Shown here piece by piece: positions 1-64,000 of a DNA stretch of 64,000 bases. Position 1 is the first letter of the stretch, and the number at the start of each line of letters is the position of its first letter. The stretch is taken from assembly GCA_003605065.1 (NCBI GenBank), contig QZJM01000049.1, positions 208-64,207 on the forward strand, read 5' to 3'. A program made the position numbers and the translations under genes. Below the pieces are notes generated by a model. It was not told the DNA's origin and made no database searches. It worked only from the letters and a program-made list of their open reading frames with translations. The stretch is from Dethiobacter sp. (lineage in GTDB: Bacteria > Bacillota > Dethiobacteria > DTU022 > UBA8154).

Positions 1-539
1 TATATCAACACCATAAGGTTCAAGTAAATCCAGTGCCGTAATAATATTCTCCTGATTTAACCCCCCCGCAAGAATAAGGGGGATAGTCCTTTTATAAAAA
101 GGCCTGGCCAGTCGCCAATTGAAAGTTTGACCTCCTCCACCCTTTTTATCTGTATATTTAGTATCCAGTAGAATAGCGCTAACAAGGTATTCCCGGCACC
201 TTTCTAGTGATAAAGAGGACGATGCCAAAAAAGTTTTGATAATTTTATATGTGGGAAACCGGCGGCAGTACTCCGCTGTCTCCTCGCCGTGAAACTGTAA
301 GGTATCCAGCCTGCAATAAGCAGCAATCTCTCTTACTTTTTCGTCTTCTTCGTTGACAAAAACGCCCACTTTCCCGATAAAAGGAGGCAGTTCCTTGATA
401 ATAGCTGCCGCTTTTTCAGGACTTATCCGGCGGGGACTGGCAGCAAAGACAAATCCCAGAGCATGAACGCCTTCTTCCACGGCTGCCAGAGCCTCCCGGG
501 GAGTAGTAATACCGCAGATCTTAACGCGTACAGGACACA
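1..539 (-). CDS. trpF: phosphoribosylanthranilate isomerase (TrpF), C-terminal part cut by window edge
   Basis: Minus-strand translation from the ATG at 539-537 (MCPVRVKICGITTPREALAAVEEG...) matches the PRAI N-terminus. It overlaps the trpC stop by 19 nt. It is absent from the ORF track because it runs off the window. Confidence 0.8.
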
Positions 540-1327
540 TCTTCCCCCAGCAGCTCCTTTATTTTGGCAACAGGATCGCTACTGCTCATAAGGCTATTAC
601 CAACAAGAATAGCATTCACTCCCAACTCTTTCAACTGCTTCACCTGCTCCCGGCAGTGAATACCGCTCTCCGAAATCAAAACCCTGTCGCGGGGAACATA
701 GGGACCCCATTCAAGAGTCCTCCTAAGATCAATCTCCATAGTATGGAGGTTACGGTTATTGATACCTATGATCTCCGCCCCCGCCTGTACCGCCCGAAGA
801 ATTTCTTCCTTTTTACCTACTTCTACTATGGCAGCCATTCCCAGCTCGTGGAGCAACTGCAAAAATCTTTTTAACTCCGTAAAAGCCAGTAGAGAGGCAA
901 TAAGCAGGACAGCATCTGCTCCCATGGCCCTGGATTCATAAATCTGGTACTCATCCACGATAAAATCCTTACGAAGGACAGGTATGCTTACAGCACTCTT
1001 AGCGCTCTTTAGATCTGCAGGACAGCCGGCAAAATATTTTGCCTCTGTTAACACAGATATGGCCGCTGCGCCGGCTTCCTGGTATAAAAGGGCGATTTCG
1101 GCCGGGCTTTTAACCTGTGCAAAATGAGACTCAATTACTCCGCAAGAGGGGGAGGCTTTTTTAATCTCCGCTATAATGCTTAGCTGCGGAAAACGCTTTT
1201 GAACTGCCTCTTTAAAGTTTCTTGCCGGAGAGATTAAAGGCAGCTGCTTGATTATTTCCTCCAGGGGATATTCTTTTTTCTGCCTGATAACTTCCCTCCA
1301 TTTATGAGCAGCTATCTCTTTAAGCAT
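521..1327 (-). CDS. trpC: indole-3-glycerol phosphate synthase
   Basis: 268 aa with the IAEIKKASPS, LRKDFI and INNRNL motifs typical of IGPS. Start overlaps the trpD stop. Confidence 0.9.
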   Translation of the reverse strand: MLKEIAAHKWREVIRQKKEYPLEEIIKQLPLISPARNFKEAVQKRFPQLSIIAEIKKASPSCGVIESHFAQVKSPAEIALLYQEAGAAAISVLTEAKYFAGCPADLKSAKSAVSIPVLRKDFIVDEYQIYESRAMGADAVLLIASLLAFTELKRFLQLLHELGMAAIVEVGKKEEILRAVQAGAEIIGINNRNLHTMEIDLRRTLEWGPYVPRDRVLISESGIHCREQVKQLKELGVNAILVGNSLMSSSDPVAKIKELLGEDVSCTR

Positions 1328-2375
1328 GAGCTCTTCCCCCTTCTATCCTCCTGGCAGATTCCCGCCGGTACGAGGAAAACTCCACCAGGGCCTGAAGTTT
1401 TTCATAAGCCGCTCCTGAATCAATAGATTTTTTTGCCAGCTCAATCCCTTCCCTGATACTTGAGGCCAGGCCGGAAACGTACACAGCCGCTCCCGCATTT
1501 AGTAAAACAACATCCCGGTATGGCCCTTTTTCCCCTTTCAGTACCGCCAAACAGGAATAAGTACCCGCTGCAGTATCCCCACCCTTCAGAGACCTCATCG
1601 AAACCCTGGAAAAACCAAAATCTTCCGGTGTAATAATATAGCTTTGTATGTTCCCGTTTTTCATTTCCGTTACTTTAGTCTCTGCCGTAAGTGTAATTTC
1701 GTCCAAGCCATCCCCACCGGCTACCACCAGGACATGTTCGGAGCCCGAAGAGGCCAGTACCGCAGCCATTTTTTCTGTTAACGCCGACTCGTAAATTCCC
1801 AGCAGCTGCCTTCTTGCTCCTGCCGGATTATTCAAGGGGCCCAGGAGATTAAAGATGGTCCGCACTCCCAGAGCTTTTCTTGCCGGGAGCGCATGGGCCA
1901 TAGCCGGGTGTAATAAAGGTGCGTACAAAAATCCCAGGCCGATTTCATTGAGACAATGCTCTAGATCTCCAGTAGACAATTCCAAATTTATGCCTAAAGC
2001 TTCACAGAGGTCTGCACTACCGCACTGCCCGGACACAGCCCTGTTTCCGTGCTTGGCCACCGTTATCCCGGCTCCGGCTGTAACAAAGGCGCTCACCGTA
2101 GAAATGTTAAAGCTCCCCTTGCCGTCTCCCCCTGTACCGCAGGTATCCACCAAAGGAGTCCTGGTAACGGAAATTTTAATGCTATGTTCGCGAATGGCCT
2201 GGCAGCTCCCCAGTATTTCATCTACGGCCTCACCTTTGCAACGAAGGGCGACAAGATAAGCAGCAACTTGAGCCTCTTTAAATTCACCTTTCATTACCTG
2301 TCTCATGACCTGGTAGGCCTCTTCACAAGTTAGATTTTCGTGATGTATCAACTTTTCCAGGAAATCTTTGATCAT
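1320..2375 (-). CDS. trpD: anthranilate phosphoribosyltransferase
   Basis: 351 aa with DTCGTGGDGKGSFNIST and AKHGNRAVSGQCGSADLCEALG motifs. Confidence 0.9.
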   Translation of the reverse strand: MIKDFLEKLIHHENLTCEEAYQVMRQVMKGEFKEAQVAAYLVALRCKGEAVDEILGSCQAIREHSIKISVTRTPLVDTCGTGGDGKGSFNISTVSAFVTAGAGITVAKHGNRAVSGQCGSADLCEALGINLELSTGDLEHCLNEIGLGFLYAPLLHPAMAHALPARKALGVRTIFNLLGPLNNPAGARRQLLGIYESALTEKMAAVLASSGSEHVLVVAGGDGLDEITLTAETKVTEMKNGNIQSYIITPEDFGFSRVSMRSLKGGDTAAGTYSCLAVLKGEKGPYRDVVLLNAGAAVYVSGLASSIREGIELAKKSIDSGAAYEKLQALVEFSSYRRESARRIEGGRAHA

Positions 2376-2378
2376 TTT

Positions 2379-3041
2379 TTAACCCGGGATTACTCCAGGG
2401 TGTTCACCTCCTGCAGAATGATTACGTTTAAAGGTTTCCCCTTTAATCTTTAAATTCTCTTCAGTGGTAATAAGGCCGGAAATCAGGCAAAAATTAGCCA
2501 GGATCATACGTCCCCGGGGAGTAAACAGGGACTCGGGGTGAAACTGCAACCCTATCAGATTGCGATAAAGTTTATGCCGGATAGCCATAATTTCCTCCTC
2601 CTCCGTGGCCGCGATAACTTCCAGAGAGGAAGGCAAGCCCCCGGCCAGGATAAGAGAATGATAGCGCATGGCCTCGAAAGGTGAATCTACCCCTTTAAAA
2701 ATGCTGTCCCCCTGATGGTAAACAAGAGAAGTTTTTCCATGCATAAGGTGAGAAGCTCTCACAACCCTGGCGCCAAAGTAAGCCCCGATAACCTGGTGTC
2801 CCAGGCATATACCCAAAATAGGAAGACGGTTTTTAAAAAAACCCACCGCTTTCAAGCTCAACCCGGCGGTGGAAGGCTCTCCCGGTCCCGGCGAGATAAC
2901 AACAGCCCGCAAAGGCATCTCTTCCAGCTCTTCCAGGTTAAAAGCATCATTGCGGCGAACATCCACGTCCAGCCCCATAGAACCCAGTTCTTGAGCCAGG
3001 TTAAAAGTAAAAGAATCGTAATTATCGATAATTAAAATCAT
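2379..3041 (-). CDS. trpG: anthranilate synthase component II (glutamine amidotransferase TrpG/PabA)
   Basis: 220 aa class-I GATase with ILGICLGHQ (Cys nucleophile). Overlaps the trpE end. Confidence 0.88.
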   Translation of the reverse strand: MILIIDNYDSFTFNLAQELGSMGLDVDVRRNDAFNLEELEEMPLRAVVISPGPGEPSTAGLSLKAVGFFKNRLPILGICLGHQVIGAYFGARVVRASHLMHGKTSLVYHQGDSIFKGVDSPFEAMRYHSLILAGGLPSSLEVIAATEEEEIMAIRHKLYRNLIGLQFHPESLFTPRGRMILANFCLISGLITTEENLKIKGETFKRNHSAGGEHPGVIPG

Positions 3042-4557
3042 TTTCCCACTCCTCGGCTAAGCTTATGGCCCGTAAAGAACTGGCCATTTTATGTTCTGTT
3101 TCTTCATACTCCCTGCAGGGGTCAGAATCAGCTACAATTCCTGCCCCGGCCTGAATAAAAGCCTGGCCGTGATCGAACAACAAAGTCCTTATCGTGATAC
3201 AGGTATCCATATCCCCGTTAAAGCCCACATAACCTACGGCCCCGGCATAGGGCCCCCGGGGAAGCGGTTCAAGTTCAGCGATAATTTCCATAGCTCTTAC
3301 CTTGGGCGCACCGGAGACCGTTCCCGCGGGAAAAACAGCACGTAAAAGATGGGTAAAATTGTATTCCGGACGGATTTTTCCCCTGACTTCGGAAACAAGG
3401 TGCATAACATGAGAAAAATATTCTATCTCCAGCAACTTGATTACTGCTACGCTGCCGTAACAACAGACTCTCCCCAGGTCATTTCTGCCCAGATCCACCA
3501 GCATCATATGCTCAGCCCTCTCTTTTTCATCTTTACTGAGCTCTGCAGCCAGGGAAAAATCTCTTTTTTCGTCCTGACCCCGCGGCCTGGTCCCGGCGAT
3601 AGGCTTAGTATAAGCCAGGCCCTTCTCAAGCCTTACCAGCATCTCCGGTGAAGAACCTATCATTTGAAAATGAGGAAAGAAAAGATAAAACTGGTAAGGT
3701 GAAGGGTTCAGGCTGCGCAGAGCGCGGTAAATATTAAACGGAAGGGCTGCCGTTTCCTGTTGCGCTTGCCTGGAGAGCACAACCTGGAATATCTCTCCTG
3801 CCCTTATATATTCCTTGGCCCTGTTAACCGCTGCTATAAAGCTAGCTTTGGTAAACGACCGTCTAACCCCCAGATCGGTGGAAAGGTCACTACAAGAAGC
3901 AACTTTCTCCAACGCATCCCCCTCCATACAACATTGATAACCTTGCCCTTGATTAACATTATTTAAAATATTTTCCAGCTCCTTGGAGGCCTTCTCATAA
4001 ATGTTCTCCAGATTATCTCTGTTGTTATTTATGGAGGCCACGTAAACAGCTGTTAAGAGATGCTTCTTGTGATCATAAATAAAAACTTTGCGGGGGAAAT
4101 AAAAATAGCACGAAGGCCACCTGCTTTCCTCCTCTATACCTGGCACTTTCTCCCACCGCTTAACCATATCATAAGAGAGATAGCCAACGGCTCCACCCCA
4201 GAAAACGGAAAGCTCCTCTGGTTGATAAACATGTAAGCTTTTAAAAATATTCTCTAAAACGTTCAGCGGGTCATCTCCCGAACGCCATCGTTCTCCATTC
4301 TCTTCCTGAACAACCGTGTCACTGCCCAGGGTATAAAGGGTTAAAAAGGGCTCGCTTCCGATAAATGAATACCTGGACTTTTCCCCCAGTTCCCCGCTTT
4401 CCAGCAAAAAGCTCTCCCTGCAATAGGAAGCCAGCTTGACATAGAGAGAAATAGGGGTCTCCAGGTCGGCCGGAACTGTTTTAAATACAGGTATGATATC
4501 ATAATCTTTGCCCAGCCGATTAAATGTTTCCCTATCCGGTTTAATCAATCGCCGCAC
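3022..4557 (-). CDS. trpE: anthranilate synthase component I
   Basis: 511 aa chorismate-binding enzyme (GTRPRG..., LVDLGRNDLGRV motifs). The track start is GTG at 4557. A better-spaced TTG at 4548 follows an AAGAGGTG RBS. Confidence 0.88.
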   Translation of the reverse strand: MRRLIKPDRETFNRLGKDYDIIPVFKTVPADLETPISLYVKLASYCRESFLLESGELGEKSRYSFIGSEPFLTLYTLGSDTVVQEENGERWRSGDDPLNVLENIFKSLHVYQPEELSVFWGGAVGYLSYDMVKRWEKVPGIEEESRWPSCYFYFPRKVFIYDHKKHLLTAVYVASINNNRDNLENIYEKASKELENILNNVNQGQGYQCCMEGDALEKVASCSDLSTDLGVRRSFTKASFIAAVNRAKEYIRAGEIFQVVLSRQAQQETAALPFNIYRALRSLNPSPYQFYLFFPHFQMIGSSPEMLVRLEKGLAYTKPIAGTRPRGQDEKRDFSLAAELSKDEKERAEHMMLVDLGRNDLGRVCCYGSVAVIKLLEIEYFSHVMHLVSEVRGKIRPEYNFTHLLRAVFPAGTVSGAPKVRAMEIIAELEPLPRGPYAGAVGYVGFNGDMDTCITIRTLLFDHGQAFIQAGAGIVADSDPCREYEETEHKMASSLRAISLAEEWENDFNYR

Positions 4558-4646
4558 CTCTTTTCCCAGCTATAATTTTAATTAAATAACCAGGCAAAAT
4601 AAATTGGGGAAATTAAATCTACCCCATTAAACAACCACTTCGGGTG

Positions 4647-5489
4647 CTAAGACTGGATATTCAATGGGAGAAAGCCCACACCGGAGTAAAAGTCAGAAAC
4701 CCGCAACCCGGAGTTCCACACTATCTTCTTTGTAAGAAATTCAAAAAGATAGGGATTGAGCACTTTAAGATAAGTACCCTTCCCCCCCAGCGAACGAGAT
4801 TCAATTACTCCGGCGCATTCAAGCTTCCGTAACGCGTTAGCTATTACCGAACCAGCTATACCCAGTTTTCTGGTTACGAGGATTCCTTCGTTATTACCAA
4901 GTTTTTCAAAAACATGTTCCACTGCCTCCCGCTCCGAACAAGAAAGCGTATCAAGTGCCAGTCTGAGAACTTCTTTATAGCGCATCTCTTTTTCAGTTTC
5001 CTCTACTTTTAAGCGCAGCATCTCCATGCCGGTAATAGCTGCCCCATTTTCAGCAAGAATTACGTCTTCAACCCCGAAAAGCCCGTCAAAGCGTACCAGA
5101 ATTACAGTGCCCAGCCGTTTACCACCGCCGATAATCGGAATTTCCGCAACAATTTTATCAGTATAAGGGCATGATTGCCCTTCAAGAAAAATACAGTCCT
5201 GAGGTTTTTGCTGCAGGTTAATTTTTAATTCATTGCTTTTTAGGAGATACTTGTTATATCCCTCCGGAAATCGCTCCTTTTGTACCAGGTTTATCATAAT
5301 TTTACATTTAAAATTGTCTACAAGGGCATACCCTTTAATTGATCCTTGAAGATCGGCAATATAAACACTGGCATGGATAACATTTTTAAGGACCCCGGCA
5401 ATATCTTTAAAACTGATATGCTGTCCTGCTGCTTCCTGAAGAATTTTGTTAATACAACGGATTTTCTTTAATAAGGAAGAAGTAATCAT
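4647..5489 (-). CDS. codY: CodY-family GAF + winged-HTH transcriptional regulator (paralog embedded in trp operon)
   Basis: The C-terminal region VILAENGAAITGMEMLRLK...EREAVEHVFEKLGNNEGILVTRKLGIAGSVIANALRKLECAGVIESRSLGGKGTYLKVLN aligns almost residue-for-residue with the B. subtilis CodY HTH domain, and the N-terminal GAF-like region (PIIGGGKRLGTVIL) also aligns. It carries a ~20 aa C-terminal extension. A 215-bp gap lies upstream. Confidence 0.8.
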   Translation of the reverse strand: MITSSLLKKIRCINKILQEAAGQHISFKDIAGVLKNVIHASVYIADLQGSIKGYALVDNFKCKIMINLVQKERFPEGYNKYLLKSNELKINLQQKPQDCIFLEGQSCPYTDKIVAEIPIIGGGKRLGTVILVRFDGLFGVEDVILAENGAAITGMEMLRLKVEETEKEMRYKEVLRLALDTLSCSEREAVEHVFEKLGNNEGILVTRKLGIAGSVIANALRKLECAGVIESRSLGGKGTYLKVLNPYLFEFLTKKIVWNSGLRVSDFYSGVGFLPLNIQS

Positions 5490-5704
5490 TTCTTTACCTT
5501 CTTTCTTTCACTTCTCATTTTTAAAAAAGGCGTAGGTTTTGCCAGCCGTCCCACATGAAATATAGGGCCGGAACTATGAGAAAAAGGGCACACCCAGTAA
5601 GAATGCCGTGACAAATAGTATTTCCTATGTGATTGCGAAATCCTACCCTGAAAGGCCGGTAAGGTATCCACCTGCGATTATTAGAACGCCTCCCGTTAGA
5701 TGGT

Positions 5705-6499
5705 TCACAGCAGGGTTCCGGTTTCCACTAGCGCCTTTTTTACAGAGCAAATAAATTCGAAAACAGCCGGTTTCCAGTCCTTTTCGCTGCCCATTAAATG
5801 GACAATACTGCTGCCGATGATCACGCCGTCTACACTAACTGCCACCTCTGCCGCCTGCTCCGGGGTAGAAATACCAAAACCCATACATAATGGTTTGGCT
5901 GATAATCTCCTGACTTTGGAAACTAACCTGTTTAATCCTAGGGGAAGGTTTTTTCTCATGCCGGTAATCCCTGTAACCGAAACAAGATAGATAAACCCCC
6001 GTGAACGTTGTGCTATCTCTTTAATGCGATGCTCAGGGCTGGTAGGAGCAATAAGAAAAATTAAGTCGAGGTTGTACCCTAAGGTGGCTTTTTCCAGAAG
6101 ACCGGCCTCATCTAAAGGTAAATCCGGAATAATCAATCCATCGATACCGGCACAGGAAGAGTCAGCGCAAAAAAGATCTAAACCATAGCGAAAAACGGGA
6201 TTATAGTAGGTCATAAAAAGTAGTGGAATATCCACTTTCTGCCTGATGAGGCGGGCAGTCTCCAGGCACTTAGCCGGAGTTATACCATTTTGCAGGGCCT
6301 TATAGCTGGCCTGCTGGATGGTTACCCCATCAGCCATCGGATCGGAGAAAGGAATGCCCAGTTCAACCACGTCTACGCCGCATTTCTCCAGCAAAGGCAC
6401 TGCCTCCAGGGTTGCCTCAACGGTAGGATAACCTACTGTAACAAAGGCAATAAGGGCAGCATGGTCCCGTCCGGCAAAAACAGAAGCAAGGCGTGTCAT
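5705..6499 (-). CDS. trpA: tryptophan synthase alpha chain
   Basis: 264 aa with [22 protein letters not shown] and GFGIS motifs. Overlaps the trpB stop. Confidence 0.92.
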
Positions 6500-7716
6500 G
6501 ACCCCACCTCCGGCATTTTACTAATAATGTCCATATCTTTATCTCCTCTTCCGGAAAGGTTAACGACAATAACCTGTTCCCGTTTTAGGGAACCGGCCAG
6601 CTTAAGGGCATGAGCGATGGCGTGAGCAGGTTCCAGGGCCGGTATGATTCCCTCTGTGCGGCTGAGCAAGTGAAAAGCCTCCAGAGCATAACGGTCCTCC
6701 ACGGCCACATATTGAGCACGACCGGTATCTTTAAGAAAACTGTGTTCCGGGCCCACACCGGGGTAATCCAGACCGGCCGAAATACTGTGAGTGGATAAAA
6801 TCTGGCCGTCCTCATCCTGCAGCAAAAAAGATTTCGCCCCCTGCAGCACCCCTACTTTTCCTGCAGTCAGAGAAGCGGCGTGTTTGTTACTCTCCAGACC
6901 CTGCCCCCCTGCTTCCACACCGATGAGCTTTACCTGTGGATCGTTTAGGAAAGGGTAAAAGATACCCATAGCGTTAGATCCACCTCCTACGCAGGCCAAT
7001 ACATAGTCAGGCAAAGCACCTCTCGCACCCAGAATTTGTTCCCTTGCCTCTCTCCCAATGACTGCCTGGAAATCGCGGACCATCAGGGGGTAGGGATGCG
7101 GCCCCACAACTGAGCCCAGCAGGTAGTAAGTGCTCTGTACATTGGTCACCCAGTCACGGAAAGCTTCATTAACGGCATCTTTAAGGGTCCTGGCCCCGCA
7201 TGTAACCGCTTTTACCTCCGCTCCCAAAAGCCTCATGCGAAAGACGTTGGGAGCCTGCCGGTGTACATCCTCTTCTCCCATATAAACAACACACTCTAAT
7301 CCCAGTAAGGCAGAGACGGCAGCAGCAGCAACACCGTGCTGGCCCGCCCCTGTTTCGGCAACCAGGCGTTTTTTTCCCAGCCTTTTGGCCAGCAGCCCCT
7401 GCCCCAAGGCGTTGTTGATCTTGTGCGCTCCCGTATGCAAAAGATCTTCCCGTTTCAGGTAAATGCAAGCACCTCCCTGTAGCTCGCTGAGTCGCTTTGC
7501 TTCATAAAGAGGAGTGGGACGCCCAGACCAGTGCCTTGATAAATGGTAAAATTCCTCCTGAAAGGCCGGATCCTCCCTGGCCCCGCAGTACGCTTCGGTA
7601 AGCTCTTCCAGGGCAGGGATCAACACTTCGGGGACAAACCGCCCTCCAAATTCTCCATAATAACCACGTTCATCCGGCATCATGTCCATTTCAATCCCCC
7701 TTTTACTGCACGACAA
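6496..7716 (-). CDS. trpB: tryptophan synthase beta chain
   Basis: 406 aa with [17 protein letters not shown] (PLP lysine) and GGGSNAMG motifs. Confidence 0.93.
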
Positions 7717-7719
7717 ACT

Positions 7720-8388
7720 CTACACCTGGTATCGCCGCGCCGCTTTGATAAATTCCCGCACCTTTGCTCTATCGAGCTGCTTTCCTGAAATAACAGAGGA
7801 AAAGGCATCCACTGCATATGGCTGTACCTTTCTAACTGCCTCTGCTACATTATGTACATGCAATCCACCCGCAAGGATGAGGGGCTTGGGCCCGATAGCA
7901 TCTTTGATGCGACGGGCCACATCCCATGCCACGGTTTTACCGGTGGACCCGACTTTTCCTTCACCGTAGCTGTCCAGCAAAATTGCATCTGCCCCGGCTT
8001 TTATATAGTCCAGGGCACAGCGTTCGGGTCCATCCCCTCCTGCCAGACAACCTCCCTGGAAATGAAGGGTTTTAATAATCTTAATGTTAAGTTTCTTCTT
8101 GAGAGACACAACATCTTCCGGAGTATTAAATCCATGCAGCTGCACCGCATGGGGATAAACGTATTCTACCATGCGGCAAACCTCTTCAACCCGTTCCTCG
8201 GTGAGGATAAGGATGCCGGATACCATTGGAGGGATAAGGGCAGAGAGTTCTCGTGCCTCCTCAAGGGAAAGCCGGCAGAAAATTTCCTGCCTTACCTCGG
8301 TAATCAGACCGATGGCATCAACCCCCTCCTCCACCAGCAGCTGGATATCTCCTGCATTCCTACTGCCGCAAAGCATCACCCTGGCCAT
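7720..8388 (-). CDS. trpF: phosphoribosylanthranilate isomerase, second copy
   Basis: ORF 7720..8412. The likely start is the ATG at 8388 (MARVMLCGSRN...), one base after the trpC2 TAG stop. PRAI-like TIM barrel (ILAGGL, VDAFSSV). Confidence 0.8.
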   Translation of the reverse strand: MARVMLCGSRNAGDIQLLVEEGVDAIGLITEVRQEIFCRLSLEEARELSALIPPMVSGILILTEERVEEVCRMVEYVYPHAVQLHGFNTPEDVVSLKKKLNIKIIKTLHFQGGCLAGGDGPERCALDYIKAGADAILLDSYGEGKVGSTGKTVAWDVARRIKDAIGPKPLILAGGLHVHNVAEAVRKVQPYAVDAFSSVISGKQLDRAKVREFIKAARRYQV

Positions 8389-8389
8389 T

Positions 8390-9139
8390 CTAACTCCCTC
8401 CTGCCCGCACAAGAAAGGAAACCGTCCCGGCAGGATCCCCGGAGAGCATCAAGGCAGTACCGACCAGCACGGCATCAGCTCCGGCCTCGATGGAACATCT
8501 TATATCTGCTGCACTCCGGTGGGCACTCTGGCTTATTATTACAGCATCTCCTGCCACCTCACGGAAGCTGGCGACAATCTCCGGGGTGATTCGGACCAAA
8601 TCTTCCCCCATCTCCAGCTCGTCAATATTTTTGTTATTTATGCCGATCATAAGTGCCTTTTCACCAAGAGTGTTCAGGTAATGCAGATCCTGCTCCCCTC
8701 TTGTTTCAATCAGAGCATGCATGCCACAGGAATAAACGTACTCCAACATAGCAGGAAGATTTTCACCCAGCAGATGTGCATGAAGAAGTAAAGTTACCCG
8801 GCCAGTAAAGGAGGGCTCCAACCTTTCCGTAATTCCCGCATAAAAGTCTACTTCCTTCCCCTCCAGGATAAAATCCTTAACAAGCAGGGGTAAAGAGGTG
8901 GCCTGCAGAACTGCAGGGATGTCTTTTTCGGGCTCTCCACCAAAATACCGGCGCTCTGTAACAAGGGAGATCCCGGCGGCTCCGCCTTTCTGGTACAACC
9001 CGGCCAGTTGGCCGGCATCCCGCTCATCGCGGGGCCGGCCACACCCGGCTGCCAGTTTGGGAATTAGTCTTTTTATCTCAGCCACAATGGGGATTACTCC
9101 CCTGGTTTGAGTGAGTCTGATTGATTCCAGCAGGTTCAA
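8390..9139 (-). CDS. trpC: indole-3-glycerol phosphate synthase, second copy (short N-terminus)
   Basis: 249 aa with IVAEIKR, LLVKDFI, IGINNKNI motifs. Starts at TTG. The in-frame TAG three codons upstream prevents a longer N-terminus. Overlaps the trpD2 end by 62 nt. Confidence 0.8.
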   Translation of the reverse strand: MNLLESIRLTQTRGVIPIVAEIKRLIPKLAAGCGRPRDERDAGQLAGLYQKGGAAGISLVTERRYFGGEPEKDIPAVLQATSLPLLVKDFILEGKEVDFYAGITERLEPSFTGRVTLLLHAHLLGENLPAMLEYVYSCGMHALIETRGEQDLHYLNTLGEKALMIGINNKNIDELEMGEDLVRITPEIVASFREVAGDAVIISQSAHRSAADIRCSIEAGADAVLVGTALMLSGDPAGTVSFLVRAGGS

Positions 9140-10169
9140 CTTCGCCTACCCCCTTTACTTCCCGGGACCTGTTACGTATTTCCAACATCTTAGCCATGGC
9201 ATTGCCGGAGTCCAAAATCTCCCGGGCCTGTGCCACCCCTTCAAAAAGGGAAGAAGCTTTACCCGCCACTACCAGTGTGGCCGCTGCATTCAACAGCAGC
9301 ATATCACGTTTAGGGCCGGTCTCCTTCCCGCTAAAAATATCCAGGATAATCCTGGCATTGAACTGCGGATCACCCCCCCGGATCTGATCGATAGTACAGC
9401 GCTTCATACCAAAATCTTCCGGGACAATGGTATAATTTTCTATCTTTCCTTCTTTGATCTCCGCTATACTGGTCTCTCCAAGAAGTGAAATTTCGTCGAT
9501 ACCATCAAGGCCGTGAATAACCATGGCATGGGTAAAATCCAGCTCAGCTATTACCTCCGCTACCTGTTCTATCAGCCGGGGCTGGTAAACTCCCAAAACG
9601 TGTCTTTTGGCATTGGCAGGGTTTATGAGAGGACCGATGATGGTAAAAAAAATAGTTTTAATACCAAGATCGTTTTCTGGAGTAAATACTTTCATCATCA
9701 CCGGATGGAAAAGAGGAGCATAGAGGAAAGAAAAACCCACTTCTTCAATTAGCATCTCCGCCTGGCGGGGCTCAAGCTCAACCTCTATTCCCAGAGCTTC
9801 CAAAACATCGGCGCTTCCCGAAGAAGCAGAGATAGAACGCGATCCGTGCTTAGCAATCTTTACGCCAGCTGCGGCAGAAAGCAGGGCATTGGCGCTGCTA
9901 ACATTGAAAGTGGTAAGCCCACCACCCGTTCCACAGGTATCGGTTAATTCACCGTTAACCAGCGGCCTGATAGGAATACAGGCTTTACGCATTGCCCTGG
10001 CAATAGCCGCTATTTCACCGGTAGTGGGACCTTTCATAAGGAGGGCCATCAGGAATCCCGCTATTTGTGTTTCCGAAAAGCGATCTTCTTTAATACCAAA
10101 GATCAGATCATCTATTTCATGTTGGTACAGCTCTAGTCCCCTGGACAATTTTTGTAAAATCTCTTTCAT
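9078..10169 (-). CDS. trpD: anthranilate phosphoribosyltransferase, second copy
   Basis: 363 aa with DTCGTGGGLTTFNVSS (Gly in place of the usual Asp after GTGG) and AKHGSRSISASSGSADVLEALG. About 33 aa C-terminal extension. RBS GAGAAAGGAG upstream. Confidence 0.8.
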   Translation of the reverse strand: MKEILQKLSRGLELYQHEIDDLIFGIKEDRFSETQIAGFLMALLMKGPTTGEIAAIARAMRKACIPIRPLVNGELTDTCGTGGGLTTFNVSSANALLSAAAGVKIAKHGSRSISASSGSADVLEALGIEVELEPRQAEMLIEEVGFSFLYAPLFHPVMMKVFTPENDLGIKTIFFTIIGPLINPANAKRHVLGVYQPRLIEQVAEVIAELDFTHAMVIHGLDGIDEISLLGETSIAEIKEGKIENYTIVPEDFGMKRCTIDQIRGGDPQFNARIILDIFSGKETGPKRDMLLLNAAATLVVAGKASSLFEGVAQAREILDSGNAMAKMLEIRNRSREVKGVGEVEPAGINQTHSNQGSNPHCG

Positions 10170-10299
10170 AAGTCAGATACTCCTTTCTCAGTTTCAGGTT
10201 AAAATAAAATTCTTTACTTTTTTTAATAAAAAAAGTTTTACAGGCCCTTGCGGGCCAAGCCCATTTATTAAGAAATAAAAACATCGCAATACCTCCTTT

Positions 10300-10612
10300 A
10301 TAAATTAAAAAAGCCTCTTGCCCAAATAAGGACGAGAGGCTTGCTTTCGCGGTGCCACCTTAATTGCCGGTAAAAATAATTAACCAGCATCTTTCTCAGG
10401 TACGGCCCAAAATTGCGTGGGCGATACCCTGAACTCTGCTAACGGTGCTCACTCCGGCAAAAACTACTAGGTAATAACCGTTCGTCATGCAATTCTTGAG
10501 TCCATTCGCTCTCTGCGCCTGGACCGGGCTCACACCTTTTCCCGGTTCTCTGGGCCTTCGCTCGAGAGTTACTAGTCTCATTCATAATTTTTTACATTAT
10601 GATGTTAGTTCT
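10300..10612 (-). promoter_or_regulatory. T-box riboswitch leader, putative Trp (UGG) specifier, with intrinsic terminator
   Basis: Minus strand reads AATTAAGGTGGCACCGCGAAAGCAAGCCTCTCGTCC...GGCAAGAGGCTTTTTT (T-box 14-mer plus terminator). Stem I carries AGAGAG-CGAA-UGG-A-CUCAAG, matching the GAA-codon-A specifier context. A second GC hairpin plus U-run lies at about 10241-10260. Confidence 0.75.
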
Positions 10613-10639
10613 CATTTATATCGTACTTTCACGGGTTTG

Positions 10640-11029
10640 TCAATAGGTGTATTCATCTCCCGTTTGCAGGTCTTCCCTTAAAACAACAGCCCCTCTTAAG
10701 TAAACATGCCGTATTTCTTCCGGCGTCCTTGTTGAATTAATCAGCATCAAAACGCGAATACAGCGAGAAAGGGATCCCGGTACATTAATTTCACTGGTAT
10801 CGAACAACGGCACATAAGTCCATCCCATCTGGCGGGCAGCTTTGGCAGGGAAAACAGCATTGAGGTCTGCCGTCATACTAAAAATAATTGCCGCTATCTC
10901 TTCTTTCACAATAGAATTTTTTTGCAGCATTTCCTGGAGGAGTTCCTTTGTTGCCTCCAAAATTTCATGAGCATCATTTGCAGAAACATCGATAGCCCCT
11001 CTGATACCCCTTAAACTTACACTCGGCAC
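10640..11029 (-). CDS. aroH: chorismate mutase, AroH class
   Basis: 129 aa. The RGIRGA start and overall match to the B. subtilis AroH monofunctional chorismate mutase. Confidence 0.8.
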   Translation of the reverse strand: MPSVSLRGIRGAIDVSANDAHEILEATKELLQEMLQKNSIVKEEIAAIIFSMTADLNAVFPAKAARQMGWTYVPLFDTSEINVPGSLSRCIRVLMLINSTRTPEEIRHVYLRGAVVLREDLQTGDEYTY

Positions 11030-11103
11030 TTTTATACCACACCTCGATTACAAAAGTTTTTCTTTGGCCACAAATATGATGTAATAAAAGACAGATATCT
11101 ATT

Positions 11104-11553
11104 TTACTCTTCATCTATCTCACAAAGAGCTCGTAAAGCCAAAAAATAGCTCTGCGGCCCGAAGCCGCTTATCTGGCCCCGTACAACAGGGGCAATAACA
11201 GAGCGGCGGCGAAACTCCTCCCTGGCGTAGATATTGGAAAGATGTACCTCCACAGCAGGAATGTTAACCCCTGCCAGGGCATCCCGCAGGGCGATACTAT
11301 AATGGGTAAAAGCCCCGGGATTAATAATAATTCCCTGATTTTTTCCAACCGCCCCGTGAATATGATCCAGCAAATCACCTTCACTGTTAGATTGATAACA
11401 TTCCAATTTTACCCCCAGCCTCTCTGCTTCCGTATGGAGCAAACCGTTCAGTTCTTCCAGGCTCAAATTACCGTAAATCTCTATCTCTCTGCTGCCCAGC
11501 AAGTTGAGGTTTGGTCCATGAAGCACCAAAAAGCTTTTCTTTCCACTGTCCAT
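11104..11553 (-). CDS. aroQ: 3-dehydroquinate dehydratase type II
   Basis: 149 aa with [12 protein letters not shown]...[10 protein letters not shown]. Confidence 0.9.
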
Positions 11554-11602
11554 CCAGACACCCCTTTTTATAAATTTACTATTATGCCCCTCCTGCAGTT
11601 CA

Positions 11603-12208
11603 TTAAAATTTCAAGGGCCTAATAGCATTAATTATCTCTTCAGCAATTTCCTGCATGGTCCTTCCAGTAGAGCTAATACATAAATCTGCCTGAAGATAGA
11701 AAGGCTTTCTCTTTTGCAGCAATTCCTCGATTTTTTTAAGGGAATTCTCCACTTGCAAAAGAGGCCTGTCATTCATTTCCTTTACTCTGCGGTAGGCCTC
11801 CTCGGCTGATACATCCAGGTAGACAATAATACCATTTTTTCTCAAAGCATCGAGGTTCCCGGGCCTCAGCACAGCACCGCCCCCAGTAGAGACCACACAG
11901 CTTCCCGGTGATTTTTTGCCCAGGATCTCCAGCACTTCAGTTTCCCTGCTGCGGAAATAATCTTCGCCATAGCACCTGAATATGTCATTCACGCTCATTC
12001 CCACTAGACCGGTTATAAGTTCGTCGGAATCAAAAAAATTGACCTTTAACAAGCGGGCCAGGATTTTGCCCACGCTGGTCTTCCCCGAACCCATGAAACC
12101 CGTCAGTAAGATGTTCCTCTTAAGTCGAAATGACGCCGGATTATCTTCTTCATACCCTGTATTGTTTTCGGAAGCTTGCATATTGCTACCCCGCAAAAAA
12201 TTTTTCAA
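11603..12208 (-). CDS. aroK: shikimate kinase
   Basis: Walker [12 protein letters not shown]. About 30 aa N-terminal extension in the longest ORF. Confidence 0.85.
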
Positions 12209-13103
12209 CCGGTTTATAACCTATTTTAAAAGCATTTTGGAGAGCTTCTTTCATGATGCGCAATGGCGCTTCTTCCCCGGTAAAAATTTCAAACGCTTTT
12301 ACCCCCTGCCCCAGAAGCATATCCAGCCCATTCAATGCCAGAATACCGTTATTCTCAGCCCATTTCCCAAATGGGGCCAGCGGGGTGCTGTACCGCAGGT
12401 CAATTGCCGCCTTACATCCCCGCAAGTTTTGCTGGGGTAAAAACCCGAGTTCAACCGGATCTTCGCTCAGGGCATTTATGATCAAAGTTGAGCTTTCAAT
12501 GCTCTCCCGCAGAGAGTTTTTATCCAGTTTTACAATACTTACCTTCCCATCCTCAAAAATACCACCCCGGATTAAAAGAGAGGCCAGTCCTTCAGCCCTG
12601 GCAATGGTGCGGTTGGCAACAACCAGAGACTTAACCCCTGCTTTGGCCAGGGCCAGGGAAACAGCCCCGGCAGCCCCTCCTGCCCCCAGCAGGAAGGCAT
12701 CCTCCAACGGAAAGACGTTTCCAAGGTTGTTTTGCAGCAGGTAAAGGAAGCCGTCAACATCGGTGTTATAACCTACCAGCTTGCCTTCCTCATTTTCAAT
12801 GGTATTGACAGCCTTTAAAAATCCGGCCTCCGGAGAAAGCTCGTCTAAATATGGGACTACAGCTTCCTTATGCGGGGCCGTTACGTTCACACCCCTTAAC
12901 CCCAGGGAAGCTATGGCTCTGACCGCAGCCGGTAAATCATCTTTGCGCACGCGGAAAGGCAGGTAGCAAAAATTCAACTCTCTTTCCCTGAAGGCGGCAT
13001 TATGCATGGCAGGAGAAAAAGAGTGACTGACGGGATCCCCGAAAAGACCCACCACTTTTGTTTCACCGTTAATAACCATCCTCTTTCCGTTCTCTGAAAA
13101 CAA
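12186..13103 (-). CDS. aroE: shikimate 5-dehydrogenase
   Basis: 305 aa with VTAPHK, NTDVDGF and GAGGAAGAV Rossmann motifs. Confidence 0.88.
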   Translation of the reverse strand: MFSENGKRMVINGETKVVGLFGDPVSHSFSPAMHNAAFRERELNFCYLPFRVRKDDLPAAVRAIASLGLRGVNVTAPHKEAVVPYLDELSPEAGFLKAVNTIENEEGKLVGYNTDVDGFLYLLQNNLGNVFPLEDAFLLGAGGAAGAVSLALAKAGVKSLVVANRTIARAEGLASLLIRGGIFEDGKVSIVKLDKNSLRESIESSTLIINALSEDPVELGFLPQQNLRGCKAAIDLRYSTPLAPFGKWAENNGILALNGLDMLLGQGVKAFEIFTGEEAPLRIMKEALQNAFKIGYKPVEKFFAG

Positions 13104-13120
13104 TTTTTTTACACCTTTCT

Positions 13121-14245
13121 TTATAAGAGATCCCCTCGCAGGTATTCTTCAATAACCTGTTCCATAAGGGAGAAAGGGGGTGCTTTATACATCAGTACCC
13201 TGCCTGGAGCAGTAGGAAGTACAAAAACTAATTCCCCTCCCTCTTTCTTTTTATCATAGAATAAGGCTTCAGCGACAGTATCCTTGTTCAACCCCTGCGG
13301 GGGGAAAGGAGTCTTCAGCTGCTTAAGGAGAGTTTTAATCCTCCGTTCAGAAGCCGGGTCCAATATGTTTAACAATACCGCCAGCCTGGCTGCCATGGCC
13401 ATCCCGCATGCCACCGCTTCTCCGTGAAGGTAGTAGGCATAGCCGGTTGCTGCTTCCAGGGCATGGCCAAAAGTATGTCCAAAATTTAAGACGCGGCGTA
13501 AGTTTTTTTCCCTCTCATCCCGGCAGACTATTTCCCCCTTAATGAGGACAGCCCGGGCAATAAACTTTAAAAGCCAGGGATTGTCAATTTCGAGGAGCAG
13601 GCCCCGGGGAGAGGCCCTCCGGCTGAGGGATTTCAGGGATTCCAACCGCTCAAAAAGCTTTTTATCCCAAATAACCCCGTATTTTACCAGCTCGGCTAAC
13701 CCGGCGTTAAATTCCCGCTCCGGTAAAGTGTTAAGGGTATCTACATCGCTGATAACCAGCGACGGCTGGTAAAAAGCACCGATAAGGTTTTTCCCCAGGG
13801 GGTGGTTTACGGCTACTTTGCCTCCAATACTGCTGTCCACCATGGCCAGCAGCGTTGTAGGCACCTGGACATAGGGAACACCCCTTAAATAAGTAGCGGC
13901 TACAAATCCTGCCAGGTCGCCTGTCACTCCCCCGCCCAGAGCTACAATAGCTGCATGTCTGTCCAGGCCTGCTTCAAGTGCCCGCGTGTAAAGGGTTGAA
14001 GCTGCTGTTAAAGATTTATCTTTCTCTCCCCCCTCCAGCACTTCCAGGTAAGGTTTAAAACCTGCACGCCGCAGGCTCTCCAGGCATCTTTCGCCATAAT
14101 AAAGCGAAACATTCCTGTCGCTTACCACCAGGATGGAGCAGGCTGGCAGATACGCAGAGATAACGGAACCAATACTATCGATCATACCCCGGCCCAAATA
14201 GACTGGATAGGCTTTTTGGTCTGTTTTTATTTTAATTTTGAACAT
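13121..14245 (-). CDS. aroB: 3-dehydroquinate synthase
   Basis: 374 aa with GGGVTGDLAGFVAATYLRGV, the metal-binding HxxxH region and GHTFGHA. Confidence 0.9.
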   Translation of the reverse strand: MFKIKIKTDQKAYPVYLGRGMIDSIGSVISAYLPACSILVVSDRNVSLYYGERCLESLRRAGFKPYLEVLEGGEKDKSLTAASTLYTRALEAGLDRHAAIVALGGGVTGDLAGFVAATYLRGVPYVQVPTTLLAMVDSSIGGKVAVNHPLGKNLIGAFYQPSLVISDVDTLNTLPEREFNAGLAELVKYGVIWDKKLFERLESLKSLSRRASPRGLLLEIDNPWLLKFIARAVLIKGEIVCRDEREKNLRRVLNFGHTFGHALEAATGYAYYLHGEAVACGMAMAARLAVLLNILDPASERRIKTLLKQLKTPFPPQGLNKDTVAEALFYDKKKEGGELVFVLPTAPGRVLMYKAPPFSLMEQVIEEYLRGDLL

Positions 14246-15448
14246 CTACATTTCCCCTATATCTTGTATACCTTTATTTCCCCCCAGGTAACGTTTAGCC
14301 AACTCCATGTAGTTATGCCAAGCCATCTCCACTTCGGCCATCGAGTCTCCGGAAAATTTTTCCATAAAGGCCTTCGCTATCTCCCAGGCAACTACAGCTT
14401 CTCCGACAACTGAGGCGGCAGGAACAGCACAAATATCCGAGCGTTCTACAGCAGCGTCCTTTATCTTCCCGGTAGCCAGATCTATACTGGGCAGGGCCTT
14501 CTTTAAGGTAGGTATGGGCTTCATGGCCGCTCTTAAAATAACAGCCTGCCCGTTGGTTATACCTCCTTCAAGCCCTCCGGCATGGTTCGCAGACCTGGAA
14601 ATTTTGTTATGATCATCTAATACGATGGCATCGTGTACCAGTGATCCGGGTCTTCCGGCAGCACTAAAGCCCAAGCCTATCTCCACGCCTTTTATGCCGG
14701 GAATACTCATTAACGCCCCGGCCAGCCGTCCATCCAGGCGCCTGTCCCAGTGGACGTGGCTCCCGATCCCCGGAGGAAGCCCTTCAACCAGGACCTCAAA
14801 AACCCCTCCCAGGGTATCTCCCCTCTTCCTGGCCTGGTCGATCTTTTCCCGCATCAACTGCTCCGCTTCTCCGTCAAGACAGTAGAAAAGAGAGTTAGCC
14901 GTCTTTTCTTTGATAACACTTGCCCTTAATTCCGACCCTCGTGGAGAAGCCGAGACATCCCCCACGGCAACAACAAAACCGGCACTTATAATATGAAAAT
15001 GAGCCAGCAATAAAGAGGCGATACTGCCGACAGCCACGCGCATAGCCGTCTCCCTGGCGCTGGCGCGCTCCAGCACATTACGAAGATCGCGGTGGAAATA
15101 TTTTATCCCGCCGGCCAGGTCCGCATGCCCCGGCCGAGGGCTAGTCACCTTTCTTTCACCTGTTTCATCCAGCGGGTCTGGTGACATCACCTTTTGCCAG
15201 TTCAACCAATCCTTGTTTTCAATTAACAGGGCCAGAGGGCTACCCGTTGTTTTTCCAAAACGAACACCGGAGAGGATTTTAATGCGGTCTTTTTCTATAG
15301 ACATACGTCCTCCCCGGCCGTAGCCTCCCTGGCGCCTGACCAGCTGCTGGTTAATATAATCTTCTTTTATGGTCAAACCTGCCGGCAGTCCTTCAATAAT
15401 ACCCACCAGCGCGGGACCGTGAGACTCACCTGCTGATAAATAACGCAT
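14246..15448 (-). CDS. aroC: chorismate synthase
   Basis: The track ORF runs to 15646 (466 aa). The canonical start MRYLSAGESHGPAL is the ATG at 15448, giving 400 aa. Confidence 0.88.
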   Translation of the reverse strand: MRYLSAGESHGPALVGIIEGLPAGLTIKEDYINQQLVRRQGGYGRGGRMSIEKDRIKILSGVRFGKTTGSPLALLIENKDWLNWQKVMSPDPLDETGERKVTSPRPGHADLAGGIKYFHRDLRNVLERASARETAMRVAVGSIASLLLAHFHIISAGFVVAVGDVSASPRGSELRASVIKEKTANSLFYCLDGEAEQLMREKIDQARKRGDTLGGVFEVLVEGLPPGIGSHVHWDRRLDGRLAGALMSIPGIKGVEIGLGFSAAGRPGSLVHDAIVLDDHNKISRSANHAGGLEGGITNGQAVILRAAMKPIPTLKKALPSIDLATGKIKDAAVERSDICAVPAASVVGEAVVAWEIAKAFMEKFSGDSMAEVEMAWHNYMELAKRYLGGNKGIQDIGEM

Positions 15449-15647
15449 TCCCAAGCAGGCAGGACCTTTTAACGTTTCCCAGACAATCGCTAAAACTCCT
15501 GCCGTTCCCCCCTTTACTGTGTCTACTTTACAAAATGCTTCTTTAACAAGGCCCTCCCTGGATATGCAATGCTGCTTAGCAGGGCAACCTGGTTTAGAGC
15601 TTTCCGCGAAAACCACAGGAGCCCATGCCACAGCAGCCCAAATCAAG

Positions 15648-16934
15648 TTAAGCAGTTAGATTTTGTAAAAGTTCAAAAAAACCGGGAAAAGAAACCTGGA
15701 CAGGTTCAATTTCCTGGATGACCGTTTCGCCCCGTGCAAAAAGTGCAGCAACAGCCAGCGCCATCGCGATGCGGTGGTCACCATGACTTGAGCAACAGGA
15801 ACCTTTTATCCTGACCTTTCCCTTTATGATTAAACCATCGGGAAGCTCCTTAATAACCGCCCCCATTTTTCTCAGCTCCAGGGTTAAAGCGCTTAGGCGA
15901 TCAGTTTCCTTAAAACGCAATTCGCCTGCACCTTTGATAACCGTTTCACCTTCAGCAAAAAGGGCGGCAACAGCTATAACAGGTATTTCGTCTACCAGGC
16001 GCGGGATGATTTTGGAGTTAATCTCTATCCCTTTTAAGGAAGCACCGCTTTTAATGAAAAGGTCGGCTACCGGCTCAAAATTATATTCTCTTTTATTTAA
16101 AATTTTTACACCAGCCCCCATTTCTTCCAGCACATCAAGTATTCCAGTTCTGGTAGGGTTAATGCCTACTTCTTCAATTAAAAGTTCCCCTCTTGGAGCC
16201 AGTGCCGCCGCTACCAGAAAAAAGGAGGCTGATGATATATCCCCGGGTATTTGAATCCTCCTGGCTTTTAATTTAAAGGGAGTTTCAAGGATAACCCGTT
16301 CTTTTTCCCTCTTCATTCCGCTGCCCAGATAGCAGAGCATTCTCTCCGTATGATCCCTGGAACAAACTGGTTCAATTATTTCTGTCGTACCGCTGGTGTA
16401 CAGCGCAGCCAACAGAAGGGCTGATTTTACCTGGGCGCTGGCTACCGGCAAAGTATAGCGGATAGGGGTCAAGTCCCCGCCCCTTACATACAGCGGTAAG
16501 AGGGTACTGTTGTGGCGCCCATCGAGATAAGCTCCCATCTTTTTCAAAGGCTCAGTTACTCTTCCCATAGGTCTATTTCTTAAAGATGTATCTCCTGTTA
16601 AAGTTGAAAAAAATGGTTGCCCGGCCAGTACCCCCAGGAGAAGACGGGCGGTAGTACCAGAATTTTCCGCATTCAGAACATCCTCCGGTTCTCTCAAGCC
16701 CCGTAAACCCTTCCCCTTTACCTTCAACCTGTTCCAATCACCATAAAATTCAACACCTAATCCCTGCAGGCATTTATATGTACTCAGCGGATCTCCTGCC
16801 TCCAGAAGACCCTCCAGCTCCACTGTCCCTTCTACAAGGGAAGAGAGTATCAATGCCCTGTGGGAAATGGATTTATCACCCGGCACCCTGGTCTGGCCTA
16901 GCAGTTGTTCCCTGGGTTCTACAGTTATGTCCAT
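15648..16934 (-). CDS. aroA: 3-phosphoshikimate 1-carboxyvinyltransferase (EPSP synthase)
   Basis: 428 aa with LPGDKSISHR and the EPSPS fold repeats. Confidence 0.9.
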   Translation of the reverse strand: MDITVEPREQLLGQTRVPGDKSISHRALILSSLVEGTVELEGLLEAGDPLSTYKCLQGLGVEFYGDWNRLKVKGKGLRGLREPEDVLNAENSGTTARLLLGVLAGQPFFSTLTGDTSLRNRPMGRVTEPLKKMGAYLDGRHNSTLLPLYVRGGDLTPIRYTLPVASAQVKSALLLAALYTSGTTEIIEPVCSRDHTERMLCYLGSGMKREKERVILETPFKLKARRIQIPGDISSASFFLVAAALAPRGELLIEEVGINPTRTGILDVLEEMGAGVKILNKREYNFEPVADLFIKSGASLKGIEINSKIIPRLVDEIPVIAVAALFAEGETVIKGAGELRFKETDRLSALTLELRKMGAVIKELPDGLIIKGKVRIKGSCCSSHGDHRIAMALAVAALFARGETVIQEIEPVQVSFPGFFELLQNLTA

Positions 16935-16993
16935 TTTTTCATCCTTCCTTTTTCTATCCCCGTACCAGGCTTTTGGGGGTCCTTATCCCAATT

Positions 16994-17866
16994 TTACTGA
17001 AGAGAGCGTCTTACAAACCCGGCCTTTGTTAGTGTTTTTATCGTTTCTTTTTCATCCCCTTTTTCCAAATAACCATGCAGTAAATTTAATTCTTCCAGAA
17101 AAATTTTCAGAGAATCCCTTAAAAAAATTTTATTGGTAGCGAAAATATCATACCACATCGAAGGCTCCCCCATGGCAATACGAGTAGTATCTCTAAACCC
17201 TTTACCGGCAAGGGTAAAAAGCAGTTCATGTTCCTGGCCACAATTTCTTAAAGTATTAACGAGAGCAACAGCGACCATCTGGGGAAGGTGGCTGACCAGA
17301 GCTATCAACCTGTCATGTTCTTCCGGTTCCATTATAAAAGGGTGGGCTCTGATAGCACGGATAGTATCCTGCAGTTTTTCCAGCTTTGTGTTCGATGTAT
17401 GCCGTGTGGGAGTTAATAAATAAACGGCATTTTCCAGCAGGAAGGGATTTGCCGCGGTAACTCCAGCCTGTTCTGAACCGGCCATAGGATGACCGCCTAC
17501 GCCCGTTACTCCTGGAGGTAACACAATTTCCATGGTCTCAACGATCTTTTGCTTCGTACTCCCCACATCAGTTACCAGTGCGCCCTTTTGCAGAGAGGAG
17601 GAAATTTCCCCCAGCACTTTTACGATCTGGCTCACAGGCATGGAAAGGATGACCAGTTCAGCATCCTCTAGGGCTTGTGACAAGTCTGCTGTTTTATCTA
17701 CTGCTCCTCTCTCCCTGGCCTCTACCATGGCCCGGGCATTAACATCGTGTCCCCAGCGCTCCTCCACAACTTTATACTTTCCCAGAGCCATACCCACCGA
17801 GCCTCCGATAAGACCCAGCCCTATAATACAGCATTTTTTAAATAACGGCTTACAGGGTACGGCCAA
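16994..17866 (-). CDS. tyrA: prephenate dehydrogenase
   Basis: 290 aa with IIGLGLIGGS (NAD-binding) and the PDH core. Overlaps aroF by 17 nt. Confidence 0.85.
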   Translation of the reverse strand: MAVPCKPLFKKCCIIGLGLIGGSVGMALGKYKVVEERWGHDVNARAMVEARERGAVDKTADLSQALEDAELVILSMPVSQIVKVLGEISSSLQKGALVTDVGSTKQKIVETMEIVLPPGVTGVGGHPMAGSEQAGVTAANPFLLENAVYLLTPTRHTSNTKLEKLQDTIRAIRAHPFIMEPEEHDRLIALVSHLPQMVAVALVNTLRNCGQEHELLFTLAGKGFRDTTRIAMGEPSMWYDIFATNKIFLRDSLKIFLEELNLLHGYLEKGDEKETIKTLTKAGFVRRSLQ

Positions 17867-18887
17867 CTGTCTGTGCCACTCCTCTCAATGAACTAATCAT
17901 CTGTGAAAACTTTTCCGGAATTAGCGATTGGGGACCATCACAAAGTGCCTCTTTCGGCGCAGTATGTACCTCTACCAGCAGGCCGTCAGCACCGGCTGCC
18001 ACTGCAGCCAGGCTCATGGAAGGAACCCATTTCCACTTCCCGGTACCATGGCTGGGGTCGACAAATACCGGCAAATGGCTTAACTCTTTTACGATGGGAA
18101 CAGCACTGATATCCAGCGTATTACGGGTATATGTTGTTTCAAAAGTTCGTATTCCTCTTTCACAGAGAATGACCCGCTGGTTTCCACTGCTAAGAAGATA
18201 CTCTGCCGCCATTAACCATTCTTCAATAGTCGCTGACATCCCTCTCTTGATTAAAACAGGTTTATTTAGCTGCCCCAGTTCTGTAAGCAGCTTAAAATTT
18301 TGCATATTGCGTGCACCCACCTGGATTATATCGGCATAGCGGGCAACAATTTCCACGGAGTGCTGGTCCAGCACTTCTGTTATGATGGGAAGACCGGTTA
18401 TATCCCTGGCCTCGGCCATAATTTTCAAACCTTCTTCTTCCAGGCCTTGAAAGCTGTACGGAGAAGTGCGCGGCTTATATGCCCCCCCTCTTAAAATATC
18501 CGCCCCCCCTTTTTTTACAGCTTCAGCGACTTGAAGATATGATTCCCTTCCCTCAACGGCACACGGCCCGGCTACCAGGACTACTTTCCCACCGCCGATT
18601 TCAACTCCTCCAACTTTGAAAGCGGTCTTTTCCTTCTTGAACTCCCTGCTTACCAGCATGAAAGAGGGTGAAACAAGTATTACTCTTTCTACGGAAGACA
18701 TGGCCTCCAAAGCCTCTTTAACATCTTCCCGGGGGGAGCCGATGGCCCCCAGGATAGTACTGTTCTCGCCGGTGGAACGGTGTATACCATAGCCGAAACT
18801 CCTAATCCTCTTCTCTACCTCCTGAATTTCCTCTTCATCGGCACCTGAATCCATAATAACAATCATAAAAAATCCTCCTCTTAACAA
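17850..18887 (-). CDS. aroF: 3-deoxy-7-phosphoheptulonate (DAHP) synthase, type I-beta with N-terminal regulatory domain
   Basis: 345 aa with an N-terminal ferredoxin-like/ACT-like domain plus the KDO8PS-like TIM barrel (GPCAVE, LIKRG, DPSH), like Thermotoga/Bacillus AroA(G). Confidence 0.85.
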   Translation of the reverse strand: MLRGGFFMIVIMDSGADEEEIQEVEKRIRSFGYGIHRSTGENSTILGAIGSPREDVKEALEAMSSVERVILVSPSFMLVSREFKKEKTAFKVGGVEIGGGKVVLVAGPCAVEGRESYLQVAEAVKKGGADILRGGAYKPRTSPYSFQGLEEEGLKIMAEARDITGLPIITEVLDQHSVEIVARYADIIQVGARNMQNFKLLTELGQLNKPVLIKRGMSATIEEWLMAAEYLLSSGNQRVILCERGIRTFETTYTRNTLDISAVPIVKELSHLPVFVDPSHGTGKWKWVPSMSLAAVAAGADGLLVEVHTAPKEALCDGPQSLIPEKFSQMISSLRGVAQTVGRTL

Positions 18888-18969
18888 TTTATATACAATC
18901 TATTTAACCTGGCTATAAGTATGCGGAACCTGAAGGTCGTAACCTCGGCGAATCAGCACCCCCTTATTA

Positions 18970-19300
18970 AGATCAAAAAACTTCCATCCCATAGGGACGG
19001 AAGTTTAATCTTCACGCGGTACCACCCTGGTTAGGCACATAGTGCCCCCCTCTTATTAGAGTACGGACCAGAATTTTCCGCCCGATACCCTTAATACATA
19101 GTGCTTTTCAGCAGTGGTGTCAGGTACGGACTGAAAGCATTCCAGTCTTATACCCCCTTCCTTTTAACGGTGGAAGTTTCCGTCAAAGCCTACTAACCGT
19201 TAAGGCGTTATCGGCTTTCGGTTTGCTTCTCAGGAGTGTATTTCAGCAATTTAGGACACCGGGTCGCACCATCCCCCGGCTCTCTGAGATCCGTTTATTA
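18970..19300 (-). promoter_or_regulatory. T-box riboswitch leader (complete), putative Tyr (UAC) specifier, terminator 18974-19006
   Basis: Minus strand reads AACCAGGGTGGTACCGCGTGAAGATTAAACTTCCGTCCCTATGGGATGGAAGTTTTTT. Upstream are an F-box-like CCGTTAAAAGG and a Stem I carrying AGAGAG...GAUGGUG...GAAAUACAC (AA-UAC-A). Confidence 0.7.
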
Positions 19301-19386
19301 CCTACTTCTCTCCGTCATCGCTTTACTTAATTTTCTTGTACCGAACCGATGTTTAACCGGTAATACCAGCTTCTTCTCTACCTTTT

Positions 19387-19500
19387 CCGGTTCTTCAGCC
19401 TACGACTCCAGAGGGAACTTCTTCTGGTCGTTATACTGAGAGGCTTTCAGCCTGCGACCTCTCATCTCTGTGGAAAACATCACCAGATTACTTTCCTCTT
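19387..19500 (-). promoter_or_regulatory. additional T-box Stem I-like module at 5' end of aroF leader (homolog of pheA Stem I; GAAGUUCCC specifier context)
   Basis: Minus strand reads AAGAGGAAAGTA...CACAGAGATGAGAGGTCGCAGGCTGAAAGCC...GAAGTTCCCTCTGGAGTCGTAGGCTGAAG. This is about 70% identical to pheA leader Stem I (19676-19790, plus strand). No T-box 14-mer or terminator of its own was seen. Confidence 0.55.
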
Positions 19501-19541
19501 TCCTTGTCTTTGGTTAATTTAAAATTAAATAATTAACTTTA

Positions 19542-19570
19542 ATTTTAGCACAGGGTTTTTACTCTGTCAA
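19542..19570 (-). promoter_or_regulatory. sigma-A type promoter for aroF supraoperon leader (TTGACA-17-TAAAAT)
   Basis: Reverse complement of 19542-19570 gives TTGACAgagtaaaaaccctgtgcTAAAAT. The leader begins about 35 nt downstream with GAAAGAGGAAAGTA. Confidence 0.6.
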
Positions 19571-19623
19571 CTATTTTTTTCTTGAAAAATTTTTTTTGAA
19601 AAGGATTTGAAAAAGAATTTTTG

Positions 19624-19653
19624 TTGACACCGGGCAGGTTCCTATGCTAATAT
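19624..19653 (+). promoter_or_regulatory. sigma-A type promoter for pheA leader (TTGACA-18-TAATAT)
   Basis: TTGACAccgggcaggttcctatgcTAATAT on the plus strand, back-to-back with the aroF promoter. Confidence 0.6.
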
Positions 19654-19659
19654 TACACA

Positions 19660-19990
19660 AAATTATAGTAAAAAAGGCATTGAAAGAGGAAAGTACGCCG
19701 TAATGCTTGCCGCAGAGAGGTAGGGTCGTGGCTGAAAGCCCTGCCAGAAGAGCACCCGGCCGAAGTTCCCTCCGGAGCCGCAGGCTGAAACGCCTTAATA
19801 TCCTTTCTTCGGATTATAAGGGGAGAGTAGGCTGTGCCGGGTTTTTCGCCCGTTAAGAATGAAACGGGAATCGGATCCCTAAAGGTAAAGGGATCCCGCT
19901 CCTGAAAGAGAGGGCTTTGTACGAAGCCAACAAGGGTGGTACCGCGGAAGTAACTTTCTGTCCCTGGACAGGAAGTTTTTTTATTTAAAC
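19660..19990 (+). promoter_or_regulatory. T-box riboswitch leader for pheA (putative Phe UUC specifier) with terminator 19951-19986
   Basis: GA motif TGAAAGAGGAAAGTA, an AGAGAG element, specifier-context GAAGUUCCC, F-box CGCCCGTTAAGAATGAAACGGG, T-box AACAAGGGTGGTACCGCGGAAG, then AACTTTCTGTCCCTGGACAGGAAGTTTTTTT. Confidence 0.75.
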
Positions 19991-20070
19991 ATACGGTTAC
20001 ACTTTCGTCCCTGCGATCGTGTCAACCTTTATTTTTTACAAAATAAGTATTAATGAGGAGGCGGTTAACG

Positions 20071-20904
20071 ATGGGCAATTTAATAGGCTACCTGGGACCA
20101 CCAGGAACCTTTACAGAAGAAGCAGCCAGGAGATATGGTAACAGCCGGACTTTTTTGCTAAGGCCCTACCCTACTATTGACGGGGTTTTTGCGGCCGTAG
20201 CCAAAAAAGAAATAGACCAGGGTGTGGTTCCTGTAGAAAACTCCCTGGAGGGATCCGTAAACCTGACTCTTGACCTGCTTTCCGGAAATACTGATGTTAA
20301 AATAAAGGGTGAACTGCTCTGCAGGATAAAGCATTTCCTCCTGGCCCGTCCCGGGCAAAATCCGGTTAAAATAAAAGAGGTGTACTCCCACCCTCAGGCC
20401 CTGGCCCAGTGCCGCTTTTATTTAGATAAACTCTTTCCCGAGGCTTCCCGTATCAGTATGTCCAGTACCGCAGAGGCTGCTGCACTGGTGGCCCAGAGTG
20501 AGGGGAAGGCTGTTATCGCCTCCCGGCGAGCTGCCAGGCTTTACGGCCTGAAGATTCTCCAGGCAAACATCCAGGATGAACCTTTTAATATTACCCGCTT
20601 TTTCCTCCTCGCCCTGGAGGATGCTCCTCGCACGGGAGACGATAAAACTTCTTTATTAATCGGGCTGCACGATAAGCCGGGAAGCCTGTTCTCAGCACTG
20701 GGAATATTTGCCGGCTATAATCTGAACCTGACGAAAATCGAATCACGACCTGTCCGGGGTGAACTGGGGAAATATATATTTTTTCTGGATATTGAGGGAC
20801 ACCGGGAAGATAAAAAAGTTGCCCATGCACTGAAAGAGATGGAAGAAAAAGCCTTATTTTTAAAAGTACTGGGAAGTTATCCCCACGCCGATACCCGTAT
20901 ATAA
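20071..20904 (+). CDS. pheA: prephenate dehydratase (PDT + ACT domain)
   Basis: The track ORF starts at 20053, but that ATG lies inside the RBS ATGAGGAGG. The probable start is the ATG at 20071 (MGNLIGYLGPPGTFTEEAA). C-terminal ACT domain (ESRP, GHRED). Confidence 0.88.
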   Translation: MGNLIGYLGPPGTFTEEAARRYGNSRTFLLRPYPTIDGVFAAVAKKEIDQGVVPVENSLEGSVNLTLDLLSGNTDVKIKGELLCRIKHFLLARPGQNPVKIKEVYSHPQALAQCRFYLDKLFPEASRISMSSTAEAAALVAQSEGKAVIASRRAARLYGLKILQANIQDEPFNITRFFLLALEDAPRTGDDKTSLLIGLHDKPGSLFSALGIFAGYNLNLTKIESRPVRGELGKYIFFLDIEGHREDKKVAHALKEMEEKALFLKVLGSYPHADTRI

Positions 20905-21112
20905 TTAGAATAGGAAGACCCGACGTTTCACCTTCCTTAAAACGGCTCTTTTAAACACTTCAGGGCTTCTACCATACCCGCTGGCAGCATCTGGGTTTTT
21001 TCTATGCCGACGGTATTCTGGGCGGTAATAGCGTTTAACCTTCACTATCTATATTTTTATGCTTTCCGCAAAGAACCCCTACGCTACACCATTATCTCTA
21101 CCCAGCCCGTTC

Positions 21113-22405
21113 TCATGCTAAATATTCTTTAACCATCTTAAGGGCACAATAGGAGCCGCACATCGTACATTCTTCTTTTTCCTGGGGATTGAGACGTTTA
21201 TACAAACTTTTCGCCAGCGCGGGATCCAGGGACAGTTCCAGCTGGCGTCCCCAGTCCAGCCTCCTGCGGGCCAGCGACATCTCCCTGTCCCACTCCCTCG
21301 CTCCCTTAACGCCCTTGACCACGTCAGCGGCATGGGCGGCAATACGGGAGGCCATCACTCCCTGGTGAACTTCTTCCGGACCGGGTAAACCCAGGTGCTC
21401 GGTGGGAGTTACATAGCAGAGAAAATCTGCTCCGGCCACAGCAGCCATCGTTCCTCCAATAGCAGCGCTGATGTGATCGTAACCCGGGGTCACATCGGTA
21501 ACCAGCGGGCCTAAAACATAAAAAGGGGCGCCTTTACAGATCGACTTGGCTGCTTTCATGTTCGTCTCGATCTGATCAAAAGGAACATGTCCCGGGCCCT
21601 CTACCATAACCTGCACTTCGGCCTCCCTGGCCCTCTGGACCAGTTGCCCCAGGGTCAACAGCTCCTGCAGCTGGGCGCGATCGGTGGCATCTTCCAGGCA
21701 TCCCGGCCTCATTCCATCCCCAAGGCTCAGGGTTACATCGTATCTCCCGGCAATCTCCAGAAGCCGGTCAAAGTTTTCATAGAGGGGATTCTCCCTTTCT
21801 TTTTCCAGCATCCAGCCGGCCAGAATCGCGCCGCCGCGGCTGACCAATCCCATAATCCGCCCCTCTGAACGCAGGCAATCCAGGGCCGACATGGTCAAAC
21901 CGCAGTGCAGGGTCATAAAATCTACACCTTCCGCCGCGTGCTCTTCGATTACGGTAAAAAGATCTTCTTCCTTCATTTTAAGAACTCCCCCATAAGATAA
22001 GCGGGCCTTAACTGCTGCTTCATAAATGGGAACAGTGCCTACAGGTACAGGGCAAAGATCCAGTACCATGGAACGTATCCCTTTGAGGTCACCGCCTGTA
22101 CTTAAATCCATAACGGCATCTGCGCCTGCCTGCAGTGCCGCAAATAGCTTAGCCTTTTCGTTCTCTTTTTCGGGGAAGGCCTCTGAAGTACCGATGTTAG
22201 CATTGATTTTTATCCGCAGTCCCTGCCCGATGCCGCGAGGCTGCAGGTTTTGGCGGTTGATGTTGGCAGGGATAACAATGGTCCCCCCGGCCACCCCGTT
22301 CATTACCACCTCTACAGGGAGGTTCTCCTGCGAAGCCACAAGCTTTACCTGGGGGGTCACCTCTCCTTGCCGCGCTCTGGAAACCTGTGTAACATCTTTT
22401 CTCAT
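21113..22405 (-). CDS. thiC: phosphomethylpyrimidine synthase
   Basis: 430 aa with the ThiC radical-SAM C-terminal cysteine cluster (CTMCGSYC) and conserved core. Confidence 0.93.
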   Translation of the reverse strand: MRKDVTQVSRARQGEVTPQVKLVASQENLPVEVVMNGVAGGTIVIPANINRQNLQPRGIGQGLRIKINANIGTSEAFPEKENEKAKLFAALQAGADAVMDLSTGGDLKGIRSMVLDLCPVPVGTVPIYEAAVKARLSYGGVLKMKEEDLFTVIEEHAAEGVDFMTLHCGLTMSALDCLRSEGRIMGLVSRGGAILAGWMLEKERENPLYENFDRLLEIAGRYDVTLSLGDGMRPGCLEDATDRAQLQELLTLGQLVQRAREAEVQVMVEGPGHVPFDQIETNMKAAKSICKGAPFYVLGPLVTDVTPGYDHISAAIGGTMAAVAGADFLCYVTPTEHLGLPGPEEVHQGVMASRIAAHAADVVKGVKGAREWDREMSLARRRLDWGRQLELSLDPALAKSLYKRLNPQEKEECTMCGSYCALKMVKEYLA

Positions 22406-22556
22406 AATAGCGAACCACCTTGCATCAGAGTAATTTATTAAGATAGTTAAAAAACCCTACCTCACAGCAAACGTCTTTTGTTAATCCCTTATTGATTTAT
22501 GACCTTACGAGCTGGAAAAAACCAAAACGAACAAGCCCAAGCCTTCGCCATCTATT

Positions 22557-22730
22557 TTAAAAATAAAAACGGGCCATCCAGGGCCCGTAACCACATTCAA
22601 ATCATGTAAATCACCTTCCCTACGCTGGCATTACCCAGAGCGAAAATTAAAATTTCGCCGAACAGGTTCGAAGGGTTGAGGAACTTCATAGCGTCCCCTC
22701 TCAGCCCCACTCAGGAGCACCCCTGGAAAT
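22557..22730 (-). promoter_or_regulatory. TPP (THI-box) riboswitch with intrinsic terminator, upstream of thiC
   Basis: Minus strand reads GGGGTGCTCCTGAGTGGGGCTGAGAGG...ACCCTTCGAACCTGTTCGG...CTCTGGGTAATGCCAGCGTAGGGAAGG, then ACGGGCCCTGGATGGCCCGTTTTTATTTTT. The promoter TTGTCA-17-TATACT lies at 22745-22773 (minus). Confidence 0.85.
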
Positions 22731-22885
22731 ATGTAGTTTTTTTAAGTATAACACCTGAAGGTTTTTTTGACAAGTTCTTTTAAAGCCGATCAATACATAT
22801 TTGAGCAAATTCCTATCAGAAGCTGGGGAGGGACATGGAAAGAATGGCCGATCCGCGCATGAAGAAAGGCTAAGGGATACGCCTC

Positions 22886-23350
22886 TTACAGCCTGTACAT
22901 CTTGCTTTTGCCCATGCGTGCATCCCGGGCCTTCATATTAACCGATACGACGCGCAGCTTGATTCCCACTCTGTCAAGCTGCTCTTTTAAGATTTCGCCG
23001 ATGCGCACTTCCCGGTCTCCCCCCACCAGCAGTTCATAGGACATTCGTGGGCCGGTGGCCAGGCCGGCAAGAATTCCCATGGCCTTTTCCGGGTTATGAT
23101 CGTAGGGAGAAAGATGGGGATTATACCACCGGCGGTGCGGGGAGAGAATGCCCATGCTTCCGGGGATCGCCGCCCCCCGGGCGATTTTATCCACCAAATC
23201 CTGCCTATTGATAGCATAAGCAAAGGCCTGTCGCAGCTCTTCCTTTTTAAATTCCGGCAGCTTCTCCATGTTAAACCGCAGGCGGTAACCCCAGAAGCCG
23301 GGGTTCTCCATAACAGTAAACGCAGGGTCTTTGGCAAAGCGGGGCAGCAC
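22886..23350 (-). pseudogene. internal fragment of a family-5 ABC solute-binding protein (Opp/Dpp/Nik-like)
   Basis: The 154 aa ORF carries the motif RQAFAYAINRQDLVDKI typical of the middle of SBP_bac_5 proteins. There is no signal peptide, no N-terminal 300 aa and no C-terminal 100 aa. It is boxed in by the FmdE-like gene and the thiC promoter. Confidence 0.5.
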
Positions 23351-23388
23351 GTCTGCAGGGATTTCCGCCAGGTCGATTCCTTAGCTTA

Positions 23389-23997
23389 TCACCAGCCACG
23401 GGTATAGTGTTCGGCACAGGGGATGCAGGTTATCTTGCCGTCTTTTACCCTGGCCCTGGGTTCCATCACTTTTTCCCCGCAGCAGCTACAGGTTACGGAA
23501 GAAAAAAGACGGGCCTTGCCTGGAATCTCGCAATCGACTTCCCTTATTTCACATACTTCTTCCAGCGGCCTGGAAAGATATGTGGAGATTATTTCCCCGG
23601 TTTTTGATTTAAAGAGGGCTTGTTCTTCTTCCGTAGCCTCTTTACAGGCGACTTTTCCCCGTAACTTCGTTATCTCTCTGAGGCTGTCTTCCTCTGGTCC
23701 TTGAACGGTAATGCGCACGGCCTTTTTCTTCTCCCGTAAAGCAAAGGTATAGGCCTGTTTACCGTAGTCGCGGAAAAGAAGGTTGCCCTTTCCCAGGGTG
23801 CATCCCGTGACTACCTGAATGGCATCCACGGCGCAGCTGTCGTTTTCCACGATGGCCAGCATTTCTTCGTCTACGTCTCGCTCGTGTTCCAGGAACTTCA
23901 TGGCCGCTTCGGCTGCACGAAATCCCATAGCCAGGCCGATACAGCTATGCCCATGGAATTCAACGGTCTTCTCCCACGGTGTTTTTTCCATACACAT
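23389..23997 (-). CDS. FmdE/FwdE-family protein with C-terminal CxxC...CxxC zinc ribbon
   Basis: N-terminal FHGHSCIGLAMGFRAAE (the HGHxC motif of PF02663). C-terminal CSCCGEKV...CIPC. Confidence 0.65.
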   Translation of the reverse strand: MCMEKTPWEKTVEFHGHSCIGLAMGFRAAEAAMKFLEHERDVDEEMLAIVENDSCAVDAIQVVTGCTLGKGNLLFRDYGKQAYTFALREKKKAVRITVQGPEEDSLREITKLRGKVACKEATEEEQALFKSKTGEIISTYLSRPLEEVCEIREVDCEIPGKARLFSSVTCSCCGEKVMEPRARVKDGKITCIPCAEHYTRGW

Positions 23998-24104
23998 ATC
24001 GAAATCTCCCTTCCGTATTACTATATTAATATTTGTGCTACATTATTCTATAATTACCCGGCCATTTCCTGCCTGGGTAAAAATTTTTCTTTTGTCCAAC
24101 AAAC

Positions 24105-24242
24105 CAACAGCCCATCTAAACCAAAAGCTTCCATCCCATAGAGACGGAAGCTTTACATTTACGCGGTACCACCCTGGTTGGGTTGAGGCCCCACTCTTTT
24201 CAGGGTACGGGCTGAAGTTTTCCCGGCATTCCGGCAGGTTTT
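24105..24242 (-). promoter_or_regulatory. truncated T-box copy (antiterminator/terminator half only), homologous to aroF T-box 3' end; acts at least as nadC terminator
   Basis: Minus strand reads AACCAGGGTGGTACCGCGTAAATGTAAAGCTTCCGTCTCTATGGGATGGAAGCTTTTGG. Only about 70 nt separate it from the nadC stop, so no Stem I is possible. It matches 18965-19080 in sequence. Confidence 0.65.
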
Positions 24243-25109
24243 CTAATATAATTTTAAAGATAAATCCAGTGCACGACTTTTGTTTGTCAGGTAACCAAGA
24301 GAAATTAAATCCACCCCGGTAGCAGCCACTTCGGTCAGTCTTTCTCTGGAGATTCCTCCCGAAGCTTCAACCAGCGCCCGCCCGTCGATCAAGTTTACAG
24401 CTTCATCCATCTGGCTTGTTGTCATATTATCCAGCATAATGATATCCACGCCGCAGGCCACCGCCTCTTTGACCTCATCTAACGTTTCCGTCTCCACCTC
24501 AATCTTTACTGGAAAACCACAACACCTTCTGACCCGTGCTACTGCCTCACGGATAGAACCGGCACCGCGGATATGGTTATCCTTTATCAAAACCATGTCA
24601 GCAAGGTTAAAACGGTGGTTTACCCCCCCACCGGTGCGTACCGCATATTTTTCAAGAATACGCAGTCCCGGAGTTGTTTTGCGTGTATCGGTAATTCTTG
24701 CCCTGGTGCCGCGGATAATTTCCACGGCAGCCCTTGTGGCAGTAGCAATTCCGGACATTCTCTGCAGGAAATTGAGAGCCACGCGTTCACCCATAAGAAT
24801 AGCGGCTATCGGCCCTTCCAGGCTGGCAACACAATCACCGGTATTGATTATGTCACCATCTTGAAACGCCGTAAGAAAAGATATCTGCCTGTTAACCTGG
24901 GCAAACACCTCTTCAGCAACCGGTAACCCGGCCAAAACCCCTGACTCTTTGGCTACAATAACAGCCTTTCCTTCTTCACCGCTAAAAACACTTCCTGTAG
25001 TGCAGTCTTCAGAACCAAGGTCTTCGGTTAAAGCACGTTCAACAATATCTTTATACAGTAACCGGTGCAAGCAATTCCACATCCTTTTACACATTTTAGT
25101 GGGCAGCAT
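24243..25109 (-). CDS. nadC: nicotinate-nucleotide pyrophosphorylase (carboxylating)
   Basis: 288 aa QPRTase core. Confidence 0.9.
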   Translation of the reverse strand: MLPTKMCKRMWNCLHRLLYKDIVERALTEDLGSEDCTTGSVFSGEEGKAVIVAKESGVLAGLPVAEEVFAQVNRQISFLTAFQDGDIINTGDCVASLEGPIAAILMGERVALNFLQRMSGIATATRAAVEIIRGTRARITDTRKTTPGLRILEKYAVRTGGGVNHRFNLADMVLIKDNHIRGAGSIREAVARVRRCCGFPVKIEVETETLDEVKEAVACGVDIIMLDNMTTSQMDEAVNLIDGRALVEASGGISRERLTEVAATGVDLISLGYLTNKSRALDLSLKLY

Positions 25110-26712
25110 ATCTTTTTACTGATTGGCACAGGTGGCGTAACCGCCAGGCCTCATCAGGTTGCGGGTAATCAACCCGGTAATGGCTGCCACGGCTTTCGGT
25201 CCGCATAAGGGCGCTGTTTACAATAAGATTAGCTACAACAAAGAGGTTTTTTAGCTCCCATGTTGACCGATCTTCCGGTACCGCCTCCAACAGCGGAGCA
25301 TGTTGTTGAAGAAAACGCTGGACTGTCAAAAGACCTTTCTCGTCACGGAGGATGCCCGCTTTACTGAACATTATAGTGCGAAGTTCATCCCCCAGTTCCC
25401 TTCTGTACGCGGGTTTCAAGGGAAGGATTTTCTCGCCATAATCAGTGGTACAAGTTTGATGCAAACTGCCCGGGAGCCTCTTTCCGGTTTTTTCAATCCG
25501 CTCCACGACACGCCCTGCAAAAACAAGTCCCTCCAAAAGGGAATTACTGGCAAGGCGATTGGCACCATGCACCCCATTGCAGGCAACCTCGCCGCAGGCA
25601 TAAAGACCGTCTAAATTTGTTTCCCCATGCAGACCTGTGCGCACACCACCCATAGCATAATGTGCCGCAGGAATCACGGGCAACCAGTCCCTGGCCAGGT
25701 CCAGCCCGTATTTCAAAGTGAAACCATAGATAGTGGGAAAACGCTTTTTAAGAAAAACGGGATCCCGAAGCGTAACATCGAGGTAAACATACTTACTTCC
25801 GTTTTTTTTCATCTGGTCTACGATAGCACGCGCTACTACATCGCGCGGGCCCAACTCCGCCATCTCGTGATATTCATCCATAAACCGTTCACCGTGACAA
25901 TTCCGGAGCACCGCTCCTTCACCACGTACTGCCTCGGAAATGAGGATAATTTCTTCCTGCGGACTTCGAAAAACAGTGGGGTGAAACTGGATAAACTCCA
26001 TATCGACAACTTCAGCTCCGGCACGGTAGGCCATGACTACACCATCTCCCGTAGCCACCTCCGGGTTTGTCGTACATGAAAACACCCAGCCCAGCCCGCC
26101 CGTGGCAAGGACCACGGCCCCGGCACGGTATGTTTCTCCCGCCAGAGTTCTTACACCAATAACCTGTCCTTCACAGGTGACCATATCCGTAACAAAAGTG
26201 TGCTCCCGGACGACAATTGCCCTGTTGGCAAACAAATTTTTTTTTAAAGTTTCATGCAGAACTTGCCCGGTGGCATCACCTCCGGCATGAACGATACGGT
26301 TACTGCTGTGTGCTCCTTCCCTGGTCATTGCCAGCCGCCCATCTACCCGGTCAAAAGGCATGCCCAACTCCAGAAGTTCTTTTATACAACCCGGCCCTTC
26401 CTCAACCATCACTTTAACGGCCTCAAGGTTGCACAACCCGCCCCCGGCCGATATGGTATCCTCCATGTGCTTCTCAGGGCTGTCATCAATACCAAGAGCA
26501 GCAGCGATACCACCCTGTGCCAGCCAGGTGTTGGTATTATACAGGGCATCCTTGGTCAATAGACAGACACGGGCAAAGCGTGCTGCTTTGATGGCGGCAA
26601 ACAGGCCTGCAATACCGCTGCCAACAACAATTACATCATATTCATAGGGATATTTCCCTGCTAAGTTTATCATGGAGCCAACCCCTTTAAACTGCCGTAA
26701 ACATACGTTCAA
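25096..26712 (-). CDS. nadB: L-aspartate oxidase
   Basis: 538 aa with the FAD motif VVGSGIAGL, RSHT and the succinate dehydrogenase/fumarate reductase flavoprotein family core. Confidence 0.9.
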   Translation of the reverse strand: MNVCLRQFKGVGSMINLAGKYPYEYDVIVVGSGIAGLFAAIKAARFARVCLLTKDALYNTNTWLAQGGIAAALGIDDSPEKHMEDTISAGGGLCNLEAVKVMVEEGPGCIKELLELGMPFDRVDGRLAMTREGAHSSNRIVHAGGDATGQVLHETLKKNLFANRAIVVREHTFVTDMVTCEGQVIGVRTLAGETYRAGAVVLATGGLGWVFSCTTNPEVATGDGVVMAYRAGAEVVDMEFIQFHPTVFRSPQEEIILISEAVRGEGAVLRNCHGERFMDEYHEMAELGPRDVVARAIVDQMKKNGSKYVYLDVTLRDPVFLKKRFPTIYGFTLKYGLDLARDWLPVIPAAHYAMGGVRTGLHGETNLDGLYACGEVACNGVHGANRLASNSLLEGLVFAGRVVERIEKTGKRLPGSLHQTCTTDYGEKILPLKPAYRRELGDELRTIMFSKAGILRDEKGLLTVQRFLQQHAPLLEAVPEDRSTWELKNLFVVANLIVNSALMRTESRGSHYRVDYPQPDEAWRLRHLCQSVKRYAAH

Positions 26713-27601
26713 GCGGCCTGCGGGCCAGATCGCGAATCGGTAGGGGAACAGAGATCTGCGGCTGCATTGTCTCCAATGCTTTGCTTACCTTTTCCAGATC
26801 GGTGAACTTCATGTTTGGACAGATCAACCCCTGGGAAAGCAGGTAAAACTGTTTATGAGGATTTTCTTTTTGCAGACGGTAAATCAAGCCCATCTCCGTC
26901 CCGACAATTATTTTTTCATAGCTTGTCTCCCGGGCAAACTTTATCATCCCTCCGGTGGAAAAAACATAATCTGCAGACTTAACTACCTCCGGACGGCATT
27001 CCGGGTGGACCACTATAACTGCGTCAGGATGTGACCTCCTGGCGGCAGCCACATCAGCCAGCCTCACACGGTGATGCGTCACACAGTAGCCGTCCCATAG
27101 AATGATGCGTTTATCCGTTTGCCCTGCAACAAAGCTCCCAAGGTTCATATCCGGTACAAAAAGAACCTCGTCTGTATCCAGGGAGTTGACCACGCTAACG
27201 GCATTGGAGGAGGTAACGCAAATATCGCTAACCGCCTTAACAACAGCCGGAGAATTAATATAGGTAACTACCATGGCAGCCGGGTATTGTTTCTTTTTTT
27301 CCAGCAGTGCCTCCAACGTGACCATATCAGCAAGGGGACAACCGGCCTGGATTTCGGGAAGCAGTACAATCCTGTCAGGTGCTAAAATAGCCGCCACCTC
27401 AGCCATAAAATGAACACCGCAAAACACAATCACATCTGCGCTGGATTGTGCAGCTATACGGCTGAGTTCAAAGGAATCTCCGACAAAATCAGCAACATCC
27501 TGGACCTCATCTAGTTGATAGTTGTGCGCCAGCACAACAGCATTTCGCAGCCTTTTTAATTCCTGAATTCTTTCGAACATTGCTTTTTTCTCTTCTCCCA
27601 T
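26687..27601 (-). CDS. nadA: quinolinate synthase
   Basis: 304 aa NadA family with conserved Cys ligands. Confidence 0.9.
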   Translation of the reverse strand: MGEEKKAMFERIQELKRLRNAVVLAHNYQLDEVQDVADFVGDSFELSRIAAQSSADVIVFCGVHFMAEVAAILAPDRIVLLPEIQAGCPLADMVTLEALLEKKKQYPAAMVVTYINSPAVVKAVSDICVTSSNAVSVVNSLDTDEVLFVPDMNLGSFVAGQTDKRIILWDGYCVTHHRVRLADVAAARRSHPDAVIVVHPECRPEVVKSADYVFSTGGMIKFARETSYEKIIVGTEMGLIYRLQKENPHKQFYLLSQGLICPNMKFTDLEKVSKALETMQPQISVPLPIRDLARRPLERMFTAV

Positions 27602-27641
27602 GCCACCTACATCCTTTAACCTGTTTTGTTGTATTTAATTA

Positions 27642-27679
27642 TGCCATGGCAAACTTGTCTTGTCAACTGTAAAGACAAA
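27642..27679. promoter_or_regulatory. two adjacent palindromes in niaR-nadA intergenic region (TGCCATGGCA; CTTGTCTT-N10-AAGACAAG), candidate NiaR operator
   Basis: A perfect 10-bp palindrome lies at 27642-27651. A perfect 8-bp inverted repeat with a 10-bp spacer lies at 27654-27679, just upstream of nadA. No T-run follows, so it is not a terminator. Confidence 0.5.
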
Positions 27680-27687
27680 GCTTGAAA

Positions 27688-28203
27688 CTACTTTACAAGA
27701 TAGCCGGCCCTATCCAGGCTTGCCGTGATTTCTTGCATAACTTTTTGATCAGGTGCCTCCAGGGTATGCAGGTGAATACCTCCCGTTAATGCTAAAAGCG
27801 GGTTTGCCGCTGTTTTATGCAGCGACTCCAAAAATAAATTTAAGTCACGACGACTACTTACCATCAGGTTACCACGCAGTTCCCCGTAGACAGGGTGTTC
27901 AACGATCACATCAAGAGCCCTGCCACCGAGGTCCACGACAATACCTAACTCGTCTTTAATCTGTTCCCGGGTGTGCCGGCAGGCGACTACAGACCGCACC
28001 CATATTTCCTCTGGCAGTGAAGGGATCATGTATCCCTGGAAAGAAGCAAATATCTGCTCACCTGAAGCCCTTAAGATAGCAATATCCTGGACGATAACCT
28101 GCCGGCTTATGTTAAAATGCCTGGCCAGTTCTGCACCTGTAAGCGGTTTGGATGCTTTACGCAAGAGGTTTAAAAGCTCATTACGCCTTTTCTCGGTTTC
28201 CAT
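27688..28203 (-). CDS. niaR: NiaR/YrxA-family transcriptional repressor of NAD biosynthesis (HTH + 3H domain)
   Basis: 171 aa with an N-terminal HTH (LTGAELARHFNISRQVIVQDI) and a C-terminal 3H domain. Sits in the conserved position upstream of nadABC. Confidence 0.8.
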   Translation of the reverse strand: METEKRRNELLNLLRKASKPLTGAELARHFNISRQVIVQDIAILRASGEQIFASFQGYMIPSLPEEIWVRSVVACRHTREQIKDELGIVVDLGGRALDVIVEHPVYGELRGNLMVSSRRDLNLFLESLHKTAANPLLALTGGIHLHTLEAPDQKVMQEITASLDRAGYLVK

Positions 28204-28458
28204 TGCCTGTCACCCCCGTTAATAGGTCCAATTGGAAAGGTATTTAATTTTTTTCCCCCTTTAATCTGCTCCTAATTTTATCATATAATAAAAAGCTTGA
28301 AAAAGGAAAGAGCAGAAAACGTCTTTAAAAACCACTTATAAGGAAAAAAGGGGAAGTAAACGCAAAAACGGGGTATTGATGCGATGAATGAATAACCACA
28401 CTTACCTGGTAAAACGTAGTGGGAATTATGAACTCATATTTGTGTGAAAAAAATCTTC

Positions 28459-28494
28459 ATGCATATTGCATGCATTTTTTATATATGCTAAAAT
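28459..28494 (+). promoter_or_regulatory. vapBC promoter (TTGCAT-17-TAAAAT) overlapped by palindrome ATGCATATTGCATGCAT
   Basis: -35 at 28466-28471, -10 at 28489-28494. The palindrome ATGCA-tat-TGCAT covers the -35, as expected for an antitoxin autoregulatory operator. Confidence 0.5.
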
Positions 28495-28528
28495 CTAACT
28501 GAACCAAATTAAGAAAGGAGGTTTTTTC

Positions 28529-28777
28529 ATGCCTTCCCTTCAGGTCCGCGATTTACCTGAGCATATTTACCGAAAAATTGTAGAACTTGCTGAAGCTGAA
28601 CGAAGAAGTATTGCCCAGGAAACTATAATTTTATTAGAAAAAGCTTTACAGATAAAAGCGCAGGACAAAAAACGCCGCAAACAGTTACTTACCCACATTA
28701 TGCAAGAAGATAGACCCAGCAATAAAACAAATATTCCCGATCCGGTACCCTTAATTCGAGAGGATCGCCAAAGATGA
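28529..28777 (+). CDS. vapB: ribbon-helix-helix (CopG/Arc/MetJ-like) antitoxin, VapB-type
   Basis: 82 aa. N-terminal LQVRDLPEHIYRKIVELAEAERRSIAQE is an RHH beta-strand plus helix. 4-nt ATGA overlap with the downstream PIN gene. Confidence 0.75.
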   Translation: MPSLQVRDLPEHIYRKIVELAEAERRSIAQETIILLEKALQIKAQDKKRRKQLLTHIMQEDRPSNKTNIPDPVPLIREDRQR

Positions 28778-29178
28778 TTATTACATTAGATGCCAGTGCC
28801 GCTGTTGAAGTTGTCATGGGTCGACCGGGTCAACAATCAATTGTATCTGTATTAGAAAAAGCTGATTGGATAGTCGCCCCTACTCTTTACGTTTATGAAA
28901 CATCAAGTGTAATGTGGAAATATTACAAATTATGTAATTTCCCAATCAATGATTTAGTGCATAAAGCCCGGCACTTACTTGAGCTGGTAGATGAATTCGT
29001 TGAAGCAGATGATTTATATGAAGAAGCTATTTCACTTGCGTGTGAACTCAACCATCCCGTATGTGACACTATGTATTTGGTTCCCAGCCGCAGAAAAAAT
29101 GCACCACTGCTTACTTTAGATTCCAGGCTAATAGAAGCTGCTGTAAAAACCGGGATTTCAGTTGTGCACCTTGGGTAA
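28774..29178 (+). CDS. vapC: PIN-domain toxin, VapC family
   Basis: 134 aa. MIITLDASAAVE (first Asp), ...YETSS..., ...CDTMYLV (conserved acidic residues of the PIN fold). Confidence 0.75.
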   Translation: MIITLDASAAVEVVMGRPGQQSIVSVLEKADWIVAPTLYVYETSSVMWKYYKLCNFPINDLVHKARHLLELVDEFVEADDLYEEAISLACELNHPVCDTMYLVPSRRKNAPLLTLDSRLIEAAVKTGISVVHLG

Positions 29179-29437
29179 TTTATGTGCAAATTAGATTTGT
29201 TTCCGTCACATTTGGACATGATCAACCCGGTGGTGCCAGAGGATTAAAGGTTAGCGCTCCCACAGCGCTTGCTGTCATAAGGAAATTATCATCACTTGCT
29301 GCAAACAGCCAGTCTTCTCCCCGGGCTGATGTGTCAAAGAAAATATCATACGCGCTCATTTCTTTCTTCTCTGATGTCATCTACCGTACGGATGATTTTA
29401 ATATTAATTATTAACTTAGTAAGAAGGTTAATCTTTT

Positions 29438-31336
29438 ATGAATTTATTTGCCCCCGGTGATTATGACCTTTATTTATTCCACGAAGGCAGCCTTTTTTAC
29501 AGCTACCGGATAATGGGTGCACACCTCGTTGAAAATGAAGGTATGAGTGGAGTACTATTCTCCGTCTGGGCCCCCCATGCCAGGAAAGTCAGGGTAGCAG
29601 GAGACTTTAACGGGTGGCAGCCACACTTCCACCCTATGAGAAAGGTAAGGAATTCAGGAGTCTGGTCAGTCTTTATACCGAAAGCTGAAAACGGTCAGTT
29701 ATATAAATATGAAATTCACACGCACAGTGGAGAGGCCTTTTTGAAAGCGGATCCATATGCATTTTGCTCAGAATTCAGGCCTGGAACGGCTTCCCGGATC
29801 TATTCCCTGAAAGGCTATGAATGGCAGGATGATAAGTGGCAGCGTGAAAAAGGAAATAACCCTGCTTATAACCGTCCCATGTCAATCTACGAAGTTCACC
29901 TCGGTTCATGGAAGCGTAAGGAGACCGGGGAGTTTTATTCCTACCGGGAATTGGCCGTTGAACTGTCCGACTATGTTGCAGGTATGGGATACACCCATGT
30001 AGAACTGCTTCCTCTCGCAGAACATCCTTACGACGGTTCCTGGGGTTACCAGGCAACAGGTTACTATTCAGTTACCAGCAGGTATGGCACTCCCCATGAG
30101 TTTATGTATTTTGTGGATTGCTTTCACCAGAAAGGTATCGGCGTTATTCTGGACTGGGTCCCGGCACATTTTTGTAAAGATAGCGCTGGATTAAAAAGAT
30201 TTGACGGCACTACCCTCTATGAATACGAAGACCAACTGAAAAGTATAAATACAGAGTGGGACACTTTGAACTTTGATCTGTCTAAACCCGAAGTACAGAG
30301 TTTTCTGATCTCCAATGCCTTCTTTTGGATGGATATTTTTCATATTGACGGGTTAAGAGTAGATGCTGTAGCCAACATGCTTTATCTTGATTATGGAAAA
30401 AAAGAAGGACGGTGGAGTCCCAACGAATACGGCGGCCGCGAAAACCTTGCCGCAGTGTCTTTTCTTAAAAAACTGAATGAACAGGTCTTTAAATATTTTC
30501 CCGGTGCCCTGATGATGGCCGAAGAGTCAACACAGTGGCCGCTCGTAAGCGCTCCTACTTACCTTGGAGGCCTGGGTTTTAACTTTAAATGGAACATGGG
30601 CTGGATGAACGACATTTTACGCTACATGCAAAATGACCCTGTTAACCGTAAATGGCATCATGATTTACTGACCTTTTCCTTCTGGTATATCTTTTCCGAA
30701 AATTTTATTCTACCCTTATCTCACGATGAAGTAGTGCATTGCAAAAAATCCCTGCTGGACAAAATGCCGGGGGATTACTGGCAGAAGTTTGCAAACCTGA
30801 GAGCTTTGTATGGTTTTATGATCGCTCACCCGGGGAAAAAGCTTCTGTTTATGGGTGGGGAATTCGGTCAATTTTCCGAGTGGCGGGATCAGGAAGGCCT
30901 GGACTGGAATCTGCTGGAATATGATATGCATCGCAAGCTTCATTTTTATGTGCGAGAGCTGAACCATTTCTACAGGAAAGAAAAAAGGTTATGGGAGCTT
31001 GACCACGAAGATAAAGGTTTTCAATGGGATCCAGATGACCGGGAACAGAGCATTATTTCTTTCATGAGAAAAGCAAAGAACGAGGATGACTTTATGATCA
31101 TCATTTGTAATTTTACTCCCGTAGTTCGTAACGATTACCGCTTAGGTGTCCCTTACCAGGTGAAATACAGGGAAATATTTAACAGCGATCTGGAAATTTA
31201 CGGGGGCTCAGGTCAGGTAAATTTACATATCCCGGAGGCATCTACCCAAAGATGGCATAATCAGCCCTGTAGTATAACAGTTAAAATTCCTCCGCTGGCA
31301 ACGATTATCCTTGAACCTCTAGGAAAGGAGGGATAG
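29438..31336 (+). CDS. glgB: 1,4-alpha-glucan branching enzyme
   Basis: 632 aa GH13 with [10 protein letters not shown], an N-terminal CBM48 and the typical GlgB length. Confidence 0.92.
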
Positions 31337-31346
31337 GAGGACAAAA

Positions 31347-32561
31347 ATGAACAGGAAAAAAGAATGCGTGGCCATGCTCCTGGCAGGAGGGGAAGGAAAA
31401 AGGCTGGGCTTTTTAACAAGAGAAACAGCAAAACCCGCAATTCCTTTTGGGGGCAAATATCGTATTATTGATTTTACTCTGAGCAATTGTACTAATTCGG
31501 GTATTGTTGATACGGTAGGAGCCCTGACCCAGTATAAACCTTTAATTTTGAACTCACACATCGGTAACGGAAGCCCCTGGGATTTAGACCGGAAAAAAGG
31601 GGGAATTTCCCTCCTCCCTCCTTTTGTCAGGGGAAAGGGTGGAAAATGGTACAAAGGAACGGCTGATGCAGTTTTCCAAAATATGAATTTTCTCGAACAG
31701 TATAATCCCCGTTATGTACTGATCATCTCAGGGGACCATATTTACAAAATGGATTATTCGCTGCTTTTAGATTATCACAAGAGCAAAGAGGCTGAAGTGA
31801 CTATTGCCGTTATCGAAGTGCCCTGGGAGGAAACCAGCCGTTTTGGCATTCTAAACATGGCAGAAGACGGCCGCATTACTGAATTCCAGGAAAAACCGAA
31901 AAACCCTAAAAATAACCTGGCATCCATGGGTATATATCTCTTTGATTTTGATATATTAAAAAAATATTTACAAAAAGACCAAAAATATCCTAAATCAAGC
32001 AACGACTTTGGTAAAGACGTCCTTCCTCTCATGTTAAAAAATAAATGCCGCATGTTTGCCTACCCTTTTCGGGGTTACTGGAAAGATGTGGGCACGATTG
32101 AATCACTGTGGGAAACAAATATGGATTTATTGCAGGATAAACCTACCCTTGACCTTTATGAACGAAACTGGCGTATTTACACTGTAAGCTCAAATCAACC
32201 GCCTCATTACCTGGGACCCGCAGCAAAAGTGGAACAGTCCATGGTTAGCGACGGGTGCCTGGTTTTTGGAGAAGTAAACCGCTCTGTACTTTTCCCCGGG
32301 GTTTATGTTGGAGAAAATACGATTATCAGAGACTCGCTAATCATGTCGAATGTAAAAATAGGTTCAAATGTAAAAATTATCAGGGCCATTATTGCTGAAA
32401 ACAGCATAGTGGGAAACGGCAGTCAGATATGCTGCCAGGACAATGAAGCGGGCGAAATTATACTCATCAAGGAAAACAGTACTATCCCCGATAATTCTAT
32501 TATTAACAGCACAGATAATCTGAAAAAAGTTATCTTTGAATCGGGAGGCAAGTTCACATGA
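31347..32561 (+). CDS. glgC: glucose-1-phosphate adenylyltransferase
   Basis: 404 aa with [10 protein letters not shown] and the left-handed beta-helix C-terminus. Confidence 0.92.
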
Positions 32562-33679
32562 GAGATGTGATGGGTATTATCAATGTAAATGTTAAAGATG
32601 ATATTTTAGACGAGCTTACTTACTCCCGGTGTATAGCTTCTGTTCCATTTGGTGGAAATTACCGATTAATAGATTTTATGCTCTCCAGTATGGTAAATTC
32701 AGGCATTCAAAACGTAGTCGTATTAACCCTGCACAAATACCGTTCGCTTATGGACTACCTGGGAAACGGCAAAGCATGGGACTTAAACTTAAACAGGAAA
32801 GACGAGGGTTTGTCCATCCTGTCTCCAAATGTTTTTTATTCTTTGAAATATTTTCAGGGTGATATACAAAATTTTTACAGTAACATTGACTTTTTTCAGA
32901 GAAGCAGGCAGAAAGATGTGCTCATTACCAGAAGCAATATGATCTGTAATCTTGATATCACGGAAGTTGTCAATTTTCACCGCAGGACGCAGGCAGATAT
33001 TACCTTTCTATACCGGGAAAATGATGACCTGGTGGAAGAATCCCCCTGGCGCAGGAAGTTGGAGATAGGAGCAGACGGACGGGTATTAAACCTGGAACAG
33101 GGCACGGAAAAGGTTAAGGGTAAGAAAGTACTCCTGGAAATATTCGTTATGTCGAAAGCTCTCCTGATAGATCTGATTGAAAGCTGTATGATTAACGGAA
33201 CAGGAGATCTGCTCCATGACGGGATTATTAAAAATCAGGAGAACCTAAAAATATTCGCCTTCCCTGCAAAAGGCTACCTGGGTGTGATCAACTCCATTGC
33301 TCTCTATTACAAACACAGCTTGAATCTTTTAAAACCGGCTAACTGGCAGGAGTTATTTTTCCGCCCGGGCTTCATTTACACCAAAGCTGAGGATGAACCA
33401 CCCACAAAATATATGCGGGGGGCCAGGGTTACAGGTTCCCTGCTTGCCGGTAGCTGCGTAATTGAAGGAAAAGTTGAAAACAGCGTTTTGTTCAGAGGGG
33501 TTCAAGTGAAGAGGGATGCTTACATAAAAGACAGTATTATCCTGCCGGAAAGTGAAATTGAAGAAAAAGCGCAGATTGAATACGCAATCCTGGACAAAGA
33601 GGTGCGCGTCTCCAGAGGTAAAGTGGTGAAAGGCAGAAAGGACAATCCTTCTGTTATTCCTGAAAGAACGATTATTTAA
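32558..33679 (+). CDS. glgD: ADP-glucose pyrophosphorylase regulatory/second subunit
   Basis: 373 aa GlgC paralog lacking the G-rich NTP loop ([10 protein letters not shown]). Overlaps the glgC stop. Bacillus-type glgBCDA order. Confidence 0.85.
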
Positions 33680-33691
33680 GGAGAAATTACA

Positions 33692-35122
33692 ATGAAAGTG
33701 CTTTTTGTCGCTTCTGAAGCTGTTCCTTTTATAAAAACCGGCGGTTTAGCTGATGTGATCGGCTCTTTACCTGTGGAACTGAGAAAATTAGGAGTTGACG
33801 CAAGGGTTATCCTTCCGAAATACGGGGAGATAGCTCCCCGGCTGAGAGACAAGATGGTTCTCAGGAAAAATTTAGCCATTACCATGGGGTGGAGATACCA
33901 GTATTACGGTATCCTGGAGACGGAACACTCCGGAGTCCCCTTCTACTTTATCGACAACGATTACTTCTTTAACAGGAGGGGCTTATACGGCTTTGAGGAT
34001 GATGCTGAGCGTTTTGCCTTTTTTTCCCACGCCGTCCTGAAGGCCCTCCCCCACCTTGATTTTGTACCCCAATACCTGCACTGCAATGACTGGCATACAG
34101 GCATGGTCAGTGTTTTTTTAAAGGCTCATTACGAAAGAGATCCTTTTTATAAGGACATACGAACCCTTTTTACCATACACAATCTGGGTTACCAGGGGTT
34201 GTTCCCCCTGAAAATGTTGGAAGAGTTACTGGAGCTTGAACCCGAATATTTTACCATGGACGGAATCGAATTCTTCGGCCAGGGAAGCTATTTAAAAGGC
34301 GGCCTGGTCTTTTCCGATTTTTTGACAACCGTGAGTAAGACCTATGCAGCAGAGATTCAGGCTCCGTCTTACGGCGAGGGACTCGATGGCCTCCTCAAGC
34401 AGAGAAATAAGGATCTGGAAGGAATCCGAAACGGGATAGATTACAGGATCTATGACCCTATGTCCGATCCCGAAATATCCATTCCTTTCAGATCATCTTT
34501 AGTTAAAAAACATCAAAACAAACTATTTCTGCAGAAATCCCTTGGTCTTCCCCAAAGCAGGGAGATTCCTCTACTCGCATTTATTAACCGGTTTGTGGAA
34601 CAAAAAGGTCTCGATTTAATAACATATGTAATAAAGGAAATTCTGGCTATGAACGTTCAGCTTGTAATCCTGGGCACCGGGGAAAAAAAATACCGGGATT
34701 TTTTTCAGCGTATCTTCAAACAGCACCCTGATAAGTTTTTTGCCAGTTTTAATTTTGACGATTCGCTGGCGCGAAAAATCTACGCAGGTTCCGATCTGTT
34801 CCTTATGCCCTCCCTATATGAACCCTGCGGAATCGGCCAGATGATCGCCATGCGTTACGGCAGTATTCCGATCGTGCGAGAAACAGGAGGGCTCAAAGAT
34901 ACTGTAAAACCCTTTGACATTTCCAGCGGTGAAGGCAATGGTTTCATCTTTACAGATTTTAACGCTCACGAGATGCTTTATACAATTAAAAAAGCTGTGA
35001 ATCTTTACCAGAACAAGCAGGCCTGGGCCAGGCTGATTAAAAATGCCGTAAGAATGGATTACAGCTGGGACAGCTCTGCAAGGAAATATTTGGAATTATA
35101 CCAGCGTATACTGAAGATATGA
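33692..35122 (+). CDS. glgA: glycogen synthase (ADP-glucose type, GT5)
   Basis: 476 aa with KTGGLADV and EPCGIGQM motifs. Confidence 0.92.
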   Translation: MKVLFVASEAVPFIKTGGLADVIGSLPVELRKLGVDARVILPKYGEIAPRLRDKMVLRKNLAITMGWRYQYYGILETEHSGVPFYFIDNDYFFNRRGLYGFEDDAERFAFFSHAVLKALPHLDFVPQYLHCNDWHTGMVSVFLKAHYERDPFYKDIRTLFTIHNLGYQGLFPLKMLEELLELEPEYFTMDGIEFFGQGSYLKGGLVFSDFLTTVSKTYAAEIQAPSYGEGLDGLLKQRNKDLEGIRNGIDYRIYDPMSDPEISIPFRSSLVKKHQNKLFLQKSLGLPQSREIPLLAFINRFVEQKGLDLITYVIKEILAMNVQLVILGTGEKKYRDFFQRIFKQHPDKFFASFNFDDSLARKIYAGSDLFLMPSLYEPCGIGQMIAMRYGSIPIVRETGGLKDTVKPFDISSGEGNGFIFTDFNAHEMLYTIKKAVNLYQNKQAWARLIKNAVRMDYSWDSSARKYLELYQRILKI

Positions 35123-35289
35123 GGAATAAATCCATGTTTAGTGATAAAGAGGATTTTAAATAACGACATCGTTTTTTATCCTGAAAGATTTTATTTCCTA
35201 TGCCGATACCCAGGTAAGAGTGGGCAAAACATTTGAAAACAGGGCGAAATGGCTGGAAATGTGTATTATTAATATTGCCCACTCAGGGA

Positions 35290-35430
35290 AAATTCGGTAA
35301 ATTAGGTATCTCTATCATCTTAGACGGGGTCTTCAGCCATACGGGAAGTGACAGCCTATACTTTAACAAGGAAGGAAATTATGACTCCCTGGGAGCTTAT
35401 CAATCCATCAACAACAGGAGCCGCAGTCTA
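35290..35430 (+). pseudogene. short remnant of a GH13 alpha-amylase-family gene (region I motif)
   Basis: ORF 35233..35490 contains [29 protein letters not shown], which is the GH13 region-I LDGVFNHTG signature. No other conserved regions are present and stops flank it. Confidence 0.35.
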
Positions 35431-35719
35431 AGTCAGGAGTTTCCTTCTTTATGGAAAAGCCTCCCTGCGGCCCCGTATGGTAGTCGATAATCCTGTCATT
35501 TACATGGGGGGCAATATTTTTATCGTAAATGATAGTTACCCCATCTGTTTCCTCCAACTGATCCTGACCTTCTTGAACCGACTCATCCAGAGCCAGCGCC
35601 AAATTAGGGCCGCCTCAGCCCACACCACTGATAAATATTCGGATATAGATCTCTTCCCTATTCTCCTGCCTTAAAACCTCTTTCAATTGCTCTACCGCTG
35701 CAGTCGTAATTTTCAGCAT
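35408..35719 (-). CDS. HesB/IscA-like selenoprotein (in-frame UGA at 35617-35615 read as selenocysteine)
   Basis: Manual minus-strand translation from the ATG at 35719 gives [103 protein letters not shown]. It aligns to A-type carrier proteins (IscA: ...GGGCSGF...CGCGSSF) with the TGA exactly at the first conserved Cys. The track shows only the post-TGA half (35408..35602). Confidence 0.7.
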
Positions 35720-35773
35720 AAATACCAATCCTTTCTTCTTAATCTCATTTTGAGTTCACTGCTGTATTAATGC

Positions 35774-36985
35774 TTATAATTTACTCGCACCGTGGGCTTT
35801 TTTAAAACGCTGCTCTTCTTTTTTGCCTAACACTTTCAACAACATAGCACAGGCTGCAGTTGCCAGGGCAAAAATGGCCATTACCATAAAACCATAAACA
35901 TAGGAACCGGTTCCATCATAGGAAAGACCAACCCAAAGAGGCCCTATTAAAGCTCCTATGTTCAAACAGGTTGATAATACACCATATCCGGCTCCAACTT
36001 GTTCCGGAGGAAGTAATTTAGGTACTATGGAAAAAACAGGTGCGGGAATGAAAGCCGCCATAAGGCCGATTAAGATTGCTAATAATAAAGGGTTCAAACC
36101 CGTTCCCGTAATCAGCATCAAAAGAACAGCAAGAGCTATGCTACCCCCGGCTATAAAGATTTCTACCTTACCAATCCTGTCAGTCAGGTATCCTATCAGG
36201 GGGCTGAGAAGAAGTGACCCCAGCATAAAAAGGCTTGTTAAAAATCCCGCATAAGTAACGCCATAGCCGGCGGTTCTATAGTAATCAGGAGCAAAGGTAA
36301 GAAAAGAAATAGCGGCGGCATTGAAAGTCATCCAGGCTGCGGCCACTATCCATATAAGCTTGTTCATGTTTTTTAACGGCGCCAGGATCTCTTTAACAGT
36401 TTTTTTCTCACGTTCTTTTCTTTCCTGTAAGCCCGGATACTTTATGATAAAGAATACAAGCACCAGCGCAGAAAAAACGGAGGTAAAAATAATAGGTACC
36501 TGCCAACCCCAGTAGCTGCCGGCACGCCCAAAAACGTTAAAGGCGAATATGGTTCCTACCGGCATGGCTGTATTAAATAATCCCATGGCTGTTCCCAACT
36601 CCTGCTTTTTGAACCACCGGGATATTGCCAGCGGCGCTACAATGGCCAGGGTCATGGCCCCAATCCCGGAAATAATCCTTCCCGCCGCCAAAACGGGAAA
36701 ACCGTAAGCAAAACCGGCAAGGATGGTACCCGCTACCATTAGTAAAAAAGCTAAGATGCCTATCTTCCTGGGTCCATAAATATCGGCAAGCATTCCCCCG
36801 GGTATGGAAATAAAGATCCCTGGAAGAGCAAAAAGACCCATAAGCGCACCGGCCTGGGTATGCGAAAGCTGGAGTGCAGAGATTACCAGTCCGAGTAAAG
36901 GCGGTATTGACTGAAAAACAAGTGCAAAAGCGAGCATAGAGAAATAAATTAAAAACAGGATACTCCAACGGCGGCTGTACTCCAT
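35774..36985 (-). CDS. MFS transporter (12 TM)
   Basis: 403 aa, hydrophobic throughout. MFS loop motifs (GMLADIYGPRK; GYLTDRIGK). Confidence 0.8.
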   Translation of the reverse strand: MEYSRRWSILFLIYFSMLAFALVFQSIPPLLGLVISALQLSHTQAGALMGLFALPGIFISIPGGMLADIYGPRKIGILAFLLMVAGTILAGFAYGFPVLAAGRIISGIGAMTLAIVAPLAISRWFKKQELGTAMGLFNTAMPVGTIFAFNVFGRAGSYWGWQVPIIFTSVFSALVLVFFIIKYPGLQERKEREKKTVKEILAPLKNMNKLIWIVAAAWMTFNAAAISFLTFAPDYYRTAGYGVTYAGFLTSLFMLGSLLLSPLIGYLTDRIGKVEIFIAGGSIALAVLLMLITGTGLNPLLLAILIGLMAAFIPAPVFSIVPKLLPPEQVGAGYGVLSTCLNIGALIGPLWVGLSYDGTGSYVYGFMVMAIFALATAACAMLLKVLGKKEEQRFKKAHGASKL

Positions 36986-37231
36986 TTATATACCTCCGGA
37001 ACATCATTTTGTTTAAAAAAAGTTTGTTATTTTTTATTCGATATATATTCGACAAACAATAACGTTATCCCTTCAGCTTGCCGACCTACTGACTGTTAAA
37101 TTCCTCTGGACAGTGCCGGCTGCTGTTTTTGATTATATTTTTGTCGTAGGCTGCAACGGAGATGTATGCAAAAAATCAGAAAAACCGGCGTTTTCAGGGA
37201 AGGAAAAACTTTACAGGACTAACCCCCGCCC

Positions 37232-37549
37232 TCAAACTTTGTTCCTTCCGGTGTCATATATTTTTTCCGAAATTATTTTGTCCGCTCTTTTTTTATCCCC
37301 CGTATCCGCTTTTTCAATATCGATAGCAGCATCTGGACAAACCAGGGCACAAACACGACACGCGGTACACCGTTCTATCCGCTTGGCTTCAACAATGGGA
37401 GTCCCGTAAACCCCCATCTCCCTGGACCAGTCTATCACATGGGAGGGGCATTTCTCCAGGCAAAGGCCGCAGCCCTTGCAGAGATCGGGAGAAATGATAA
37501 AATTTCCTTTCGGTCCTTCCCATTTTTTTTTAGTAAAAGTTTTAGCCAA
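37232..37549 (-). CDS. 2-oxoacid:ferredoxin oxidoreductase delta subunit (2x[4Fe-4S] ferredoxin)
   Basis: 105 aa with CKGCGLCLEKCP and CTACRVCALVCP cluster motifs. Confidence 0.85.
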   Translation of the reverse strand: MAKTFTKKKWEGPKGNFIISPDLCKGCGLCLEKCPSHVIDWSREMGVYGTPIVEAKRIERCTACRVCALVCPDAAIDIEKADTGDKKRADKIISEKIYDTGRNKV

Positions 37550-37564
37550 AGACTCTCACCTCTT

Positions 37565-38257
37565 TTAAATTTTTCCGGTAGAAACCGGTCTTTTTATCAT
37601 GCGGGCCGCCGCCTCCCATCCCAGCTCCAGGGCCCGGAAATTTAAATTTTTTAAGGCGGGATCGCGCTTTAATTTATTTTCCAACCGTGTTTCCAGGGCT
37701 TTTTTAGTGCTTTCCAGCTGTACTATCTCCATAACTCCGGCCGTTGCCCCCAGGATAATAATATTGGCAACCCTGGGATGAAGCTTATTTTGAGCCATTT
37801 CACTGGCGGGCAGGCCATAAATATGTTTTACTTTTGACGTAATCTCGGGAAAGCTTTGTCTTTGATCCGTCAGCCTCCGCTCGGCAAAAGCTTCCGGGGC
37901 GATGGTATCATAGCACTGCCAGCCGATAACTTCATCGGAAACTTGTGGCGGTGCCAGCAGGGAACTGTCATATAAAATAATGCTTTCTTCATTTATATAG
38001 CCCTGCAGGCGTTCAAGGGAGCGCCCGCTCAAGGCCACGATTAAATGAGCATACTTAAACTTGGGGGAACCAATAGGCTCTTCTCCTACCTGGACAAAGG
38101 CCAGGGAAACACCACCTCTTTGTTCTATGCCAAAGTTTGGGATGTAGAGAGCTTCTTTCCCCTCTTCATAGGCCGCCTGAGCCAGGATATCAGCTGCCGC
38201 CTGTACGCCCTGGCCTCCCTCGCCTCCCATAACAATACGCTTATTACTCAGGGTCAT
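37565..38257 (-). CDS. 2-oxoacid:ferredoxin oxidoreductase gamma subunit
   Basis: 230 aa POR/KOR/VOR gamma family (MGGEGGQGVQ...). Confidence 0.85.
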   Translation of the reverse strand: MTLSNKRIVMGGEGGQGVQAAADILAQAAYEEGKEALYIPNFGIEQRGGVSLAFVQVGEEPIGSPKFKYAHLIVALSGRSLERLQGYINEESIILYDSSLLAPPQVSDEVIGWQCYDTIAPEAFAERRLTDQRQSFPEITSKVKHIYGLPASEMAQNKLHPRVANIIILGATAGVMEIVQLESTKKALETRLENKLKRDPALKNLNFRALELGWEAAARMIKRPVSTGKI

Positions 38258-39024
38258 AACCTGACGACCTCCTCCTCTGCTTTATTTTTTTTCCAGGGAG
38301 AAACCAGTTCCCCTAGCGGGTAATAATCAGTCATTTCCTTTTCCAGGTACTTCCAGGTATCGACAGCATTGGTTCTCCAGTTAGTAGGGCAGGTGGATAG
38401 AGCTTCTATCACGGAAATACCCCGATCCCGGAGTTGATTTTCCAATCCCCTTTCCAGGTAACGGGACAGGCGCTGCACCTGGGAAACTGATCCCCGGGCC
38501 ACATAGGCTCCTTCGGGAGCAAAGGAGGCAATCATCTCGGGACCACGCAGGGGAAAACCTTCCTGGTCAGGCTCCCGGCCTCCGGGGGTTGTTTCCGTTT
38601 TCTGGCCCAGCAGGCTGGTTGGAGCCATCTGCCCCCCGGTCATAGCGTAAGTGGTATTGTTTACGATTATGACCAGGATCCTCTCGTTGCGCATGGTAGC
38701 GTTTACCAAATGCTGGACACCAATAGCATAACCTCCACCGTCACCCATATAAGCAATACCCACCAGGTGGGGGCGAGCCCTTTTTGCTCCCACAATAAAG
38801 GGTACCGTCCTGCCGTGATGGGTCTGAACTGTATCCAGGTTAAAGAAATCCCAGGACAACAGGGAACATCCTATATCACAACCAAAAAGCACTCTTTCGG
38901 CTATTTTCAGGCGATCTACGGCCATGCCCAGGGCTTTTAAAACCAAACCATGGCCGCACCCAGGGCAAAACTTGTGCGGCTTTGTTTCTGTACGCCAGGA
39001 AAGGGGCATAGACTGTTCAGACAT
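38254..39024 (-). CDS. 2-oxoacid:ferredoxin oxidoreductase beta subunit (TPP-binding)
   Basis: 256 aa with CPGCGHG...GDGGGYAIG, the TPP-binding motif. Confidence 0.88.
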   Translation of the reverse strand: MSEQSMPLSWRTETKPHKFCPGCGHGLVLKALGMAVDRLKIAERVLFGCDIGCSLLSWDFFNLDTVQTHHGRTVPFIVGAKRARPHLVGIAYMGDGGGYAIGVQHLVNATMRNERILVIIVNNTTYAMTGGQMAPTSLLGQKTETTPGGREPDQEGFPLRGPEMIASFAPEGAYVARGSVSQVQRLSRYLERGLENQLRDRGISVIEALSTCPTNWRTNAVDTWKYLEKEMTDYYPLGELVSPWKKNKAEEEVVRL

Positions 39025-39224
39025 AAGTTACCACCTACCTATCCTTAAAATGCAGAAGTCGGAAGTCAGAATGCCGGTGTGCCAGAAAATATTTCTGGAA
39101 TCAATGGCCAGGGGAATGGCCGGGGGGAATGGCCGGGGGGACGTTCTTCTTCCGGCCATTTTTATCCTTCCAGTGGTGCCACTGGAACAGTGGCATGAGC
39201 GTCTATATCATCAAACTCCTTATC

Positions 39225-40391
39225 TTACAGCAGGGCTACGGAGGCGTCTTTCTCCCGTTCTCCGTTTAAAATAGCCCGGGCTTCCTGCACAACCTCCTCT
39301 GCCGTGATCCCCAGCCCGGGCCGAAAATAAGTATACATCTTAAGGCTGTGTTCCAGTTCACCACCAATAGCGATACGGATCAGTTTGGCCAGCTGACCCT
39401 GCGCTGATTCTACCACAAGAAGCCGGGAGCAGGCAGTTAAGACGTTTTTAATATCTTTGTCTGGAAAGGGACGAAGGGTAATGGGCCGGAAAAAACCAAC
39501 GGGGATATCCTTTTCCCTTAATTCCCTGACAGCAGACCGCACACTCCTACCTACAATACCATGGGCGACAACGATGAGTTCAACTCCCTCCAGAAATCCT
39601 TCCTCCTTTTCGCTTAACGAAGGAGCAGCCCGGTGAAAATCGTCGATAATAGGTTTTAATACTTCGTAGAGCTCTTCTTCCACTGAAAAAGCGTTGCGCC
39701 AGTGGGCAGGTTCCCGGTCCACTCCGGGAACGCCCTTAAGGCCCACCATGGGAAATGTGGGTTTAAGATCAATCCCTTTTTCCCGGGGATCGTAAAGAGT
39801 AACAGGCTCCCTCATCTTGGCCTGGTAACCATCTCCTAAAACCAGAGTGGGAAAACGGTACTCCCAGGCTGTGGCAAAAGCTTTAATGGTCAGGTCGTAC
39901 ATCTCCTGGTGACTGCCTGGAGAATAGACTACCCTTAATCCCTCACCGTTTCCTCCGAAAATCGTTAAGAAAACTTCCTGCTGTGAGTAAATTACAGTAG
40001 CAGTGGAAGGCCCTCCCCTCTGCTGGACAACCAGAACCATGGGTATCCGCATCATTTCCGCCATGGAGAGGGGCTCCTGGAAAAGCACCGTTCCCGGACC
40101 AGCAGTGGCCGAAAAACAGCGCGCCCCTGCCATAATGCCTCCCAAAACGGCAAACCCTGCCGAGAGTTCATCTTCAGTCTGCAGAAACCCTCGCCCGTAA
40201 CGGGGAGCCAGCCGCGACCAGTAATGCATAACTTCATTCTGCGGCGTAATAGGGTAGCCAAATAAAAACTCAGCTCCGGCGGCCAGCGCTGCCCAAACCA
40301 CTACTTCATTACCGTACATGAAGGCCCGTTTTTCTCCTTCCAGGGACCTGGTTAAAAGTTTTTCTTCCTGTGTGACAGGTTGGTTTATCAT
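39225..40391 (-). CDS. 2-oxoacid:ferredoxin oxidoreductase alpha subunit
   Basis: 388 aa POR/KOR alpha family. Confidence 0.88.
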   Translation of the reverse strand: MINQPVTQEEKLLTRSLEGEKRAFMYGNEVVVWAALAAGAEFLFGYPITPQNEVMHYWSRLAPRYGRGFLQTEDELSAGFAVLGGIMAGARCFSATAGPGTVLFQEPLSMAEMMRIPMVLVVQQRGGPSTATVIYSQQEVFLTIFGGNGEGLRVVYSPGSHQEMYDLTIKAFATAWEYRFPTLVLGDGYQAKMREPVTLYDPREKGIDLKPTFPMVGLKGVPGVDREPAHWRNAFSVEEELYEVLKPIIDDFHRAAPSLSEKEEGFLEGVELIVVAHGIVGRSVRSAVRELREKDIPVGFFRPITLRPFPDKDIKNVLTACSRLLVVESAQGQLAKLIRIAIGGELEHSLKMYTYFRPGLGITAEEVVQEARAILNGEREKDASVALL

Positions 40392-40499
40392 ATCAGCATC
40401 TTCCCTTAAGAGAAAATAGACAAAACAGTATATTTTAGCTTTCCCTTTTGGCTCCTTTCTATAAACGATAGAGCATTATTTTTTTGTACATATTAAAAG

Positions 40500-40535
40500 G
40501 CGCGCCAGTTTAAGTTCGGCCGCCTTTTTAATTCA
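40500..40535. terminator. bidirectional intrinsic terminator AAAAGGCGcgccagtttaagttcggcCGCCTTTTT
   Basis: A perfect 8-bp GC-containing stem flanked by an A-run and a T-run. Lies downstream of the DUF1343 gene and upstream of the kor promoter. Confidence 0.6.
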
Positions 40536-40562
40536 TTATTGTAACCTACAAGGTCATAATGG

Positions 40563-42113
40563 TTAGTTTATGGTAACCGTTTGCAAATAGGCATTCCAGT
40601 GAACCCGGGCATCAAGATATTCACCCACATAGCGCACGGGGACCATTGTCCGGCCGTTTTTAATTACGGGGACTGTATCCATGCTTCTCAATTCACCGTT
40701 AACAACAGCCGAGGTGCTGTCAACGGTAAAGATGATTCTCTTCCCCGGCCTCGTAATGGTAATAATCCTTGCCTGGGCGTCCCAATCCACTGCTGCTCCC
40801 AAGGCCTCGGCTATAGCCCTGAGTGGAACCATGAGACGGCTATTCCTGTCAATATAGGGAACGGAGTCAAAAAGCACCGGCCTGCCGCCAACCGTCACCG
40901 TAATATCCTCCGGCCTGAGTTCATAGTCACTGATAAGATATTTTTTTCTTTCATCTTTAAACCTGTTCAGTGCAGGGGCATAATTCATTTCGATTTGCTG
41001 CGGGGATAGTCCCCGTTCCAGGTACTCACCAATTTTATTCGTTCCCATAACTTTATCGAACATGACCATCATGTTCTGTCCACTTTTGGGCACTTTAAAG
41101 TTACCAAGGGAATAAGCATAGGTTAAAGCATATATGCCTGTCCTGGCCGGATTAAACGTATAGGGGTCAACGATTTTTAACCTGACGCCCCCGGCTTCTC
41201 CCCGTTGTTCGGGAATAAAAGTCACCCCCGGAAAACCTGCCTGGTTGAGAAGGTCGGCATATTTCCCGGCATCAAGTCCTTTCCCGCCGATCCACTTAAA
41301 CTTATCCGCCTGAAAGATCCCCGTCCCTTCTCCCAAACCGGTAGCCATATAGCCAAAAACAGAATCCAAATCGGGAATATTGGGGGATGTCTGCACCCAG
41401 GTCAACCCGGTATCCTGGAATAACATCGTTCTCTTATAACCTTCCATGGGGACCACTTTTAGATCGGCCCCGATATTTCGATTGAAGAATCGTGCCAGTT
41501 CCCCCACCGTCATCCCGTGAGCCATGGGTAAATTATCCACGCCGACAAAAGTTTTATAAGGATCTTCCAGCACGGGCCCTTCCACTATTCTACCCCCCAG
41601 CGGGTTAGGCCGATCCAGGACAACTATCGTTTTCTTATATTTCTGAGCCGCCACCATGCAGTAATTTAAAGTTGAGATGTAAGTATAAGTTCGTGCCCCG
41701 ATATCCTGCATATCAAAAAGAAGCACGTCAACATTGCGCAGCATCTCCCCGGTGGGCATTCTTGTTTTCCCGTACAGGCTGTACACAGGTATTCCCAGTT
41801 TTTCGTGAATATAGGACTCTACGTATTCCCCGGCTTTGGCCTTACCGTCAATGCCGTGCTCAGGGCCAAAGAGCGCTACCAGATGGGTTGATTGATCGGA
41901 TGCCAGTATATCAATAGTACTCTCTCCCCTGCTGTTTACCCCGCTTTGATTTGTAATCAGCCCGACTTTTTTCCCCTCTATCAAATAGTAATACTTGCTC
42001 ATTAAATTCTCACTGCCGAGCTTAACCCTGGAAGTCTCCATACAAACAGCAAAATTAGCAGGAAATGCCAGTACAGCAACAAGAACTATCAGGGAAATTA
42101 TTTTTTTACTCAT
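40563..42113 (-). CDS. DUF1343 (NamZ/YbbC-like exo-beta-N-acetylmuramidase family) protein with signal peptide and C-terminal copper amine oxidase N-terminal-like (CuAO_N1) repeats
   Basis: The track ORF runs to 42200. The probable start is the ATG at 42113 (MSKKIISLIVLVAVLAFP, a signal peptide) with RBS AAAGGAGATAAG. The DUF1343 core is followed by two CuAO_N1-like repeats (...RLMVPLRAIAEALGAAVDWD...). Confidence 0.7.
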   Translation of the reverse strand: MSKKIISLIVLVAVLAFPANFAVCMETSRVKLGSENLMSKYYYLIEGKKVGLITNQSGVNSRGESTIDILASDQSTHLVALFGPEHGIDGKAKAGEYVESYIHEKLGIPVYSLYGKTRMPTGEMLRNVDVLLFDMQDIGARTYTYISTLNYCMVAAQKYKKTIVVLDRPNPLGGRIVEGPVLEDPYKTFVGVDNLPMAHGMTVGELARFFNRNIGADLKVVPMEGYKRTMLFQDTGLTWVQTSPNIPDLDSVFGYMATGLGEGTGIFQADKFKWIGGKGLDAGKYADLLNQAGFPGVTFIPEQRGEAGGVRLKIVDPYTFNPARTGIYALTYAYSLGNFKVPKSGQNMMVMFDKVMGTNKIGEYLERGLSPQQIEMNYAPALNRFKDERKKYLISDYELRPEDITVTVGGRPVLFDSVPYIDRNSRLMVPLRAIAEALGAAVDWDAQARIITITRPGKRIIFTVDSTSAVVNGELRSMDTVPVIKNGRTMVPVRYVGEYLDARVHWNAYLQTVTIN

Positions 42114-42181
42114 CTTATCTCCTTTCATTGGCCGGTTGTCTCCTAAAATAACATATAAAAGACACTTTTCCGGGGAATATG

Positions 42182-42928
42182 TCACTTTCCTCCACCCCAT
42201 CTCCAGACCAGGATAAAACCAGCAATAAAAGCAAGAAATACCGGAATGTTAAAAAAAGCGGGCAACAGTACCCTGGCCGAACCGGCGATTAAGCCTGCAA
42301 AAAAATAAGCTGTAGGGGCCTGATACCGGGAATAAAGCTTATCCAAAACCTTTGCCAGGAAAAAAATGCCAAGCAGGCAGCCGGCACCAAAAATGAAGAG
42401 GTTAATCAGGGCAAACTCCTTAATATAAAAGAGCACATCGTCATATATCCCCAGAAGAATCAACACCGAACTTCCGGGTATACCCGGAATCAACATGGTG
42501 GCGCTGGAAAAAGCTCCCCCCAGAACCAGGACGGCCCAGTTTATTTCGCTGCTTTCCGCAACAATACCGAGGGGTTCATTGGCCAGGAGAAAAGCTAAAA
42601 GGAACCCCGCTGCCAGGATTAGTATCCTGCCGGCGCTGGGGTGGGGGCGGCTGTTAAATACAGTCTTGATGGAGGCCAGCAGGAGCCCCATAAGAAAAGC
42701 AGAAGTTATATCGCGGTAAGAGGCAAAAAGCATGGAAAAAAAGAAACCCCCGACAAATATACCCCCAATGGTCCCACAGACTAAAGGCAAGTACGGTTTA
42801 AGATTAAACCTGGAAAGGTCGTTTATGATCTTTTCATAAAGTCCCAGGATTATAAAAGCTGTCCCCCCGCTCATTCCCGGCAGGACAATGACAAATCCCA
42901 GAATGATTCCTTTAAGGATCGAATGCAA
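42182..42928 (-). CDS. DUF368-family polytopic membrane protein (family recently assigned as undecaprenyl-phosphate translocase UptA/PopT)
   Basis: 248 aa, very hydrophobic, with a two-fold internal repeat (LPGMSGGTAFIILGLYE / IPGIPGSSVLILLGIYD) typical of DUF368. Confidence 0.55.
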   Translation of the reverse strand: MHSILKGIILGFVIVLPGMSGGTAFIILGLYEKIINDLSRFNLKPYLPLVCGTIGGIFVGGFFFSMLFASYRDITSAFLMGLLLASIKTVFNSRPHPSAGRILILAAGFLLAFLLANEPLGIVAESSEINWAVLVLGGAFSSATMLIPGIPGSSVLILLGIYDDVLFYIKEFALINLFIFGAGCLLGIFFLAKVLDKLYSRYQAPTAYFFAGLIAGSARVLLPAFFNIPVFLAFIAGFILVWRWGGGK

Positions 42929-43419
42929 AAAAAATACTCCTCTCTAAAAGGCCGGAAAATATTAAAGCCGGAAATCGGCACGGCAACATGAATTTTTTAA
43001 GCGCAAACGGTGAATGTTGCATTAACATTATCGGTACTCTTTCTGTAAAAATTTCTTTCTTCCTGCAAGTTATACGGCTTTACTCTAAAAAAAGCCGGGA
43101 TCCTGAACGGCTTCCCGGTTTTTATAAATTCATCATTTTTTTAAGTTGTTCTCCAAGCTTTTTAATTATTCCCTGCTCAGAGGAATTTTAAACTCATTAA
43201 TTATACTCCCGTCCCTGGCACTATAGGCAAAAACCCGTAATATCATTTTTTGGGGAACGTCTTCAGGAACGGAAATTATGTAAACTCCTCCCTCAATAAA
43301 AGTATTTTGTACTTCTCCTTAAAGAACCATTTACCTTCACAGTCCATATAATGAAGTAACCTGCAGCGAAAATCAGTGCGTAAACATAAAAAATATTTTG
43401 CGAAGTCAGGTGATCTCTA

Positions 43420-43671
43420 ATGACCATTAAACTCGTAAAAGAGAAATACGAAAAGCTTTTAATGCGCAACCCCAACGTTATATGTGTAGGTACCGGTTCG
43501 AAAGCAAACAAAGAAATAATTAAGATTTTTGTAAAGCAAAAGGCACAGGAGCAGCTGTTAAAGTCGGAAGAGAGCATCCCTGGTGAACTGGATGGATTTG
43601 AAACCGATGTAGAAGAAATTGGGGAAGTGACATCGCTAACGGTTAAAATAAAGGAGGAAAGCTTACCGTGA
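43420..43671 (+). CDS. small protein paralogous to the N-terminal domain of the downstream peptidase
   Basis: 83 aa with RBS AGGTGAT. NPNVICVGTGSK...KEIIKIFVKQKAQEQLL aligns with RANVIGMGVGMK...EPALVVLVTHKKAREEL of ORF 43668..44717. GTGA stop/start overlap. Confidence 0.55.
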   Translation: MTIKLVKEKYEKLLMRNPNVICVGTGSKANKEIIKIFVKQKAQEQLLKSEESIPGELDGFETDVEEIGEVTSLTVKIKEESLP

Positions 43672-44717
43672 GGGAAGGTAAAAATAAAATGATGCTGTCA
43701 GCAGCGAATATTGAAAGCGCACAAAAAGCTCACAGTATAGCTGCTGACGATTTTCTAGATACTGCACACCGCCGGGCCAATGTCATCGGCATGGGAGTAG
43801 GGATGAAATGGAAAAATGCTCAACCTACAGGCGAACCGGCTCTTGTGGTTCTGGTAACACACAAAAAGGCCAGAGAAGAGCTATGCTCCTCTGACCTGAT
43901 TCCTGAGAAACTGGCCGGTATGCAAATCGATGTCTTGGCCATAGGCTATCCCCTTGCTGGCGGAGGGGAAATAATGGAAAATCCCGCACAAACTCTTGCC
44001 AGGCAAATACGCCCGGTAAAAGGCGGTTTCAGCGTAGGGCACAAAAATATTACAGCGGGTACCATTGCCACCTGCATTTATAATATTTTGCCGGAAAACA
44101 GTACCAGTGCACACAATTACGGAACTGGCATACCGGGCAGGTACTACATTCTCAGCAACAATCATGTCCTTGCCAACAGCAACCTGGCTGCTCCCGGTGA
44201 CCCCATTCTCCAACCCGGCCCTTTTGACGGAGGCATGTACCCGAGGGATCGCATCGCCACCCTGAGCCGCTTTGTTCCCATTACCTTCGAACCCCCGGTT
44301 CCCAGGGAGAAACACCACAACCTCGTGGATGCAGCCATTGCCGAAGGGGAATTTCATAACCTGAATCGAGAAATCTACTGGATCGGACACGTCCGTGGCT
44401 GGAGACCCAAAAATGAAATTACCGTAGGTATATATGTACAAAAGACGGGGCGTACCACAAATTATTCCGTCGGTAGGATTACGGCGATAAACGCTACAGT
44501 GGATATAAGCTACGATGCTGGGAGAACGGCCAGGTTTAAAGACCAGATTATTACCACGAATATTTCTGCCGGTGGGGATTCCGGTTCCCTGGTAACCACG
44601 CTGGACAATGTAGCTATCGGACTGCTTTTTGCAGGTTCATCTATCGCCACCATTGTCAATCAGATCGAAAACGTGCGTTCTTTGCTTCAGGTAGAAATAG
44701 CTGAGGAAATACTTTAA
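43668..44717 (+). CDS. chymotrypsin-fold (S1-like) serine peptidase with N-terminal extra domain
   Basis: 349 aa with a candidate catalytic triad: His in SNNHVLAN, Asp in HNLVDAAIAEG, Ser in GGDSGSLV. GTG start 10 nt after an AAGGAGG RBS. Confidence 0.6.
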   Translation: MREGKNKMMLSAANIESAQKAHSIAADDFLDTAHRRANVIGMGVGMKWKNAQPTGEPALVVLVTHKKAREELCSSDLIPEKLAGMQIDVLAIGYPLAGGGEIMENPAQTLARQIRPVKGGFSVGHKNITAGTIATCIYNILPENSTSAHNYGTGIPGRYYILSNNHVLANSNLAAPGDPILQPGPFDGGMYPRDRIATLSRFVPITFEPPVPREKHHNLVDAAIAEGEFHNLNREIYWIGHVRGWRPKNEITVGIYVQKTGRTTNYSVGRITAINATVDISYDAGRTARFKDQIITTNISAGGDSGSLVTTLDNVAIGLLFAGSSIATIVNQIENVRSLLQVEIAEEIL

Positions 44718-44743
44718 GGTGCTGCCCTTTATGAATGAATAGA

Positions 44744-46027
44744 TCAAGACAGGTATTTCCTGGCCAGCGCCATAAGGAAGTCAGCTTTAAAATAAAGGCT
44801 GGGTACGTCTATTCTTTCATTTTTGCCATGAATTGTCGTCCTGACATCCTGGTCAAATTCCCGGGCCATATGACCGATACCATAAGAAGGTATGCCTGCA
44901 CTGCGCAGGAATCTTGAATCTGTGGCCCCGGGGGAAATATGCGGCAGACATGAAATTTCTTCTCCTGCCATTTCCCTGGTTATGCTCTCTATCAGCCGGT
45001 AGTAGTCCGACTGGGAAGTTGAAAAGGTCGGTGCCACATAGTTGTCAATTTCAATAAGGATATCCTCTCCCAGGTAGCGGCGCAGTTCACCAATCACGTA
45101 TTTTTGATCCTGCCCCGGAAGAATCCTGATATCAATACTGGCAGAACAAAAATCAGGAACAATATTGGTTTTACTTCCGCCTCCGATAACGTTTGGAGAA
45201 ACAGTCATCCTTGTCATGGCGCGGAGGGTTTCGGCAAAACTTTTGTCGTCAAACCCGTTTAGTAAAATATCCACGTTTTCCTTCTTCACTGCCCCATCCA
45301 GTCCTTTCAGGCGCAGCAGCTCCTGCAGCAGGCATTCCACTTCGGGAATTAACCTGCTTTCCGGTTCATAGCCTGCCAGGTTATTTAGCGCCCGGGCCAT
45401 CTTTAGTACGGCATTGTCGCCCAGTGCCGGAACAGAGCCGTGGCAGGATTTCCCTGCTGCCTGGAGTTTACTCCAGGCCGTTCCCTTTTCTCCGACCTGG
45501 ATGAAGTAAATCATCCGGCCGTTCCAAAAAACAGGCTCCTCTCCACCCTCGTTAACGGCAAAATCCGCCTGAATTTTTTCCGGGCAGTTTTCCAGGAGGT
45601 ATTTTATACCGAAATGACCACCTTTCTCTTCATCTGCGGTTGCAGCCAGGATTAATGTGCCGTTAAGCGGCACAACTTCCCTGGCGAGCTGTAATAAAGT
45701 GTAAACCTGGGCAGCCATTAACCCCTTGCAATCCAGGGCACCCCGACCGTAAACCACCCCATTACAGATATCGCCGCAGAACGGGTCAAAATCCCATCCT
45801 TCACCAGCAGGCACCACATCGGAATGAGAGAGAAAAAGAAGTTTTTTAGAACCTGAACCAAGCCTGGCGATAATATTGGCACGGTCTTTTGCTGATTCCA
45901 TAATTTCATAAGGGATCCTGGCGGCGTCAAAGAGCTCTTTAAGATAACTGACCACCCTGATTTCATTTCCCGGAGGGTTAACCGTGTTCAGGCGAATTAG
46001 ATCGGAAAGAATACGTTCCGGGGTCAC
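44744..46027 (-). CDS. M20-family metallopeptidase (ArgE/DapE/dipeptidase-like)
   Basis: 427 aa with HSDVVP, the GRGALDCKG metal-binding signature and ATADEEKGG. Confidence 0.85.
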   Translation of the reverse strand: MTPERILSDLIRLNTVNPPGNEIRVVSYLKELFDAARIPYEIMESAKDRANIIARLGSGSKKLLFLSHSDVVPAGEGWDFDPFCGDICNGVVYGRGALDCKGLMAAQVYTLLQLAREVVPLNGTLILAATADEEKGGHFGIKYLLENCPEKIQADFAVNEGGEEPVFWNGRMIYFIQVGEKGTAWSKLQAAGKSCHGSVPALGDNAVLKMARALNNLAGYEPESRLIPEVECLLQELLRLKGLDGAVKKENVDILLNGFDDKSFAETLRAMTRMTVSPNVIGGGSKTNIVPDFCSASIDIRILPGQDQKYVIGELRRYLGEDILIEIDNYVAPTFSTSQSDYYRLIESITREMAGEEISCLPHISPGATDSRFLRSAGIPSYGIGHMAREFDQDVRTTIHGKNERIDVPSLYFKADFLMALARKYLS

Positions 46028-46302
46028 TTCTTAGTATCACTCCTTGAATTATTATTGGCGCAAGGGTCACAACTATGGAGAAAAAACCCGAACTTAACTG
46101 GTACGCCTCTTTCCACCTTGGGCGGAAATGTTACCGTTGCTTTAATCAGCAAGTTCGGAATTAAAAAGCGCGAGGAGCGAAGGTTAAGGAGGCCAACTGT
46201 TTGAGCGAAGCGAGTTGTTGGCCGACTCCTTAAGCGACGAGCGCTACCTTAGTGTGGGTTGAACTTGCCTAAAGCAACGGAAACTTTCCGGCCGTTTTCG
46301 TA

Positions 46303-47592
46303 CTAACTGCTTTTGGCTTCTGCCCTTAGTATAACCTCGGCTGAAGGTTTTTTAAGCAGCAGCGATCCGGCAAGGCCGATCATGGAAATAAGGGCAGCCG
46401 CAGTAAAAGCCAGGGTGAAAGTCCCCGTTTTATCAGCAATAAATCCCCCCAGAGCCGGGCCGAGCGCCTGCCCAGTTCCAAAAAACAGGGAAATAAAACC
46501 CACGCCTGCAGGGGCAAGCTGCGGCCCCACGTAGTCCCCCGCCGCCGCGGCCATGATTGTAGGTATGCTCCAGGCACTTAGACCAAATAACACCAGGGAA
46601 ACATAGAAAGCTCCCATGGAATTAAAAAGGGCAAAAATAATATAGGAACAGGCCAGCGTTAGATAAGCCAGCGCCGCGCCATATTTTCTCCCCAAAATGT
46701 CGGAAATCCCTCCCCAGATGACCCCGCAAAAGATGCTAAGCCCCCCTACCAGCGCCCACATGGCACTGGCCTGACCAACGGAAATGCCTATCTCCTCAGT
46801 AAGAAAAGCTTTGAAAAATGTCATGTAGATAACGTAAGAAAAACCGTACATAAAGTACACAATACCTATATGCCAGACCTCTTTTACACGGTACACCAGT
46901 CTCCACTGCAGGTTACTGGGGCGCCCCGCCGCAGGTGCCGGTGCCGGGTTGTCCACTGATGCTGCTGCCCCCACAGGTAGCAGGCCGAGATCTGCGGGCC
47001 GGTTTCTGAGGAAAGCATAACAAACACCGGAGATAACCAGCACCAGCCCACCGAGGTAATACCAGGAATACGACCAACCCCGGGTACCATAAGTAATAAG
47101 AATAAGGGGAACAATAAGGCCGGAAATAAATGTGCCCACGCCGATACCACCGGAGACAATACCTGTAGCAAAACCCCGGCGCTTCATGGCAAACCAGGTT
47201 GAACCCAAGGCCATGGCCGGCACATAAGATCCCCCGTTTCCAATTCCGCTAAGCAAGCGCATGGCAAAAGCGAACTCGAAAGAACCGGCCATGCCTGTTA
47301 ACAGCATGGTAATTCCCATCAGCAGCAAAGAAAGGGAAATAACGATCCGGCTGCCGTACCTGGCAGCGAGAAATCCGCCGATAAGTGCAAAAACAAGGTA
47401 TCCTATAAAATTACCCGTCCCCAACAGGCCTGATTGAGCCCAGGTCAATCCCAGGCCGTTACGCATCTCAGGAAGAATGAGGGTATAGGCCATCCTTCCA
47501 AAACCGTGCGCTCCAATAGTGGTAAGCATCCCCATAAAGATTACTACCCAGCCGTAATGAAATTTATGCGACTTTACCTGCGGTTTGCTCAT
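46303..47592 (-). CDS. MFS transporter
   Basis: 429 aa, 12 predicted TM segments, MFS signature loops. Confidence 0.8.
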   Translation of the reverse strand: MSKPQVKSHKFHYGWVVIFMGMLTTIGAHGFGRMAYTLILPEMRNGLGLTWAQSGLLGTGNFIGYLVFALIGGFLAARYGSRIVISLSLLLMGITMLLTGMAGSFEFAFAMRLLSGIGNGGSYVPAMALGSTWFAMKRRGFATGIVSGGIGVGTFISGLIVPLILITYGTRGWSYSWYYLGGLVLVISGVCYAFLRNRPADLGLLPVGAAASVDNPAPAPAAGRPSNLQWRLVYRVKEVWHIGIVYFMYGFSYVIYMTFFKAFLTEEIGISVGQASAMWALVGGLSIFCGVIWGGISDILGRKYGAALAYLTLACSYIIFALFNSMGAFYVSLVLFGLSAWSIPTIMAAAAGDYVGPQLAPAGVGFISLFFGTGQALGPALGGFIADKTGTFTLAFTAAALISMIGLAGSLLLKKPSAEVILRAEAKSS

Positions 47593-47625
47593 GGACTTGA
47601 ACCACCTTTCTGTTATGATTAAAAA

Positions 47626-48402
47626 TTAAACTTGTTCCAGTAATTCCAGTACTCCGGTCATTATCTCCCCGGCCTCCCCCTTTATGATTAAGTCGGCAAT
47701 ACTGTCCAGGGGAGTGCTTTCCCTGTTGATAATTACCAGTTTTGCCCCTGAGTTTTTAGCTGTTTCCGGGAGTTGGGCTGCAGGATATACTACCAGGGAA
47801 GAACCTATGCAAAGAAGGAGATCGCAGTTCATACTGCAGCGCTGGGCTTCCTGGAGTGTTCCCACCGGCAAGGACTGTCCGAAAGATACGGTAGCGGGCT
47901 TGAGCAACCCCCCGCACTGGTGGCAGTTGTTCACTTCCCGTCCCCCTTCCAGGAGATTGAAAATTTCTTCCCAGGGGTAGAAATAATTACAGGACAGGCA
48001 GCGGACCTCCCACATAGTCCCGTGAAGCTCTAAAACTTTCGCCGGGCTGTTACCAGCCGCCTGGTGCAGTCCGTCTATGTTCTGGGTGATCACAGCCATT
48101 ACTTTCCCCTGCTGCTCAAGGTCAGCCACAGCCCGGTGGGCACTGTTGGGCTGTACCCCGGTAGCGCCTTTCCAGTATTCCCGGTAAAACTCCCAGTACT
48201 TGCGACGGCTTACCGGATTAGCGATAAAATTCGGGTAGGACAGCTCTGAGGGATCGAAGCGGTCCCATATGCCTCCCGGGCTCCGGAAATCGGGTATTCC
48301 AGATTCAGTGCTGATCCCGGCACCGGTAAAAACAACTATTCTCTGGCTTTCCTTTATCCAGCGGGCAAGTTCCATCAACGTTTCTTTTTTCCCCTTGTTC
48401 AA
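47626..48402 (-). CDS. cobB: NAD-dependent protein deacylase, Sir2 family
   Basis: 258 aa with GAGISTESGIPDFRS, zinc-finger Cys pairs (CLSC...CHQCGG) and GSSLVV. Confidence 0.88.
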   Translation of the reverse strand: MNKGKKETLMELARWIKESQRIVVFTGAGISTESGIPDFRSPGGIWDRFDPSELSYPNFIANPVSRRKYWEFYREYWKGATGVQPNSAHRAVADLEQQGKVMAVITQNIDGLHQAAGNSPAKVLELHGTMWEVRCLSCNYFYPWEEIFNLLEGGREVNNCHQCGGLLKPATVSFGQSLPVGTLQEAQRCSMNCDLLLCIGSSLVVYPAAQLPETAKNSGAKLVIINRESTPLDSIADLIIKGEAGEIMTGVLELLEQV

Positions 48403-48475
48403 TATTCCTCCTCCTTTTCTTCCGAGGTGTATAATAAAATTAATGATTCGAAGTGATTTTTTACAGTAGAATCAA

Positions 48476-48919
48476 TTAATGGATCTCCTCATCAGTCTGG
48501 TCGCTGGAAATAATGTCCTGGAAGTCATAGGTAAACTCTACCAGTTTAGGAGCCATAAAAATGCCGGCTTCGCACCTCAAAGCCAGGGCGACGGCATCAC
48601 TGGGCCTGGAATCCATTATCAATGTTTGACCTTTATGCTGTATATAAATTTCTGCGTAAAAGGTGCTGTCGATAATATCTGTGATTATTACTTTTTCTAT
48701 GGTCCCTCCCATATTTTCACACAAAGATTTGAGCAAATCATGCGTAAGGGGACGCGGGGGCATTTTCCCCTGTAAAACCAAAGCTATGGACTGGGCTTCA
48801 AAAGGCCCGATGGAAATAGGTAAAATTTTTGTTTCCTGCTCATCGGTCAATAAAACTAAAAAGCTGCCACCTTCATCCAAGGTCACCGCTTTTACTTTCA
48901 CCTGCAACAGCTTAACCAT
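48476..48919 (-). CDS. bifunctional nuclease family protein (DUF151)
   Basis: 147 aa. The conserved DSRPSDAVALALR motif is characteristic of the BFN/DUF151 family. Confidence 0.7.
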   Translation of the reverse strand: MVKLLQVKVKAVTLDEGGSFLVLLTDEQETKILPISIGPFEAQSIALVLQGKMPPRPLTHDLLKSLCENMGGTIEKVIITDIIDSTFYAEIYIQHKGQTLIMDSRPSDAVALALRCEAGIFMAPKLVEFTYDFQDIISSDQTDEEIH

Positions 48920-49053
48920 CCCCTCTCAGATTTATAAAGACCCGGGAAATATGCCAAAACTTATTCTTAAAATATAGGAAGATTAAAAAGCTGCTTACAA
49001 TTCATATTATAACAAATATTATCCGTGCATGTTATGAAGCCTTAAAAAAATAA

Positions 49054-50340
49054 TTAAAAAGTTGTCTTAAGCGTAACCTGGGCTTCCTGAAAATCATGTT
49101 CGGGAAAACTGAGTTTGTAGAACAATCTCAGATAAACCCAGATATTTTTTGTTACCAGAAATTCTTTTCTAACCTTTTCCCTGGCTGCCTCCCTCATATC
49201 ATCAGCCAGAACCGGGTTTCTCAGCAATTTTAAAACCTTTTGCGCGCACTCTTCCACAGTGTTCACCAGGTAACCGGTTACCCCATCCTCGATTTGCAGC
49301 TTTATACCTCCCACATTTCCGCCTATTACCGGAGTTCCCTTCCATAAGCTTTCGGCAACGGTAAGCCCAAATCCTTCCCGGAGTGATTTTTGCAGTATTA
49401 TATCTGAAGCCGTTTGAAAAGCATTAACCTCCAGGTCGGAAATACCGTTAAAATTGGTTACAACTTTAATGTCATAATCCTCTCCGGCCCGGCGCAGGGT
49501 CCGGTATAAATAATCCCACCCCTCGGGATCATCGGAAGCCATGGAACCTACCAAGGCCAACTGCACACTGGGAACTTCTTTTTTGACTATTTTATAAACA
49601 TCGATCACCCCCAGGGGATCCTTCCAGGGGTCAAATCTGGAGACCTGTGAAATCAACGGTCGACTGGCATCAATACCAAACCTGCCGGTAACAGCCCTGG
49701 CTTCTTCTAGCTCCAGGGGAATATTTTTAATACTGAGGGGATCAATGGAGGGGGTGATAAAAGTAATGTTTTTAAGATCGGCACCCTCTTTGACATAATC
49801 CTGCATGGTGAAAATTGTGGCATCATACTGGACAATGAATTTATATAGAAAATTCCAGTATTCCAAATTGGGGGTGGAGGTATCAATATGACATCGCCAG
49901 ATCCATTTTTCATGCTCTCTTTTTTCCCGGAATTCGATCAAAGCGGCGGGCTGCGGATCGTGAATTACAATAAAATCATAATACCAGTCTTTCATATACG
50001 ACGCATTCATTTTATTATATTTAAGGTAAGTTTCTATATCGCCGCAGGGCAGATCTCCTTCCTGGCCCTGCAGGCGGTTATGAAAGTTTTTTGTGATATT
50101 ATAAAACTCCTCATGCCCCAGGATCGTCCACCAGTCCACATCCACCCCCAGATCCTTCATCAGGGGCACCATGGAATGCAATTTTTCGGCTACACCGCCC
50201 CCATAAGCGGTGGCATTAATCATGGCAATTTTTTTTCCCTTTAACCTCTGCACTAAAAAATCAAGTTCGAATTCAGTTTCATCATCTATGAACTGGCGGT
50301 AATCATCAAAATTTTTCTTTTTCACCGTTACCAGCTGCAT
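49054..50340 (-). CDS. GT4-family glycosyltransferase, TreT (trehalose glycosyltransferring synthase)-like
   Basis: 428 aa. The C-terminal GT4 EX7E motif REGFGLTVAESLWKGTPVI. N-terminal domain typical of TreT-like enzymes. Divergent from treZ. Confidence 0.5.
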   Translation of the reverse strand: MQLVTVKKKNFDDYRQFIDDETEFELDFLVQRLKGKKIAMINATAYGGGVAEKLHSMVPLMKDLGVDVDWWTILGHEEFYNITKNFHNRLQGQEGDLPCGDIETYLKYNKMNASYMKDWYYDFIVIHDPQPAALIEFREKREHEKWIWRCHIDTSTPNLEYWNFLYKFIVQYDATIFTMQDYVKEGADLKNITFITPSIDPLSIKNIPLELEEARAVTGRFGIDASRPLISQVSRFDPWKDPLGVIDVYKIVKKEVPSVQLALVGSMASDDPEGWDYLYRTLRRAGEDYDIKVVTNFNGISDLEVNAFQTASDIILQKSLREGFGLTVAESLWKGTPVIGGNVGGIKLQIEDGVTGYLVNTVEECAQKVLKLLRNPVLADDMREAAREKVRKEFLVTKNIWVYLRLFYKLSFPEHDFQEAQVTLKTTF

Positions 50341-50477
50341 TTTCCTTCCTCCTCCATAAGTTCTTATATTCGGTTCTTATATTCGATGCTGTTAATCTTT
50401 CTTTCCATAATTTAACCAAGACATACGATCCTTAAACCAACAAAATTCATCCGGCAGGGACATAGAAGGCTCCAAAG

Positions 50478-52295
50478 ATGGTTATATTAACTATTATGAA
50501 AAAAATGGGAGCAAATATTTTAGACAGTAAAAATGGCAGGATTGGGTTCCGGGTATTTGCCTTTAACAAAAATAAGGTTGAGCTTCTACTGAAGAACGCC
50601 GATAAAGAAATCACCACCCTTATGCATGAGGAAGCACCCCACATTTACAGTACCGTTATGGAAAACGCCGGCCGGGATTTGTTGTATAAGTTTAGAATCG
50701 AAGATGAGGGAGATTTCCCCGACCCGTATTCCCATTTTCAGCCGGACGGTGTCCACGGTTTCTCCCGGGTAATAGATCACAAAAAATACCGGTGGAACGA
50801 TCACGACTGGCATGGTAAAGATTTAAGCCAACTGATCCTCTATGAACTTCACGCAGGCGCTTTTAGCCCGGAAGGAACCTTTAGAGCAGCCGCCGGCAAG
50901 CTTGAGTACCTGGTGGAACTGGGAGTAAACGCCGTGGAGCTGATGCCCGTAACCCAGACCCCGGGTAGATGGAACTGGGGATATGACGGGGCCACATTAT
51001 TCAGCGTCAATAAAAACTACGGTACTCCCGACGATTTGAAATATTTAATAGATAGATGTCACCAGAAAGGAATTGCCGTTATTCTCGATATGGTCTATAA
51101 CCATTTGGGCCCGGAGGGAAATTACCTCCCCGTTTACGGCCCCTACTTCACCTTTAAACACACCACTCCCTGGGGCGCTGCTGTAAACTTCGACGACCAG
51201 TACTGTGAATATATGCGTGCTATGGTGGTGGATAATGTCCGTTACTGGTTGGAAGAATACCATTTCGACGGTTTAAGGCTGGACGCCGTTCACGCTATAA
51301 AAGACGAAAGCCCCACTCACATCTTACAGGAAATAAAAGCCGCGACCCAAAAAACGGCTGCCGAATTTAACCGCAAGATTGCGCTGATCGCTGAAACAGA
51401 TGAAAATAACGTCAAAATTATTAACCCTCCGGAAAAAGGCGGGTATGACCTTGACGCCCAGTGGATGGATGACTTCCATCACACCATTCACACCATCTTA
51501 ACCGGGGAAAAAGGAGGTTACTATATTGACTACGGACGACTGGAGGACCTGCCAAAGGTTTACAAAAATTACCTGTACACCGGCGAATTTTCCCAATTCT
51601 GGCAGAAAGACCGCGGCAGTGACGCCTCCCAAAATCCCGGTTATCAATTTGTGGTCTCTATTCAAAACCATGACCAGGTAGGGAACCGTGCCGGCGGGGA
51701 AAGGCTCACCAGCCTGGTGGATTTTCCTTCCTTAAAAATTGCTGCGGGCTTGCTGTTTTTTTCTCCTTATATACCCTTACTTTTTATGGGTGAAGAATAT
51801 GCCGAAAAAAATCCCTTTTTATTTTTTACCAACTACGAGGACCCCCGGCTTAAAGCAGCAGTTTCCCAGGGAAGGAAAGAAGAATTTAAAGCGTTTGGCT
51901 GGGATAATTTTCATGATCCCGAAGACGACCAGACATTTTACAGCTCCAGGCTTACACCCCGGGATAACTGGGAAGAGCAAAACAAACAAATGTTTACTTT
52001 TTACCGGGATTTAATCAGCCTCAGGAAATCCCATCCCGCCCTCAACCACCTGGAAAAAGGGAACACAGAAGTAAAAGCAGACAAAGAAACCAGGCTGGTG
52101 GAAATCCACAGGTGGCATGGCGAAAGCAAACTAACAGGGCTTTTTAACCTCGGCGAGAACGATTTACCCCTTGACATCTACCAGGGAAAACAAATATTTA
52201 ATTCACAGTGGAAAAAGTACGGAGGAGATATTGAAGGAAACAGCGATGTTCTGGGGAAAAAAAGTATGATTGTGCTAGAATCCGCCGGAAAATAA
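50478..52295 (+). CDS. treZ: malto-oligosyltrehalose trehalohydrolase (GH13, E-set N-domain)
   Basis: 605 aa with GH13 regions (AVILDMVYNH, GLRLDAVH, EFNRKIALIAE, MDDFHH) and the TreZ-type N-terminal domain and length. Confidence 0.8.
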   Translation: MVILTIMKKMGANILDSKNGRIGFRVFAFNKNKVELLLKNADKEITTLMHEEAPHIYSTVMENAGRDLLYKFRIEDEGDFPDPYSHFQPDGVHGFSRVIDHKKYRWNDHDWHGKDLSQLILYELHAGAFSPEGTFRAAAGKLEYLVELGVNAVELMPVTQTPGRWNWGYDGATLFSVNKNYGTPDDLKYLIDRCHQKGIAVILDMVYNHLGPEGNYLPVYGPYFTFKHTTPWGAAVNFDDQYCEYMRAMVVDNVRYWLEEYHFDGLRLDAVHAIKDESPTHILQEIKAATQKTAAEFNRKIALIAETDENNVKIINPPEKGGYDLDAQWMDDFHHTIHTILTGEKGGYYIDYGRLEDLPKVYKNYLYTGEFSQFWQKDRGSDASQNPGYQFVVSIQNHDQVGNRAGGERLTSLVDFPSLKIAAGLLFFSPYIPLLFMGEEYAEKNPFLFFTNYEDPRLKAAVSQGRKEEFKAFGWDNFHDPEDDQTFYSSRLTPRDNWEEQNKQMFTFYRDLISLRKSHPALNHLEKGNTEVKADKETRLVEIHRWHGESKLTGLFNLGENDLPLDIYQGKQIFNSQWKKYGGDIEGNSDVLGKKSMIVLESAGK

Positions 52296-52431
52296 ACTAT
52301 CTCCGAATAAAGAAAGAAGAGAAAGAAATAATAAGGTAAAGGGGTGCCTGGAACAGGTGCCGGGCACTTAACTGTTTACTTATTGTTTCCTTCACTCTGT
52401 ATCGATATGCCAGATAAAAGGAGGTGTTAAA

Positions 52432-52779
52432 ATGACCATAGCACAAACATCTGTAGAAAAATACCAGAGCTGTATTGACGCTTGTAACCGGTGTATGCAG
52501 GTATGTGAAGAGTGCTTGCAGTCATGTTTGAAGGAGGAAGACGCCAAAGCCAGGGCCAGGTGTATTTCAATACTCAGGGACTGTGCCGATATTTGTTCCC
52601 TGGCCTCCCAGTTTATGGCCAGAAACAGCGAATTTTCCAGACAGCTCTGTGATTTATGCGCCACTATTTGTGATTCCTGCGCCGTTGAATGTGACAGATT
52701 CAAAGATCAACACTGCCGGCTGTGTGCCGACGAATGCCGCCGGTGTGCACAGGAATGCCGCCAGATGGCTAAAATATAA
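52432..52779 (+). CDS. cysteine-rich four-helix-bundle copper-binding protein (DUF326 family)
   Basis: 115 aa with 18 Cys arranged as repeated Cx2C/Cx3C (CIDACNRCMQVCEECLQSC ... CADECRRCAQEC). RBS AAAAGGAGGTG. Confidence 0.7.
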   Translation: MTIAQTSVEKYQSCIDACNRCMQVCEECLQSCLKEEDAKARARCISILRDCADICSLASQFMARNSEFSRQLCDLCATICDSCAVECDRFKDQHCRLCADECRRCAQECRQMAKI

Positions 52780-52791
52780 GCCGCAAGACGC

Positions 52792-52828
52792 AAAGAGAGA
52801 ATCCAACAAAACTATGATTCTCTCTTTC
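52792..52828. terminator. bidirectional terminator AAAGAGAGAATCcaacaaaactatGATTCTCTCTTT
   Basis: 12-bp perfect inverted repeat with T-rich flanks, between the convergent cysteine-rich gene and the Mrr-like gene. Confidence 0.55.
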
Positions 52829-52938
52829 TATTTAACTTGCTTACCCAATCCATGTCCGCTCTCTGTATACCTCTTTCTGCTCACCGAAAACCAGATACCG
52901 CACATATTCAGCATTCTGCTGCCGGCATGCTGGCGTAC

Positions 52939-53595
52939 TTAAATTCTTAAAAACCAATCATTATCAATTGTGACAGACTCTACTTTTATAATCTCAGTCT
53001 TTACCCCTAGTTTAATTCTGTAAATACCTTTTCCGTCAATTCCACCGTCACCGCTTCTGCCAGTTACTTCTACCTGTATAAAACCGGATTCCCTCAGAAG
53101 CCTTTGGACCAGTCTTTCAAAAGCATCTGGTTTCATATTGACTAATATGTTTTGAAGTTTAATTCTCCAATCCTCAATGTCTTCAGTTTCATCTACTGAA
53201 TCATCCTCTGAGACAATTTCTTTTTTTCCTCCACCTTTTGTTATTTTTTCTTTTGCAATTAACTCTCTTACCTTCTTAACAACATCACTGGGGTCTACCT
53301 CTCTAACATCTTGCCCGGTTGGAGTAAATGCCCATATACCCCTAGCTGAATTCTCAAGAATTCCATACTTTCTCAGATAAGTGCGGGTCCAGGCAAGACG
53401 ATACGCTACCTCACTCATACTTCCTTCTTTATTTTCGTGTGGTATTTCAAGTATTTCGTCCGGTAAATCAAGTATTTTGATTGTCTCTTCATATATTTCA
53501 GAAACTGAACCGGAACCACCCAGCTCTCTTAAGGCCTGAATTAAAGGATTCATCATTTGATCATAAGTCGGGATTTTCATAGTGCTTCTTGTCAT
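52939..53595 (-). pseudogene. Mrr-like type IV restriction endonuclease, C-terminally disrupted
   Basis: 218 aa with an Mrr_N winged helix and the start of the Mrr catalytic domain (FERLVQRLLRESGFIQVEVTGRSGDGGIDGKG), then a premature end. An out-of-frame remnant (SRKRY..., resembling the QCKRY motif) follows downstream. Confidence 0.5.
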
Positions 53596-53885
53596 ATGAA
53601 CCTCCTCAGCATATCAAAGTTTACCCGTACGTTTTTTTCCAAAGAATAGGAAATACGCCCTTCCCATTTGTTATTTGACTAAATAGATTGCTTACTCCAC
53701 TTTTCCATTTCATATCTACAATACGGAAGCCTATATTTTTGCATATCGCCAATTATAATGAACGGATGTTGAAACCATTTTAACCAACGATTTGTTGCTC
53801 AATTTCCGAATGATAAATCACCTATGTATATATAGTTATATAACTTCAAGATGAGTTTGGTTCAGCAAAAGTTAATTATTATAAT

Positions 53886-54347
53886 TTGGTAAAATGGATG
53901 AGTAACGACATTCAAATTTTAAGAGCTTATTATTACCACTGCCTTCCATATCAAAGCGATCCCCCCAGTGATGAAGAAAAAAAGAGATTTTCCAAGGCAC
54001 AGAAGTTTTTCAATAACCTGTCAAAATTGCCTCGATTCGAGGTAAGGTTAGGTGAATTAGCCTTTAGGGGTTATAAAAATACCGGTTCTCCAATTTTTGT
54101 TCAAAAAATGGTTGATATTTTGCTTGGAGTTGATTTAGTACTATTGGCAGCTAAACAAAGAATTTCCCATGCTGCTATATTTGCAGGAGACAGTGACTTT
54201 CTACCTGCAATAAAAGTAGCGAAAAACGAAGGTGTTATTATTACTCTTTTTCATGGGACAACCCATCCACCACACGATAACTTATGGGAAATTGCTGATG
54301 AAAGAGTTCCCCTTAATCAAGAAATTATTAATAAAATATTACGATAA
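53886..54347 (+). CDS. NYN-domain (LabA-like) protein, probably N-terminally truncated
   Basis: 153 aa with the GDSDFLPAI motif of the NYN/LabA fold. The usual N-terminal Asp motif is absent. AT-rich degraded DNA lies upstream. Confidence 0.5.
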   Translation: MVKWMSNDIQILRAYYYHCLPYQSDPPSDEEKKRFSKAQKFFNNLSKLPRFEVRLGELAFRGYKNTGSPIFVQKMVDILLGVDLVLLAAKQRISHAAIFAGDSDFLPAIKVAKNEGVIITLFHGTTHPPHDNLWEIADERVPLNQEIINKILR

Positions 54348-54352
54348 ATGTA

Positions 54353-54470
54353 TTGACACAATATAAACCGGATATTATAATAAATGCAGAATAGCTACTG
54401 GCGTTCGCGAGGATGTCAGTCAAGAATCTGTGTAACCCCACTTTTTATGAGTGGGGTTACTTTTTATAAA
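54353..54470 (+). ncRNA. candidate small RNA: consensus sigma-A promoter (TTGACA-17-TATAAT) followed about 50 nt later by a strong intrinsic terminator
   Basis: TTGACAcaatataaaccggatatTATAAT at 54353-54381. GTAACCCCACTttttatgAGTGGGGTTACTTTTTAT at 54432-54466. No convincing ORF or RBS between them. Confidence 0.45.
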
Positions 54471-54484
54471 ACATGAGGGGAATG

Positions 54485-56422
54485 TCAAACTGCTGCTGGG
54501 ACACCTTTTTTCAATCCGGCAAAGAATTCCTCTATCTGCTGCGGTTCCATGGCATCTATGGCACTCACCATGGAGGGGAAAAGGGGAGGGTAAAGGTCAT
54601 AAAGGTATGCGTACATTTTCTCCACCATATATTCCGTATCGTACACTTTTCCCCAAAGCCTCTGGATATGCTCCGTGGACATGAAAACGGCCTGGCAGTA
54701 ATCACGCATTAGTTCCAGCGCTTTTTTTAACTTGCTTGCCCAATCCATGCCAGCGTTGTTAACATCATAAAGCTCAACGGCTTTTTTTACGGCAATTTCC
54801 TTCCATTTAAAAACATGTTCTATCTCGCGGTACGCTGGCGACAGGTCAATACCCTTTTCCCCGGCAAGCCGCTCCATCCCGTACTGGAGATAATTTATAC
54901 GGCTGTCGATATAAATATCCAGCATCCTGACAATCCCCACGATATTCCTTTCATCCAGGTTCTCGGGTTGACGGCTAAGAATGAGACCTGCAGGATAATC
55001 TTCCATTTTTCTTAAAAGGGTTGAACACAGCAGGTAACCTTTAAGGCAGGGAAGTTTCTGCCTGCCTTCAGTCGGCCTCCATCCCCAGTTGCAGGCCCTT
55101 TTCATAATTCTTAGAAACATGATGATCTGCGTATCCGGATTTTCCTGCACCAGGTTGTAACCAGTGTCGTTAAAATGCTCGCTGTGTACAGGGATGCTAA
55201 GAGAAATGTTAAAGTTGTCAACCAGGGTATCGAATATCCCGCAAAAATACTTGCCGTTTTCCCAGAAAATATGGGGATGCTGGTATAAACCGGTTTTTTC
55301 CTTGTCATAACGTCCTACCCCCGTCACCCCGAGGGGAGGATAATGCCCGTCGGCTCTTAGAATCAACCTTATTTCCGGTGCCCAGCTAATACTGTCAAAC
55401 TCCAGTTCAGGTAAGGCTTCTATTCCTCCACTTTTCAGCACGTCATCAATATATTCATCCGGAGTAACAAAATGTATTTTAAACTTTCCTTTTGTCTCCC
55501 GTAAAATTTGTTTCCAGGCTTTTTCCATAATCTCTAGGGCAATATCGCCAAAATCCATTAACTCCAGATCCTGAATATGCACCAGCACCCCGCCGGGAGG
55601 AACGTTATGTAACTCTTTTCGCAAAACTTCTGTATAAATCTCTACCCCTTCGTCCAGGTTAATGGGAAATTTTTCCACCTCGTTATGCAGGTACTCATTA
55701 TCAAATACGGGAAAATCCCCAAGCATATACCCCTGAAATTTTACCTCTTCCCGCTTCATCCTGGTGATGGGGCGCCATATTTCCTGGGAAATAGGAAAGT
55801 TTCTCGGGAAGGCCAAAATGTTTTTCCGCTCCGTTTTAATCAGGAACGGTTTATATTTATAATCCCCTTCACCCTTTAATTTGAAAGGGACTTTTTCTTC
55901 ACTCAGGTGAGGGAAAATAATATAATCCAGGTTGGCTTTTTCAATGCCTCCCATCTTTGAGAATTTATATGAAGCCTCGGGAGCAAACAGTCCGTTGTAC
56001 TTGGGGTAAGGAACTCCCATATAGCTGTGCAGGTACTGCATATTCCACTGGATCTCCTGGGTTATCTCTTCCTCCCTGAGCAAAGAAACATGGGTGTGGT
56101 GGGCATGGCCGTAGAGGGGGTACAGCCTGCCCCTGGCATAACCCTCTTTTAACTTTTCAAAAGAGGAGGGCATAACATCCCGTATCTGGAACAAGAGTTC
56201 ATTTGTATACTCCACACACAAGGGAGCATTAATGCTCTCGGCAAATTTTATACTCAGGGAATAGATGTCCCTGCCTTCCTTCTTTCTTTTCTTTATATAA
56301 TTTTCATCCAGGATAGTCTCTTTCATGGGGTTATCATCACCAAGGTAAGAGAGAAGCATCTCCGGCAGGTCCCAGAGCAGTTCGTGGGCATGGAAAGCCA
56401 GTATTACGTAAATATCTTTCAT
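54485..56422 (-). CDS. glycoside hydrolase family 57-like protein
   Basis: 645 aa with an N-terminal AFHAHE...-type (beta/alpha)7 start and a LFAPE region resembling the GH57 nucleophile motif. Sits beside treZ/TreT-like genes. Family call is tentative. Confidence 0.4.
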   Translation of the reverse strand: MKDIYVILAFHAHELLWDLPEMLLSYLGDDNPMKETILDENYIKKRKKEGRDIYSLSIKFAESINAPLCVEYTNELLFQIRDVMPSSFEKLKEGYARGRLYPLYGHAHHTHVSLLREEEITQEIQWNMQYLHSYMGVPYPKYNGLFAPEASYKFSKMGGIEKANLDYIIFPHLSEEKVPFKLKGEGDYKYKPFLIKTERKNILAFPRNFPISQEIWRPITRMKREEVKFQGYMLGDFPVFDNEYLHNEVEKFPINLDEGVEIYTEVLRKELHNVPPGGVLVHIQDLELMDFGDIALEIMEKAWKQILRETKGKFKIHFVTPDEYIDDVLKSGGIEALPELEFDSISWAPEIRLILRADGHYPPLGVTGVGRYDKEKTGLYQHPHIFWENGKYFCGIFDTLVDNFNISLSIPVHSEHFNDTGYNLVQENPDTQIIMFLRIMKRACNWGWRPTEGRQKLPCLKGYLLCSTLLRKMEDYPAGLILSRQPENLDERNIVGIVRMLDIYIDSRINYLQYGMERLAGEKGIDLSPAYREIEHVFKWKEIAVKKAVELYDVNNAGMDWASKLKKALELMRDYCQAVFMSTEHIQRLWGKVYDTEYMVEKMYAYLYDLYPPLFPSMVSAIDAMEPQQIEEFFAGLKKGVPAAV

Positions 56423-56484
56423 AATAACACCCCTTTTAATTACTATAAAAATCTTGATACCCTTTCGCCCTTTTTATACCGTTA

Positions 56485-56530
56485 AAAGGGCATCAAAAAA
56501 TTACCTTAATATCTTACCCATAAATAATTA
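56485..56530 (-). terminator. intrinsic terminator after yhaN (TTACCTTAAT...ATTAAGGTAA + T6)
   Basis: 10-bp inverted repeat followed by TTTTTT on the minus strand. Confidence 0.5.
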
Positions 56531-56598
56531 AGGTAATAAACCTAAGCAACAAAAACAATAAAAAAACAAGGCTTTCATGATACGGATCCCCCTTCCCG

Positions 56599-58923
56599 CT
56601 AATGGAACTGTATATAGTTAACCTTTCCTGCGGCAATATCTTCGTGTAAAACCTGCCCGACCTCTTCCTTCGCCGTAAAATACAGAACCTGCCAGCCCTT
56701 GGCACAGATTTTTTGGAGCACTTCCAGCTGCCTGCGCAATCTGGGCAGATCTGCTTTAACAAAGGGATCATCGAGAATAAAAAATCCCTTCTGCCCTTTT
56801 AAGAGCTTCTCTCCGAGCGCCAGCCTCACAGAAAGATAGAGCTGGTCAAAAGCGCCGCCGGACAGCTTCACTGCAGACAGGATATGCCCATCTTTATTTT
56901 TAACCTCCACTGTTTTTACCCCGGGATTAAAATTAACTTCTTCATATAAATTACCCGTTATCTCCGCAAAGTACGCGGAGATGAGGCTGTCCCGGCCAAA
57001 CAATTCCAGAACTTTCTCTTCTTCTTCCCTCTCAATTTCTTCAAAAATGCTTATGGCCTTTAGTACATAGTCTGTACTGGTTTCAACTTCATTAATAAAT
57101 TGTTTCAGCCTGTTTTGAATAGCCTGCAAATCAACCAGGGTATTACAGTGAAAATGTTCACCTTCCAGGCTGAAAACCCCGTTTGCTTTTTGCTCAATTT
57201 CCCTCAGCTTTTGCGTAAAAGCAGCCATTTTCGCCGTTATACTATTTTTCTCCTCTTCCAGTTCCTTTTTCCTGTTTTTTAAGAATGTGCTCCGTTCTTC
57301 GTCATAATCCAGGCCTCTGCCGGCGTGTTCATAAACCTTTAGCTTTTCCAGTTCTCCACGCCAGTAAAACATGTCTTCCTCTATTTTCCCCTGACCGGCA
57401 CCAAACAAATTTTTTAAGACGGCCGCCTGTTTCTCTTTAATCCTTTCCTGCTCCTGCTTTTCCCGGAGTTTCTGGCTATATTCATCCAGGGTCAATAACC
57501 CGCTTTTAATTTTAATCTTTTCGATGATATCCTCTGATTTAGCGGCACTTTGCCCACATTTTTCCTTTTCACTTTCCCTGTTTTGTATTTCTGCCTGCAG
57601 GAAAGAAAGGCGGCTGTCCGCTTTTTTTAATTCTTCTTCTTTTCTGTAGAGATTATCTTCAAAAGCGGCCATATTTTCCAGGACTTCCCCCAGGCTGGCA
57701 CCGCCCAACTGGTACCGGGCAGAGCTAAATTTAATTTTTTCCAGTAAACCCTTAAGGCGGGCCTTTCCCCTGACATAAGAAAAATACATTAAGGCAAAGA
57801 CTGCTGCTGAAGTGAGAAAAAGCATGGACAAAACATAAAAAGCAAAAGCAGGTCTGGCGATAATTCCGGCTATGGTCACCAGCAGCAGGACTGCCGAAAT
57901 TATGCCGGCAGCAGCAAAGAACCTGCTCTTTTCCCCTTCAGCCCCCAGTTTTTCATTTGTCAGGTCATAATCCCGGAGAAGTGGTTTAATATCGTTGTCA
58001 ACTTTTTCCTTCCTGCGGCGGAGAAGATGCAGATCCCTTTCTTTTTCTTCCATGAATAGGCGGGCCTTTTTGAGCTCCTCTTTTTTACTGTTTATATTCT
58101 CTTCCATTTCCCGGCAGCGCCTTATCTCCCTGTCCCGGTCACGCAGGTTATCCCGCCATAGTTCCTCATCTGCGCTGTTAAAAATGGACAGCGTATTAAC
58201 TGTTTCCCCGGCCTCCTCCAGGTTTTCCAGGGCAGTCCGGGCTCCTTCATAGATCTTCCTCTTCCTGGCCATTTCCAGGTTTTCCAGTTCCAGCCCAATA
58301 CCTTCCAGCTCTTCGGCAATTTTTATAACGGCATCTTCCAAAAGGTCTAACTTCGCCCCGGTGCTTTCCTCCATTAAAATCTCCGTTTTTTTAACGAGAT
58401 CAGCTGCCTCCAGAAATCTTGATTTGATCTTGCCGTAACGGGCGTCATCAGACAGCAGACCCTCGCTGGAGGCCCTGGTTAATTTACCTAGTTCCATGAG
58501 CTTTTTTTTCAGAGAAGAGATTTCCTCTATCCTCAACCCTGTAAGACGATCTGTTAAGCCGGCATAAAAATCGCTCTCCCTGTCGATAGCGAGGTCGCTA
58601 TTTCTGATAATAAAAATATTGCGGTATTCCGATGGGTTTATATCCGCCATTTGGCCCGGATCTCCCTTCCCGGGCAGCTTCATTTCTTTCCCGTCTTCCC
58701 CCTGGAGCACGACATAACCTTCGGGGTTTTCCTCCACCCGGTCCAGTCCTGCAAATATTTTTGGTGTGGCACTGCGGCCCAGCAGCATTTTCAACAGCGC
58801 ATCTATGGAAAGCGACTTTCCATCCTCGTTGTGTCCGAAAAAAAGGTTAAATTCCTTAAGAACAAACCTTTCGTCCCGGGCTACGGGACCATATCGCTTC
58901 AGGCAAAATTCCTTCAGGATCAT
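56599..58923 (-). CDS. yhaN: SbcC/Rad50-like AAA ATPase with central transmembrane hairpin (YhaN-like)
   Basis: 774 aa with Walker A GHNEDGKS at the N-terminus, long coiled-coil regions, an internal hydrophobic segment (AAAGIISAVLLLVTIAGII...FLTSAAVFALMYF), and C-terminal signature/Walker B (LSGGAFDQLYLSVRLAL, FFILDDPF). Confidence 0.75.
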   Translation of the reverse strand: MILKEFCLKRYGPVARDERFVLKEFNLFFGHNEDGKSLSIDALLKMLLGRSATPKIFAGLDRVEENPEGYVVLQGEDGKEMKLPGKGDPGQMADINPSEYRNIFIIRNSDLAIDRESDFYAGLTDRLTGLRIEEISSLKKKLMELGKLTRASSEGLLSDDARYGKIKSRFLEAADLVKKTEILMEESTGAKLDLLEDAVIKIAEELEGIGLELENLEMARKRKIYEGARTALENLEEAGETVNTLSIFNSADEELWRDNLRDRDREIRRCREMEENINSKKEELKKARLFMEEKERDLHLLRRRKEKVDNDIKPLLRDYDLTNEKLGAEGEKSRFFAAAGIISAVLLLVTIAGIIARPAFAFYVLSMLFLTSAAVFALMYFSYVRGKARLKGLLEKIKFSSARYQLGGASLGEVLENMAAFEDNLYRKEEELKKADSRLSFLQAEIQNRESEKEKCGQSAAKSEDIIEKIKIKSGLLTLDEYSQKLREKQEQERIKEKQAAVLKNLFGAGQGKIEEDMFYWRGELEKLKVYEHAGRGLDYDEERSTFLKNRKKELEEEKNSITAKMAAFTQKLREIEQKANGVFSLEGEHFHCNTLVDLQAIQNRLKQFINEVETSTDYVLKAISIFEEIEREEEEKVLELFGRDSLISAYFAEITGNLYEEVNFNPGVKTVEVKNKDGHILSAVKLSGGAFDQLYLSVRLALGEKLLKGQKGFFILDDPFVKADLPRLRRQLEVLQKICAKGWQVLYFTAKEEVGQVLHEDIAAGKVNYIQFH

Positions 58924-59984
58924 TTCCTTACCCCCATCATGGCCTGAATAGCCAGAGCAAGTATCTGTCTTTTTGTTACCTCAGGATGATCAGCCTGTCC
59001 CAGAACAGAGGAAAATTTTTTAAATAAACTATTTTCCAGGATAATACTGATATCCCTGAACTCGTAATTTTCTTCCACGCAATTTATTCCGCCAATTTTT
59101 TTCTTTATACCGGCCACAAGTTCCGTTTCACTTACCCCAAGCTCGGCACTGTTTATATAACCTTTCACTGTAAGAACAACTCTGGCCTGGGAATGGAGGG
59201 ACATTAAATGCTTTTCAATTATTTCCAGGGGGTTTTGATGCTTAAAAGGTTCCAGTTCGATTACCACTTCCGCAAAATGAGAGGTATTTAGAGTACGCTC
59301 TTCCGGCGGACTGCCCAGCCGGAAGATATTAACTTTGCGCAGGCCCGTTTCCCTCCTGGTTACAGAAACGGGAGAACCGGGATAAATAAAGTAACCGCCG
59401 TTATCCAGCAACCGCACGTCAAAATTGCGGTGAAAATGCCCCGCCAGGATATAATGAAAAGGCAGGTCTTTAAAATAGGAGAGTTTAAAAGGCATGTACC
59501 TCCCTGTGCCCTCATCACCCAGCTCACCCCTGAAATAGAAGGCGTCCAGCAGTTCGCCATGATATACCAAAATATTGCTTTTATCAGGAGAGAGCCTGTC
59601 TTTCAACATCCTGAGCCTGGCCTGGATTTCTGCCTCCCCGGCGTGCTCAAAAGACATCCCCCAGATTCTTACTTTTTCGTTTTCAAAAGGAGTATGCAGG
59701 TTATTTAAAATAACGGTATCATCCCCGAAATACATTCCGCCGCCAAATGAATCTTTATCGTGGTTCCCGGGAAGAATGATAATTTTAAAACTGTTACCGG
59801 AAAATATTTTTCGCAGGTACGGCCTTAAATTTTCCGCATTAATCCCCTCATCAAAGAGATCGCCGCTGATCACAAAAATGTCTATGCCCTCTTTACCGGC
59901 CAGATCTACAAGCTCCTGCAGCGCCATCCATCTTTCATCAGCATATTCCCTCAGATGAATATCAGCCGTGTGCAGTATTTTCAT
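58920..59984 (-). CDS. yhaO: SbcD/Mre11-like metallophosphoesterase (YhaO-like)
   Basis: The track ORF runs to 60041. The probable start is the ATG at 59984 (MKILHTADIHL) with RBS GGGAGCGGG. Calcineurin-like motifs DIHL, GDLFD, GNHD, GHFH. Confidence 0.75.
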   Translation of the reverse strand: MKILHTADIHLREYADERWMALQELVDLAGKEGIDIFVISGDLFDEGINAENLRPYLRKIFSGNSFKIIILPGNHDKDSFGGGMYFGDDTVILNNLHTPFENEKVRIWGMSFEHAGEAEIQARLRMLKDRLSPDKSNILVYHGELLDAFYFRGELGDEGTGRYMPFKLSYFKDLPFHYILAGHFHRNFDVRLLDNGGYFIYPGSPVSVTRRETGLRKVNIFRLGSPPEERTLNTSHFAEVVIELEPFKHQNPLEIIEKHLMSLHSQARVVLTVKGYINSAELGVSETELVAGIKKKIGGINCVEENYEFRDISIILENSLFKKFSSVLGQADHPEVTKRQILALAIQAMMGVRK

Positions 59985-60068
59985 TTTCGCCCGCTCCCGA
60001 TTTTTAAAGGTGAGTTTGTACTTATATGCTAATTTTAGCAAAATAAACCAGGAAAAACAAGTGCCATA

Positions 60069-60341
60069 CTATCTCCTTAAACCCCAGAATATTAAGGCTG
60101 CCCCCAGATAGACGAAGATCATCTTGTTATAATTTATTTTCTGCGTGAGCCCTGTCAGTCCCAGGTACATGGCTCCTAAAAAAATTAAAGGCCCGATAGT
60201 GGCCAGTACAGCATTAATTTTTAAAGCATGTTCCAGGCTGTTAAACCTGTAAATTAAAAAAGCAGCGAAGATTTCTATGCTCCCCGATAAAATGCGTAAA
60301 AAAACGATAGCGAGAAGTAATGAAGACATCAATTTCCACAC
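60069..60341 (-). CDS. small integral membrane protein (3 TM), unknown function
   Basis: 90 aa, hydrophobic. Lies 85 bp upstream of yhaO on the same strand. Confidence 0.4.
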   Translation of the reverse strand: MWKLMSSLLLAIVFLRILSGSIEIFAAFLIYRFNSLEHALKINAVLATIGPLIFLGAMYLGLTGLTQKINYNKMIFVYLGAALIFWGLRR

Positions 60342-60463
60342 CTCGTATTTTTTTGCTTTGCTGCTATAAAAAAAACAGGGAATTGTTAAGATCTTGTTAT
60401 TGTATTTATATTCAATGTGTGCTATATAATGATTAAAATGGGAATAGAGGAGGTGCGTTTAAA

Positions 60464-60541
60464 ATGCCCGGCAAACAAACAAAGTCCAGTAATGACAAAA
60501 CAAAGACCAAGCAAAAACCAAAAAGCAAGCCGAAAAAATAA
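60464..60541 (+). CDS. candidate 25-aa lysine-rich peptide MPGKQTKSSNDKTKTKQKPKSKPKK
   Basis: Strong RBS AGAGGAGGTG 7 nt upstream. Followed by a perfect 12-bp-stem bidirectional terminator. Confidence 0.35.
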   Translation: MPGKQTKSSNDKTKTKQKPKSKPKK

Positions 60542-60606
60542 CAATGTAATTGTTGATTCGTTTTATGGCAGCCATTAATTATTTTAGGCTTTAAAAACGT
60601 GCTTCC

Positions 60607-60650
60607 CAAAAATAGAGTAGAAATTTCTACTCTATTTTTTTTTAATTCAC
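60607..60650. terminator. bidirectional terminator AAAAATAGAGTAGAAATTTCTACTCTATTTTTTTTT
   Basis: Perfect 24-nt palindrome flanked by an A-run and a T-run. Confidence 0.7.
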
Positions 60651-60740
60651 TCCAGCCTAAAAAAACAAATTTTTAAATCAGGGGATAGAAGATTATTTTC
60701 AGCAAAAAATAATAGTAGTATACAGAAAGGAGGGATAAAT

Positions 60741-60902
60741 TGGTGGCCAAGAAGTATAACAAAAGCCGTGAACAGAAACCCAATTATACCAAAAGAGGAA
60801 AAGATAACTTCCGCGTTGAAGCAGGAACAGATTTTGATCTGGACAGCAAACTAAAAGAACAAAAAAATTCGAGCCCGTGCATTAACCCCAAACAAAGATA
60901 AG
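60741..60902 (+). CDS. candidate small basic protein (~53 aa) VAKKYNKSREQKPNYTKRGKDNFRVEAGTDFDLDSKLKEQKNSSPCINPKQR
   Basis: RBS AGGAGGG 5 nt before a TTG/GTG start. A GC-rich terminator (GGGCCAG...CTGGCCC + T-run) follows at about 60972-61010. Confidence 0.35.
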
Positions 60903-61067
60903 TAACCTTAGCCTCCAGGAACTGAAAAACATCTTCCTAAGAGTAGAATTAAGAGTAAAGTAAACTCTTTCCCGGGCCAGGGGGAACATACACTGGCCCT
61001 TATTTTTTCCCGGATATTTTTTTTAAAAGAAGAGAAAAATAAAAAGAAAACGGGGGTGTAAAACAGT

Positions 61068-61208
61068 GACTGAAGAGAGAGGGCCTGACGAAACAAAGGT
61101 CATCAGCTACGCGGCCATCAGGTACGGCACCTGGCTGCTGGGCTTAATTATTGTGCTGTATTTTATCGGACGCCATTTTTTCCCCTTTATACGCTCCCTG
61201 TTTTAAAG
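61068..61208 (+). CDS. candidate small membrane protein (~45 aa, one TM)
   Basis: GTG start after ACGGGGGTG. Protein TEERGPDETKVISYAAIRYGTWLLGLIIVLYFIGRHFFPFIRSLF. Terminator CAGGGC...GCCCTG + T7 at 61305-61345. Confidence 0.3.
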
Positions 61209-61439
61209 GAAGTACGCCACTATTTTCCATTACCCCGTATTTTTAACTAAATTTTAAAATAAGTTAACATAATTTTAGAAATTCTTAATAATTGGAGCAG
61301 GGCATTAACCAGCAAGTTTGCCCTGTTCATTTTTTTGTATATAATAGAAGTTAACATAACTATTTCCTGAAAGTGGATGCTGTTGCAAAAAAAGTGAAGT
61401 TCTCCTTTTCAGGAATAACAGTTAACAGGAGGTATACAT

Positions 61440-62255
61440 ATGCTGCATTCCCTCAGACAAGCCTCAGGGAGATTATTCTTACTTTTCTTGATTACGGGGC
61501 TTCTCCTCCTTAGCTGGTGCCGGGCCGGAGAAGCAGCAACAACCCACCGTGTCGCCCCCAACGAAACCCTCTTTTTAGTCGCCCAGCTGTACAATACCAA
61601 CGCTGCAGAACTGGCAAAGGCCAACGGGATTACCAACCCCTCACTGATTTACCCCGGGCAGGTTTTAACTATACCGACAAAAATACATACTGTCAAGGCG
61701 GGAGAGACCATGTGGATTATCTCCCAGAAATACGGCGTAAGCCTCCCCGCGCTGATCTCCGCCAACCCCGGTATATCACCCTATAACATCTACCCGGGCC
61801 AAAAACTTAAGATACCCGTACCCGGTACTGCTTCCGGCGAAGGTGGTGCTTTACCCTCACGCGGGGGACGGGATTATACGTCAGGATTTTCACAACAGGA
61901 GATCGATCTCTTTGCCCGCCTGGTTTACGCCGAAGCGGCAGGAGAATCATATACCGGGCAGGTTGCCGTAGCTGCTTCGGTCCTTAACAGGATCGCCAGC
62001 CCCAGGTATCCCAACACTATTCCCGGGGTTATCTACCAGATTGTCGACGGCTATTGCCAGTACAGTCCCGTGTTGGACGGCAGGATAAACATCCCGGCCA
62101 ATAAAACGGCATACCAGGCCGTCTACGATGCCCTGGGCGGATGGGACCCCTCCAACAACGCCCTGGGATTCTACAACCCCAGCAAAACCAGCAACCAGTG
62201 GGTGCGCCAGCAGCAGGTCACAACAGTTATCGGCAACCATATTTTCTTCCGGTAA
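61440..62255 (+). CDS. sleB: spore cortex-lytic enzyme SleB-like (2x LysM + Hydrolase_2 domain)
   Basis: 271 aa with a signal peptide and two LysM repeats (HRVAPNETLFLVAQLY...; HTVKAGETMWIISQKY...). The C-terminal SleB/CwlJ catalytic domain has YAEAAGE. Confidence 0.85.
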   Translation: MLHSLRQASGRLFLLFLITGLLLLSWCRAGEAATTHRVAPNETLFLVAQLYNTNAAELAKANGITNPSLIYPGQVLTIPTKIHTVKAGETMWIISQKYGVSLPALISANPGISPYNIYPGQKLKIPVPGTASGEGGALPSRGGRDYTSGFSQQEIDLFARLVYAEAAGESYTGQVAVAASVLNRIASPRYPNTIPGVIYQIVDGYCQYSPVLDGRINIPANKTAYQAVYDALGGWDPSNNALGFYNPSKTSNQWVRQQQVTTVIGNHIFFR

Positions 62256-62544
62256 GCTGCCCCGTTAAAATGAAAATAGCGCAGCGTTTGCTAAGGCGGA
62301 GCTCCAAGTTCCGCTCTGAATGCTCTATGCTTCAGCTCAAGTCTACGATGACCTTCCCAGGAGAGCTCGCATCCTACTCGCCTCCTGGCTGCCGGCTTCC
62401 ATGCCGGCAGGGCCATCTTCAACCTTCGCTTCAGCATGAGCATTTTCCCTTCGCTTCACCAAGTCACTCCGCCTTAACAAAACGCTTCGTCTACGTACAA
62501 TTGCCGGTACTAAAACCGGTATTTTTATTCTTTTTTTGTATTAT

Positions 62545-62763
62545 TTACATACCGGTTTTTAAAAACGGTATCCTCTCGTAAATAAAGTTTAACACATCGA
62601 TGACGACAGGCAAGGGGACCCTGGCAACCACCAGAAGGGCATAGACCGCGGCTGTGCACCATACCAGGCCAAAACCGAGAAGCTCCCTGTACTGCTGTTC
62701 TTTCAGCAGGGGGGGGACCTGGAAAACAGCGATGGCAATCATGATCACAATAACACCAAACAA
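62545..62763 (-). CDS. candidate small membrane protein (72 aa, 2 TM)
   Basis: TTG start after GGGGTGA. Hydrophobic MFGVIVIMIAIAV...WCTAAVYALLVVA. Lies downstream of the Ger(x)C gene on the same strand. Confidence 0.3.
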   Translation of the reverse strand: MFGVIVIMIAIAVFQVPPLLKEQQYRELLGFGLVWCTAAVYALLVVARVPLPVVIDVLNFIYERIPFLKTGM

Positions 62764-62870
62764 TCTTGCTCACCCCGGAAAAAATTTTTTTTTTAACAAA
62801 AAAATTCACTTGCAGGCTTTCTATGGTAAAGTTTCAGTGCCTCTTCTTAAAAAACTTCCACTCTAGATTC

Positions 62871-64000
62871 TCAACGGATTTTGATGGGCTCAAGGACAAG
62901 GCCGTACCTCCTGATAACGGCCTCAACTTCTATATCCACCATTACAGCAGGAAAAATTTCCTCCCACTTTTCCTCCAGGCGCTTCCAGTCCCTAGGCCTG
63001 GTGCGGTAGATGATATTCCCCAGGCCGAAAACATCCGCCTCCAATTCCCGGGCTTTTTCCAGGCTCATGGCAATCTCGTTACGGATTACGATGGCCATGC
63101 GCCTGTTGAGAGAATTGATAAACTCCTCCTCCAGGGGCAGATCCCGGCAGGCAAATTCCTGGATGCTACTTTCAGCCCTTATGGAGGCCTTGAAACGCAC
63201 CCGGTCACCCTCGATTTTGGGTTCAAGCTTTGCGTCGGATTCAAACACTTCCACGGTCAGCAATTCCTCCTCGCTGCCCGGGCATTTCAGAACCAGGGTG
63301 GCACGACTGACATCCCCCTTAAGCCACAAATAGCCTGACGTTTCCCTGTCATCAAGGAAGCCAACCAGCCTATCCCCGCGGAAAACGGCTGCGCCGGAGA
63401 TGCGTGCGGGGTTAATTCTACCGCTCTTTTCCCTGTCCTTTCCCTCCTGTTCTAAAACTGCTATCCGCGGTAAAATCAGCTCCAACCCGGGCGCAGCAAG
63501 GTGATGAAAAAGTATCCTTAAAGATTCCACATCCGGGAGCACTGAACGCTCAAGTCTTATACTAAATAGCTGCTTGCTTACTGCCGTAGCCCCGGTCTCC
63601 TCCAAGGGGAAATCAGCCTCCAGCAGCCTGCGCACATCTCCCTGCACCACAAAAGGACGAGCGGTCGGGCGGGGTTCGCGCTCGCGGTCTAAAAAATCCA
63701 GGACCCGCCTGATTCCTTTCCTGGACAGTTCTTCGGAAAATAGCACGGCTTCATTGTGCGTCCAGACCAGCTTCCTCGAGCTTAAAACCTCCAGGTTCTT
63801 TATGGCCTCATAGATGGTATGCCCCGTGGCCTCCACCACCCAGAAAGGGGGTTTTTTCCCGCCCCCGCCGCCTCCTTCTTGCTGGCCGCCTTCCTCCCCC
63901 AGGGGGTTAGCCACCTGAACGATCACTCTAAAAAGCCCGGAGTCAGGTTTAATGTCGAAGGCCGCCATGGTAATGAATCCCAGCACATCCGGCTCGCGCC
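62871..64000 (-). CDS. spore germination protein, Ger(x)C lipoprotein family, N-terminus beyond window
   Basis: 371+ aa matching the GerAC/GerBC/GerKC C subunits. No signal peptide at the first Met of the ORF and the reading frame stays open to the window end, so the true start lies upstream. Confidence 0.75.
   Translation of the reverse strand, partial: REPDVLGFITMAAFDIKPDSGLFRVIVQVANPLGEEGGQQEGGGGGGKKPPFWVVEATGHTIYEAIKNLEVLSSRKLVWTHNEAVLFSEELSRKGIRRVLDFLDREREPRPTARPFVVQGDVRRLLEADFPLEETGATAVSKQLFSIRLERSVLPDVESLRILFHHLAAPGLELILPRIAVLEQEGKDREKSGRINPARISGAAVFRGDRLVGFLDDRETSGYLWLKGDVSRATLVLKCPGSEEELLTVEVFESDAKLEPKIEGDRVRFKASIRAESSIQEFACRDLPLEEEFINSLNRRMAIVIRNEIAMSLEKARELEADVFGLGNIIYRTRPRDWKRLEEKWEEIFPAVMVDIEVEAVIRRYGLVLEPIKIR

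Follow-up and report, generated by a model that had tools for sequence, protein, structure and literature searches.

Aromatic amino acid genes form a co-directional supercluster in an uncultured Dethiobacter-like bacterium (Bacillota), located within a 64,000-nt stretch of contig DNA that is referred to here as the window. The genes follow one another on a single strand, specify enzymes for tyrosine, phenylalanine precursors and tryptophan, and follow the order aroF-tyrA-aroA-aroC-aroB-aroE-aroK-aroQ-aroH, a Trp (UGG) T-box, trpD'-C'-F'-B-A, a diverged codY and trpE-G-D-C-F. With a probability of roughly 0.6, we read this cluster as at least two T-box-controlled transcription units arranged head to tail, with read-through between them.

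Gene content and two trp sets

A co-directional aro and trp supercluster with an internal Trp T-box had been proposed in a first-pass annotation and was confirmed by ORF listing, NCBIfam/Pfam and Rfam scans. On the minus strand of positions 1-18887, ORF listing and NCBIfam/Pfam scans yield 20 close-packed protein genes instead of the 21 claimed; a conserved 55-codon leader ORF (see below) would count as the 21st ORF. The aro block comprises nine genes and is conserved in two relatives (loci L137 and L141):

17850-18866, minus: aroF, DAHP synthase (NF006421, 500 bits; Pfam DAHP_synth_1 and DAHP_snth_FXD), with an N-terminal ferredoxin-like regulatory domain (FXD)
16994-17866, minus: tyrA, prephenate dehydrogenase (Pfam PDH_N and PDH_C pass; NCBIfam prephenate dehydrogenase models E=1e-77, under their equivalog cut-offs); 17-nt overlap with aroF
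15648-16934, minus: aroA, EPSP synthase (TIGR01356, 410 bits)
14246-15448, minus: aroC, chorismate synthase (start ATG 15448)
13121-14245, minus: aroB, 3-dehydroquinate synthase (TIGR01357, 363 bits; zero gap to aroC)
12186-13079, minus: aroE, shikimate dehydrogenase (TIGR00507, 228 bits)
11603-12181, minus: aroK, shikimate kinase (NF010553, 171 bits, E=2e-50, under the 204-bit cut-off; Pfam SKI)
11104-11553, minus: aroQ, type II dehydroquinase (TIGR01088, 203 bits)
10640-11029, minus: aroH, monofunctional chorismate mutase (TIGR01796, 141 bits)

A 66-codon N-terminal extension of the aroC ORF was rejected: it has no homology support, the profiles begin at residue 67, and aroC relatives start at the same MRYL as ATG 15448.

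The ten trp genes previously listed are indeed present. They do not form a single pathway set, however, but two partly redundant ones, in which trpD, trpC and trpF occur twice each:

9078-10169, minus: trpD', anthranilate phosphoribosyltransferase (TIGR01245, 360 bits)
8390-9085, minus: trpC', divergent indole-3-glycerol-phosphate synthase (under all NCBIfam cut-offs)
7720-8388, minus: trpF', divergent phosphoribosylanthranilate isomerase (Pfam PRAI, 72 bits; under NCBIfam cut-offs)
6496-7689, minus: trpB (TIGR00263, 630 bits)
5705-6499, minus: trpA (TIGR00262, 271 bits); ATG overlaps the trpB stop
4647-5489, minus: codY', strongly diverged CodY paralogue (NF003170, 276 bits; cut-off 255)
3022-4548, minus: trpE (TTG start, as in relative L140)
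2379-3041, minus: trpG (NCBIfam/Pfam scans)
1320-2375, minus: trpD, canonical (TIGR01245, 412 bits; GTGGD and KHGNR)
521-1327, minus: trpC, canonical (NF001377, 306 bits; cut-off 260)
1-540, minus: trpF, canonical, cut by the window start

TrpD' belongs to a distinct subfamily that carries GTGGG for GTGGD and KHGSR for KHGNR, motifs that are invariant in the alignment made (A1), and it shares 41% identity with the second TrpD. TrpC' is N-terminally short and covers only positions 51-248 of the 254 in the Pfam IGPS profile. On a JGI contig, the truncated trpF encodes 212 aa, and that contig ends 108 nt beyond it without trpBA. Before trpE, a weak promoter (TTGCCT-17-TATAGC, read from the sequence) is possible.

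Most intergenic distances are 0-60 nt or overlaps, in line with the tight packing first described. Larger gaps lie between aroA and aroC (199 nt with the homology-supported aroC start, matching the roughly 200 bp reported), aroH and trpD' (470 nt), trpA and codY' (215 nt), and codY' and trpE (about 90-98 nt). The 470-nt gap is occupied by a predicted promoter, a T-box and the leader ORF. From the aroH stop to the T-box, the distance is only 45 nt, where more than 100 bp had been claimed. Look-ups of CodY and TrpC listed three contigs each with the protein, further places being collapsed as similar, and TrpD' has entries from JGI, NCBI and Logan, which makes misassembly unlikely. Judged by comparison with other relatives, in which the modules are found separately, the junctions of the cluster are lineage-specific joins.

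Leaders upstream of aroF and pheA

The control regions in front of the cluster had been overlooked in the first reading, which reported neither the promoter, the Phe Stem I fragment (partial match at 19328-19513) and the complete Tyr T-box (match at 18990-19327) that precede aroF nor the plus-strand T-box ahead of pheA (19671-19968):

19542-19570, minus: predicted promoter P1 of the aro unit (TTGACA, 17 nt, TAAAAT; TG ahead of the -10)
19328-19513, minus: partial T-box, UUC (Phe) specifier (Rfam T-box match, 46 bits, E=1e-8)
18972-19327, minus: complete Tyr T-box leader (Rfam T-box match 18990-19327, 115 bits; gathering score 93)
19624-20904, plus: divergent pheA unit (promoter, Phe T-box, terminator, pheA)
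19624-19653, plus: predicted pheA promoter (TTGACA-18-TAATAT)
19671-19968, plus: Phe (UUC) T-box (91.8 bits, just below the gathering score of 93; bulge UGGU)
19952-19977, plus: terminator of the pheA T-box
20053-20904, plus: pheA (PDT and ACT domains)

P1 agrees with the consensus at 11 of 12 positions and outranks all other promoter-like sites in the region, and its hexamers are kept in relative L137. The specifiers of all four T-box elements were taken from the model alignments. The Tyr T-box displays the specifier GAA-A-UAC-A and the bulge UGGU; its terminator hairpin (18978-19006; 13 pairs, -17 kcal/mol) is followed by a U run. In bacterial tRNAs, a UGGU bulge as in the Tyr and Phe elements fits an A73 discriminator, while UGGC as in a Trp element fits G73.

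The partial element comprises Stem I plus a Stem II-like region; the T-box sequence, antiterminator and terminator are all absent. The element might therefore be the functionless remnant of a decayed tandem T-box, as the missing antiterminator would suggest, and its minimum-free-energy fold is no better than those of shuffled sequences (z = -0.73). Against such decay, the element is also present in L137 (35 bits), where its Stem I is as well conserved as the full T-box (two sequences only), base changes on both sides keep the pairing (by eye, in a two-sequence alignment), and its spacing is unchanged, whereas the neighboring region past the terminator is full of indels. Possibly, the partial T-box contributes Phe sensing at the front of the cluster.

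The aroH/trp junction and codY'

As first described, a Trp-specific T-box lies exactly at the aro/trp junction on the same strand:

10615-10643, minus: putative internal promoter P2 (TTGACA, 10643-10638; 17 nt; TATAAA, 10620-10615; read from the sequence)
10307-10594, minus: Trp T-box leader (Rfam T-box match 10325-10594, 108 bits; gathering score 93)
10117-10284, minus: leader ORF of 55 codons (Shine-Dalgarno AAAGGAGG, peptide MFLFLNKWAWPARACK...)

The T-box shows the specifier GAA-UGG-A (model alignment), the bulge UGGC and a terminator (10313-10340; -17.9 kcal/mol) followed by U6. UGG is kept in 14 of 17 related leaders checked, and two of the remaining three are cut off upstream.

P2 bears on the claim of a single transcription unit, according to which one transcript of about 19.5 kb would start at one promoter ahead of the cluster, with the Trp T-box acting purely as an internal attenuator and P2 being non-functional. 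The shared strand, the short or overlapping junctions and the lack of a terminator between aroH and the T-box in a hairpin-plus-U-run scan would all suit such a transcript, as would the imperfect -10 box of P2 (TATAAA, without the usual final T). Yet the -35 box of P2, TTGACA, contains the aroH TGA stop, and L137 and L140 retain the junction of aroH, P2 and Trp T-box, the hexamers being identical in the window, L137 and L140 despite differing spacers. Moreover, all orthologous Trp T-boxes examined have a TTGACA box with an A/T-rich -10 upstream at constant distance, including those of stand-alone T-box-trpD'C'F'BA operons, which have no aro genes upstream and in which it must be the promoter. 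Together with the conserved hairpin and U7 in aroA (see below), this leaves the single unit unsupported and renders its simple version quite unlikely.

Between the Trp T-box and trpD', the Trp codons of the leader ORF are located in the 5' arm of a hairpin (GGCCC-GCAA-GGGCC). In the +1 frame, the ORF continues past both the ribosome-binding site and the ATG of trpD' and stops 53 nt inside this gene. Like the partial Phe T-box, it could be functionless debris, here a chance ORF. However, among 15 T-box-trpD' loci, 11 have the ORF with a W-x-W-P motif, which is absent from all of about 90 trpD' loci that lack a T-box, and in seven loci the reading frame remains uninterrupted across spacers that cannot be aligned. 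The ORF is conserved and confined to loci with T-box and trpD', conservation of the peptide being inseparable from that of the hairpin, and it may have a role.

The third candidate for debris is codY', in this case as a decaying gene copy. Its product falls under the TIGR02787 cut-off; the helix-turn-helix has lost 4 residues and carries substitutions, and the C-terminus bears a 20-residue tail. Many changes affect otherwise invariant positions: 36 unique deviations occur at columns identical in nine other CodYs, which themselves show 0-5. Close relatives were not found; the nearest homologues (63% identity) are located in the usual hslVU-codY context. Rfam gave no matches around codY'. Nevertheless, the codY' reading frame is intact over 280 codons and has a ribosome-binding site. 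Considering all three elements, we regard functionless debris as unlikely. CodY' may have a function, and codY' and trpEGDCF are probably co-transcribed with the upstream trp genes.

Two proposed units and the Bacillus supraoperon

Within positions 1-19700, the hairpin-plus-U-run scan returned the two T-box terminators, a hairpin at the end of aroA and, beyond these, no more than weak candidates:

15675-15717, minus: hairpin (15682-15717) and U7 (15675-15681) within the last 25 codons of aroA
5528-5568, minus: weak hairpin and U6 in the trpA-codY' gap (-9 kcal/mol)

The aroA-end hairpin (-13 kcal/mol) and its T7 run are kept in L137 and L141 with two compensatory pairs. This candidate partial terminator or pause site may divide the aro block, and aroC-aroH could then need a putative promoter of their own in the 199-nt gap. 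Likewise, the trpA-codY' hairpin could end some transcripts.

Conceivably, the locus could be a series of short, independent operons (aroF-tyrA-aroA; aroC to aroH; T-box-trpD'C'F'BA; codY'; trpEGDCF) with little read-through from one to the next, their clustering reflecting rearrangement history and not co-transcription. The separate modules in relatives, the conserved aroA-end hairpin, the long gaps ahead of aroC, codY' and trpE, the hairpin with U6 and the possible weak promoter before trpE all point this way. Arguing to the contrary, the gaps aroA-aroC, trpA-codY' and codY'-trpE yielded no convincing promoter, and the scan detected no stable terminator after aroH, trpA or codY'. In addition, trpE, encoding the committed step, would be left without Trp-specific control. 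In L140, trpE follows trpA after 48 nt under one T-box with it; in the window, transcription would have to pass through codY' for trpE to come under Trp control. We consider such a fragmentation unlikely.

In the preferred arrangement of at least two units, P1 would drive a leader composed of the Stem-I-only Phe module and the complete Tyr T-box. Uncharged tRNA-Tyr would pair with UAC via its anticodon and with the UGGU bulge via its ACCA end, thereby stabilizing the antiterminator, so that RNA polymerase could enter aroF-tyrA-aroA and continue through aroC-aroB-aroE-aroK-aroQ-aroH, with part of the transcription possibly stopping at the aroA-end hairpin. Feedback at the enzyme level would be expected from AroF through its FXD domain and from PheA through its ACT domain. 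P2 would drive the second unit through the Trp T-box, whose UGGC bulge would match the G73 discriminator of tRNA-Trp. Past this element, ribosomes may translate the Trp-codon leader ORF running over the trpD' start, followed by trpD'C'F'BA, codY' and trpEGDCF. Since no terminator was detected between aroH and the Trp T-box, read-through from aro into trp is plausible, and polymerases from the first unit would also meet the Trp checkpoint. Trp starvation alone would not induce the common pathway, an odd design that counts against this model.

The likeness to the aro supraoperon of Bacillus that had been drawn is apt. In both the present cluster and that of Bacillus subtilis, an upstream promoter and an internal trp promoter (here predicted) are combined with Trp-specific attenuation at the junction. 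Here, however, a T-box takes the place of TRAP, and Tyr, possibly also Phe, would be sensed at the front. The cluster is a fuller form of an arrangement already known from Bacillus.

Gene content and relatives of the cluster

All open reading frames listed for the cluster (1-18887) lie on the minus strand, and 20 protein genes were identified among them with NCBIfam and Pfam. The co-directional aro-trp cluster proposed by the first-pass annotation is thus borne out, with 20 protein genes instead of the 21 counted there. All seven shikimate steps are represented; aroF encodes a DAHP synthase whose N-terminus carries an FXD regulatory domain, aroQ a type II dehydroquinase and aroH a chorismate mutase. 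The trp part comprises a first, divergent set of copies (trpD', trpC' and trpF'), a canonical second set (trpD, trpC and trpF) and an embedded codY paralogue (codY'). Taking the best-supported start codons, neighbouring genes mostly overlap or lie less than 60 nt apart.

Gene order, larger gaps and neighbours
Aro part, minus strand, in order (NCBIfam/Pfam): aroF, tyrA, aroA, aroC, aroB, aroE, aroK, aroQ, aroH
Trp part, minus strand, in order (NCBIfam/Pfam): trpD', trpC', trpF', trpB, trpA, CodY-like gene, trpE, trpG, trpD, trpC, 5' part of trpF
Larger gaps: aroA-aroC, 199 nt; aroH-trpD', 470 nt; trpA-codY, 215 nt; codY-trpE, about 90-98 nt
Neighbours, 21113-28203 (minus strand) and 29438-33679 (plus strand): thiC; nadC-nadB-nadA with a NiaR-like regulator (HTH_11 and 3H domains); glgB, glgC and glgD

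A long form of AroC (466 aa) was rejected, as its N-terminal extension stems from an open upstream frame and homology begins only at residue 67. On the JGI contig, trpF is followed by the contig end 108 nt further on, with no more trp genes. Misassembly was likewise rejected, given that look-ups of CodY and TrpC each returned three contigs with similar neighbouring genes; entries for the cluster proteins come from JGI, NCBI and Logan. Upstream of thiC, no TPP riboswitch was found at the Rfam gathering score.

The nine-gene aro block recurs in two related loci, L137 (AroH 84% identical) and L141 (NCBI label "Dethiobacteria bacterium"). In L137, aroH is followed by an internal promoter (P2), a Trp T-box and trpF as the sole trp gene, which looks like deletion of the rest, while in the related locus L140 it is followed by P2, a Trp T-box and trpB-A-E-G-D-C-F, with neither trpD'C'F' nor codY. 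Nothing related follows aroH in L141, and no T-box is detectable before its aro block (1-1076). The module of T-box, leader and trpD'C'F'BA in turn occurs by itself in a Dethiobacter alkaliphilus MAG (L064) as well as in L057, L058, L066, L070, L061 and L063. The Rfam gathering threshold missed the T-boxes before several stand-alone trpD' cassettes, some of which were recovered by motif. Among the relatives compared, codY is located inside the cluster in the lineage of the window only. This variation shows the supercluster to be a string of modules joined in a lineage-specific manner.

One related contig (L058 and L138) carries the same genes in shuffled order, with genes for FmdE, a full SBP_bac_5 protein and an ABC transporter between aroQ and aroH (L138, 3215-5767). 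The window encodes FmdE and a truncated, 154-aa remnant of SBP_bac_5 upstream of thiC (22886-23997, minus strand), an arrangement that looks like the footprint of the rearrangement that joined the aro genes.

Further observations concern the surroundings of these loci. In L137, the stretch from the aroH stop to the promoter of the Trp T-box contains three direct repeats, each about 13 nt long (cataacagctcac; 10357-10440). The aro block of L141 begins 60 nt after a gene for a beta-eliminating lyase of the tryptophanase / tyrosine phenol-lyase family. Two unrelated metagenome contigs (L040, 219-10464; L041, 10001-20180) show the interleaved order trpD-trpC-x-trpF-aroE-aroC-aroK-aroB-aroQ-trpB-trpA-aroF.

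RNA leaders, promoters and the aro/trp junction

Regulatory features of the cluster and of divergent pheA
19570-19542, minus strand: P1, promoter of the aro genes
19328-19513, minus strand: partial T-box with UUC (Phe) specifier
18990-19327, minus strand: complete Tyr T-box upstream of aroF
15675-15717, minus strand: hairpin element at the end of aroA
10643-10615, minus strand: P2, internal promoter at the aroH/Trp T-box junction
10325-10594, minus strand: Trp T-box between aroH and trpD'
10117-10284, minus strand: leader ORF between the Trp T-box terminator and trpD'
19624-19653, plus strand: strong promoter, back to back with the likewise strong P1
19671-19968, plus strand: pheA leader T-box, full-length match of 91.8 bits (gathering score 93; E=2e-20), with UUC specifier, T-box sequence GGGUGGUACCGCG and terminator
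20053-20904, plus strand: pheA, divergent, with its own promoter and Phe (UUC) T-box

With 115.1 bits, the Tyr T-box exceeds the gathering score of 93 (Rfam RF00230, model positions 1-219); it displays the specifier loop GAA-A-UAC-A. In the covariance-model match, its Stem I comprises the GA/K-turn, the AGUA...GAA specifier loop, the AG bulge and the distal loop, followed by Stem II/IIA-B, Stem III and the T-box sequence. A 13-pair hairpin (19006-18978) followed by UUUUUU forms the predicted terminator, which would compete with the antiterminator.

Directly abutting the 5' side of this element, a permissive Rfam scan (18800-20200) revealed the partial T-box, which matches with 46 bits and consists of Stem I and a Stem II-like region. 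In the Rfam alignment, the model positions for Stem III and antiterminator are deleted, and the element, which lacks the T-box sequence as well as antiterminator and terminator, is a Stem I module of a T-box rather than a complete T-box. The module is kept in L137 (1508-1624) with unchanged spacing, and the leaders of both loci align without indels across the partial element and linker, with many indels after the terminator. By eye, the two-sequence alignment contains two-sided base changes that keep Stem I pairs, e.g. U-A to C-G. Moreover, the partial Stem I is similar to Stem I of the pheA T-box in the window and to the Phe T-box of L058. Its minimum-free-energy fold (z = -0.73) is uninformative for Stem I architecture. 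In all three of these Phe elements, the base after the UUC specifier is C and not the usual purine.

The T-box bulge of the Trp element reads UGGC, that of the Tyr and Phe elements UGGU. UGGU agrees with an A73 discriminator and UGGC with the G73 that bacterial tRNA-Trp carries; no tRNA gene for comparison with the bulge bases was found in the window. Conceivably, the Stem-I-only Phe module would capture tRNA-Phe and the complete Tyr T-box tRNA-Tyr. Since both tRNAs would present A73-CCA, compatible with a single UGGU bulge, either one in its uncharged form could stabilize one shared antiterminator, and the common pathway would be switched on under starvation for Phe or Tyr. Such an OR gate appears unlikely. 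It is rather improbable, too, that this two-input leader and the Trp T-box with its leader ORF form a layered sensor that reads all three aromatic tRNA pools by RNA alone. Partially tandem T-boxes as such are known, and their mode of action is acknowledged as open (PMC7583486).

The last 25 codons of aroA contain a hairpin (15682-15717, about -13 kcal/mol) with a run of seven U behind it. Hairpin and T7 run are kept in L137 (about 5483-5533) and L141 (about 4183-4233) with two compensatory pairs, and the element is conserved at the nucleotide level in all three genomes, in which the Phe-Phe codons are always TTT TTT. The same three loci also have a gap of 155-300 nt with a large hairpin just before the aroC start; no recognizable promoter was found in the aroA-aroC gap. 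The region of the aroA-end hairpin is the best candidate for a partial termination or processing site within the aro block. The long-range hairpin upstream of aroC (window 15449-15500, minus strand; L137 5650-5711; L141 4480-4554), with GGCAGGA...UCCUGCC in the window, is better kept in structure than in sequence.

At the aro/trp junction, the Trp T-box is a full covariance-model match (108 bits, Rfam gathering threshold) with the specifier GAA-UGG-A, which is shared by 14 of 17 related leaders checked. The TGA stop codon of aroH is part of the TTGACA box of P2, followed after 17 nt by TATAAA. L137 and L140 share the junction of aroH and Trp T-box, and the P2 hexamers are identical in both, with a different spacer. 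In all loci examined, a TTGACA box is located at the same distance before the orthologous Trp T-box, including stand-alone T-box-trpD'C'F'BA operons without upstream aro genes. Because the same box must serve as promoter in these operons, P2 of the window is very probably active.

The first-pass annotation had envisaged a single transcription unit, and this notion stands in part. A scan for hairpins with U-runs detected no terminator after aroH, and polymerases from upstream should therefore also enter the Trp T-box; the only stable intergenic structures of this kind are the two T-box terminators. Yet, the conserved P2 at the junction speaks against one unit, and an aro unit under the Tyr T-box may rather lie head to tail with a trp unit under P2 and the Trp T-box, with read-through possible.

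The Trp T-box terminator is directly followed by a strong Shine-Dalgarno sequence and the leader ORF, which starts with the ATG at 10284, encodes MFLFLNKWAWPARACK... and whose Trp codons form the 5' arm of a hairpin GGCCC-N4-GGGCC. Leader ORF and W-x-W-P-x-[R/G]-A motif are present in 11 of 15 loci with a Trp T-box before trpD' (window, L011, L014/L063, L015, L016, L027, L057, L058, L064, L066 and L070) and in none of about 90 trpD' loci without T-box. In seven loci, no stop interrupts the frame in the AT-rich, non-alignable spacer, for which the chance is 0.04-0.12 per locus, and the ORF crosses the ribosome-binding site and ATG of trpD', always in the +1 frame; in an eighth locus, the ORF ends 3 nt before the trpD' ATG. 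The peptide matches no Pfam or NCBIfam family. We infer that the leader is translated and coupled to trpD' initiation. After the Trp T-box checkpoint, ribosomes would read the W-x-W-P leader ORF across the trpD' start, and stalling at its Trp codons could then free an occluded trpD' start or shield the 5' end of the mRNA. In L027 (173-2546), inserted genes of about 2 kb in total keep the Trp T-box and a first leader ORF apart from trpD', which is directly preceded by a second copy of the ORF. Our literature search, outside the main surveys, found no report of a T-box paired with a trp leader peptide, and a prior description of this layout is possible.

Duplicated trp genes and the embedded CodY paralogue

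Features of the trp part
9078-10169, minus strand: trpD', first gene after the leader ORF
4647-5489, minus strand: codY', inside the trp cluster

TrpD' shares only 41% identity with the canonical TrpD of the same cluster, though it belongs to the same fold family (TIGR01245, 360 bits). Its signature motifs are GTGGG and KHGSR, not GTGGD and KHGN(R), and both are invariant in the alignment of its subfamily, which occurs in records from many phyla; the closest solved enzyme retains GTGGD and KHGN. The structures listed for TrpD' include PDB 3gbr, which we take to be the Sulfolobus TrpD mutant D83G, in which this substitution is tolerated. TrpD' is likely to have enzyme activity. TrpC' is missing the N-terminal 50 profile positions of IGPS (Pfam). 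The trpD'-trpC-trpF triad was found in records labelled Bacillota, Actinobacteria and Deltaproteobacteria and in one archaeon (loci L057-L136); it often adjoins trpBA and is sometimes located beside a canonical trpEGDC set (e.g. L092). The prime genes probably encode active isoenzymes of a foreign lineage. Some deltaproteobacterial TrpD' proteins are fused to an AsnC-type ligand-binding domain (PF01037; e.g. the proteins P0206 and P0216).

CodY' features both Pfam domains, i.e. the GAF-like domain and the CodY helix-turn-helix, and scores above the cut-off of NF003170 (276 bits; 255) and below that of TIGR02787 (250.5; 267.2). It is the sole deviant at 36 alignment columns in which nine other CodYs, distant Natranaerobius proteins included, are identical, as opposed to 0-5 columns for each of these nine. 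Its helix-turn-helix shows a 4-residue deletion and the substitutions T212A, R213G and V217A, and the protein ends in a 20-residue C-terminal tail. While the genes of its nearest homologues (63% identity) are found in the usual context xerC-hslV-hslU-codY, codY' is not. Apart from an identical copy, a search of 5.8 billion proteins returned no close relative, and a genome scan with the CodY protein matched none, its patterns being too specific. CodY' may be either a neofunctionalized, pathway-linked regulator or a decaying copy. A literature search outside the main surveys found no paper on codY in a trp operon.

A search for CodY boxes (AATTTTCWGAAAATT, up to three mismatches) gave two matches versus 5.8 expected, none of them in a regulatory gap, and a permissive Rfam scan around codY (4400-5800) gave no RNA family. 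An AT-rich, partly palindromic motif, TTATTTAATTWWAAWTTA, occurs just downstream of P1 (19515-19532, minus strand) and before trpE (4572-4589, minus strand). The copy at P1 sits in a 10-nt insertion that is missing from L137, whose cluster has no codY. As a weak lead, this motif could be a putative CodY' operator, on the understanding that the pattern was derived from the same two sites that it then matched and is thus circular.

Consensus promoter scans revealed no convincing promoter in the aroA-aroC, trpA-codY or codY-trpE gaps. In L140, trpE follows trpA after 48 nt, under the Trp T-box; given this arrangement, Trp-specific control of trpE in the window most simply needs transcription through codY'.

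Overall reading and comparison with known systems

Taken together, the locus is a fuller combination of the known aro/trp supraoperon and T-box control, in which all three aromatic amino acids have a T-box within 20 kb. The parallel with the Bacillus supraoperon drawn in the first pass is apt. A complete pathway from DAHP to tyrosine precursors and to tryptophan can be built stepwise from independent T-box operons in one co-directional array, and the relatives found represent snapshots of its assembly and decay. The aro leader provides a natural, conserved partially tandem T-box with different specifiers (Phe, then Tyr) that bears on the open question of how such elements act (PMC7583486). If regulatory, a leader ORF with Trp codons behind a T-box would unite two classic attenuation devices in a new way. 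The CodY-derived protein in the trp operon hints at how a global regulator, which as CodY senses GTP and branched-chain amino acids, can be recruited to one pathway.

The supraoperon of Bacillus subtilis (aroF-aroB-aroH-trpEDCFBA-hisC-tyrA-aroE) has an internal trp promoter, TRAP attenuation and read-through from an upstream promoter. Its trp operon is inserted into an aro operon (PMC1173090). Similarly, aro genes including aroH directly precede trp on one strand in the window, with no terminator between them and with an internal trp promoter and a Trp-specific attenuator predicted from sequence at the junction, which is kept in L137 and L140. In contrast to B. subtilis, a T-box sensing tRNA-Trp takes the place of the TRAP protein; all seven shikimate genes, tyrA and aroH are placed before the junction, with the front under the Tyr T-box; and the trp part has a permuted gene order, two copies each of trpD, trpC and trpF, and a codY paralogue in its midst. 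In Desulfovibrio vulgaris and Nostoc/Anabaena, what looks like a single operon joins aro genes, tyrA and pheA to trp, with redundant trp copies in some cases (PMC1173090). The genes involved and their orders differ from those of the window, T-boxes are not described there, and D. vulgaris uses the alternative aroA'/aroB' route, unlike the window.

Regarding T-box control, trp operons of Bacillota carry single and tandem Trp T-boxes before trpEGDCFBA (PMC12452182, PMC2494555). As in Lactococcus lactis and, in tandem form, many other species, a T-box with UGG specifier and an intrinsic terminator precede trp in the window. Here, however, the Trp-codon leader ORF takes the place of a second T-box behind the single one, regulation begins with trpD' and not with trpE, and the element lies within a larger cluster. 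In the Bacillus cereus group, a T-box sensing tRNA-Tyr is found upstream of shikimate-to-tyrosine genes (PMC2494555), whereas the Tyr T-box of the window precedes the whole common pathway together with tyrA and aroH and is itself preceded by a Phe-specifier Stem I without its own expression platform. The latter arrangement resembles partially tandem T-boxes, in which a Stem I without its own antiterminator and terminator lies directly 5' of a complete T-box, though the two modules of the window have different specifiers, Phe and Tyr. Finally, the leader ORF is reminiscent of E. coli trpL, likewise a short ORF with clustered Trp codons upstream of trp and an RNA hairpin at these codons. Unlike trpL, it matches no Pfam or NCBIfam leader family and has no conserved terminator after it, while it is located downstream of a T-box terminator and runs over the start codon of the first structural gene.

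Follow-up and report, generated by a model that had tools for sequence, protein, structure and literature searches.

Duplicated trpD, trpC and trpF genes in a Dethiobacter sp. trp cluster probably reflect the joining of two partial operons

Organization of the duplicated trp cluster

A 64-kb (64,000-nucleotide) stretch of Dethiobacter sp. DNA, referred to here as the window, contains a tryptophan biosynthesis cluster in which trpD, trpC and trpF are present twice, and these are the only duplicated trp genes of the cluster. The arrangement is best explained as two partial trp operons that perform the same function, differ in ancestry and became joined side by side, a reading to which we assign a probability of roughly 0.6. 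All eleven genes are on the minus strand, in the order trpD2-trpC2-trpF2-trpB-trpA, a codY-like gene and trpE-trpG-trpD-trpC-trpF, preceded by a Trp T-box, in agreement with the first-pass annotation, which had also recognized that the doubling is confined to D, C and F. The rest of the 64-kb window contains no additional copy of a trp gene or of codY.

The upstream portion, block A, consists of the T-box, a short leader ORF with Trp codons, and trpD2-C2-F2-B-A, and has every gene required for converting anthranilate to tryptophan. It includes the only copies of trpB, for tryptophan synthase beta (6496-7716, likely start at 7689 based on the gene call on L001, the source contig; TIGR00263, 630 bits) and trpA, for tryptophan synthase alpha (5705-6499; TIGR00262, 270.8 bits). 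Block B is the usual clostridial block for the early pathway, and is composed of the codY-like gene (4647-5489), trpE, encoding anthranilate synthase component I (3022-4557; PF00425 and PF04715), trpG, encoding the glutamine amidotransferase component II (2379-3041; TIGR00566, 202.9 bits), and canonical copies of trpD (1320-2375; motifs GTGGDG, KHGNR and GVRTIFN; TIGR01245, 411.9 bits), trpC (521-1327; encoding an N-terminal extension; NF001377, 305.7 bits, above the cutoff of 260) and trpF (1-537, assigned from its sequence). The edge of the window truncates trpF at its 3' end; on L001 the gene is complete (212 aa). Block B would produce anthranilate and take it to indole-glycerol phosphate, but lacks trpBA. 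The codY-like product contains both the GAF (PF06018) and HTH (PF08222) domains and exceeds the NF003170 cutoff (276 bits versus 255) but not that of TIGR02787 (250.5 versus 267.2); its best non-self homologue is 63% identical and the GC content of the gene is low (0.42-0.44), and it is probably a divergent, lineage-specific CodY-like paralogue.

The two D/C/F sets belong to separate, ancient lineages

The paralogues are 41% (TrpD, E = 9e-90), 33% (TrpC, 2e-27) and 34% (TrpF, 4e-22) identical, values that are well beyond chance and yet far from those of a recent duplication. TrpD2, TrpC2 and TrpF2 each form a clade with 100/100 bootstrap support apart from their canonical counterparts (by neighbor joining for the D2-type clade), TrpD2 carries signature indels common to the wider D2-type clade, and canonical TrpD has more than 8000 homologues. 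The earlier description of the copies as clearly diverged is therefore borne out, and the phylogeny proposed as a check places both copies of all three proteins in separate deep clades, ruling out recent in-paralogues. Identities of just 33-41% and placement in different deep clades mean that the doubling of D, C and F did not arise by local duplication.

Both sets are under purifying selection, with dN/dS values of 0.06-0.20. They are equally diverged from their counterparts in L092, a locus of the same lineage as the window (76% for D2 and 74% for D1), and were therefore co-inherited; synonymous sites are saturated while dN/dS remains 0.06-0.15, and both sets were already together in the common ancestor with L092.

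TrpD2, TrpC2 and TrpF2 retain catalytic residues and differ at carboxylate contacts

The product of trpF2 (7720-8388) is a divergent phosphoribosylanthranilate isomerase, whose family N-terminus is matched by a start at the ATG at 8388; the mechanically called ORF begins at a TTG at 8412. TrpF2 matches PF00697 with 71.7 bits and is below all NCBIfam TrpF cutoffs (best score 122.6 versus 215). Its MLCG and ILLDS motifs align with KICG and ILLDT of TrpF1, such that TrpF2 retains the equivalents of Cys7 and Asp126 (T. maritima numbering), the general base and general acid, respectively. In place of SPRRIS there is FCRLS after a three-residue insert, with loss of the SPR motif, whose Arg36 contacts the anthranilate carboxylate in studied enzymes.

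TrpD2 (9078-10169) matches TIGR01245 with 359.8 bits (cutoff 199) and contains both the PF02885 and PF00591 domains. It is a member of a TrpD subfamily with sharp boundaries, characterized by GTGGG, KHGSR, GIKTIFF and a Lys replacing the anthranilate-binding Arg. In TrpD, GTGGD forms the PRPP-binding loop (PMC9835598); the first-pass annotation had noted GTGGG in its place, and we find that this substitution (GTGGG-LTTFN) is accompanied by a one-residue deletion and is invariant in 27 D2-type sequences. The Mg2+-binding Asp-Glu pair (GLDGIDEIS) and the PRPP contacts AKHGSR and SGSAD are kept. Clade-wide, Ser and Lys replace Asn138 and Arg193 (M. tuberculosis numbering; PMC9835598), which are ligands for the carboxylate of anthranilate, with one residue inserted after the Lys. 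The C-terminal extension of TrpD2 and the 62-nt overlap of trpD2 with trpC2, which had been listed among hints of sub-functionalization, both exist but carry no functional significance, as they result from a 1-nt deletion just before an ancestral TTGA stop/start overlap, which makes the last ~20 codons a read-through tail; the 4-nt overlap is retained in the relatives L093 and L092. We considered and rejected assignment to the YbiB/"TrpD2" family of DNA-binding proteins, which shares the TrpD fold family and the label: the NF006005 score of 45.5 bits is under the cutoff of 185, and the PRPP and Mg motifs, absent from YbiB (PMC9835598), are present. PAS-histidine kinases and PAS-GGDEF-EAL proteins also have D2-type domains, used as N-terminal modules.

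trpC2 (8390-9139) encodes a short IGPS (indole-3-glycerol-phosphate synthase) that matches PF00218 with 102 bits and is below all NCBIfam TrpC cutoffs (best 130 bits versus 284). As described in the initial reading of the sequence, it starts with TTG (at 9139), has an in-frame TAG 9 nt upstream and lacks the N-terminal helix; the short N-terminus is real because MNLLESI fits the family consensus MNLxESI. Only 17 residues precede beta1, compared with ~50 in TrpC1, and the profile match begins at position 40 of 254, indicating that the alpha0 lid is missing. A nine-residue insert follows KDFI, after beta3, and GINNK replaces GINNR, placing Lys at the position of Arg182 (S. solfataricus numbering). 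In IGPS, Arg182 contacts the anthranilate carboxylate and the alpha0 lid covers the active site (PMC7681013). Residues E21, K23, K88, E145, N168 and S205, corresponding to Glu51, Lys53, Lys110, Glu159, Asn180 and Ser211, are invariant among 82 family members. The AlphaFold model (pLDDT 94) predicts a confident (beta-alpha)8 barrel of the IGPS fold, and every one of its best matches in the PDB is an IGPS (TM 0.75-0.80; M. tuberculosis IGPS, 0.8). The model also superposes on N-terminally truncated Sulfolobus solfataricus IGPS (PDB 2c3z; TM 0.86 normalized to the target), which likewise lacks the alpha0 lid and keeps the barrel and catalytic residues. However, 2c3z is a laboratory deletion, whereas TrpC2 represents a naturally occurring family (more than 100 clusters) that has the insert and the Lys for Arg182.

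Block A and its relatives are preceded by tryptophan-responsive leaders

The T-box (10325-10594, minus strand) matches the full-length RF00230 model with 108 bits (gathering threshold 93) and includes a terminator/antiterminator. Its specifier, GAA-UGG-A, corresponds to Trp and is invariant in 13 related T-boxes. The small leader ORF (MFLFLNKWAWPARAC...; 10117-10284), located 3' of the T-box terminator and also annotated on L002 as a 55-aa gene, has a strong RBS, is conserved only in its first ~14 codons, and overlaps a GGCCC-GCAA-GGGCC hairpin. Its motif, W-x-W-P-(A/V)-R-A, is kept in L093, L092, L091, L008 and L011, and is degenerate in L004 (..RWWPP..).

In every lineage examined, the D2 block is preceded by either a UGG T-box (the window, L004, L008, L009, L011, L092 and L093) or a TRAP-type (G/U)AG leader. 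The latter consists of 6-9 repeats followed by a terminator in L003, L006 and L014, compared with a maximum of 4-5 in shuffled sequences, while L010 has interrupted (G/U)AG runs (longest strict chain, 3) and a terminator. The sequences examined contained no TRAP gene. These leaders are reminiscent of Bacillus subtilis, in which TRAP binds 11 (G/U)AG repeats to regulate trp and a T-box controls anti-TRAP (PMC3064811). Unlike in B. subtilis, the T-box in the window acts directly on biosynthetic genes and is followed by the conserved Trp-codon leader ORF.

The D2-C2-F2 block occurs independently of the canonical operon

The D2-C2-F2 block, with or without trpBA, recurs in other Bacillota, Moorellales (L003/L012), Pelotomaculum terephthalicicum (L010) and a Dehalococcoidales MAG (L011); further examples are a Dethiobacter locus (L008), L004, L006, L009, L091 and L093. 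The D2 set is usually followed by trpBA, and no trpEG was found beside it in the flanking sequence examined outside the window lineage. Because it is found alone in other anaerobes, block A is probably an ancient unit, complete in itself and passed on horizontally. Loci most closely related to the canonical set have the order T-box-EGDCFBA (L090), T-box-EGDCF (L089) or T-box-BA-EGDCF (L088). These arrangements support the suggestion, made at first reading, that the cluster is a junction of two partial trp operons.

Loss has also occurred. L092 has D2-C2-B-A located 0.9 kb from trpEGDCF, with a reverse-strand pheA between them, and thus kept D2 and C2 without F2. From L088 the whole D2-C2-F2 triad is gone, and its odd order is what would remain after deletion of D2-C2-F2 from the arrangement in the window. 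The absence of F2 from L092 implies that canonical TrpF is able to act for D2 and C2, with the same intermediates. A Thermoleophilia MAG (L080) independently holds a full canonical set and a D2-type triad.

Alternative explanations

That one D/C/F set consists of decaying pseudogenes, an outcome the first-pass annotation named as refuting, would fit the scores of TrpC2 and TrpF2 below NCBIfam cutoffs and the loss of the ancestral trpD2 stop codon, but is effectively ruled out by the low dN/dS in both sets and the kept catalytic residues, conserved across 82 family members, as well as by the intact ORFs and the confident TrpC2 model. It is also improbable, though much less so, that the redundancy is neutral and transient, the remnant of a trp operon that was tandemly duplicated or recently acquired and is still undergoing reciprocal loss. 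D-C-F-B-A followed by E-G-D-C-F is what a tandem EGDCFBA duplication would leave without its first EG and last BA, and L088 and L092 show how loss can proceed further. The paralogues are nevertheless too dissimilar and belong to different deep clades, the sets coexisted before the split from L092 and lasted through synonymous saturation at low dN/dS, and the blocks show only a modest difference in GC content.

Equally doubtful, in our estimate, is that D2-C2-F2 has been neofunctionalized for another aryl amine or for carboxylate-independent recognition, making block A a separate path to the indole ring. The residues contacting the carboxylate are altered coordinately in all three enzymes, the IGPS lid is gone, D2, C2 and F2 are inherited together as a unit, and the triad is stable beside a canonical set in two phyla (the window lineage and L080). 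Moreover, IGPS can make indole-glycerol phosphate from a decarboxylated substrate, albeit ~41,000-fold less efficiently (PMC7681013), and the D2-type modules of sensory proteins suggest ligand binding without pathway flux. On the other hand, the UGG T-box or TRAP-type leaders and the adjacent trpBA indicate that tryptophan is the product, Arg to Lys retains the positive charge, canonical enzymes evidently suffice in L092 and L088, and the loci compared share no gene beside the D2 block that could provide a different precursor. The earlier idea that one set serves another indole- or anthranilate-derived pathway is thus unsupported for the D2 set. Some of these observations do count against two joined partial operons of the same function, namely the replaced carboxylate-binding residues, the scores of TrpC2 and TrpF2 under every NCBIfam equivalog cutoff, and the independent retention of both sets in L080; in addition, redundancy alone would be expected to decay, whereas both sets lasted until synonymous sites were saturated.

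Comparison with known systems and a model for the joined operons

Diverged second copies of middle-pathway genes beside a housekeeping set are also present in the CDA cluster of Streptomyces coelicolor (trpC2, trpD2, trpG and trpE2) and in Nostoc, which has a second trp set; PDB entry 1vqu (Nostoc) is named "AnPRT 2". Anthranilate synthase genes are part of those extra sets, which are tied to secondary metabolism or located at dispersed loci, whereas the extra set in the window lacks EG, has the sole trpBA, and is regulated by tryptophan. Closer to block A are the chlamydial trpDCFBA tryptophan-recapture operons and the gut-bacterial "A3" variant, which contain D, C, F, B and A without adjacent anthranilate synthase and have been proposed to run on outside anthranilate; genomes with TrpDCFBA and without TrpEG are likely anthranilate salvagers (PMC9026213). 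Block A differs from these in that its D, C and F belong to a distinct subfamily with changed substrate-contact residues and a T-box or TRAP-type leader, and in that it adjoins a canonical trpEGDCF, so that D, C and F are doubled.

We propose that the two partial operons supply partly redundant isoenzymes, both D/C/F sets being predicted to catalyze the same PRPP transfer, Amadori rearrangement and ring closure, and that they may be retained through differently controlled units. The analysis resolved neither a terminator nor a promoter in the interval from trpA to trpE, so independent control of block B is a proposal. Block A would be switched on by uncharged tRNA-Trp and could also be used with outside anthranilate, while block B would provide de novo flux. 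Because both copies look functional, the cluster is probably an ordinary tryptophan pathway built of two pieces rather than a new pathway.

Gene content and starts at the trp locus

Profile searches identified, on the minus strand of positions 1-10,600, trpD2, trpC2, trpF2, trpB, trpA, a gene for a CodY-family regulator, trpE, trpG, trpD, trpC and trpF, in that order, headed by a T-box leader (10594-10325, minus strand) whose specifier, GAA-UGG-A, is that for tryptophan. The first-pass annotation had described this order, with D, C and F doubled and the copies diverged, and it was correct in all main points: pairwise identity between the variant set beside trpBA (TrpD2, TrpC2 and TrpF2) and the canonical set beside trpEG (TrpD1, TrpC1 and TrpF1) is 41% for TrpD, 33% for TrpC and 34% for TrpF. 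No further trp or codY copies were found elsewhere within the 64-kb window. The end trpF is truncated at the edge of the window; on the source contig (L001, a 73.8-kb JGI metagenome contig) it encodes 212 aa, and a second sample shows the same gene arrangement. Below, the Trp T-box, leader ORF and trpD2-C2-F2-B-A are called block A, and the codY-like gene with trpE-G-D-C-F block B.

TrpD2 does have GTGGG in place of GTGGDG, with one residue deleted, and TrpC2 does lack the N-terminal helix, as first described. The TTG start of trpC2 (9139) has an in-frame TAG 9 nt upstream, and because the resulting N-terminus, MNLLESI, agrees with the family consensus, the missing helix is genuine. For trpF2, the ATG at 8388 is likely the start rather than the TTG at 8412, since it is called on L001 and fits the family N-terminus extracted from related loci. 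The C-terminal tail of TrpD2 and the 62-nt overlap with trpC2 that had also been reported are present, but they are not conserved features. In two close relatives of the window, L092 and L093, the stop codon of trpD2 overlaps the start of trpC2 in the sequence TTGA; the window is one base short just before this TTGA, such that TrpD2 continues to the following stop codon. We therefore rejected a function for the tail and overlap and attribute both to a 1-nt deletion. In L091, which is more distantly related, a base is missing at this aligned position as well.

The variant genes travel as a block

A search with TrpC2 returned about 110 protein clusters (~250 aa, 42-81% identity), nearly all of them metagenomic, and this narrow family is present in only 7 of 185,579 species representatives. 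A TrpD2 relative adjoined the TrpC2 relative in every context examined (76-88% identical to TrpD2 in L092 and L093, 68-78% outside the window lineage); flanking TrpF2 relatives were 52-62% identical (75% in L093, none in L092), and trpB-trpA often came next. Within ±10 kb of each match, no trpE or trpG was found near the block outside the window lineage. Carriers are MAGs assigned to Moorellales (L003/L012), Dethiobacter (L008), Clostridia (L009), Dehalococcoidales (L011) and Bacillota (L014, L091), a metagenome contig (L004), L093, the cultured Pelotomaculum terephthalicicum JT (L010), and a Bacillota-like MAG labelled Chitinophagales (L006/L013; GCA_050259035.1, JBLMZW010000210.1). The contig from this last MAG has a Bacillota-type D2C2F2BA block as well as a TRAP-type leader and a Spo0E-like gene, so that its Chitinophagales label probably reflects mis-binning or mislabelling.

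Neighbor-joining trees of TrpD, TrpC and TrpF extracted from 80-odd loci placed TrpD2, TrpC2 and TrpF2 each inside a narrow-family clade (bootstrap 100/100). A phylogeny of both copies, which the first-pass annotation had proposed as a check, yielded separate 100/100 clades for the two copies of each enzyme and no recent in-paralogues. Together with the 33-41% identity between copies, these clades led us to reject recent tandem duplication. The variant set, then, is a mobile block of long standing and no local duplicate.

Coordinated changes in TrpD2, TrpC2 and TrpF2

TrpD2 also belongs to a wider, D2-type clade (bootstrap 100/100, neighbor-joining) that takes in TrpD from delta-proteobacterial D-C-F clusters (Syntrophaceae, Syntrophorhabdus, Desulfobacterales), from many Bacillota T-box-trpB-A-D-C-F operons (Peptococcaceae, Syntrophomonadaceae, Desulfosporosinus, gut Clostridia) and from the second copy in a Thermoleophilia. 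The D2-type is a small TrpD subfamily, accounting for about a dozen of the best 150 TrpD matches in a library of 1.84 billion cluster representatives. Identity of TrpD2 with the YbiB-type protein also called "TrpD2" was rejected by profile search. D2-type proteins share the invariant signature GTGGG-L(T/S)TFN, KHGSRSIS and LGIKTIF(F/Y)T(I/V)IGPLINP, the canonical counterparts of which, including those in TrpD1, are GTGGDGxxTFN, KHGNR and G(V/I)RT(V/I)F-N(I/L)LGPL(T/N)NP. The same GTGGG/KHGSR/GIKT signature occurs in D2-type domains, 47-60% identical to TrpD2, that are fused to PAS and histidine kinase, to PAS, GGDEF and EAL, to an Lrp/AsnC ligand-binding domain or to TrpC (P0365, P0366, P0367, P0383, P0363, P0361 and P0389); to our knowledge, the use of a TrpD fold as a sensor module is unusual. 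A review of anthranilate phosphoribosyltransferase (AnPRT) assigns binding of the anthranilate carboxylate to Asn138 and Arg193 (M. tuberculosis numbering), and contacts with PRPP and the amino group to GTGGD (PMC9835598). D2-type proteins have Ser at the Asn138 position and Lys at the Arg193 position.

The TrpC partners of D2-type TrpD proteins form a matching variant clade (bootstrap 97/100), within which narrow-family members additionally have a 9-residue insert after KDFI, IPK for SPS and GINNK for GINNR; in indole-glycerol phosphate synthase (IGPS), Arg182/196 touches the substrate carboxylate and phosphate (PMC7681013). An AlphaFold model of TrpC2 (pLDDT 94) is an IGPS barrel with just one short N-terminal helix. 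All of its best structural matches are IGPS structures, among them 2c3z, an engineered, N-terminally truncated IGPS from S. solfataricus. The catalytic Cys and Asp persist in the partner TrpF proteins, which lack the SPR motif. Neither TrpC2 nor TrpF2 reaches the NCBIfam cutoffs, and TrpC2 homologues are named only hypothetical protein in two database entries.

A further type of conserved cluster was seen in NC10, Desulfobacterales and Lentisphaerae (L027 9537-13342; also L020, L060, L064, L085 and L015). It contains genes for AsnC-like, short TrpC-like and TrpF-like proteins, for a protein with a RibD C-terminal (reductase) domain and for a highly divergent TrpD-like protein with GTGAD and VRHAAR and without an Arg193 equivalent, and it contains no trpBA; this cluster may serve a truly different, non-tryptophan pathway.

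Regulation of the two blocks

We aligned 13 T-boxes (seven preceding narrow-family D2 blocks, three preceding wider D2-type operons and three preceding canonical operons of close relatives), and every one has a UGG specifier. Three carriers without a T-box (L003/L012, L006/L013 and L014) have, directly upstream of trpD2, six to nine (G/U)AG triplets with 2-3 nt spacing (L003 8859-8887, L006 8685-8728, L014 8666-8708) and then an intrinsic terminator, compared with runs of at most 4-5 triplets in shuffled sequence. In P. terephthalicicum (L010 ~8700-8780), where such triplets also stand in place of a T-box, the runs are interrupted, with a longest strict chain of three, below the shuffle maximum, and are followed by a terminator. 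Such repeats with a terminator characterize attenuation by TRAP in B. subtilis (PMC3064811). Because tblastn detected no TRAP gene (mtrB) in the window or 93 loci, we only infer that these leaders mediate TRAP-type attenuation outside Bacillales.

A small ORF with a strong ribosome-binding site separates the T-box terminator from trpD2 in the window and in five related loci (window 10117-10284, minus strand; L093 4323-4439; L092 ~2833-3030; also L091, L008 and L011). Its conserved core, M(F/L)L(F/L)LN..W-x-W-P-(A/V)-R-A, overlies a GGCCC-GNRA-GGGCC hairpin, with both Trp codons on the 5' arm; L004, a seventh locus, shows no more than a degenerate relative (..RWWPP..). This arrangement could provide a second, ribosome-dependent tryptophan checkpoint behind the T-box.

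The codY-like gene (4647-5489, minus strand), a CodY paralogue between trpA and trpE, has no homologue above 63% identity among 5.8 billion proteins; the genes beside it have relatives at 81-88% amino-acid identity. It is AT-richer than the adjacent genes (GC 0.42-0.44), encodes a ~25-aa C-terminal extension and is absent from L088 (a third close relative), L092 and L093. The protein could be a lineage-specific regulator of trpEGDCF. A CodY-box search gave fewer matches than shuffled sequence did and none near the locus, promoter and terminator scans at the locus gave nothing above shuffle expectation, and no second riboswitch or T-box was found in the trpA-codY-trpE spacers. A second T-box in the window, with a UAC (Tyr) specifier (18990-19327, minus strand), heads an upstream aro operon (DAHP synthase ... 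chorismate mutase) that runs into the trp cluster, so that the whole ~20 kb forms an aromatic supra-operon whose two T-boxes differ in specificity.

History and function of the doubled set

The canonical set has thousands of ordinary relatives, and among its closest ones there are four arrangements: T-box-EGDCFBA (L090, TrpD 62% identical), T-box-EGDCF (L089, 69%), chorismate mutase, Trp T-box and trpB-A-E-G-D-C-F (L088 157-7656, 70%), and T-box, leader ORF, D2-C2-B-A, reverse-strand pheA and E-G-D-C-F (L092, 74%). L093 has D2C2F2BA, with a TrpD2 88% identical to that of the window, and its canonical block is probably elsewhere on the same contig, since its TrpD1 homologue, P0122, is listed on a contig of equal length (47,773 bp). 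Window TrpB and TrpA are 77% and 66% identical to those of L088, like the canonical genes (68-78%), and only slightly less, 72% and 60%, to those of stand-alone blocks. The two sets are about equally distant from L092 (D2 76%, D1 74%); synonymous sites are saturated in that comparison, and dN/dS is 0.06-0.15 for every gene (0.09-0.20 against L093). These equal distances, saturated sites and low dN/dS values indicate that an old ancestor had both sets together and that both are under purifying selection. Some descendants lost the variant genes piecemeal: L088 lacks the entire triad, and L092 lacks only F2. The unusual trpBA-EGDCF order in L088 is most readily explained by loss of D2-C2-F2 and the codY-like gene from the window arrangement. 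In a Thermoleophilia MAG (L080 2371-11379), a D2-type trpD and a further copy each of trpC and trpF come immediately after trpE-G-D-(short C fused to F)-B-A; the presence of two copies of only D, C and F thus recurs independently in another phylum.

The evidence for tryptophan as the product of block A, though strong, is indirect, resting on the tryptophan-specific leaders found everywhere, the sole trpBA of the locus, the retained catalytic residues and the dispensability of F2 beside a canonical TrpF. Block A would then be an anthranilate-to-tryptophan unit under tRNA-Trp control, which resembles the pathway variant without TrpEG that is described in gut bacteria (PMC9026213), and block B would supply anthranilate and duplicate the middle steps. 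We therefore favor, with a probability of about 0.6, the reading that the locus combines two isofunctional partial operons of different ancestry. The first-pass interpretation is supported in part, in its suggestion of two partial trp operons; the outcomes it had named as refuting, recent in-paralogues or a pseudogene set, were not what we found. Indeed, pseudogenization of one set is very improbable, as the ORFs are intact, catalytic residues are conserved and dN/dS is 0.06-0.20.

Use of an altered substrate by the variant set is unlikely, even though carboxylate-contact residues are replaced in coordinated fashion in all three enzymes and both sets have long coexisted in two phyla. We give the same low weight to neutral, transitional redundancy of the two sets. 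A still more doubtful proposal is that D2-type TrpD, lid-less TrpC and SPR-less TrpF are a co-evolved triad whose changed carboxylate contacts reflect a different substrate or precursor; if so, some anaerobes would have a tryptophan-regulated route to the indole ring that is free of canonical anthranilate handling, and possibly of TrpEG.

Implications

Tryptophan biosynthesis is a textbook pathway, and TrpD, TrpF and TrpC are models in the study of how enzymes evolve and how they can be designed. Paralogous trp genes are of a known kind, as are partial operons; the part worth pursuing is the variant triad as a class, a coherent and phylogenetically deep variant of all three middle enzymes that moves as a block and is distinctive in its TrpD Lys at the anthranilate-binding Arg site and its natural lid-less IGPS. 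A literature search for doubled trpD/C/F, D2-type TrpD or lid-less IGPS in anaerobes found no description of the triad. If the two sets are isofunctional, the triad provides a measure of the extent to which residues that contact the substrate can change within a conserved pathway, and odd operon orders such as trpBA-EGDCF are explained; if they are not, it would indicate that aromatic metabolism has an unrecognized branch in anaerobes of syntrophic and subsurface habit.

Follow-up and report, generated by a model that had tools for sequence, protein, structure and literature searches.

A diverged CodY-family gene between trpA and trpE in one Dethiobacter lineage

Results

A CodY-family gene interrupts the tryptophan genes of a Dethiobacter species. 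In the 64-kb window (the whole stretch of DNA analysed), trpA and trpE are separated by an intact 280-aa open reading frame of the CodY family (minus strand, 5489→4647). The gene has recognizable Pfam domains, has been inserted in one lineage, has diverged strongly and carries lesions in its helix-turn-helix (HTH). We give about even chances to the following reading: the inserted codY is a surplus paralogue peculiar to this lineage, its constraint has relaxed or shifted, and it is what operon rearrangement left behind and not a dedicated regulator of trpEGDCF. The gene lies where T-box(Trp)-trpD2-C2-F2-B-A adjoins trpE-G-D1-C1-F1 within a larger aro/trp supraoperon; an earlier note on this DNA correctly placed it between trp genes, but its description was incomplete in missing that two gene sets meet here. 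The features concerned are as follows.

3022..4557, minus strand: trpE, first gene of the downstream set trpE-G-D1-C1-F1
4558..4646, minus strand: spacer between the inserted codY and trpE, 89 bp, AT-rich (34% GC), with the trpE ribosome-binding site (RBS)
4647..5489, minus strand: inserted codY, ATG at 5489-5487, TAG stop at 4649-4647 (open reading frame list, Pfam, NCBIfam, exact look-up, AF2)
4650..4724, minus strand: C-terminal extension, aa 256-280, unmatched in any relative (alignments), AF2 pLDDT <50
4734..4871, minus strand: winged-HTH region, aa 207-252, PF08222 match on profile positions 12-57 of 61 only
4863..4868, minus strand: H7 deletion junction, K208/L209, an in-frame 12-nt (4-aa) deletion (alignments)
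4947..5477, minus strand: GAF-like ligand-binding domain (aa 5-181); PF06018 matches over its full length (1-177/177) with 160 bits
aa ~140-180 of the inserted protein: long linker helix, part of the Pfam GAF match
5490..5704, minus strand: spacer between trpA and the inserted codY, 215 bp, trpA stop to codY start
5705..6499, minus strand: trpA, last gene of the upstream set trpD2-C2-F2-B-A
10325..10594, minus strand: T-box leader preceding trpD2, specifier UGG (Trp); Rfam RF00230 scores 108 bits (gathering score 93)

Family membership and genomic position

Pfam recovers both CodY domains above its gathering scores: the CodY GAF domain at aa 5-181 (PF06018, E-value 4.9e-47, 160.2 bits, cut-off 29.5) and HTH_CodY at aa 207-252 (PF08222, 1.3e-19, 70.0 bits, cut-off 27). 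On the NCBIfam models, the protein scores 276.3 for PRK04158 (cut-off 255) and 250.5 for TIGR02787 codY_Gpos, below the equivalog cut-off of 267.2. An exact-sequence look-up finds it identical to RJX25573.1, "CodY [Dethiobacter sp.]", so the gene is already annotated by NCBI as the CodY of a Dethiobacter sp. MAG. The top 27 Foldseek matches of its AF2 model (pLDDT 81.5, pTM 0.70) against the PDB are all CodY, with TM scores of 0.62-0.86 for full-length chains, a weak test of fold because a CodY alignment was the input for the model. The earlier note had described a 280-aa CodY-like protein on the same strand as trpA and trpE, preceded by a 215-bp gap, which agrees with the reading frame, the Pfam matches and the measured spacer (5490-5704).

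The gene upstream of the inserted codY is trpA and not (xerC-)hslV-hslU. This arrangement recurs in independent assemblies: trpA, the inserted codY and trpE stand in the same order in a JGI contig (15.5 kb at 100% identity), in an NCBI MAG, and in a Logan contig from another run at 99.91% identity, where 13 SNPs are scattered over 14.6 kb. Five or more assembly blocks encode the identical protein, and two alleles of the gene differ by a single nonsynonymous SNP, Q97K. The sequence derives from metagenome assemblies, a point in favor of a chimeric contig fusing a codY fragment to trp genes, but identical junctions across independent assemblies effectively refute that reading, to which we assign a negligible chance.

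Sequence divergence and constraint

The inserted CodY has 58-63% identity to canonical CodYs from its own clade, and these average ~82% identity among themselves; canonical CodYs of the sampled Dethiobacter/Dethiobacteria share 89-96% identity with each other and only 58% with the inserted copy. Its identity to B. subtilis CodY is 46%, against a mean of 60% and a minimum of 50% for 119 relatives, and it differs at 26/119 columns that are at least 95% conserved (relatives: mean 1.4, maximum 11). Clade-conserved columns are changed at 8/46 positions in aa 1-137 and at 5/20 in the linker, and 75-83% of them are retained, depending on the domain. A neighbor-joining (NJ) tree places the protein on a longest-type terminal branch, and no orthologue appeared in a search of 5.8 billion proteins, where the best non-self match (63% identical) sits in a canonical topA-xerC-hslVU-codY locus. 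The gene thus behaves like a diverged paralogue away from the canonical locus, as had been suspected. Its GC3 is 0.384, compared with 0.46-0.53 for neighboring genes and 0.50±0.05 for the long open reading frames of the window; canonical codY genes have a GC3 that equals or tops that of their neighbors.

The gene is not a pseudogene in the sense of a broken frame, since 280 codons are open and the frame changes only at the very 3′ end. The two internal indels preserve the frame, and in a substitution-only neutral simulation 7% of the runs that reached 22 conserved-column changes stayed open; together with the intact reading frame, these observations argue for some selection for a protein. Indirect tests of selection on the gene (conserved-column changes versus the open-frame simulation) point opposite ways.

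An open frame despite such heavy divergence, with its indels in frame and few neutral runs staying open, also favors a reading that we consider rather unlikely: that the gene is a neofunctionalized paralogue under selection, which would act through its remodeled winged HTH at a new operator (for example, in the AT-rich 89-bp spacer in front of trpE) or, with no DNA binding of its own, through mixed dimers with canonical CodY. Because the gene lies downstream of the Trp T-box, synthesis of such a protein would require uncharged tRNA-Trp. The retained GAF sensor and dimerization helices are consistent with this possibility. Bypass of the original stop codon and low GC3, on the other hand, resemble relaxed constraint or recent foreign origin, and the other sampled organisms hold no orthologue.

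Lesions in the winged HTH and the C-terminal tail

The winged HTH had been described as near-identical to that of CodY; instead, it combines a four-residue deletion in helix H7 with substitutions at DNA contacts, and its Pfam match starts at profile position 12. The residues missing from H7 are the equivalents of Ile206-Ala207-Asp208-Arg/Gln209, and this 4-aa gap is present in 0/116 diverse family representatives and 0/60 top relatives in the alignments. A comparison per site with 60 clade members and the 116 representatives identifies the HTH substitutions T212A, R213G, V217A and M236G in window numbering (T213, R214, V218 and M237 of B. subtilis/S. aureus CodY); glycine at position 214 occurs in 0/116 representatives. 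A further change, Y181C, converts the LSYS motif to LSCS.

Earlier mutagenesis cited by Han et al. 2016 (PMC5100569) found the side chains of A207, D208, R214 and S215 essential for DNA binding, and T213, V216, V218, R222 and the wing residue M237 contact DNA in published structures (PMC10415144). Among the residues required for canonical binding, Ala207/Asp208 are deleted and Arg214 is Gly, with Ser215 kept; among the structural contacts, Thr213→Ala, Val218→Ala and Met237→Gly are changed, with Val216 and Arg222 kept. The recognition helix is otherwise largely retained (S215, V216, I217, N219, A220, L221, R222), as is the Leu-Gly of the wing. AF2 predicts a folded DNA-binding domain with a shortened H7, down to one turn, and pLDDT falls to 78 in the 201-210 block. 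Judged from its homologues, the protein has most likely lost canonical DNA binding.

At its 3′ end, the gene reads through the position where canonical genes stop: a TAG at 4721-4723 is out of frame, a frameshifting deletion having bypassed the original stop codon, and the resulting extension of ~25 aa is predicted to be disordered. A terminator-like hairpin (4696-4717) lies within the coding stretch of this extension.

A clade-typical ligand pocket

It had been suggested that the pocket was altered to report aromatic amino acids. Alignment instead shows the clade consensus (Y43, M65, F74, P75, Y78, C99, F101), from which the protein departs only by V→L68, by V→I100 and by the loss of one residue in the H3-H4 linker; a canonical pocket, which the earlier note itself had set against its proposal, is thus what we find in clade-typical form. 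Within the branched-chain amino acid (BCAA) pocket, the equivalents of F71, P72 and Y75 are kept along with M62. The equivalent of Arg61 is Ile, and because this position is Leu/Ile in 58/60 clade members (Arg in 9/116 family representatives), the Arg61 criterion of a BCAA pocket is not transferable to the clade. Of the GTP contacts (V22, F24, S43, R45, K47, E153 and K158 in S. aureus numbering), F24, E153 and K158 are kept, and S43, R45 and K47 are replaced by Asp, Gln and Ser at positions that are variable in the clade as well. Conservation of the GAF pocket and of much of the recognition helix, together with a confident AF2 fold, adds to the case for neofunctionalization; the lack of any pocket change suggesting an aromatic ligand counts against it.

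No sign of CodY-dependent or independent control around the gene

We scanned for the CodY box consensus AATTTTCWGAAAATT at a threshold of ≤3 mismatches and found two sites in the 64 kb where chance predicts 5.8, neither of them near the trp genes. In the flanking spacers, the best matches have 4-6 mismatches, no better than in shuffled sequence, and no motif is enriched, which also speaks against a new operator for a neofunctionalized protein. The proposal that trpEGDCF expression is CodY-dependent thus finds no boxes near trp in the whole-window scan or in either spacer, and meets a protein from which the equivalents of Ala207, Asp208 and Arg214 are gone. A lack of boxes near the trp genes was, like a canonical pocket, an outcome that the earlier note had counted against its proposal.

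The spacers give no indication of transcription units of their own. The 215-bp spacer contains no detectable promoter, RNA family, T-box remnant or HslU remnant, and its similarity to what precedes canonical codY is confined to the last ~35 nt (the RBS region). The 89-bp spacer holds a GGGG..CCCC element and a 10-bp palindrome, TTTAATTAAA, at 4577-4586, with no convincing terminator; the GGGG...CCCC/U-rich hairpin reported earlier is therefore present as sequence, but it appears neither among the hits of the terminator scan nor in the predicted minimum-energy fold. Both spacers fold no better than shuffled sequence (z of -0.08 and +0.73), and scans for promoter and terminator consensus sequences yield no more sites than shuffled sequence and none in the spacers, so we reject an independent promoter or terminator for the inserted gene.

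Two further candidates were rejected. A MAFFT alignment was suggestive of a T-box remnant near GGTGG.AC in the 215-bp spacer; later tests disagreed, with an empty nhmmer search using a profile of five related leaders, no Rfam match there at E≤10, and 85/300 shuffles reaching the best Smith-Waterman score. A mobile-element footprint was also considered, and the insert is flanked by short chance repeats only.

T-box leaders, with Trp (UGG) and Tyr (UAC) specifiers, are the regulatory elements detected for the supraoperon (the Trp specifier was read from alignments). The Trp T-box is the nearest recognizable control element upstream of the inserted codY, with no significant promoter or terminator between the two, and its position would give any function of the gene expression specific to Trp starvation.

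The insertion is specific to one lineage

Relatives with an orthologous trpEGDCF lack the gene. No codY stands beside trpE in L174, L175 or L176/L177, where TrpE is 71-82% identical to the neighbor of the inserted codY (82% in L174, 71% in L176). The order in L176 is aroQ-CM-T-box-trpB-trpA-47 bp-trpE-G-D-C-F, with trpA directly before trpE, and L174 and L175 have a T-box leader directly before trpE. Because three relatives lack the gene and trpA abuts trpE in one of them, we regard it as a lineage-specific insertion; the idea of a conserved trp-codY linkage fails on the same absence and on the lack of any homologue above 63% identity. The operon carries another lineage-specific insertion besides codY, the trpD2-C2-F2 genes, which suggests that the region is prone to rearrangement. 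Absence of the arrangement from three close relatives likewise disfavors a selected new function, for which one point in favor can be found here: the T-box leader that trpE has in its two closest relatives is missing, and the inserted codY would thus stand in place of a regulatory element.

Canonical codY loci have a different neighborhood. Upstream sequence sufficed for comparison at 135 codY loci; hslU immediately precedes codY at 116 of these, and at none is a trp gene its neighbor. One locus, L047, has a canonical codY 4.6 kb upstream of a trp operon, and its TrpE is only 43% identical; we treat it as coincidence and reject an ancestral codY-trp neighborhood. Dethiobacteria carry canonical codY loci and also other noncanonical paralogues, with xerC-hslV-hslU-codY found in other Dethiobacter/Dethiobacteria genomes and a noncanonical paralogue in at least one Dethiobacter MAG.

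This distribution bears on whether the inserted gene is the only codY of its genome, a canonical gene moved from hslVU by rearrangement and then diverged, which we judge improbable. The 64-kb window contains no second codY, xerC, hslV, hslU or topA, and the ~35 nt before the start codon look like those preceding canonical codY, in keeping with relocation. Cluster look-ups of Dethiobacter-type CodYs return no member from the same MAG. Yet the other sampled Dethiobacter/Dethiobacteria loci keep a slow-evolving canonical gene (89-96%) beside hslU, a Dethiobacter MAG already has a noncanonical paralogue, and a lone global regulator is not expected to drop DNA-binding residues or to outpace its orthologues severalfold. 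A canonical codY is probably present elsewhere in the same genome.

Long-branch CodY paralogues outside hslVU also occur in anaerobic or alkaliphilic Bacillota (L022, L087/P0121, L088/P0272 and L178/P0130), and their persistence off-locus in related Bacillota lends some support to a selected function. Their contexts (a sigma-54 activator with HdrD/FdhD or RACo; feoAB-NifU-ParA/Fer4; MarR-NusG-citrate synthase) are all unrelated to trp, so we reject a conserved family of trp- or aromatic-linked CodY paralogues. The derived residues that they have in common with the inserted CodY are few and conservative, an unrelated representative having as many; a maintained paralogue family is therefore unsupported, which again weighs against neofunctionalization. 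We found no description of a trp-linked CodY in the literature.

Discussion

A plausible history is that a codY copy was inserted into the short trpA-trpE spacer of a T-box-controlled supraoperon in one Dethiobacter species, by duplication or, more likely, by horizontal transfer. It would then have evolved much faster than any canonical CodY, losing four H7 residues and several DNA-contact side chains and running past its stop codon after a frameshifting deletion. Passive transcription with the trp genes is most likely, because no convincing promoter or terminator flanks the gene on either side, and its product has most likely ceased to act as a repressor at CodY boxes. A role in trp regulation is therefore not what we would expect of it.

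A bolder scheme, which we think highly unlikely, would make the protein a T-box-induced "anti-CodY": uncharged tRNA-Trp would allow T-box read-through and synthesis of a CodY-like subunit able to dimerize and sense ligand and unable to hold DNA, and mixed dimers would derepress the global CodY regulon; alternatively, the remodeled winged HTH might bind a new operator before trpE. If either were true, a degenerate paralogue would tie starvation for a single amino acid to a global nutrient regulator, and a functional product of any kind would for the first time connect a CodY-family protein with a T-box-controlled amino-acid operon.

On the reading that we prefer, a nonregulatory extra paralogue, the gene is a curiosity of one lineage, and nothing found around it points to control of tryptophan genes. 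If that reading is right, CodY paralogues exist outside hslVU in Dethiobacteria and related anaerobes, annotation pipelines label such copies "GTP-sensing pleiotropic regulator CodY" despite missing DNA-binding residues, and the aro/trp supraoperon took up foreign genes at two points. The inserted gene is also a natural test of how much loss in H7, at Arg214 and in the Met237 wing a CodY domain can tolerate.

Comparison with known systems

RNA-level control of trp genes is familiar from TRAP/MtrB of Bacillus. T-box leaders also act at the RNA level, whereas the inserted CodY is a protein of a different family for which we found no link to attenuation. CodZ, a codY paralogue of Lactococcus lactis (PMC3412718), is a precedent for a second CodY-family gene per genome, likened here by description only and from another lineage; PMC3412718 draws no link to trp genes. 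The NJ tree puts the inserted CodY among the paralogues L022, L087, L088 and L178, none of which has the H7 deletion and whose surroundings do not involve trp, and this grouping may not reflect common ancestry.

Closest to the inserted CodY are the clade CodYs of Dethiobacteria/Syntrophomonadaceae-like MAGs (P0002, L018, L020, L172), with which it has Cys62/Cys99/Cys107 and the pocket in common; these genes lie next to hslU and have an invariant HTH, and the inserted copy has neither trait. Unlike canonical CodY, it is off the xerC-hslVU-codY locus, carries the H7 deletion, T213A/R214G/V218A/M237G/Y181C and a 25-aa disordered tail, and has no boxes nearby; Arg61 (the Ile carboxylate partner) and the GTP contacts S43/R45/K47 of canonical CodY are absent from it and absent clade-wide too. 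With the solved CodYs of B. subtilis, S. aureus, B. cereus and E. faecalis (5LOE, 5EY0, 8C7U), it shares the same GAF domain, linker helix and winged HTH (sequence E-values of ~1e-60 to 1e-42, model TM 0.62-0.86), and it retains Ser215, Val216, Arg222 and the wing Leu-Gly of the canonical protein.

codY* Interrupts an aro/trp Gene Array

A strongly aberrant CodY-family gene, codY*, lies between trpA and trpE. The gene, length, strand, and two spacers described in the earlier note are confirmed by the ORF list (280 codons, minus strand, 5489→4647, ATG start) and by matches of its protein, CodY*, to Pfam CodY GAF (4.9e-47) and HTH_CodY (1.3e-19). CodY* is identical to NCBI RJX25573.1, 'CodY [Dethiobacter sp.]', from a metagenome-assembled genome (MAG); the CodY annotation of the gene thus already exists at NCBI. 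It is exceedingly improbable that an assembly artefact created the trpA-codY*-trpE junctions, since the JGI contig (3300007354; 100% identity to the window across 15.5 kb), the NCBI MAG, and an independent Logan assembly all contain them. The Logan assembly is 99.91% identical to the window, its 13 SNPs being 8 synonymous, 4 nonsynonymous (including Q97K in codY*), and 1 intergenic.

Features of the array (window coordinates; T-boxes from Rfam alignment, specifier position read)
19327-18990, minus: second T-box leader, UAC (Tyr) specifier
10594-10325, minus: T-box leader, UGG (Trp) specifier
10169-9078, minus: trpD2
9139-8390, minus: trpC2
8412-7720, minus: trpF2
7716-6496, minus: trpB
6499-5705, minus: trpA
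215 bp: spacer between trpA and codY*
5489-4647, minus: codY* (ORF list, Pfam)
89 bp: spacer between codY* and trpE
4557-3022, minus: trpE
Downstream of trpE, minus: trpG, trpD1, trpC1
Last of the array, continuing past the window start, minus: trpF1

Upstream of the Trp T-box lie a chorismate mutase gene, aroQ, aroK, aroE, aroB, aroC, three ORFs, and the Tyr T-box; by position alone, the three ORFs correspond to DAHP synthase, prephenate dehydrogenase, and EPSP synthase genes at a related locus (L174). One ~19-kb same-strand aro/trp array thus holds both leaders (18990-19327 and 10325-10594), with the Tyr (UAC) leader ahead of the aro genes and only 45 bp between the end of the chorismate mutase gene and the start of the Trp (UGG) leader. 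The array also contains two nonorthologous trpD/trpC/trpF sets (521-10169, minus strand; trpD1 and trpD2 40.5% identical, trpC1 and trpC2 32.6%), with trpD2-C2-F2 placed between the Trp T-box and trpB.

codY* Is Confined to One Species-Level Lineage

A TrpE search retrieved relatives at 82% (L174), 77% (L175), and 71% (L176).

Gene order at the three related loci
L174: aroC-aroB-T-box-trpEGDCF-aroE-aroK-aroQ
L175: T-box-trpB-(trpA fragment)-DAHPS-T-box-trpEGDCF
L176: aroQ-CM-T-box-trpB-trpA-47 bp-trpEGDCF

Both codY* and trpD2-C2-F2 are missing from all three. The operon is conserved apart from these two insertions, each specific to the lineage of the window species, with codY* filling the trpA-trpE gap that spans 47 bp in L176. 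At L175 (7567-7806) only ~80 TrpA residues are detectable between trpB and the DAHP synthase gene, and this trpA may be truncated.

Canonical relatives, among them two Dethiobacter MAGs (L018, L020) and a Dethiobacteria locus (L172), carry (topA-)xerC-hslV-hslU-codY, and hslU is directly upstream in 116/135 codY loci with enough upstream sequence. That codY* is its genome's sole codY, relocated from such a locus, is quite improbable. A trp operon lies within 10 kb of codY at only 1/135 loci, 4.6 kb away: in Firmicutes bacterium UBA5766 (L047:9986-19926), dprA-topA-xerC-hslVU-codY is followed 4.6 kb downstream by trpEGDCF. TrpE there shares just 43% identity with the TrpE of the window, so this proximity is probably coincidental.

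Spacers and CodY Target Sites

The earlier note raised CodY-dependent trp expression as one of two possibilities. Scanning the whole window for CodY boxes with ≤3 mismatches gave 2, vs 5.8 expected, and none near trp genes. In both spacers and around both T-box leaders, the best matches have 4-6 mismatches and do not surpass those in shuffled sequence. The best (4-mismatch) spacer match contains an AT-only perfect palindrome, TTTAATTAAA (10 bp, 4577-4586), ~20 nt ahead of the trpE start; an equally good match arises by chance in 10% of shuffles of that AT-rich stretch.

Neither spacer matches an Rfam family at E≤10, contains a consensus promoter or terminator by scan, or folds better than shuffled sequence. 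We rejected the upstream spacer as a degraded T-box, and its similarity to the region upstream of canonical codY is limited to ~35 nt before the ATG. Because the scans found neither promoter nor terminator in the spacers, the simplest reading is that codY* and the trp genes would share a transcript controlled by the Trp T-box.

Divergence of CodY*

Among 5.8 billion proteins searched, the closest nonself match to CodY* is only 63% identical. Its top 60 relatives (the clade) average 82% identity among themselves and 59% to CodY*. CodY* is 46% identical to B. subtilis CodY, to which 119 relatives average 60%, none falling below 50%. At 119 columns conserved in ≥95% of relatives, CodY* has 26 changes, vs a mean of 1.4 and a maximum of 11 among the relatives; S. 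aureus CodY, with 27, is close to CodY*. CodY* scores over one NCBIfam equivalog cut-off and under the other. Its gene has a GC3 of 0.384, vs 0.46-0.53 in neighbours and 0.50±0.05 in long ORFs of the window, while GC3 of canonical codY equals or exceeds that of neighbouring genes; the low value is compatible with acquisition from a foreign source of lower GC or with drift biased toward AT.

The winged HTH had been called near-identical to that of CodY, and the alignment contradicts this. Where the clade has ...SLGMKG, CodY* reads LVTRK----LGIAGSVIANALRKLECAG...SLGGKG, lacking Ile206-Ala207-Asp208-Gln209 and carrying T213A, R214G, V218A, M237G, and LSYS to LSCS (B. subtilis/S. aureus numbering). 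DNA binding needs A207, D208, R214, and S215 (Han et al. 2016, PMC5100569). T213 and R222 touch phosphates, V216 and V218 touch thymine methyls, S215 and wing residue M237 make the sole base-specific bonds, and Y181 provides cross-dimer stacking; these contact and stacking residues are described as conserved across all CodYs (Hainzl et al. 2023, PMC10415144). Neither the H7 deletion nor Gly at position 214 occurs in any of 116 diverse full-length family representatives. In the AF2 prediction the HTH domain is still folded, with H7 reduced to one turn (pLDDT 78 for block 201-210).

The pocket criteria of B. subtilis are only partly applicable to the clade: the Arg61 position is Leu/Ile in 58/60 members (Arg in only 9/116 family representatives), and GTP-contact positions 43, 45, and 47 vary. 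In the pocket, CodY* retains the clade residues Y43, M65, F74, P75, Y78, C99, and F101; its sole differences from the clade there are V→L68, V→I100, and the loss of 1 aa from the H3-H4 linker. This clade-typical pocket, with no aromatic-pointing change, does not bear out the suggestion that it was altered toward an aromatic ligand. Clostridia-type clade CodYs have three invariant GAF cysteines (C62, C99, and C107 in CodY*) and lack Arg61, which binds the isoleucine carboxylate in Bacillus/Staphylococcus CodY (I64 in CodY*), so the clade's ligand chemistry may differ from the textbook BCAA/GTP model.

Residues 256-280, predicted by AF2 to be disordered, have a counterpart in no other CodY. Canonical Dethiobacter codY ends ...AAGAAG(A)n...AGATAG; at the same point codY* has AAGAAGATAGTG. 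The TAG where canonical genes stop (4723-4721) no longer lies in frame, so translation most likely passes the old stop owing to a frameshifting deletion within the Lys-rich tail. The coding extension encloses a hairpin resembling a terminator (4696-4717, minus strand); with the out-of-frame TAG, it suggests that a former 3′ UTR is now translated.

Functional Status and Relation to Other CodY Paralogues

Evidence on whether codY* is functional or decaying is mixed. HTH lesions, the likely stop bypass, acceleration, lack of an orthologue, and atypical composition favour decay or relaxed constraint; the open ORF, two in-frame internal indels, and retention of most conserved columns favour maintenance. 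In neutral simulations (substitutions only, run until 22 conserved-column changes), the ORF stayed open in just 7% of runs. We give about an even chance to codY* being an extra paralogue, inserted between trpA and trpE in one lineage, that would be passively cotranscribed with the trp genes and would be evolving under relaxed or shifted constraint with canonical DNA binding lost; it would then not be a dedicated trp regulator. A neofunctionalised CodY*, acting as a sensor, local regulator, or CodY antagonist, appears rather unlikely.

Further long-branch CodY paralogues occur at noncanonical loci in related Bacillota.

Noncanonical CodY loci
L022 (Dethiobacter MAG), 1825-2658: sigma-54 activator-CodY-HdrD-like/FdhD
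L087, 972-1757: CodY beside RACo and a sigma-54 activator
L088, 8001-8792: feoAB-NifU-ParA/Fer4-CodY
L178, 1487-2293: MarR-CodY-NusG-citrate synthase

A neighbour-joining tree places codY* among these, with the L178 protein (P0130) as sister in 107/200 bootstraps. CodY* has only a few derived residues in common with these paralogues, all of them conservative, and an unrelated representative has an equal number; common ancestry is therefore unproven. We found no description in the literature of a trp-linked CodY copy or an H7-deleted form; for CodY paralogues as such, L. lactis codZ (PMC3412718) is an earlier example.
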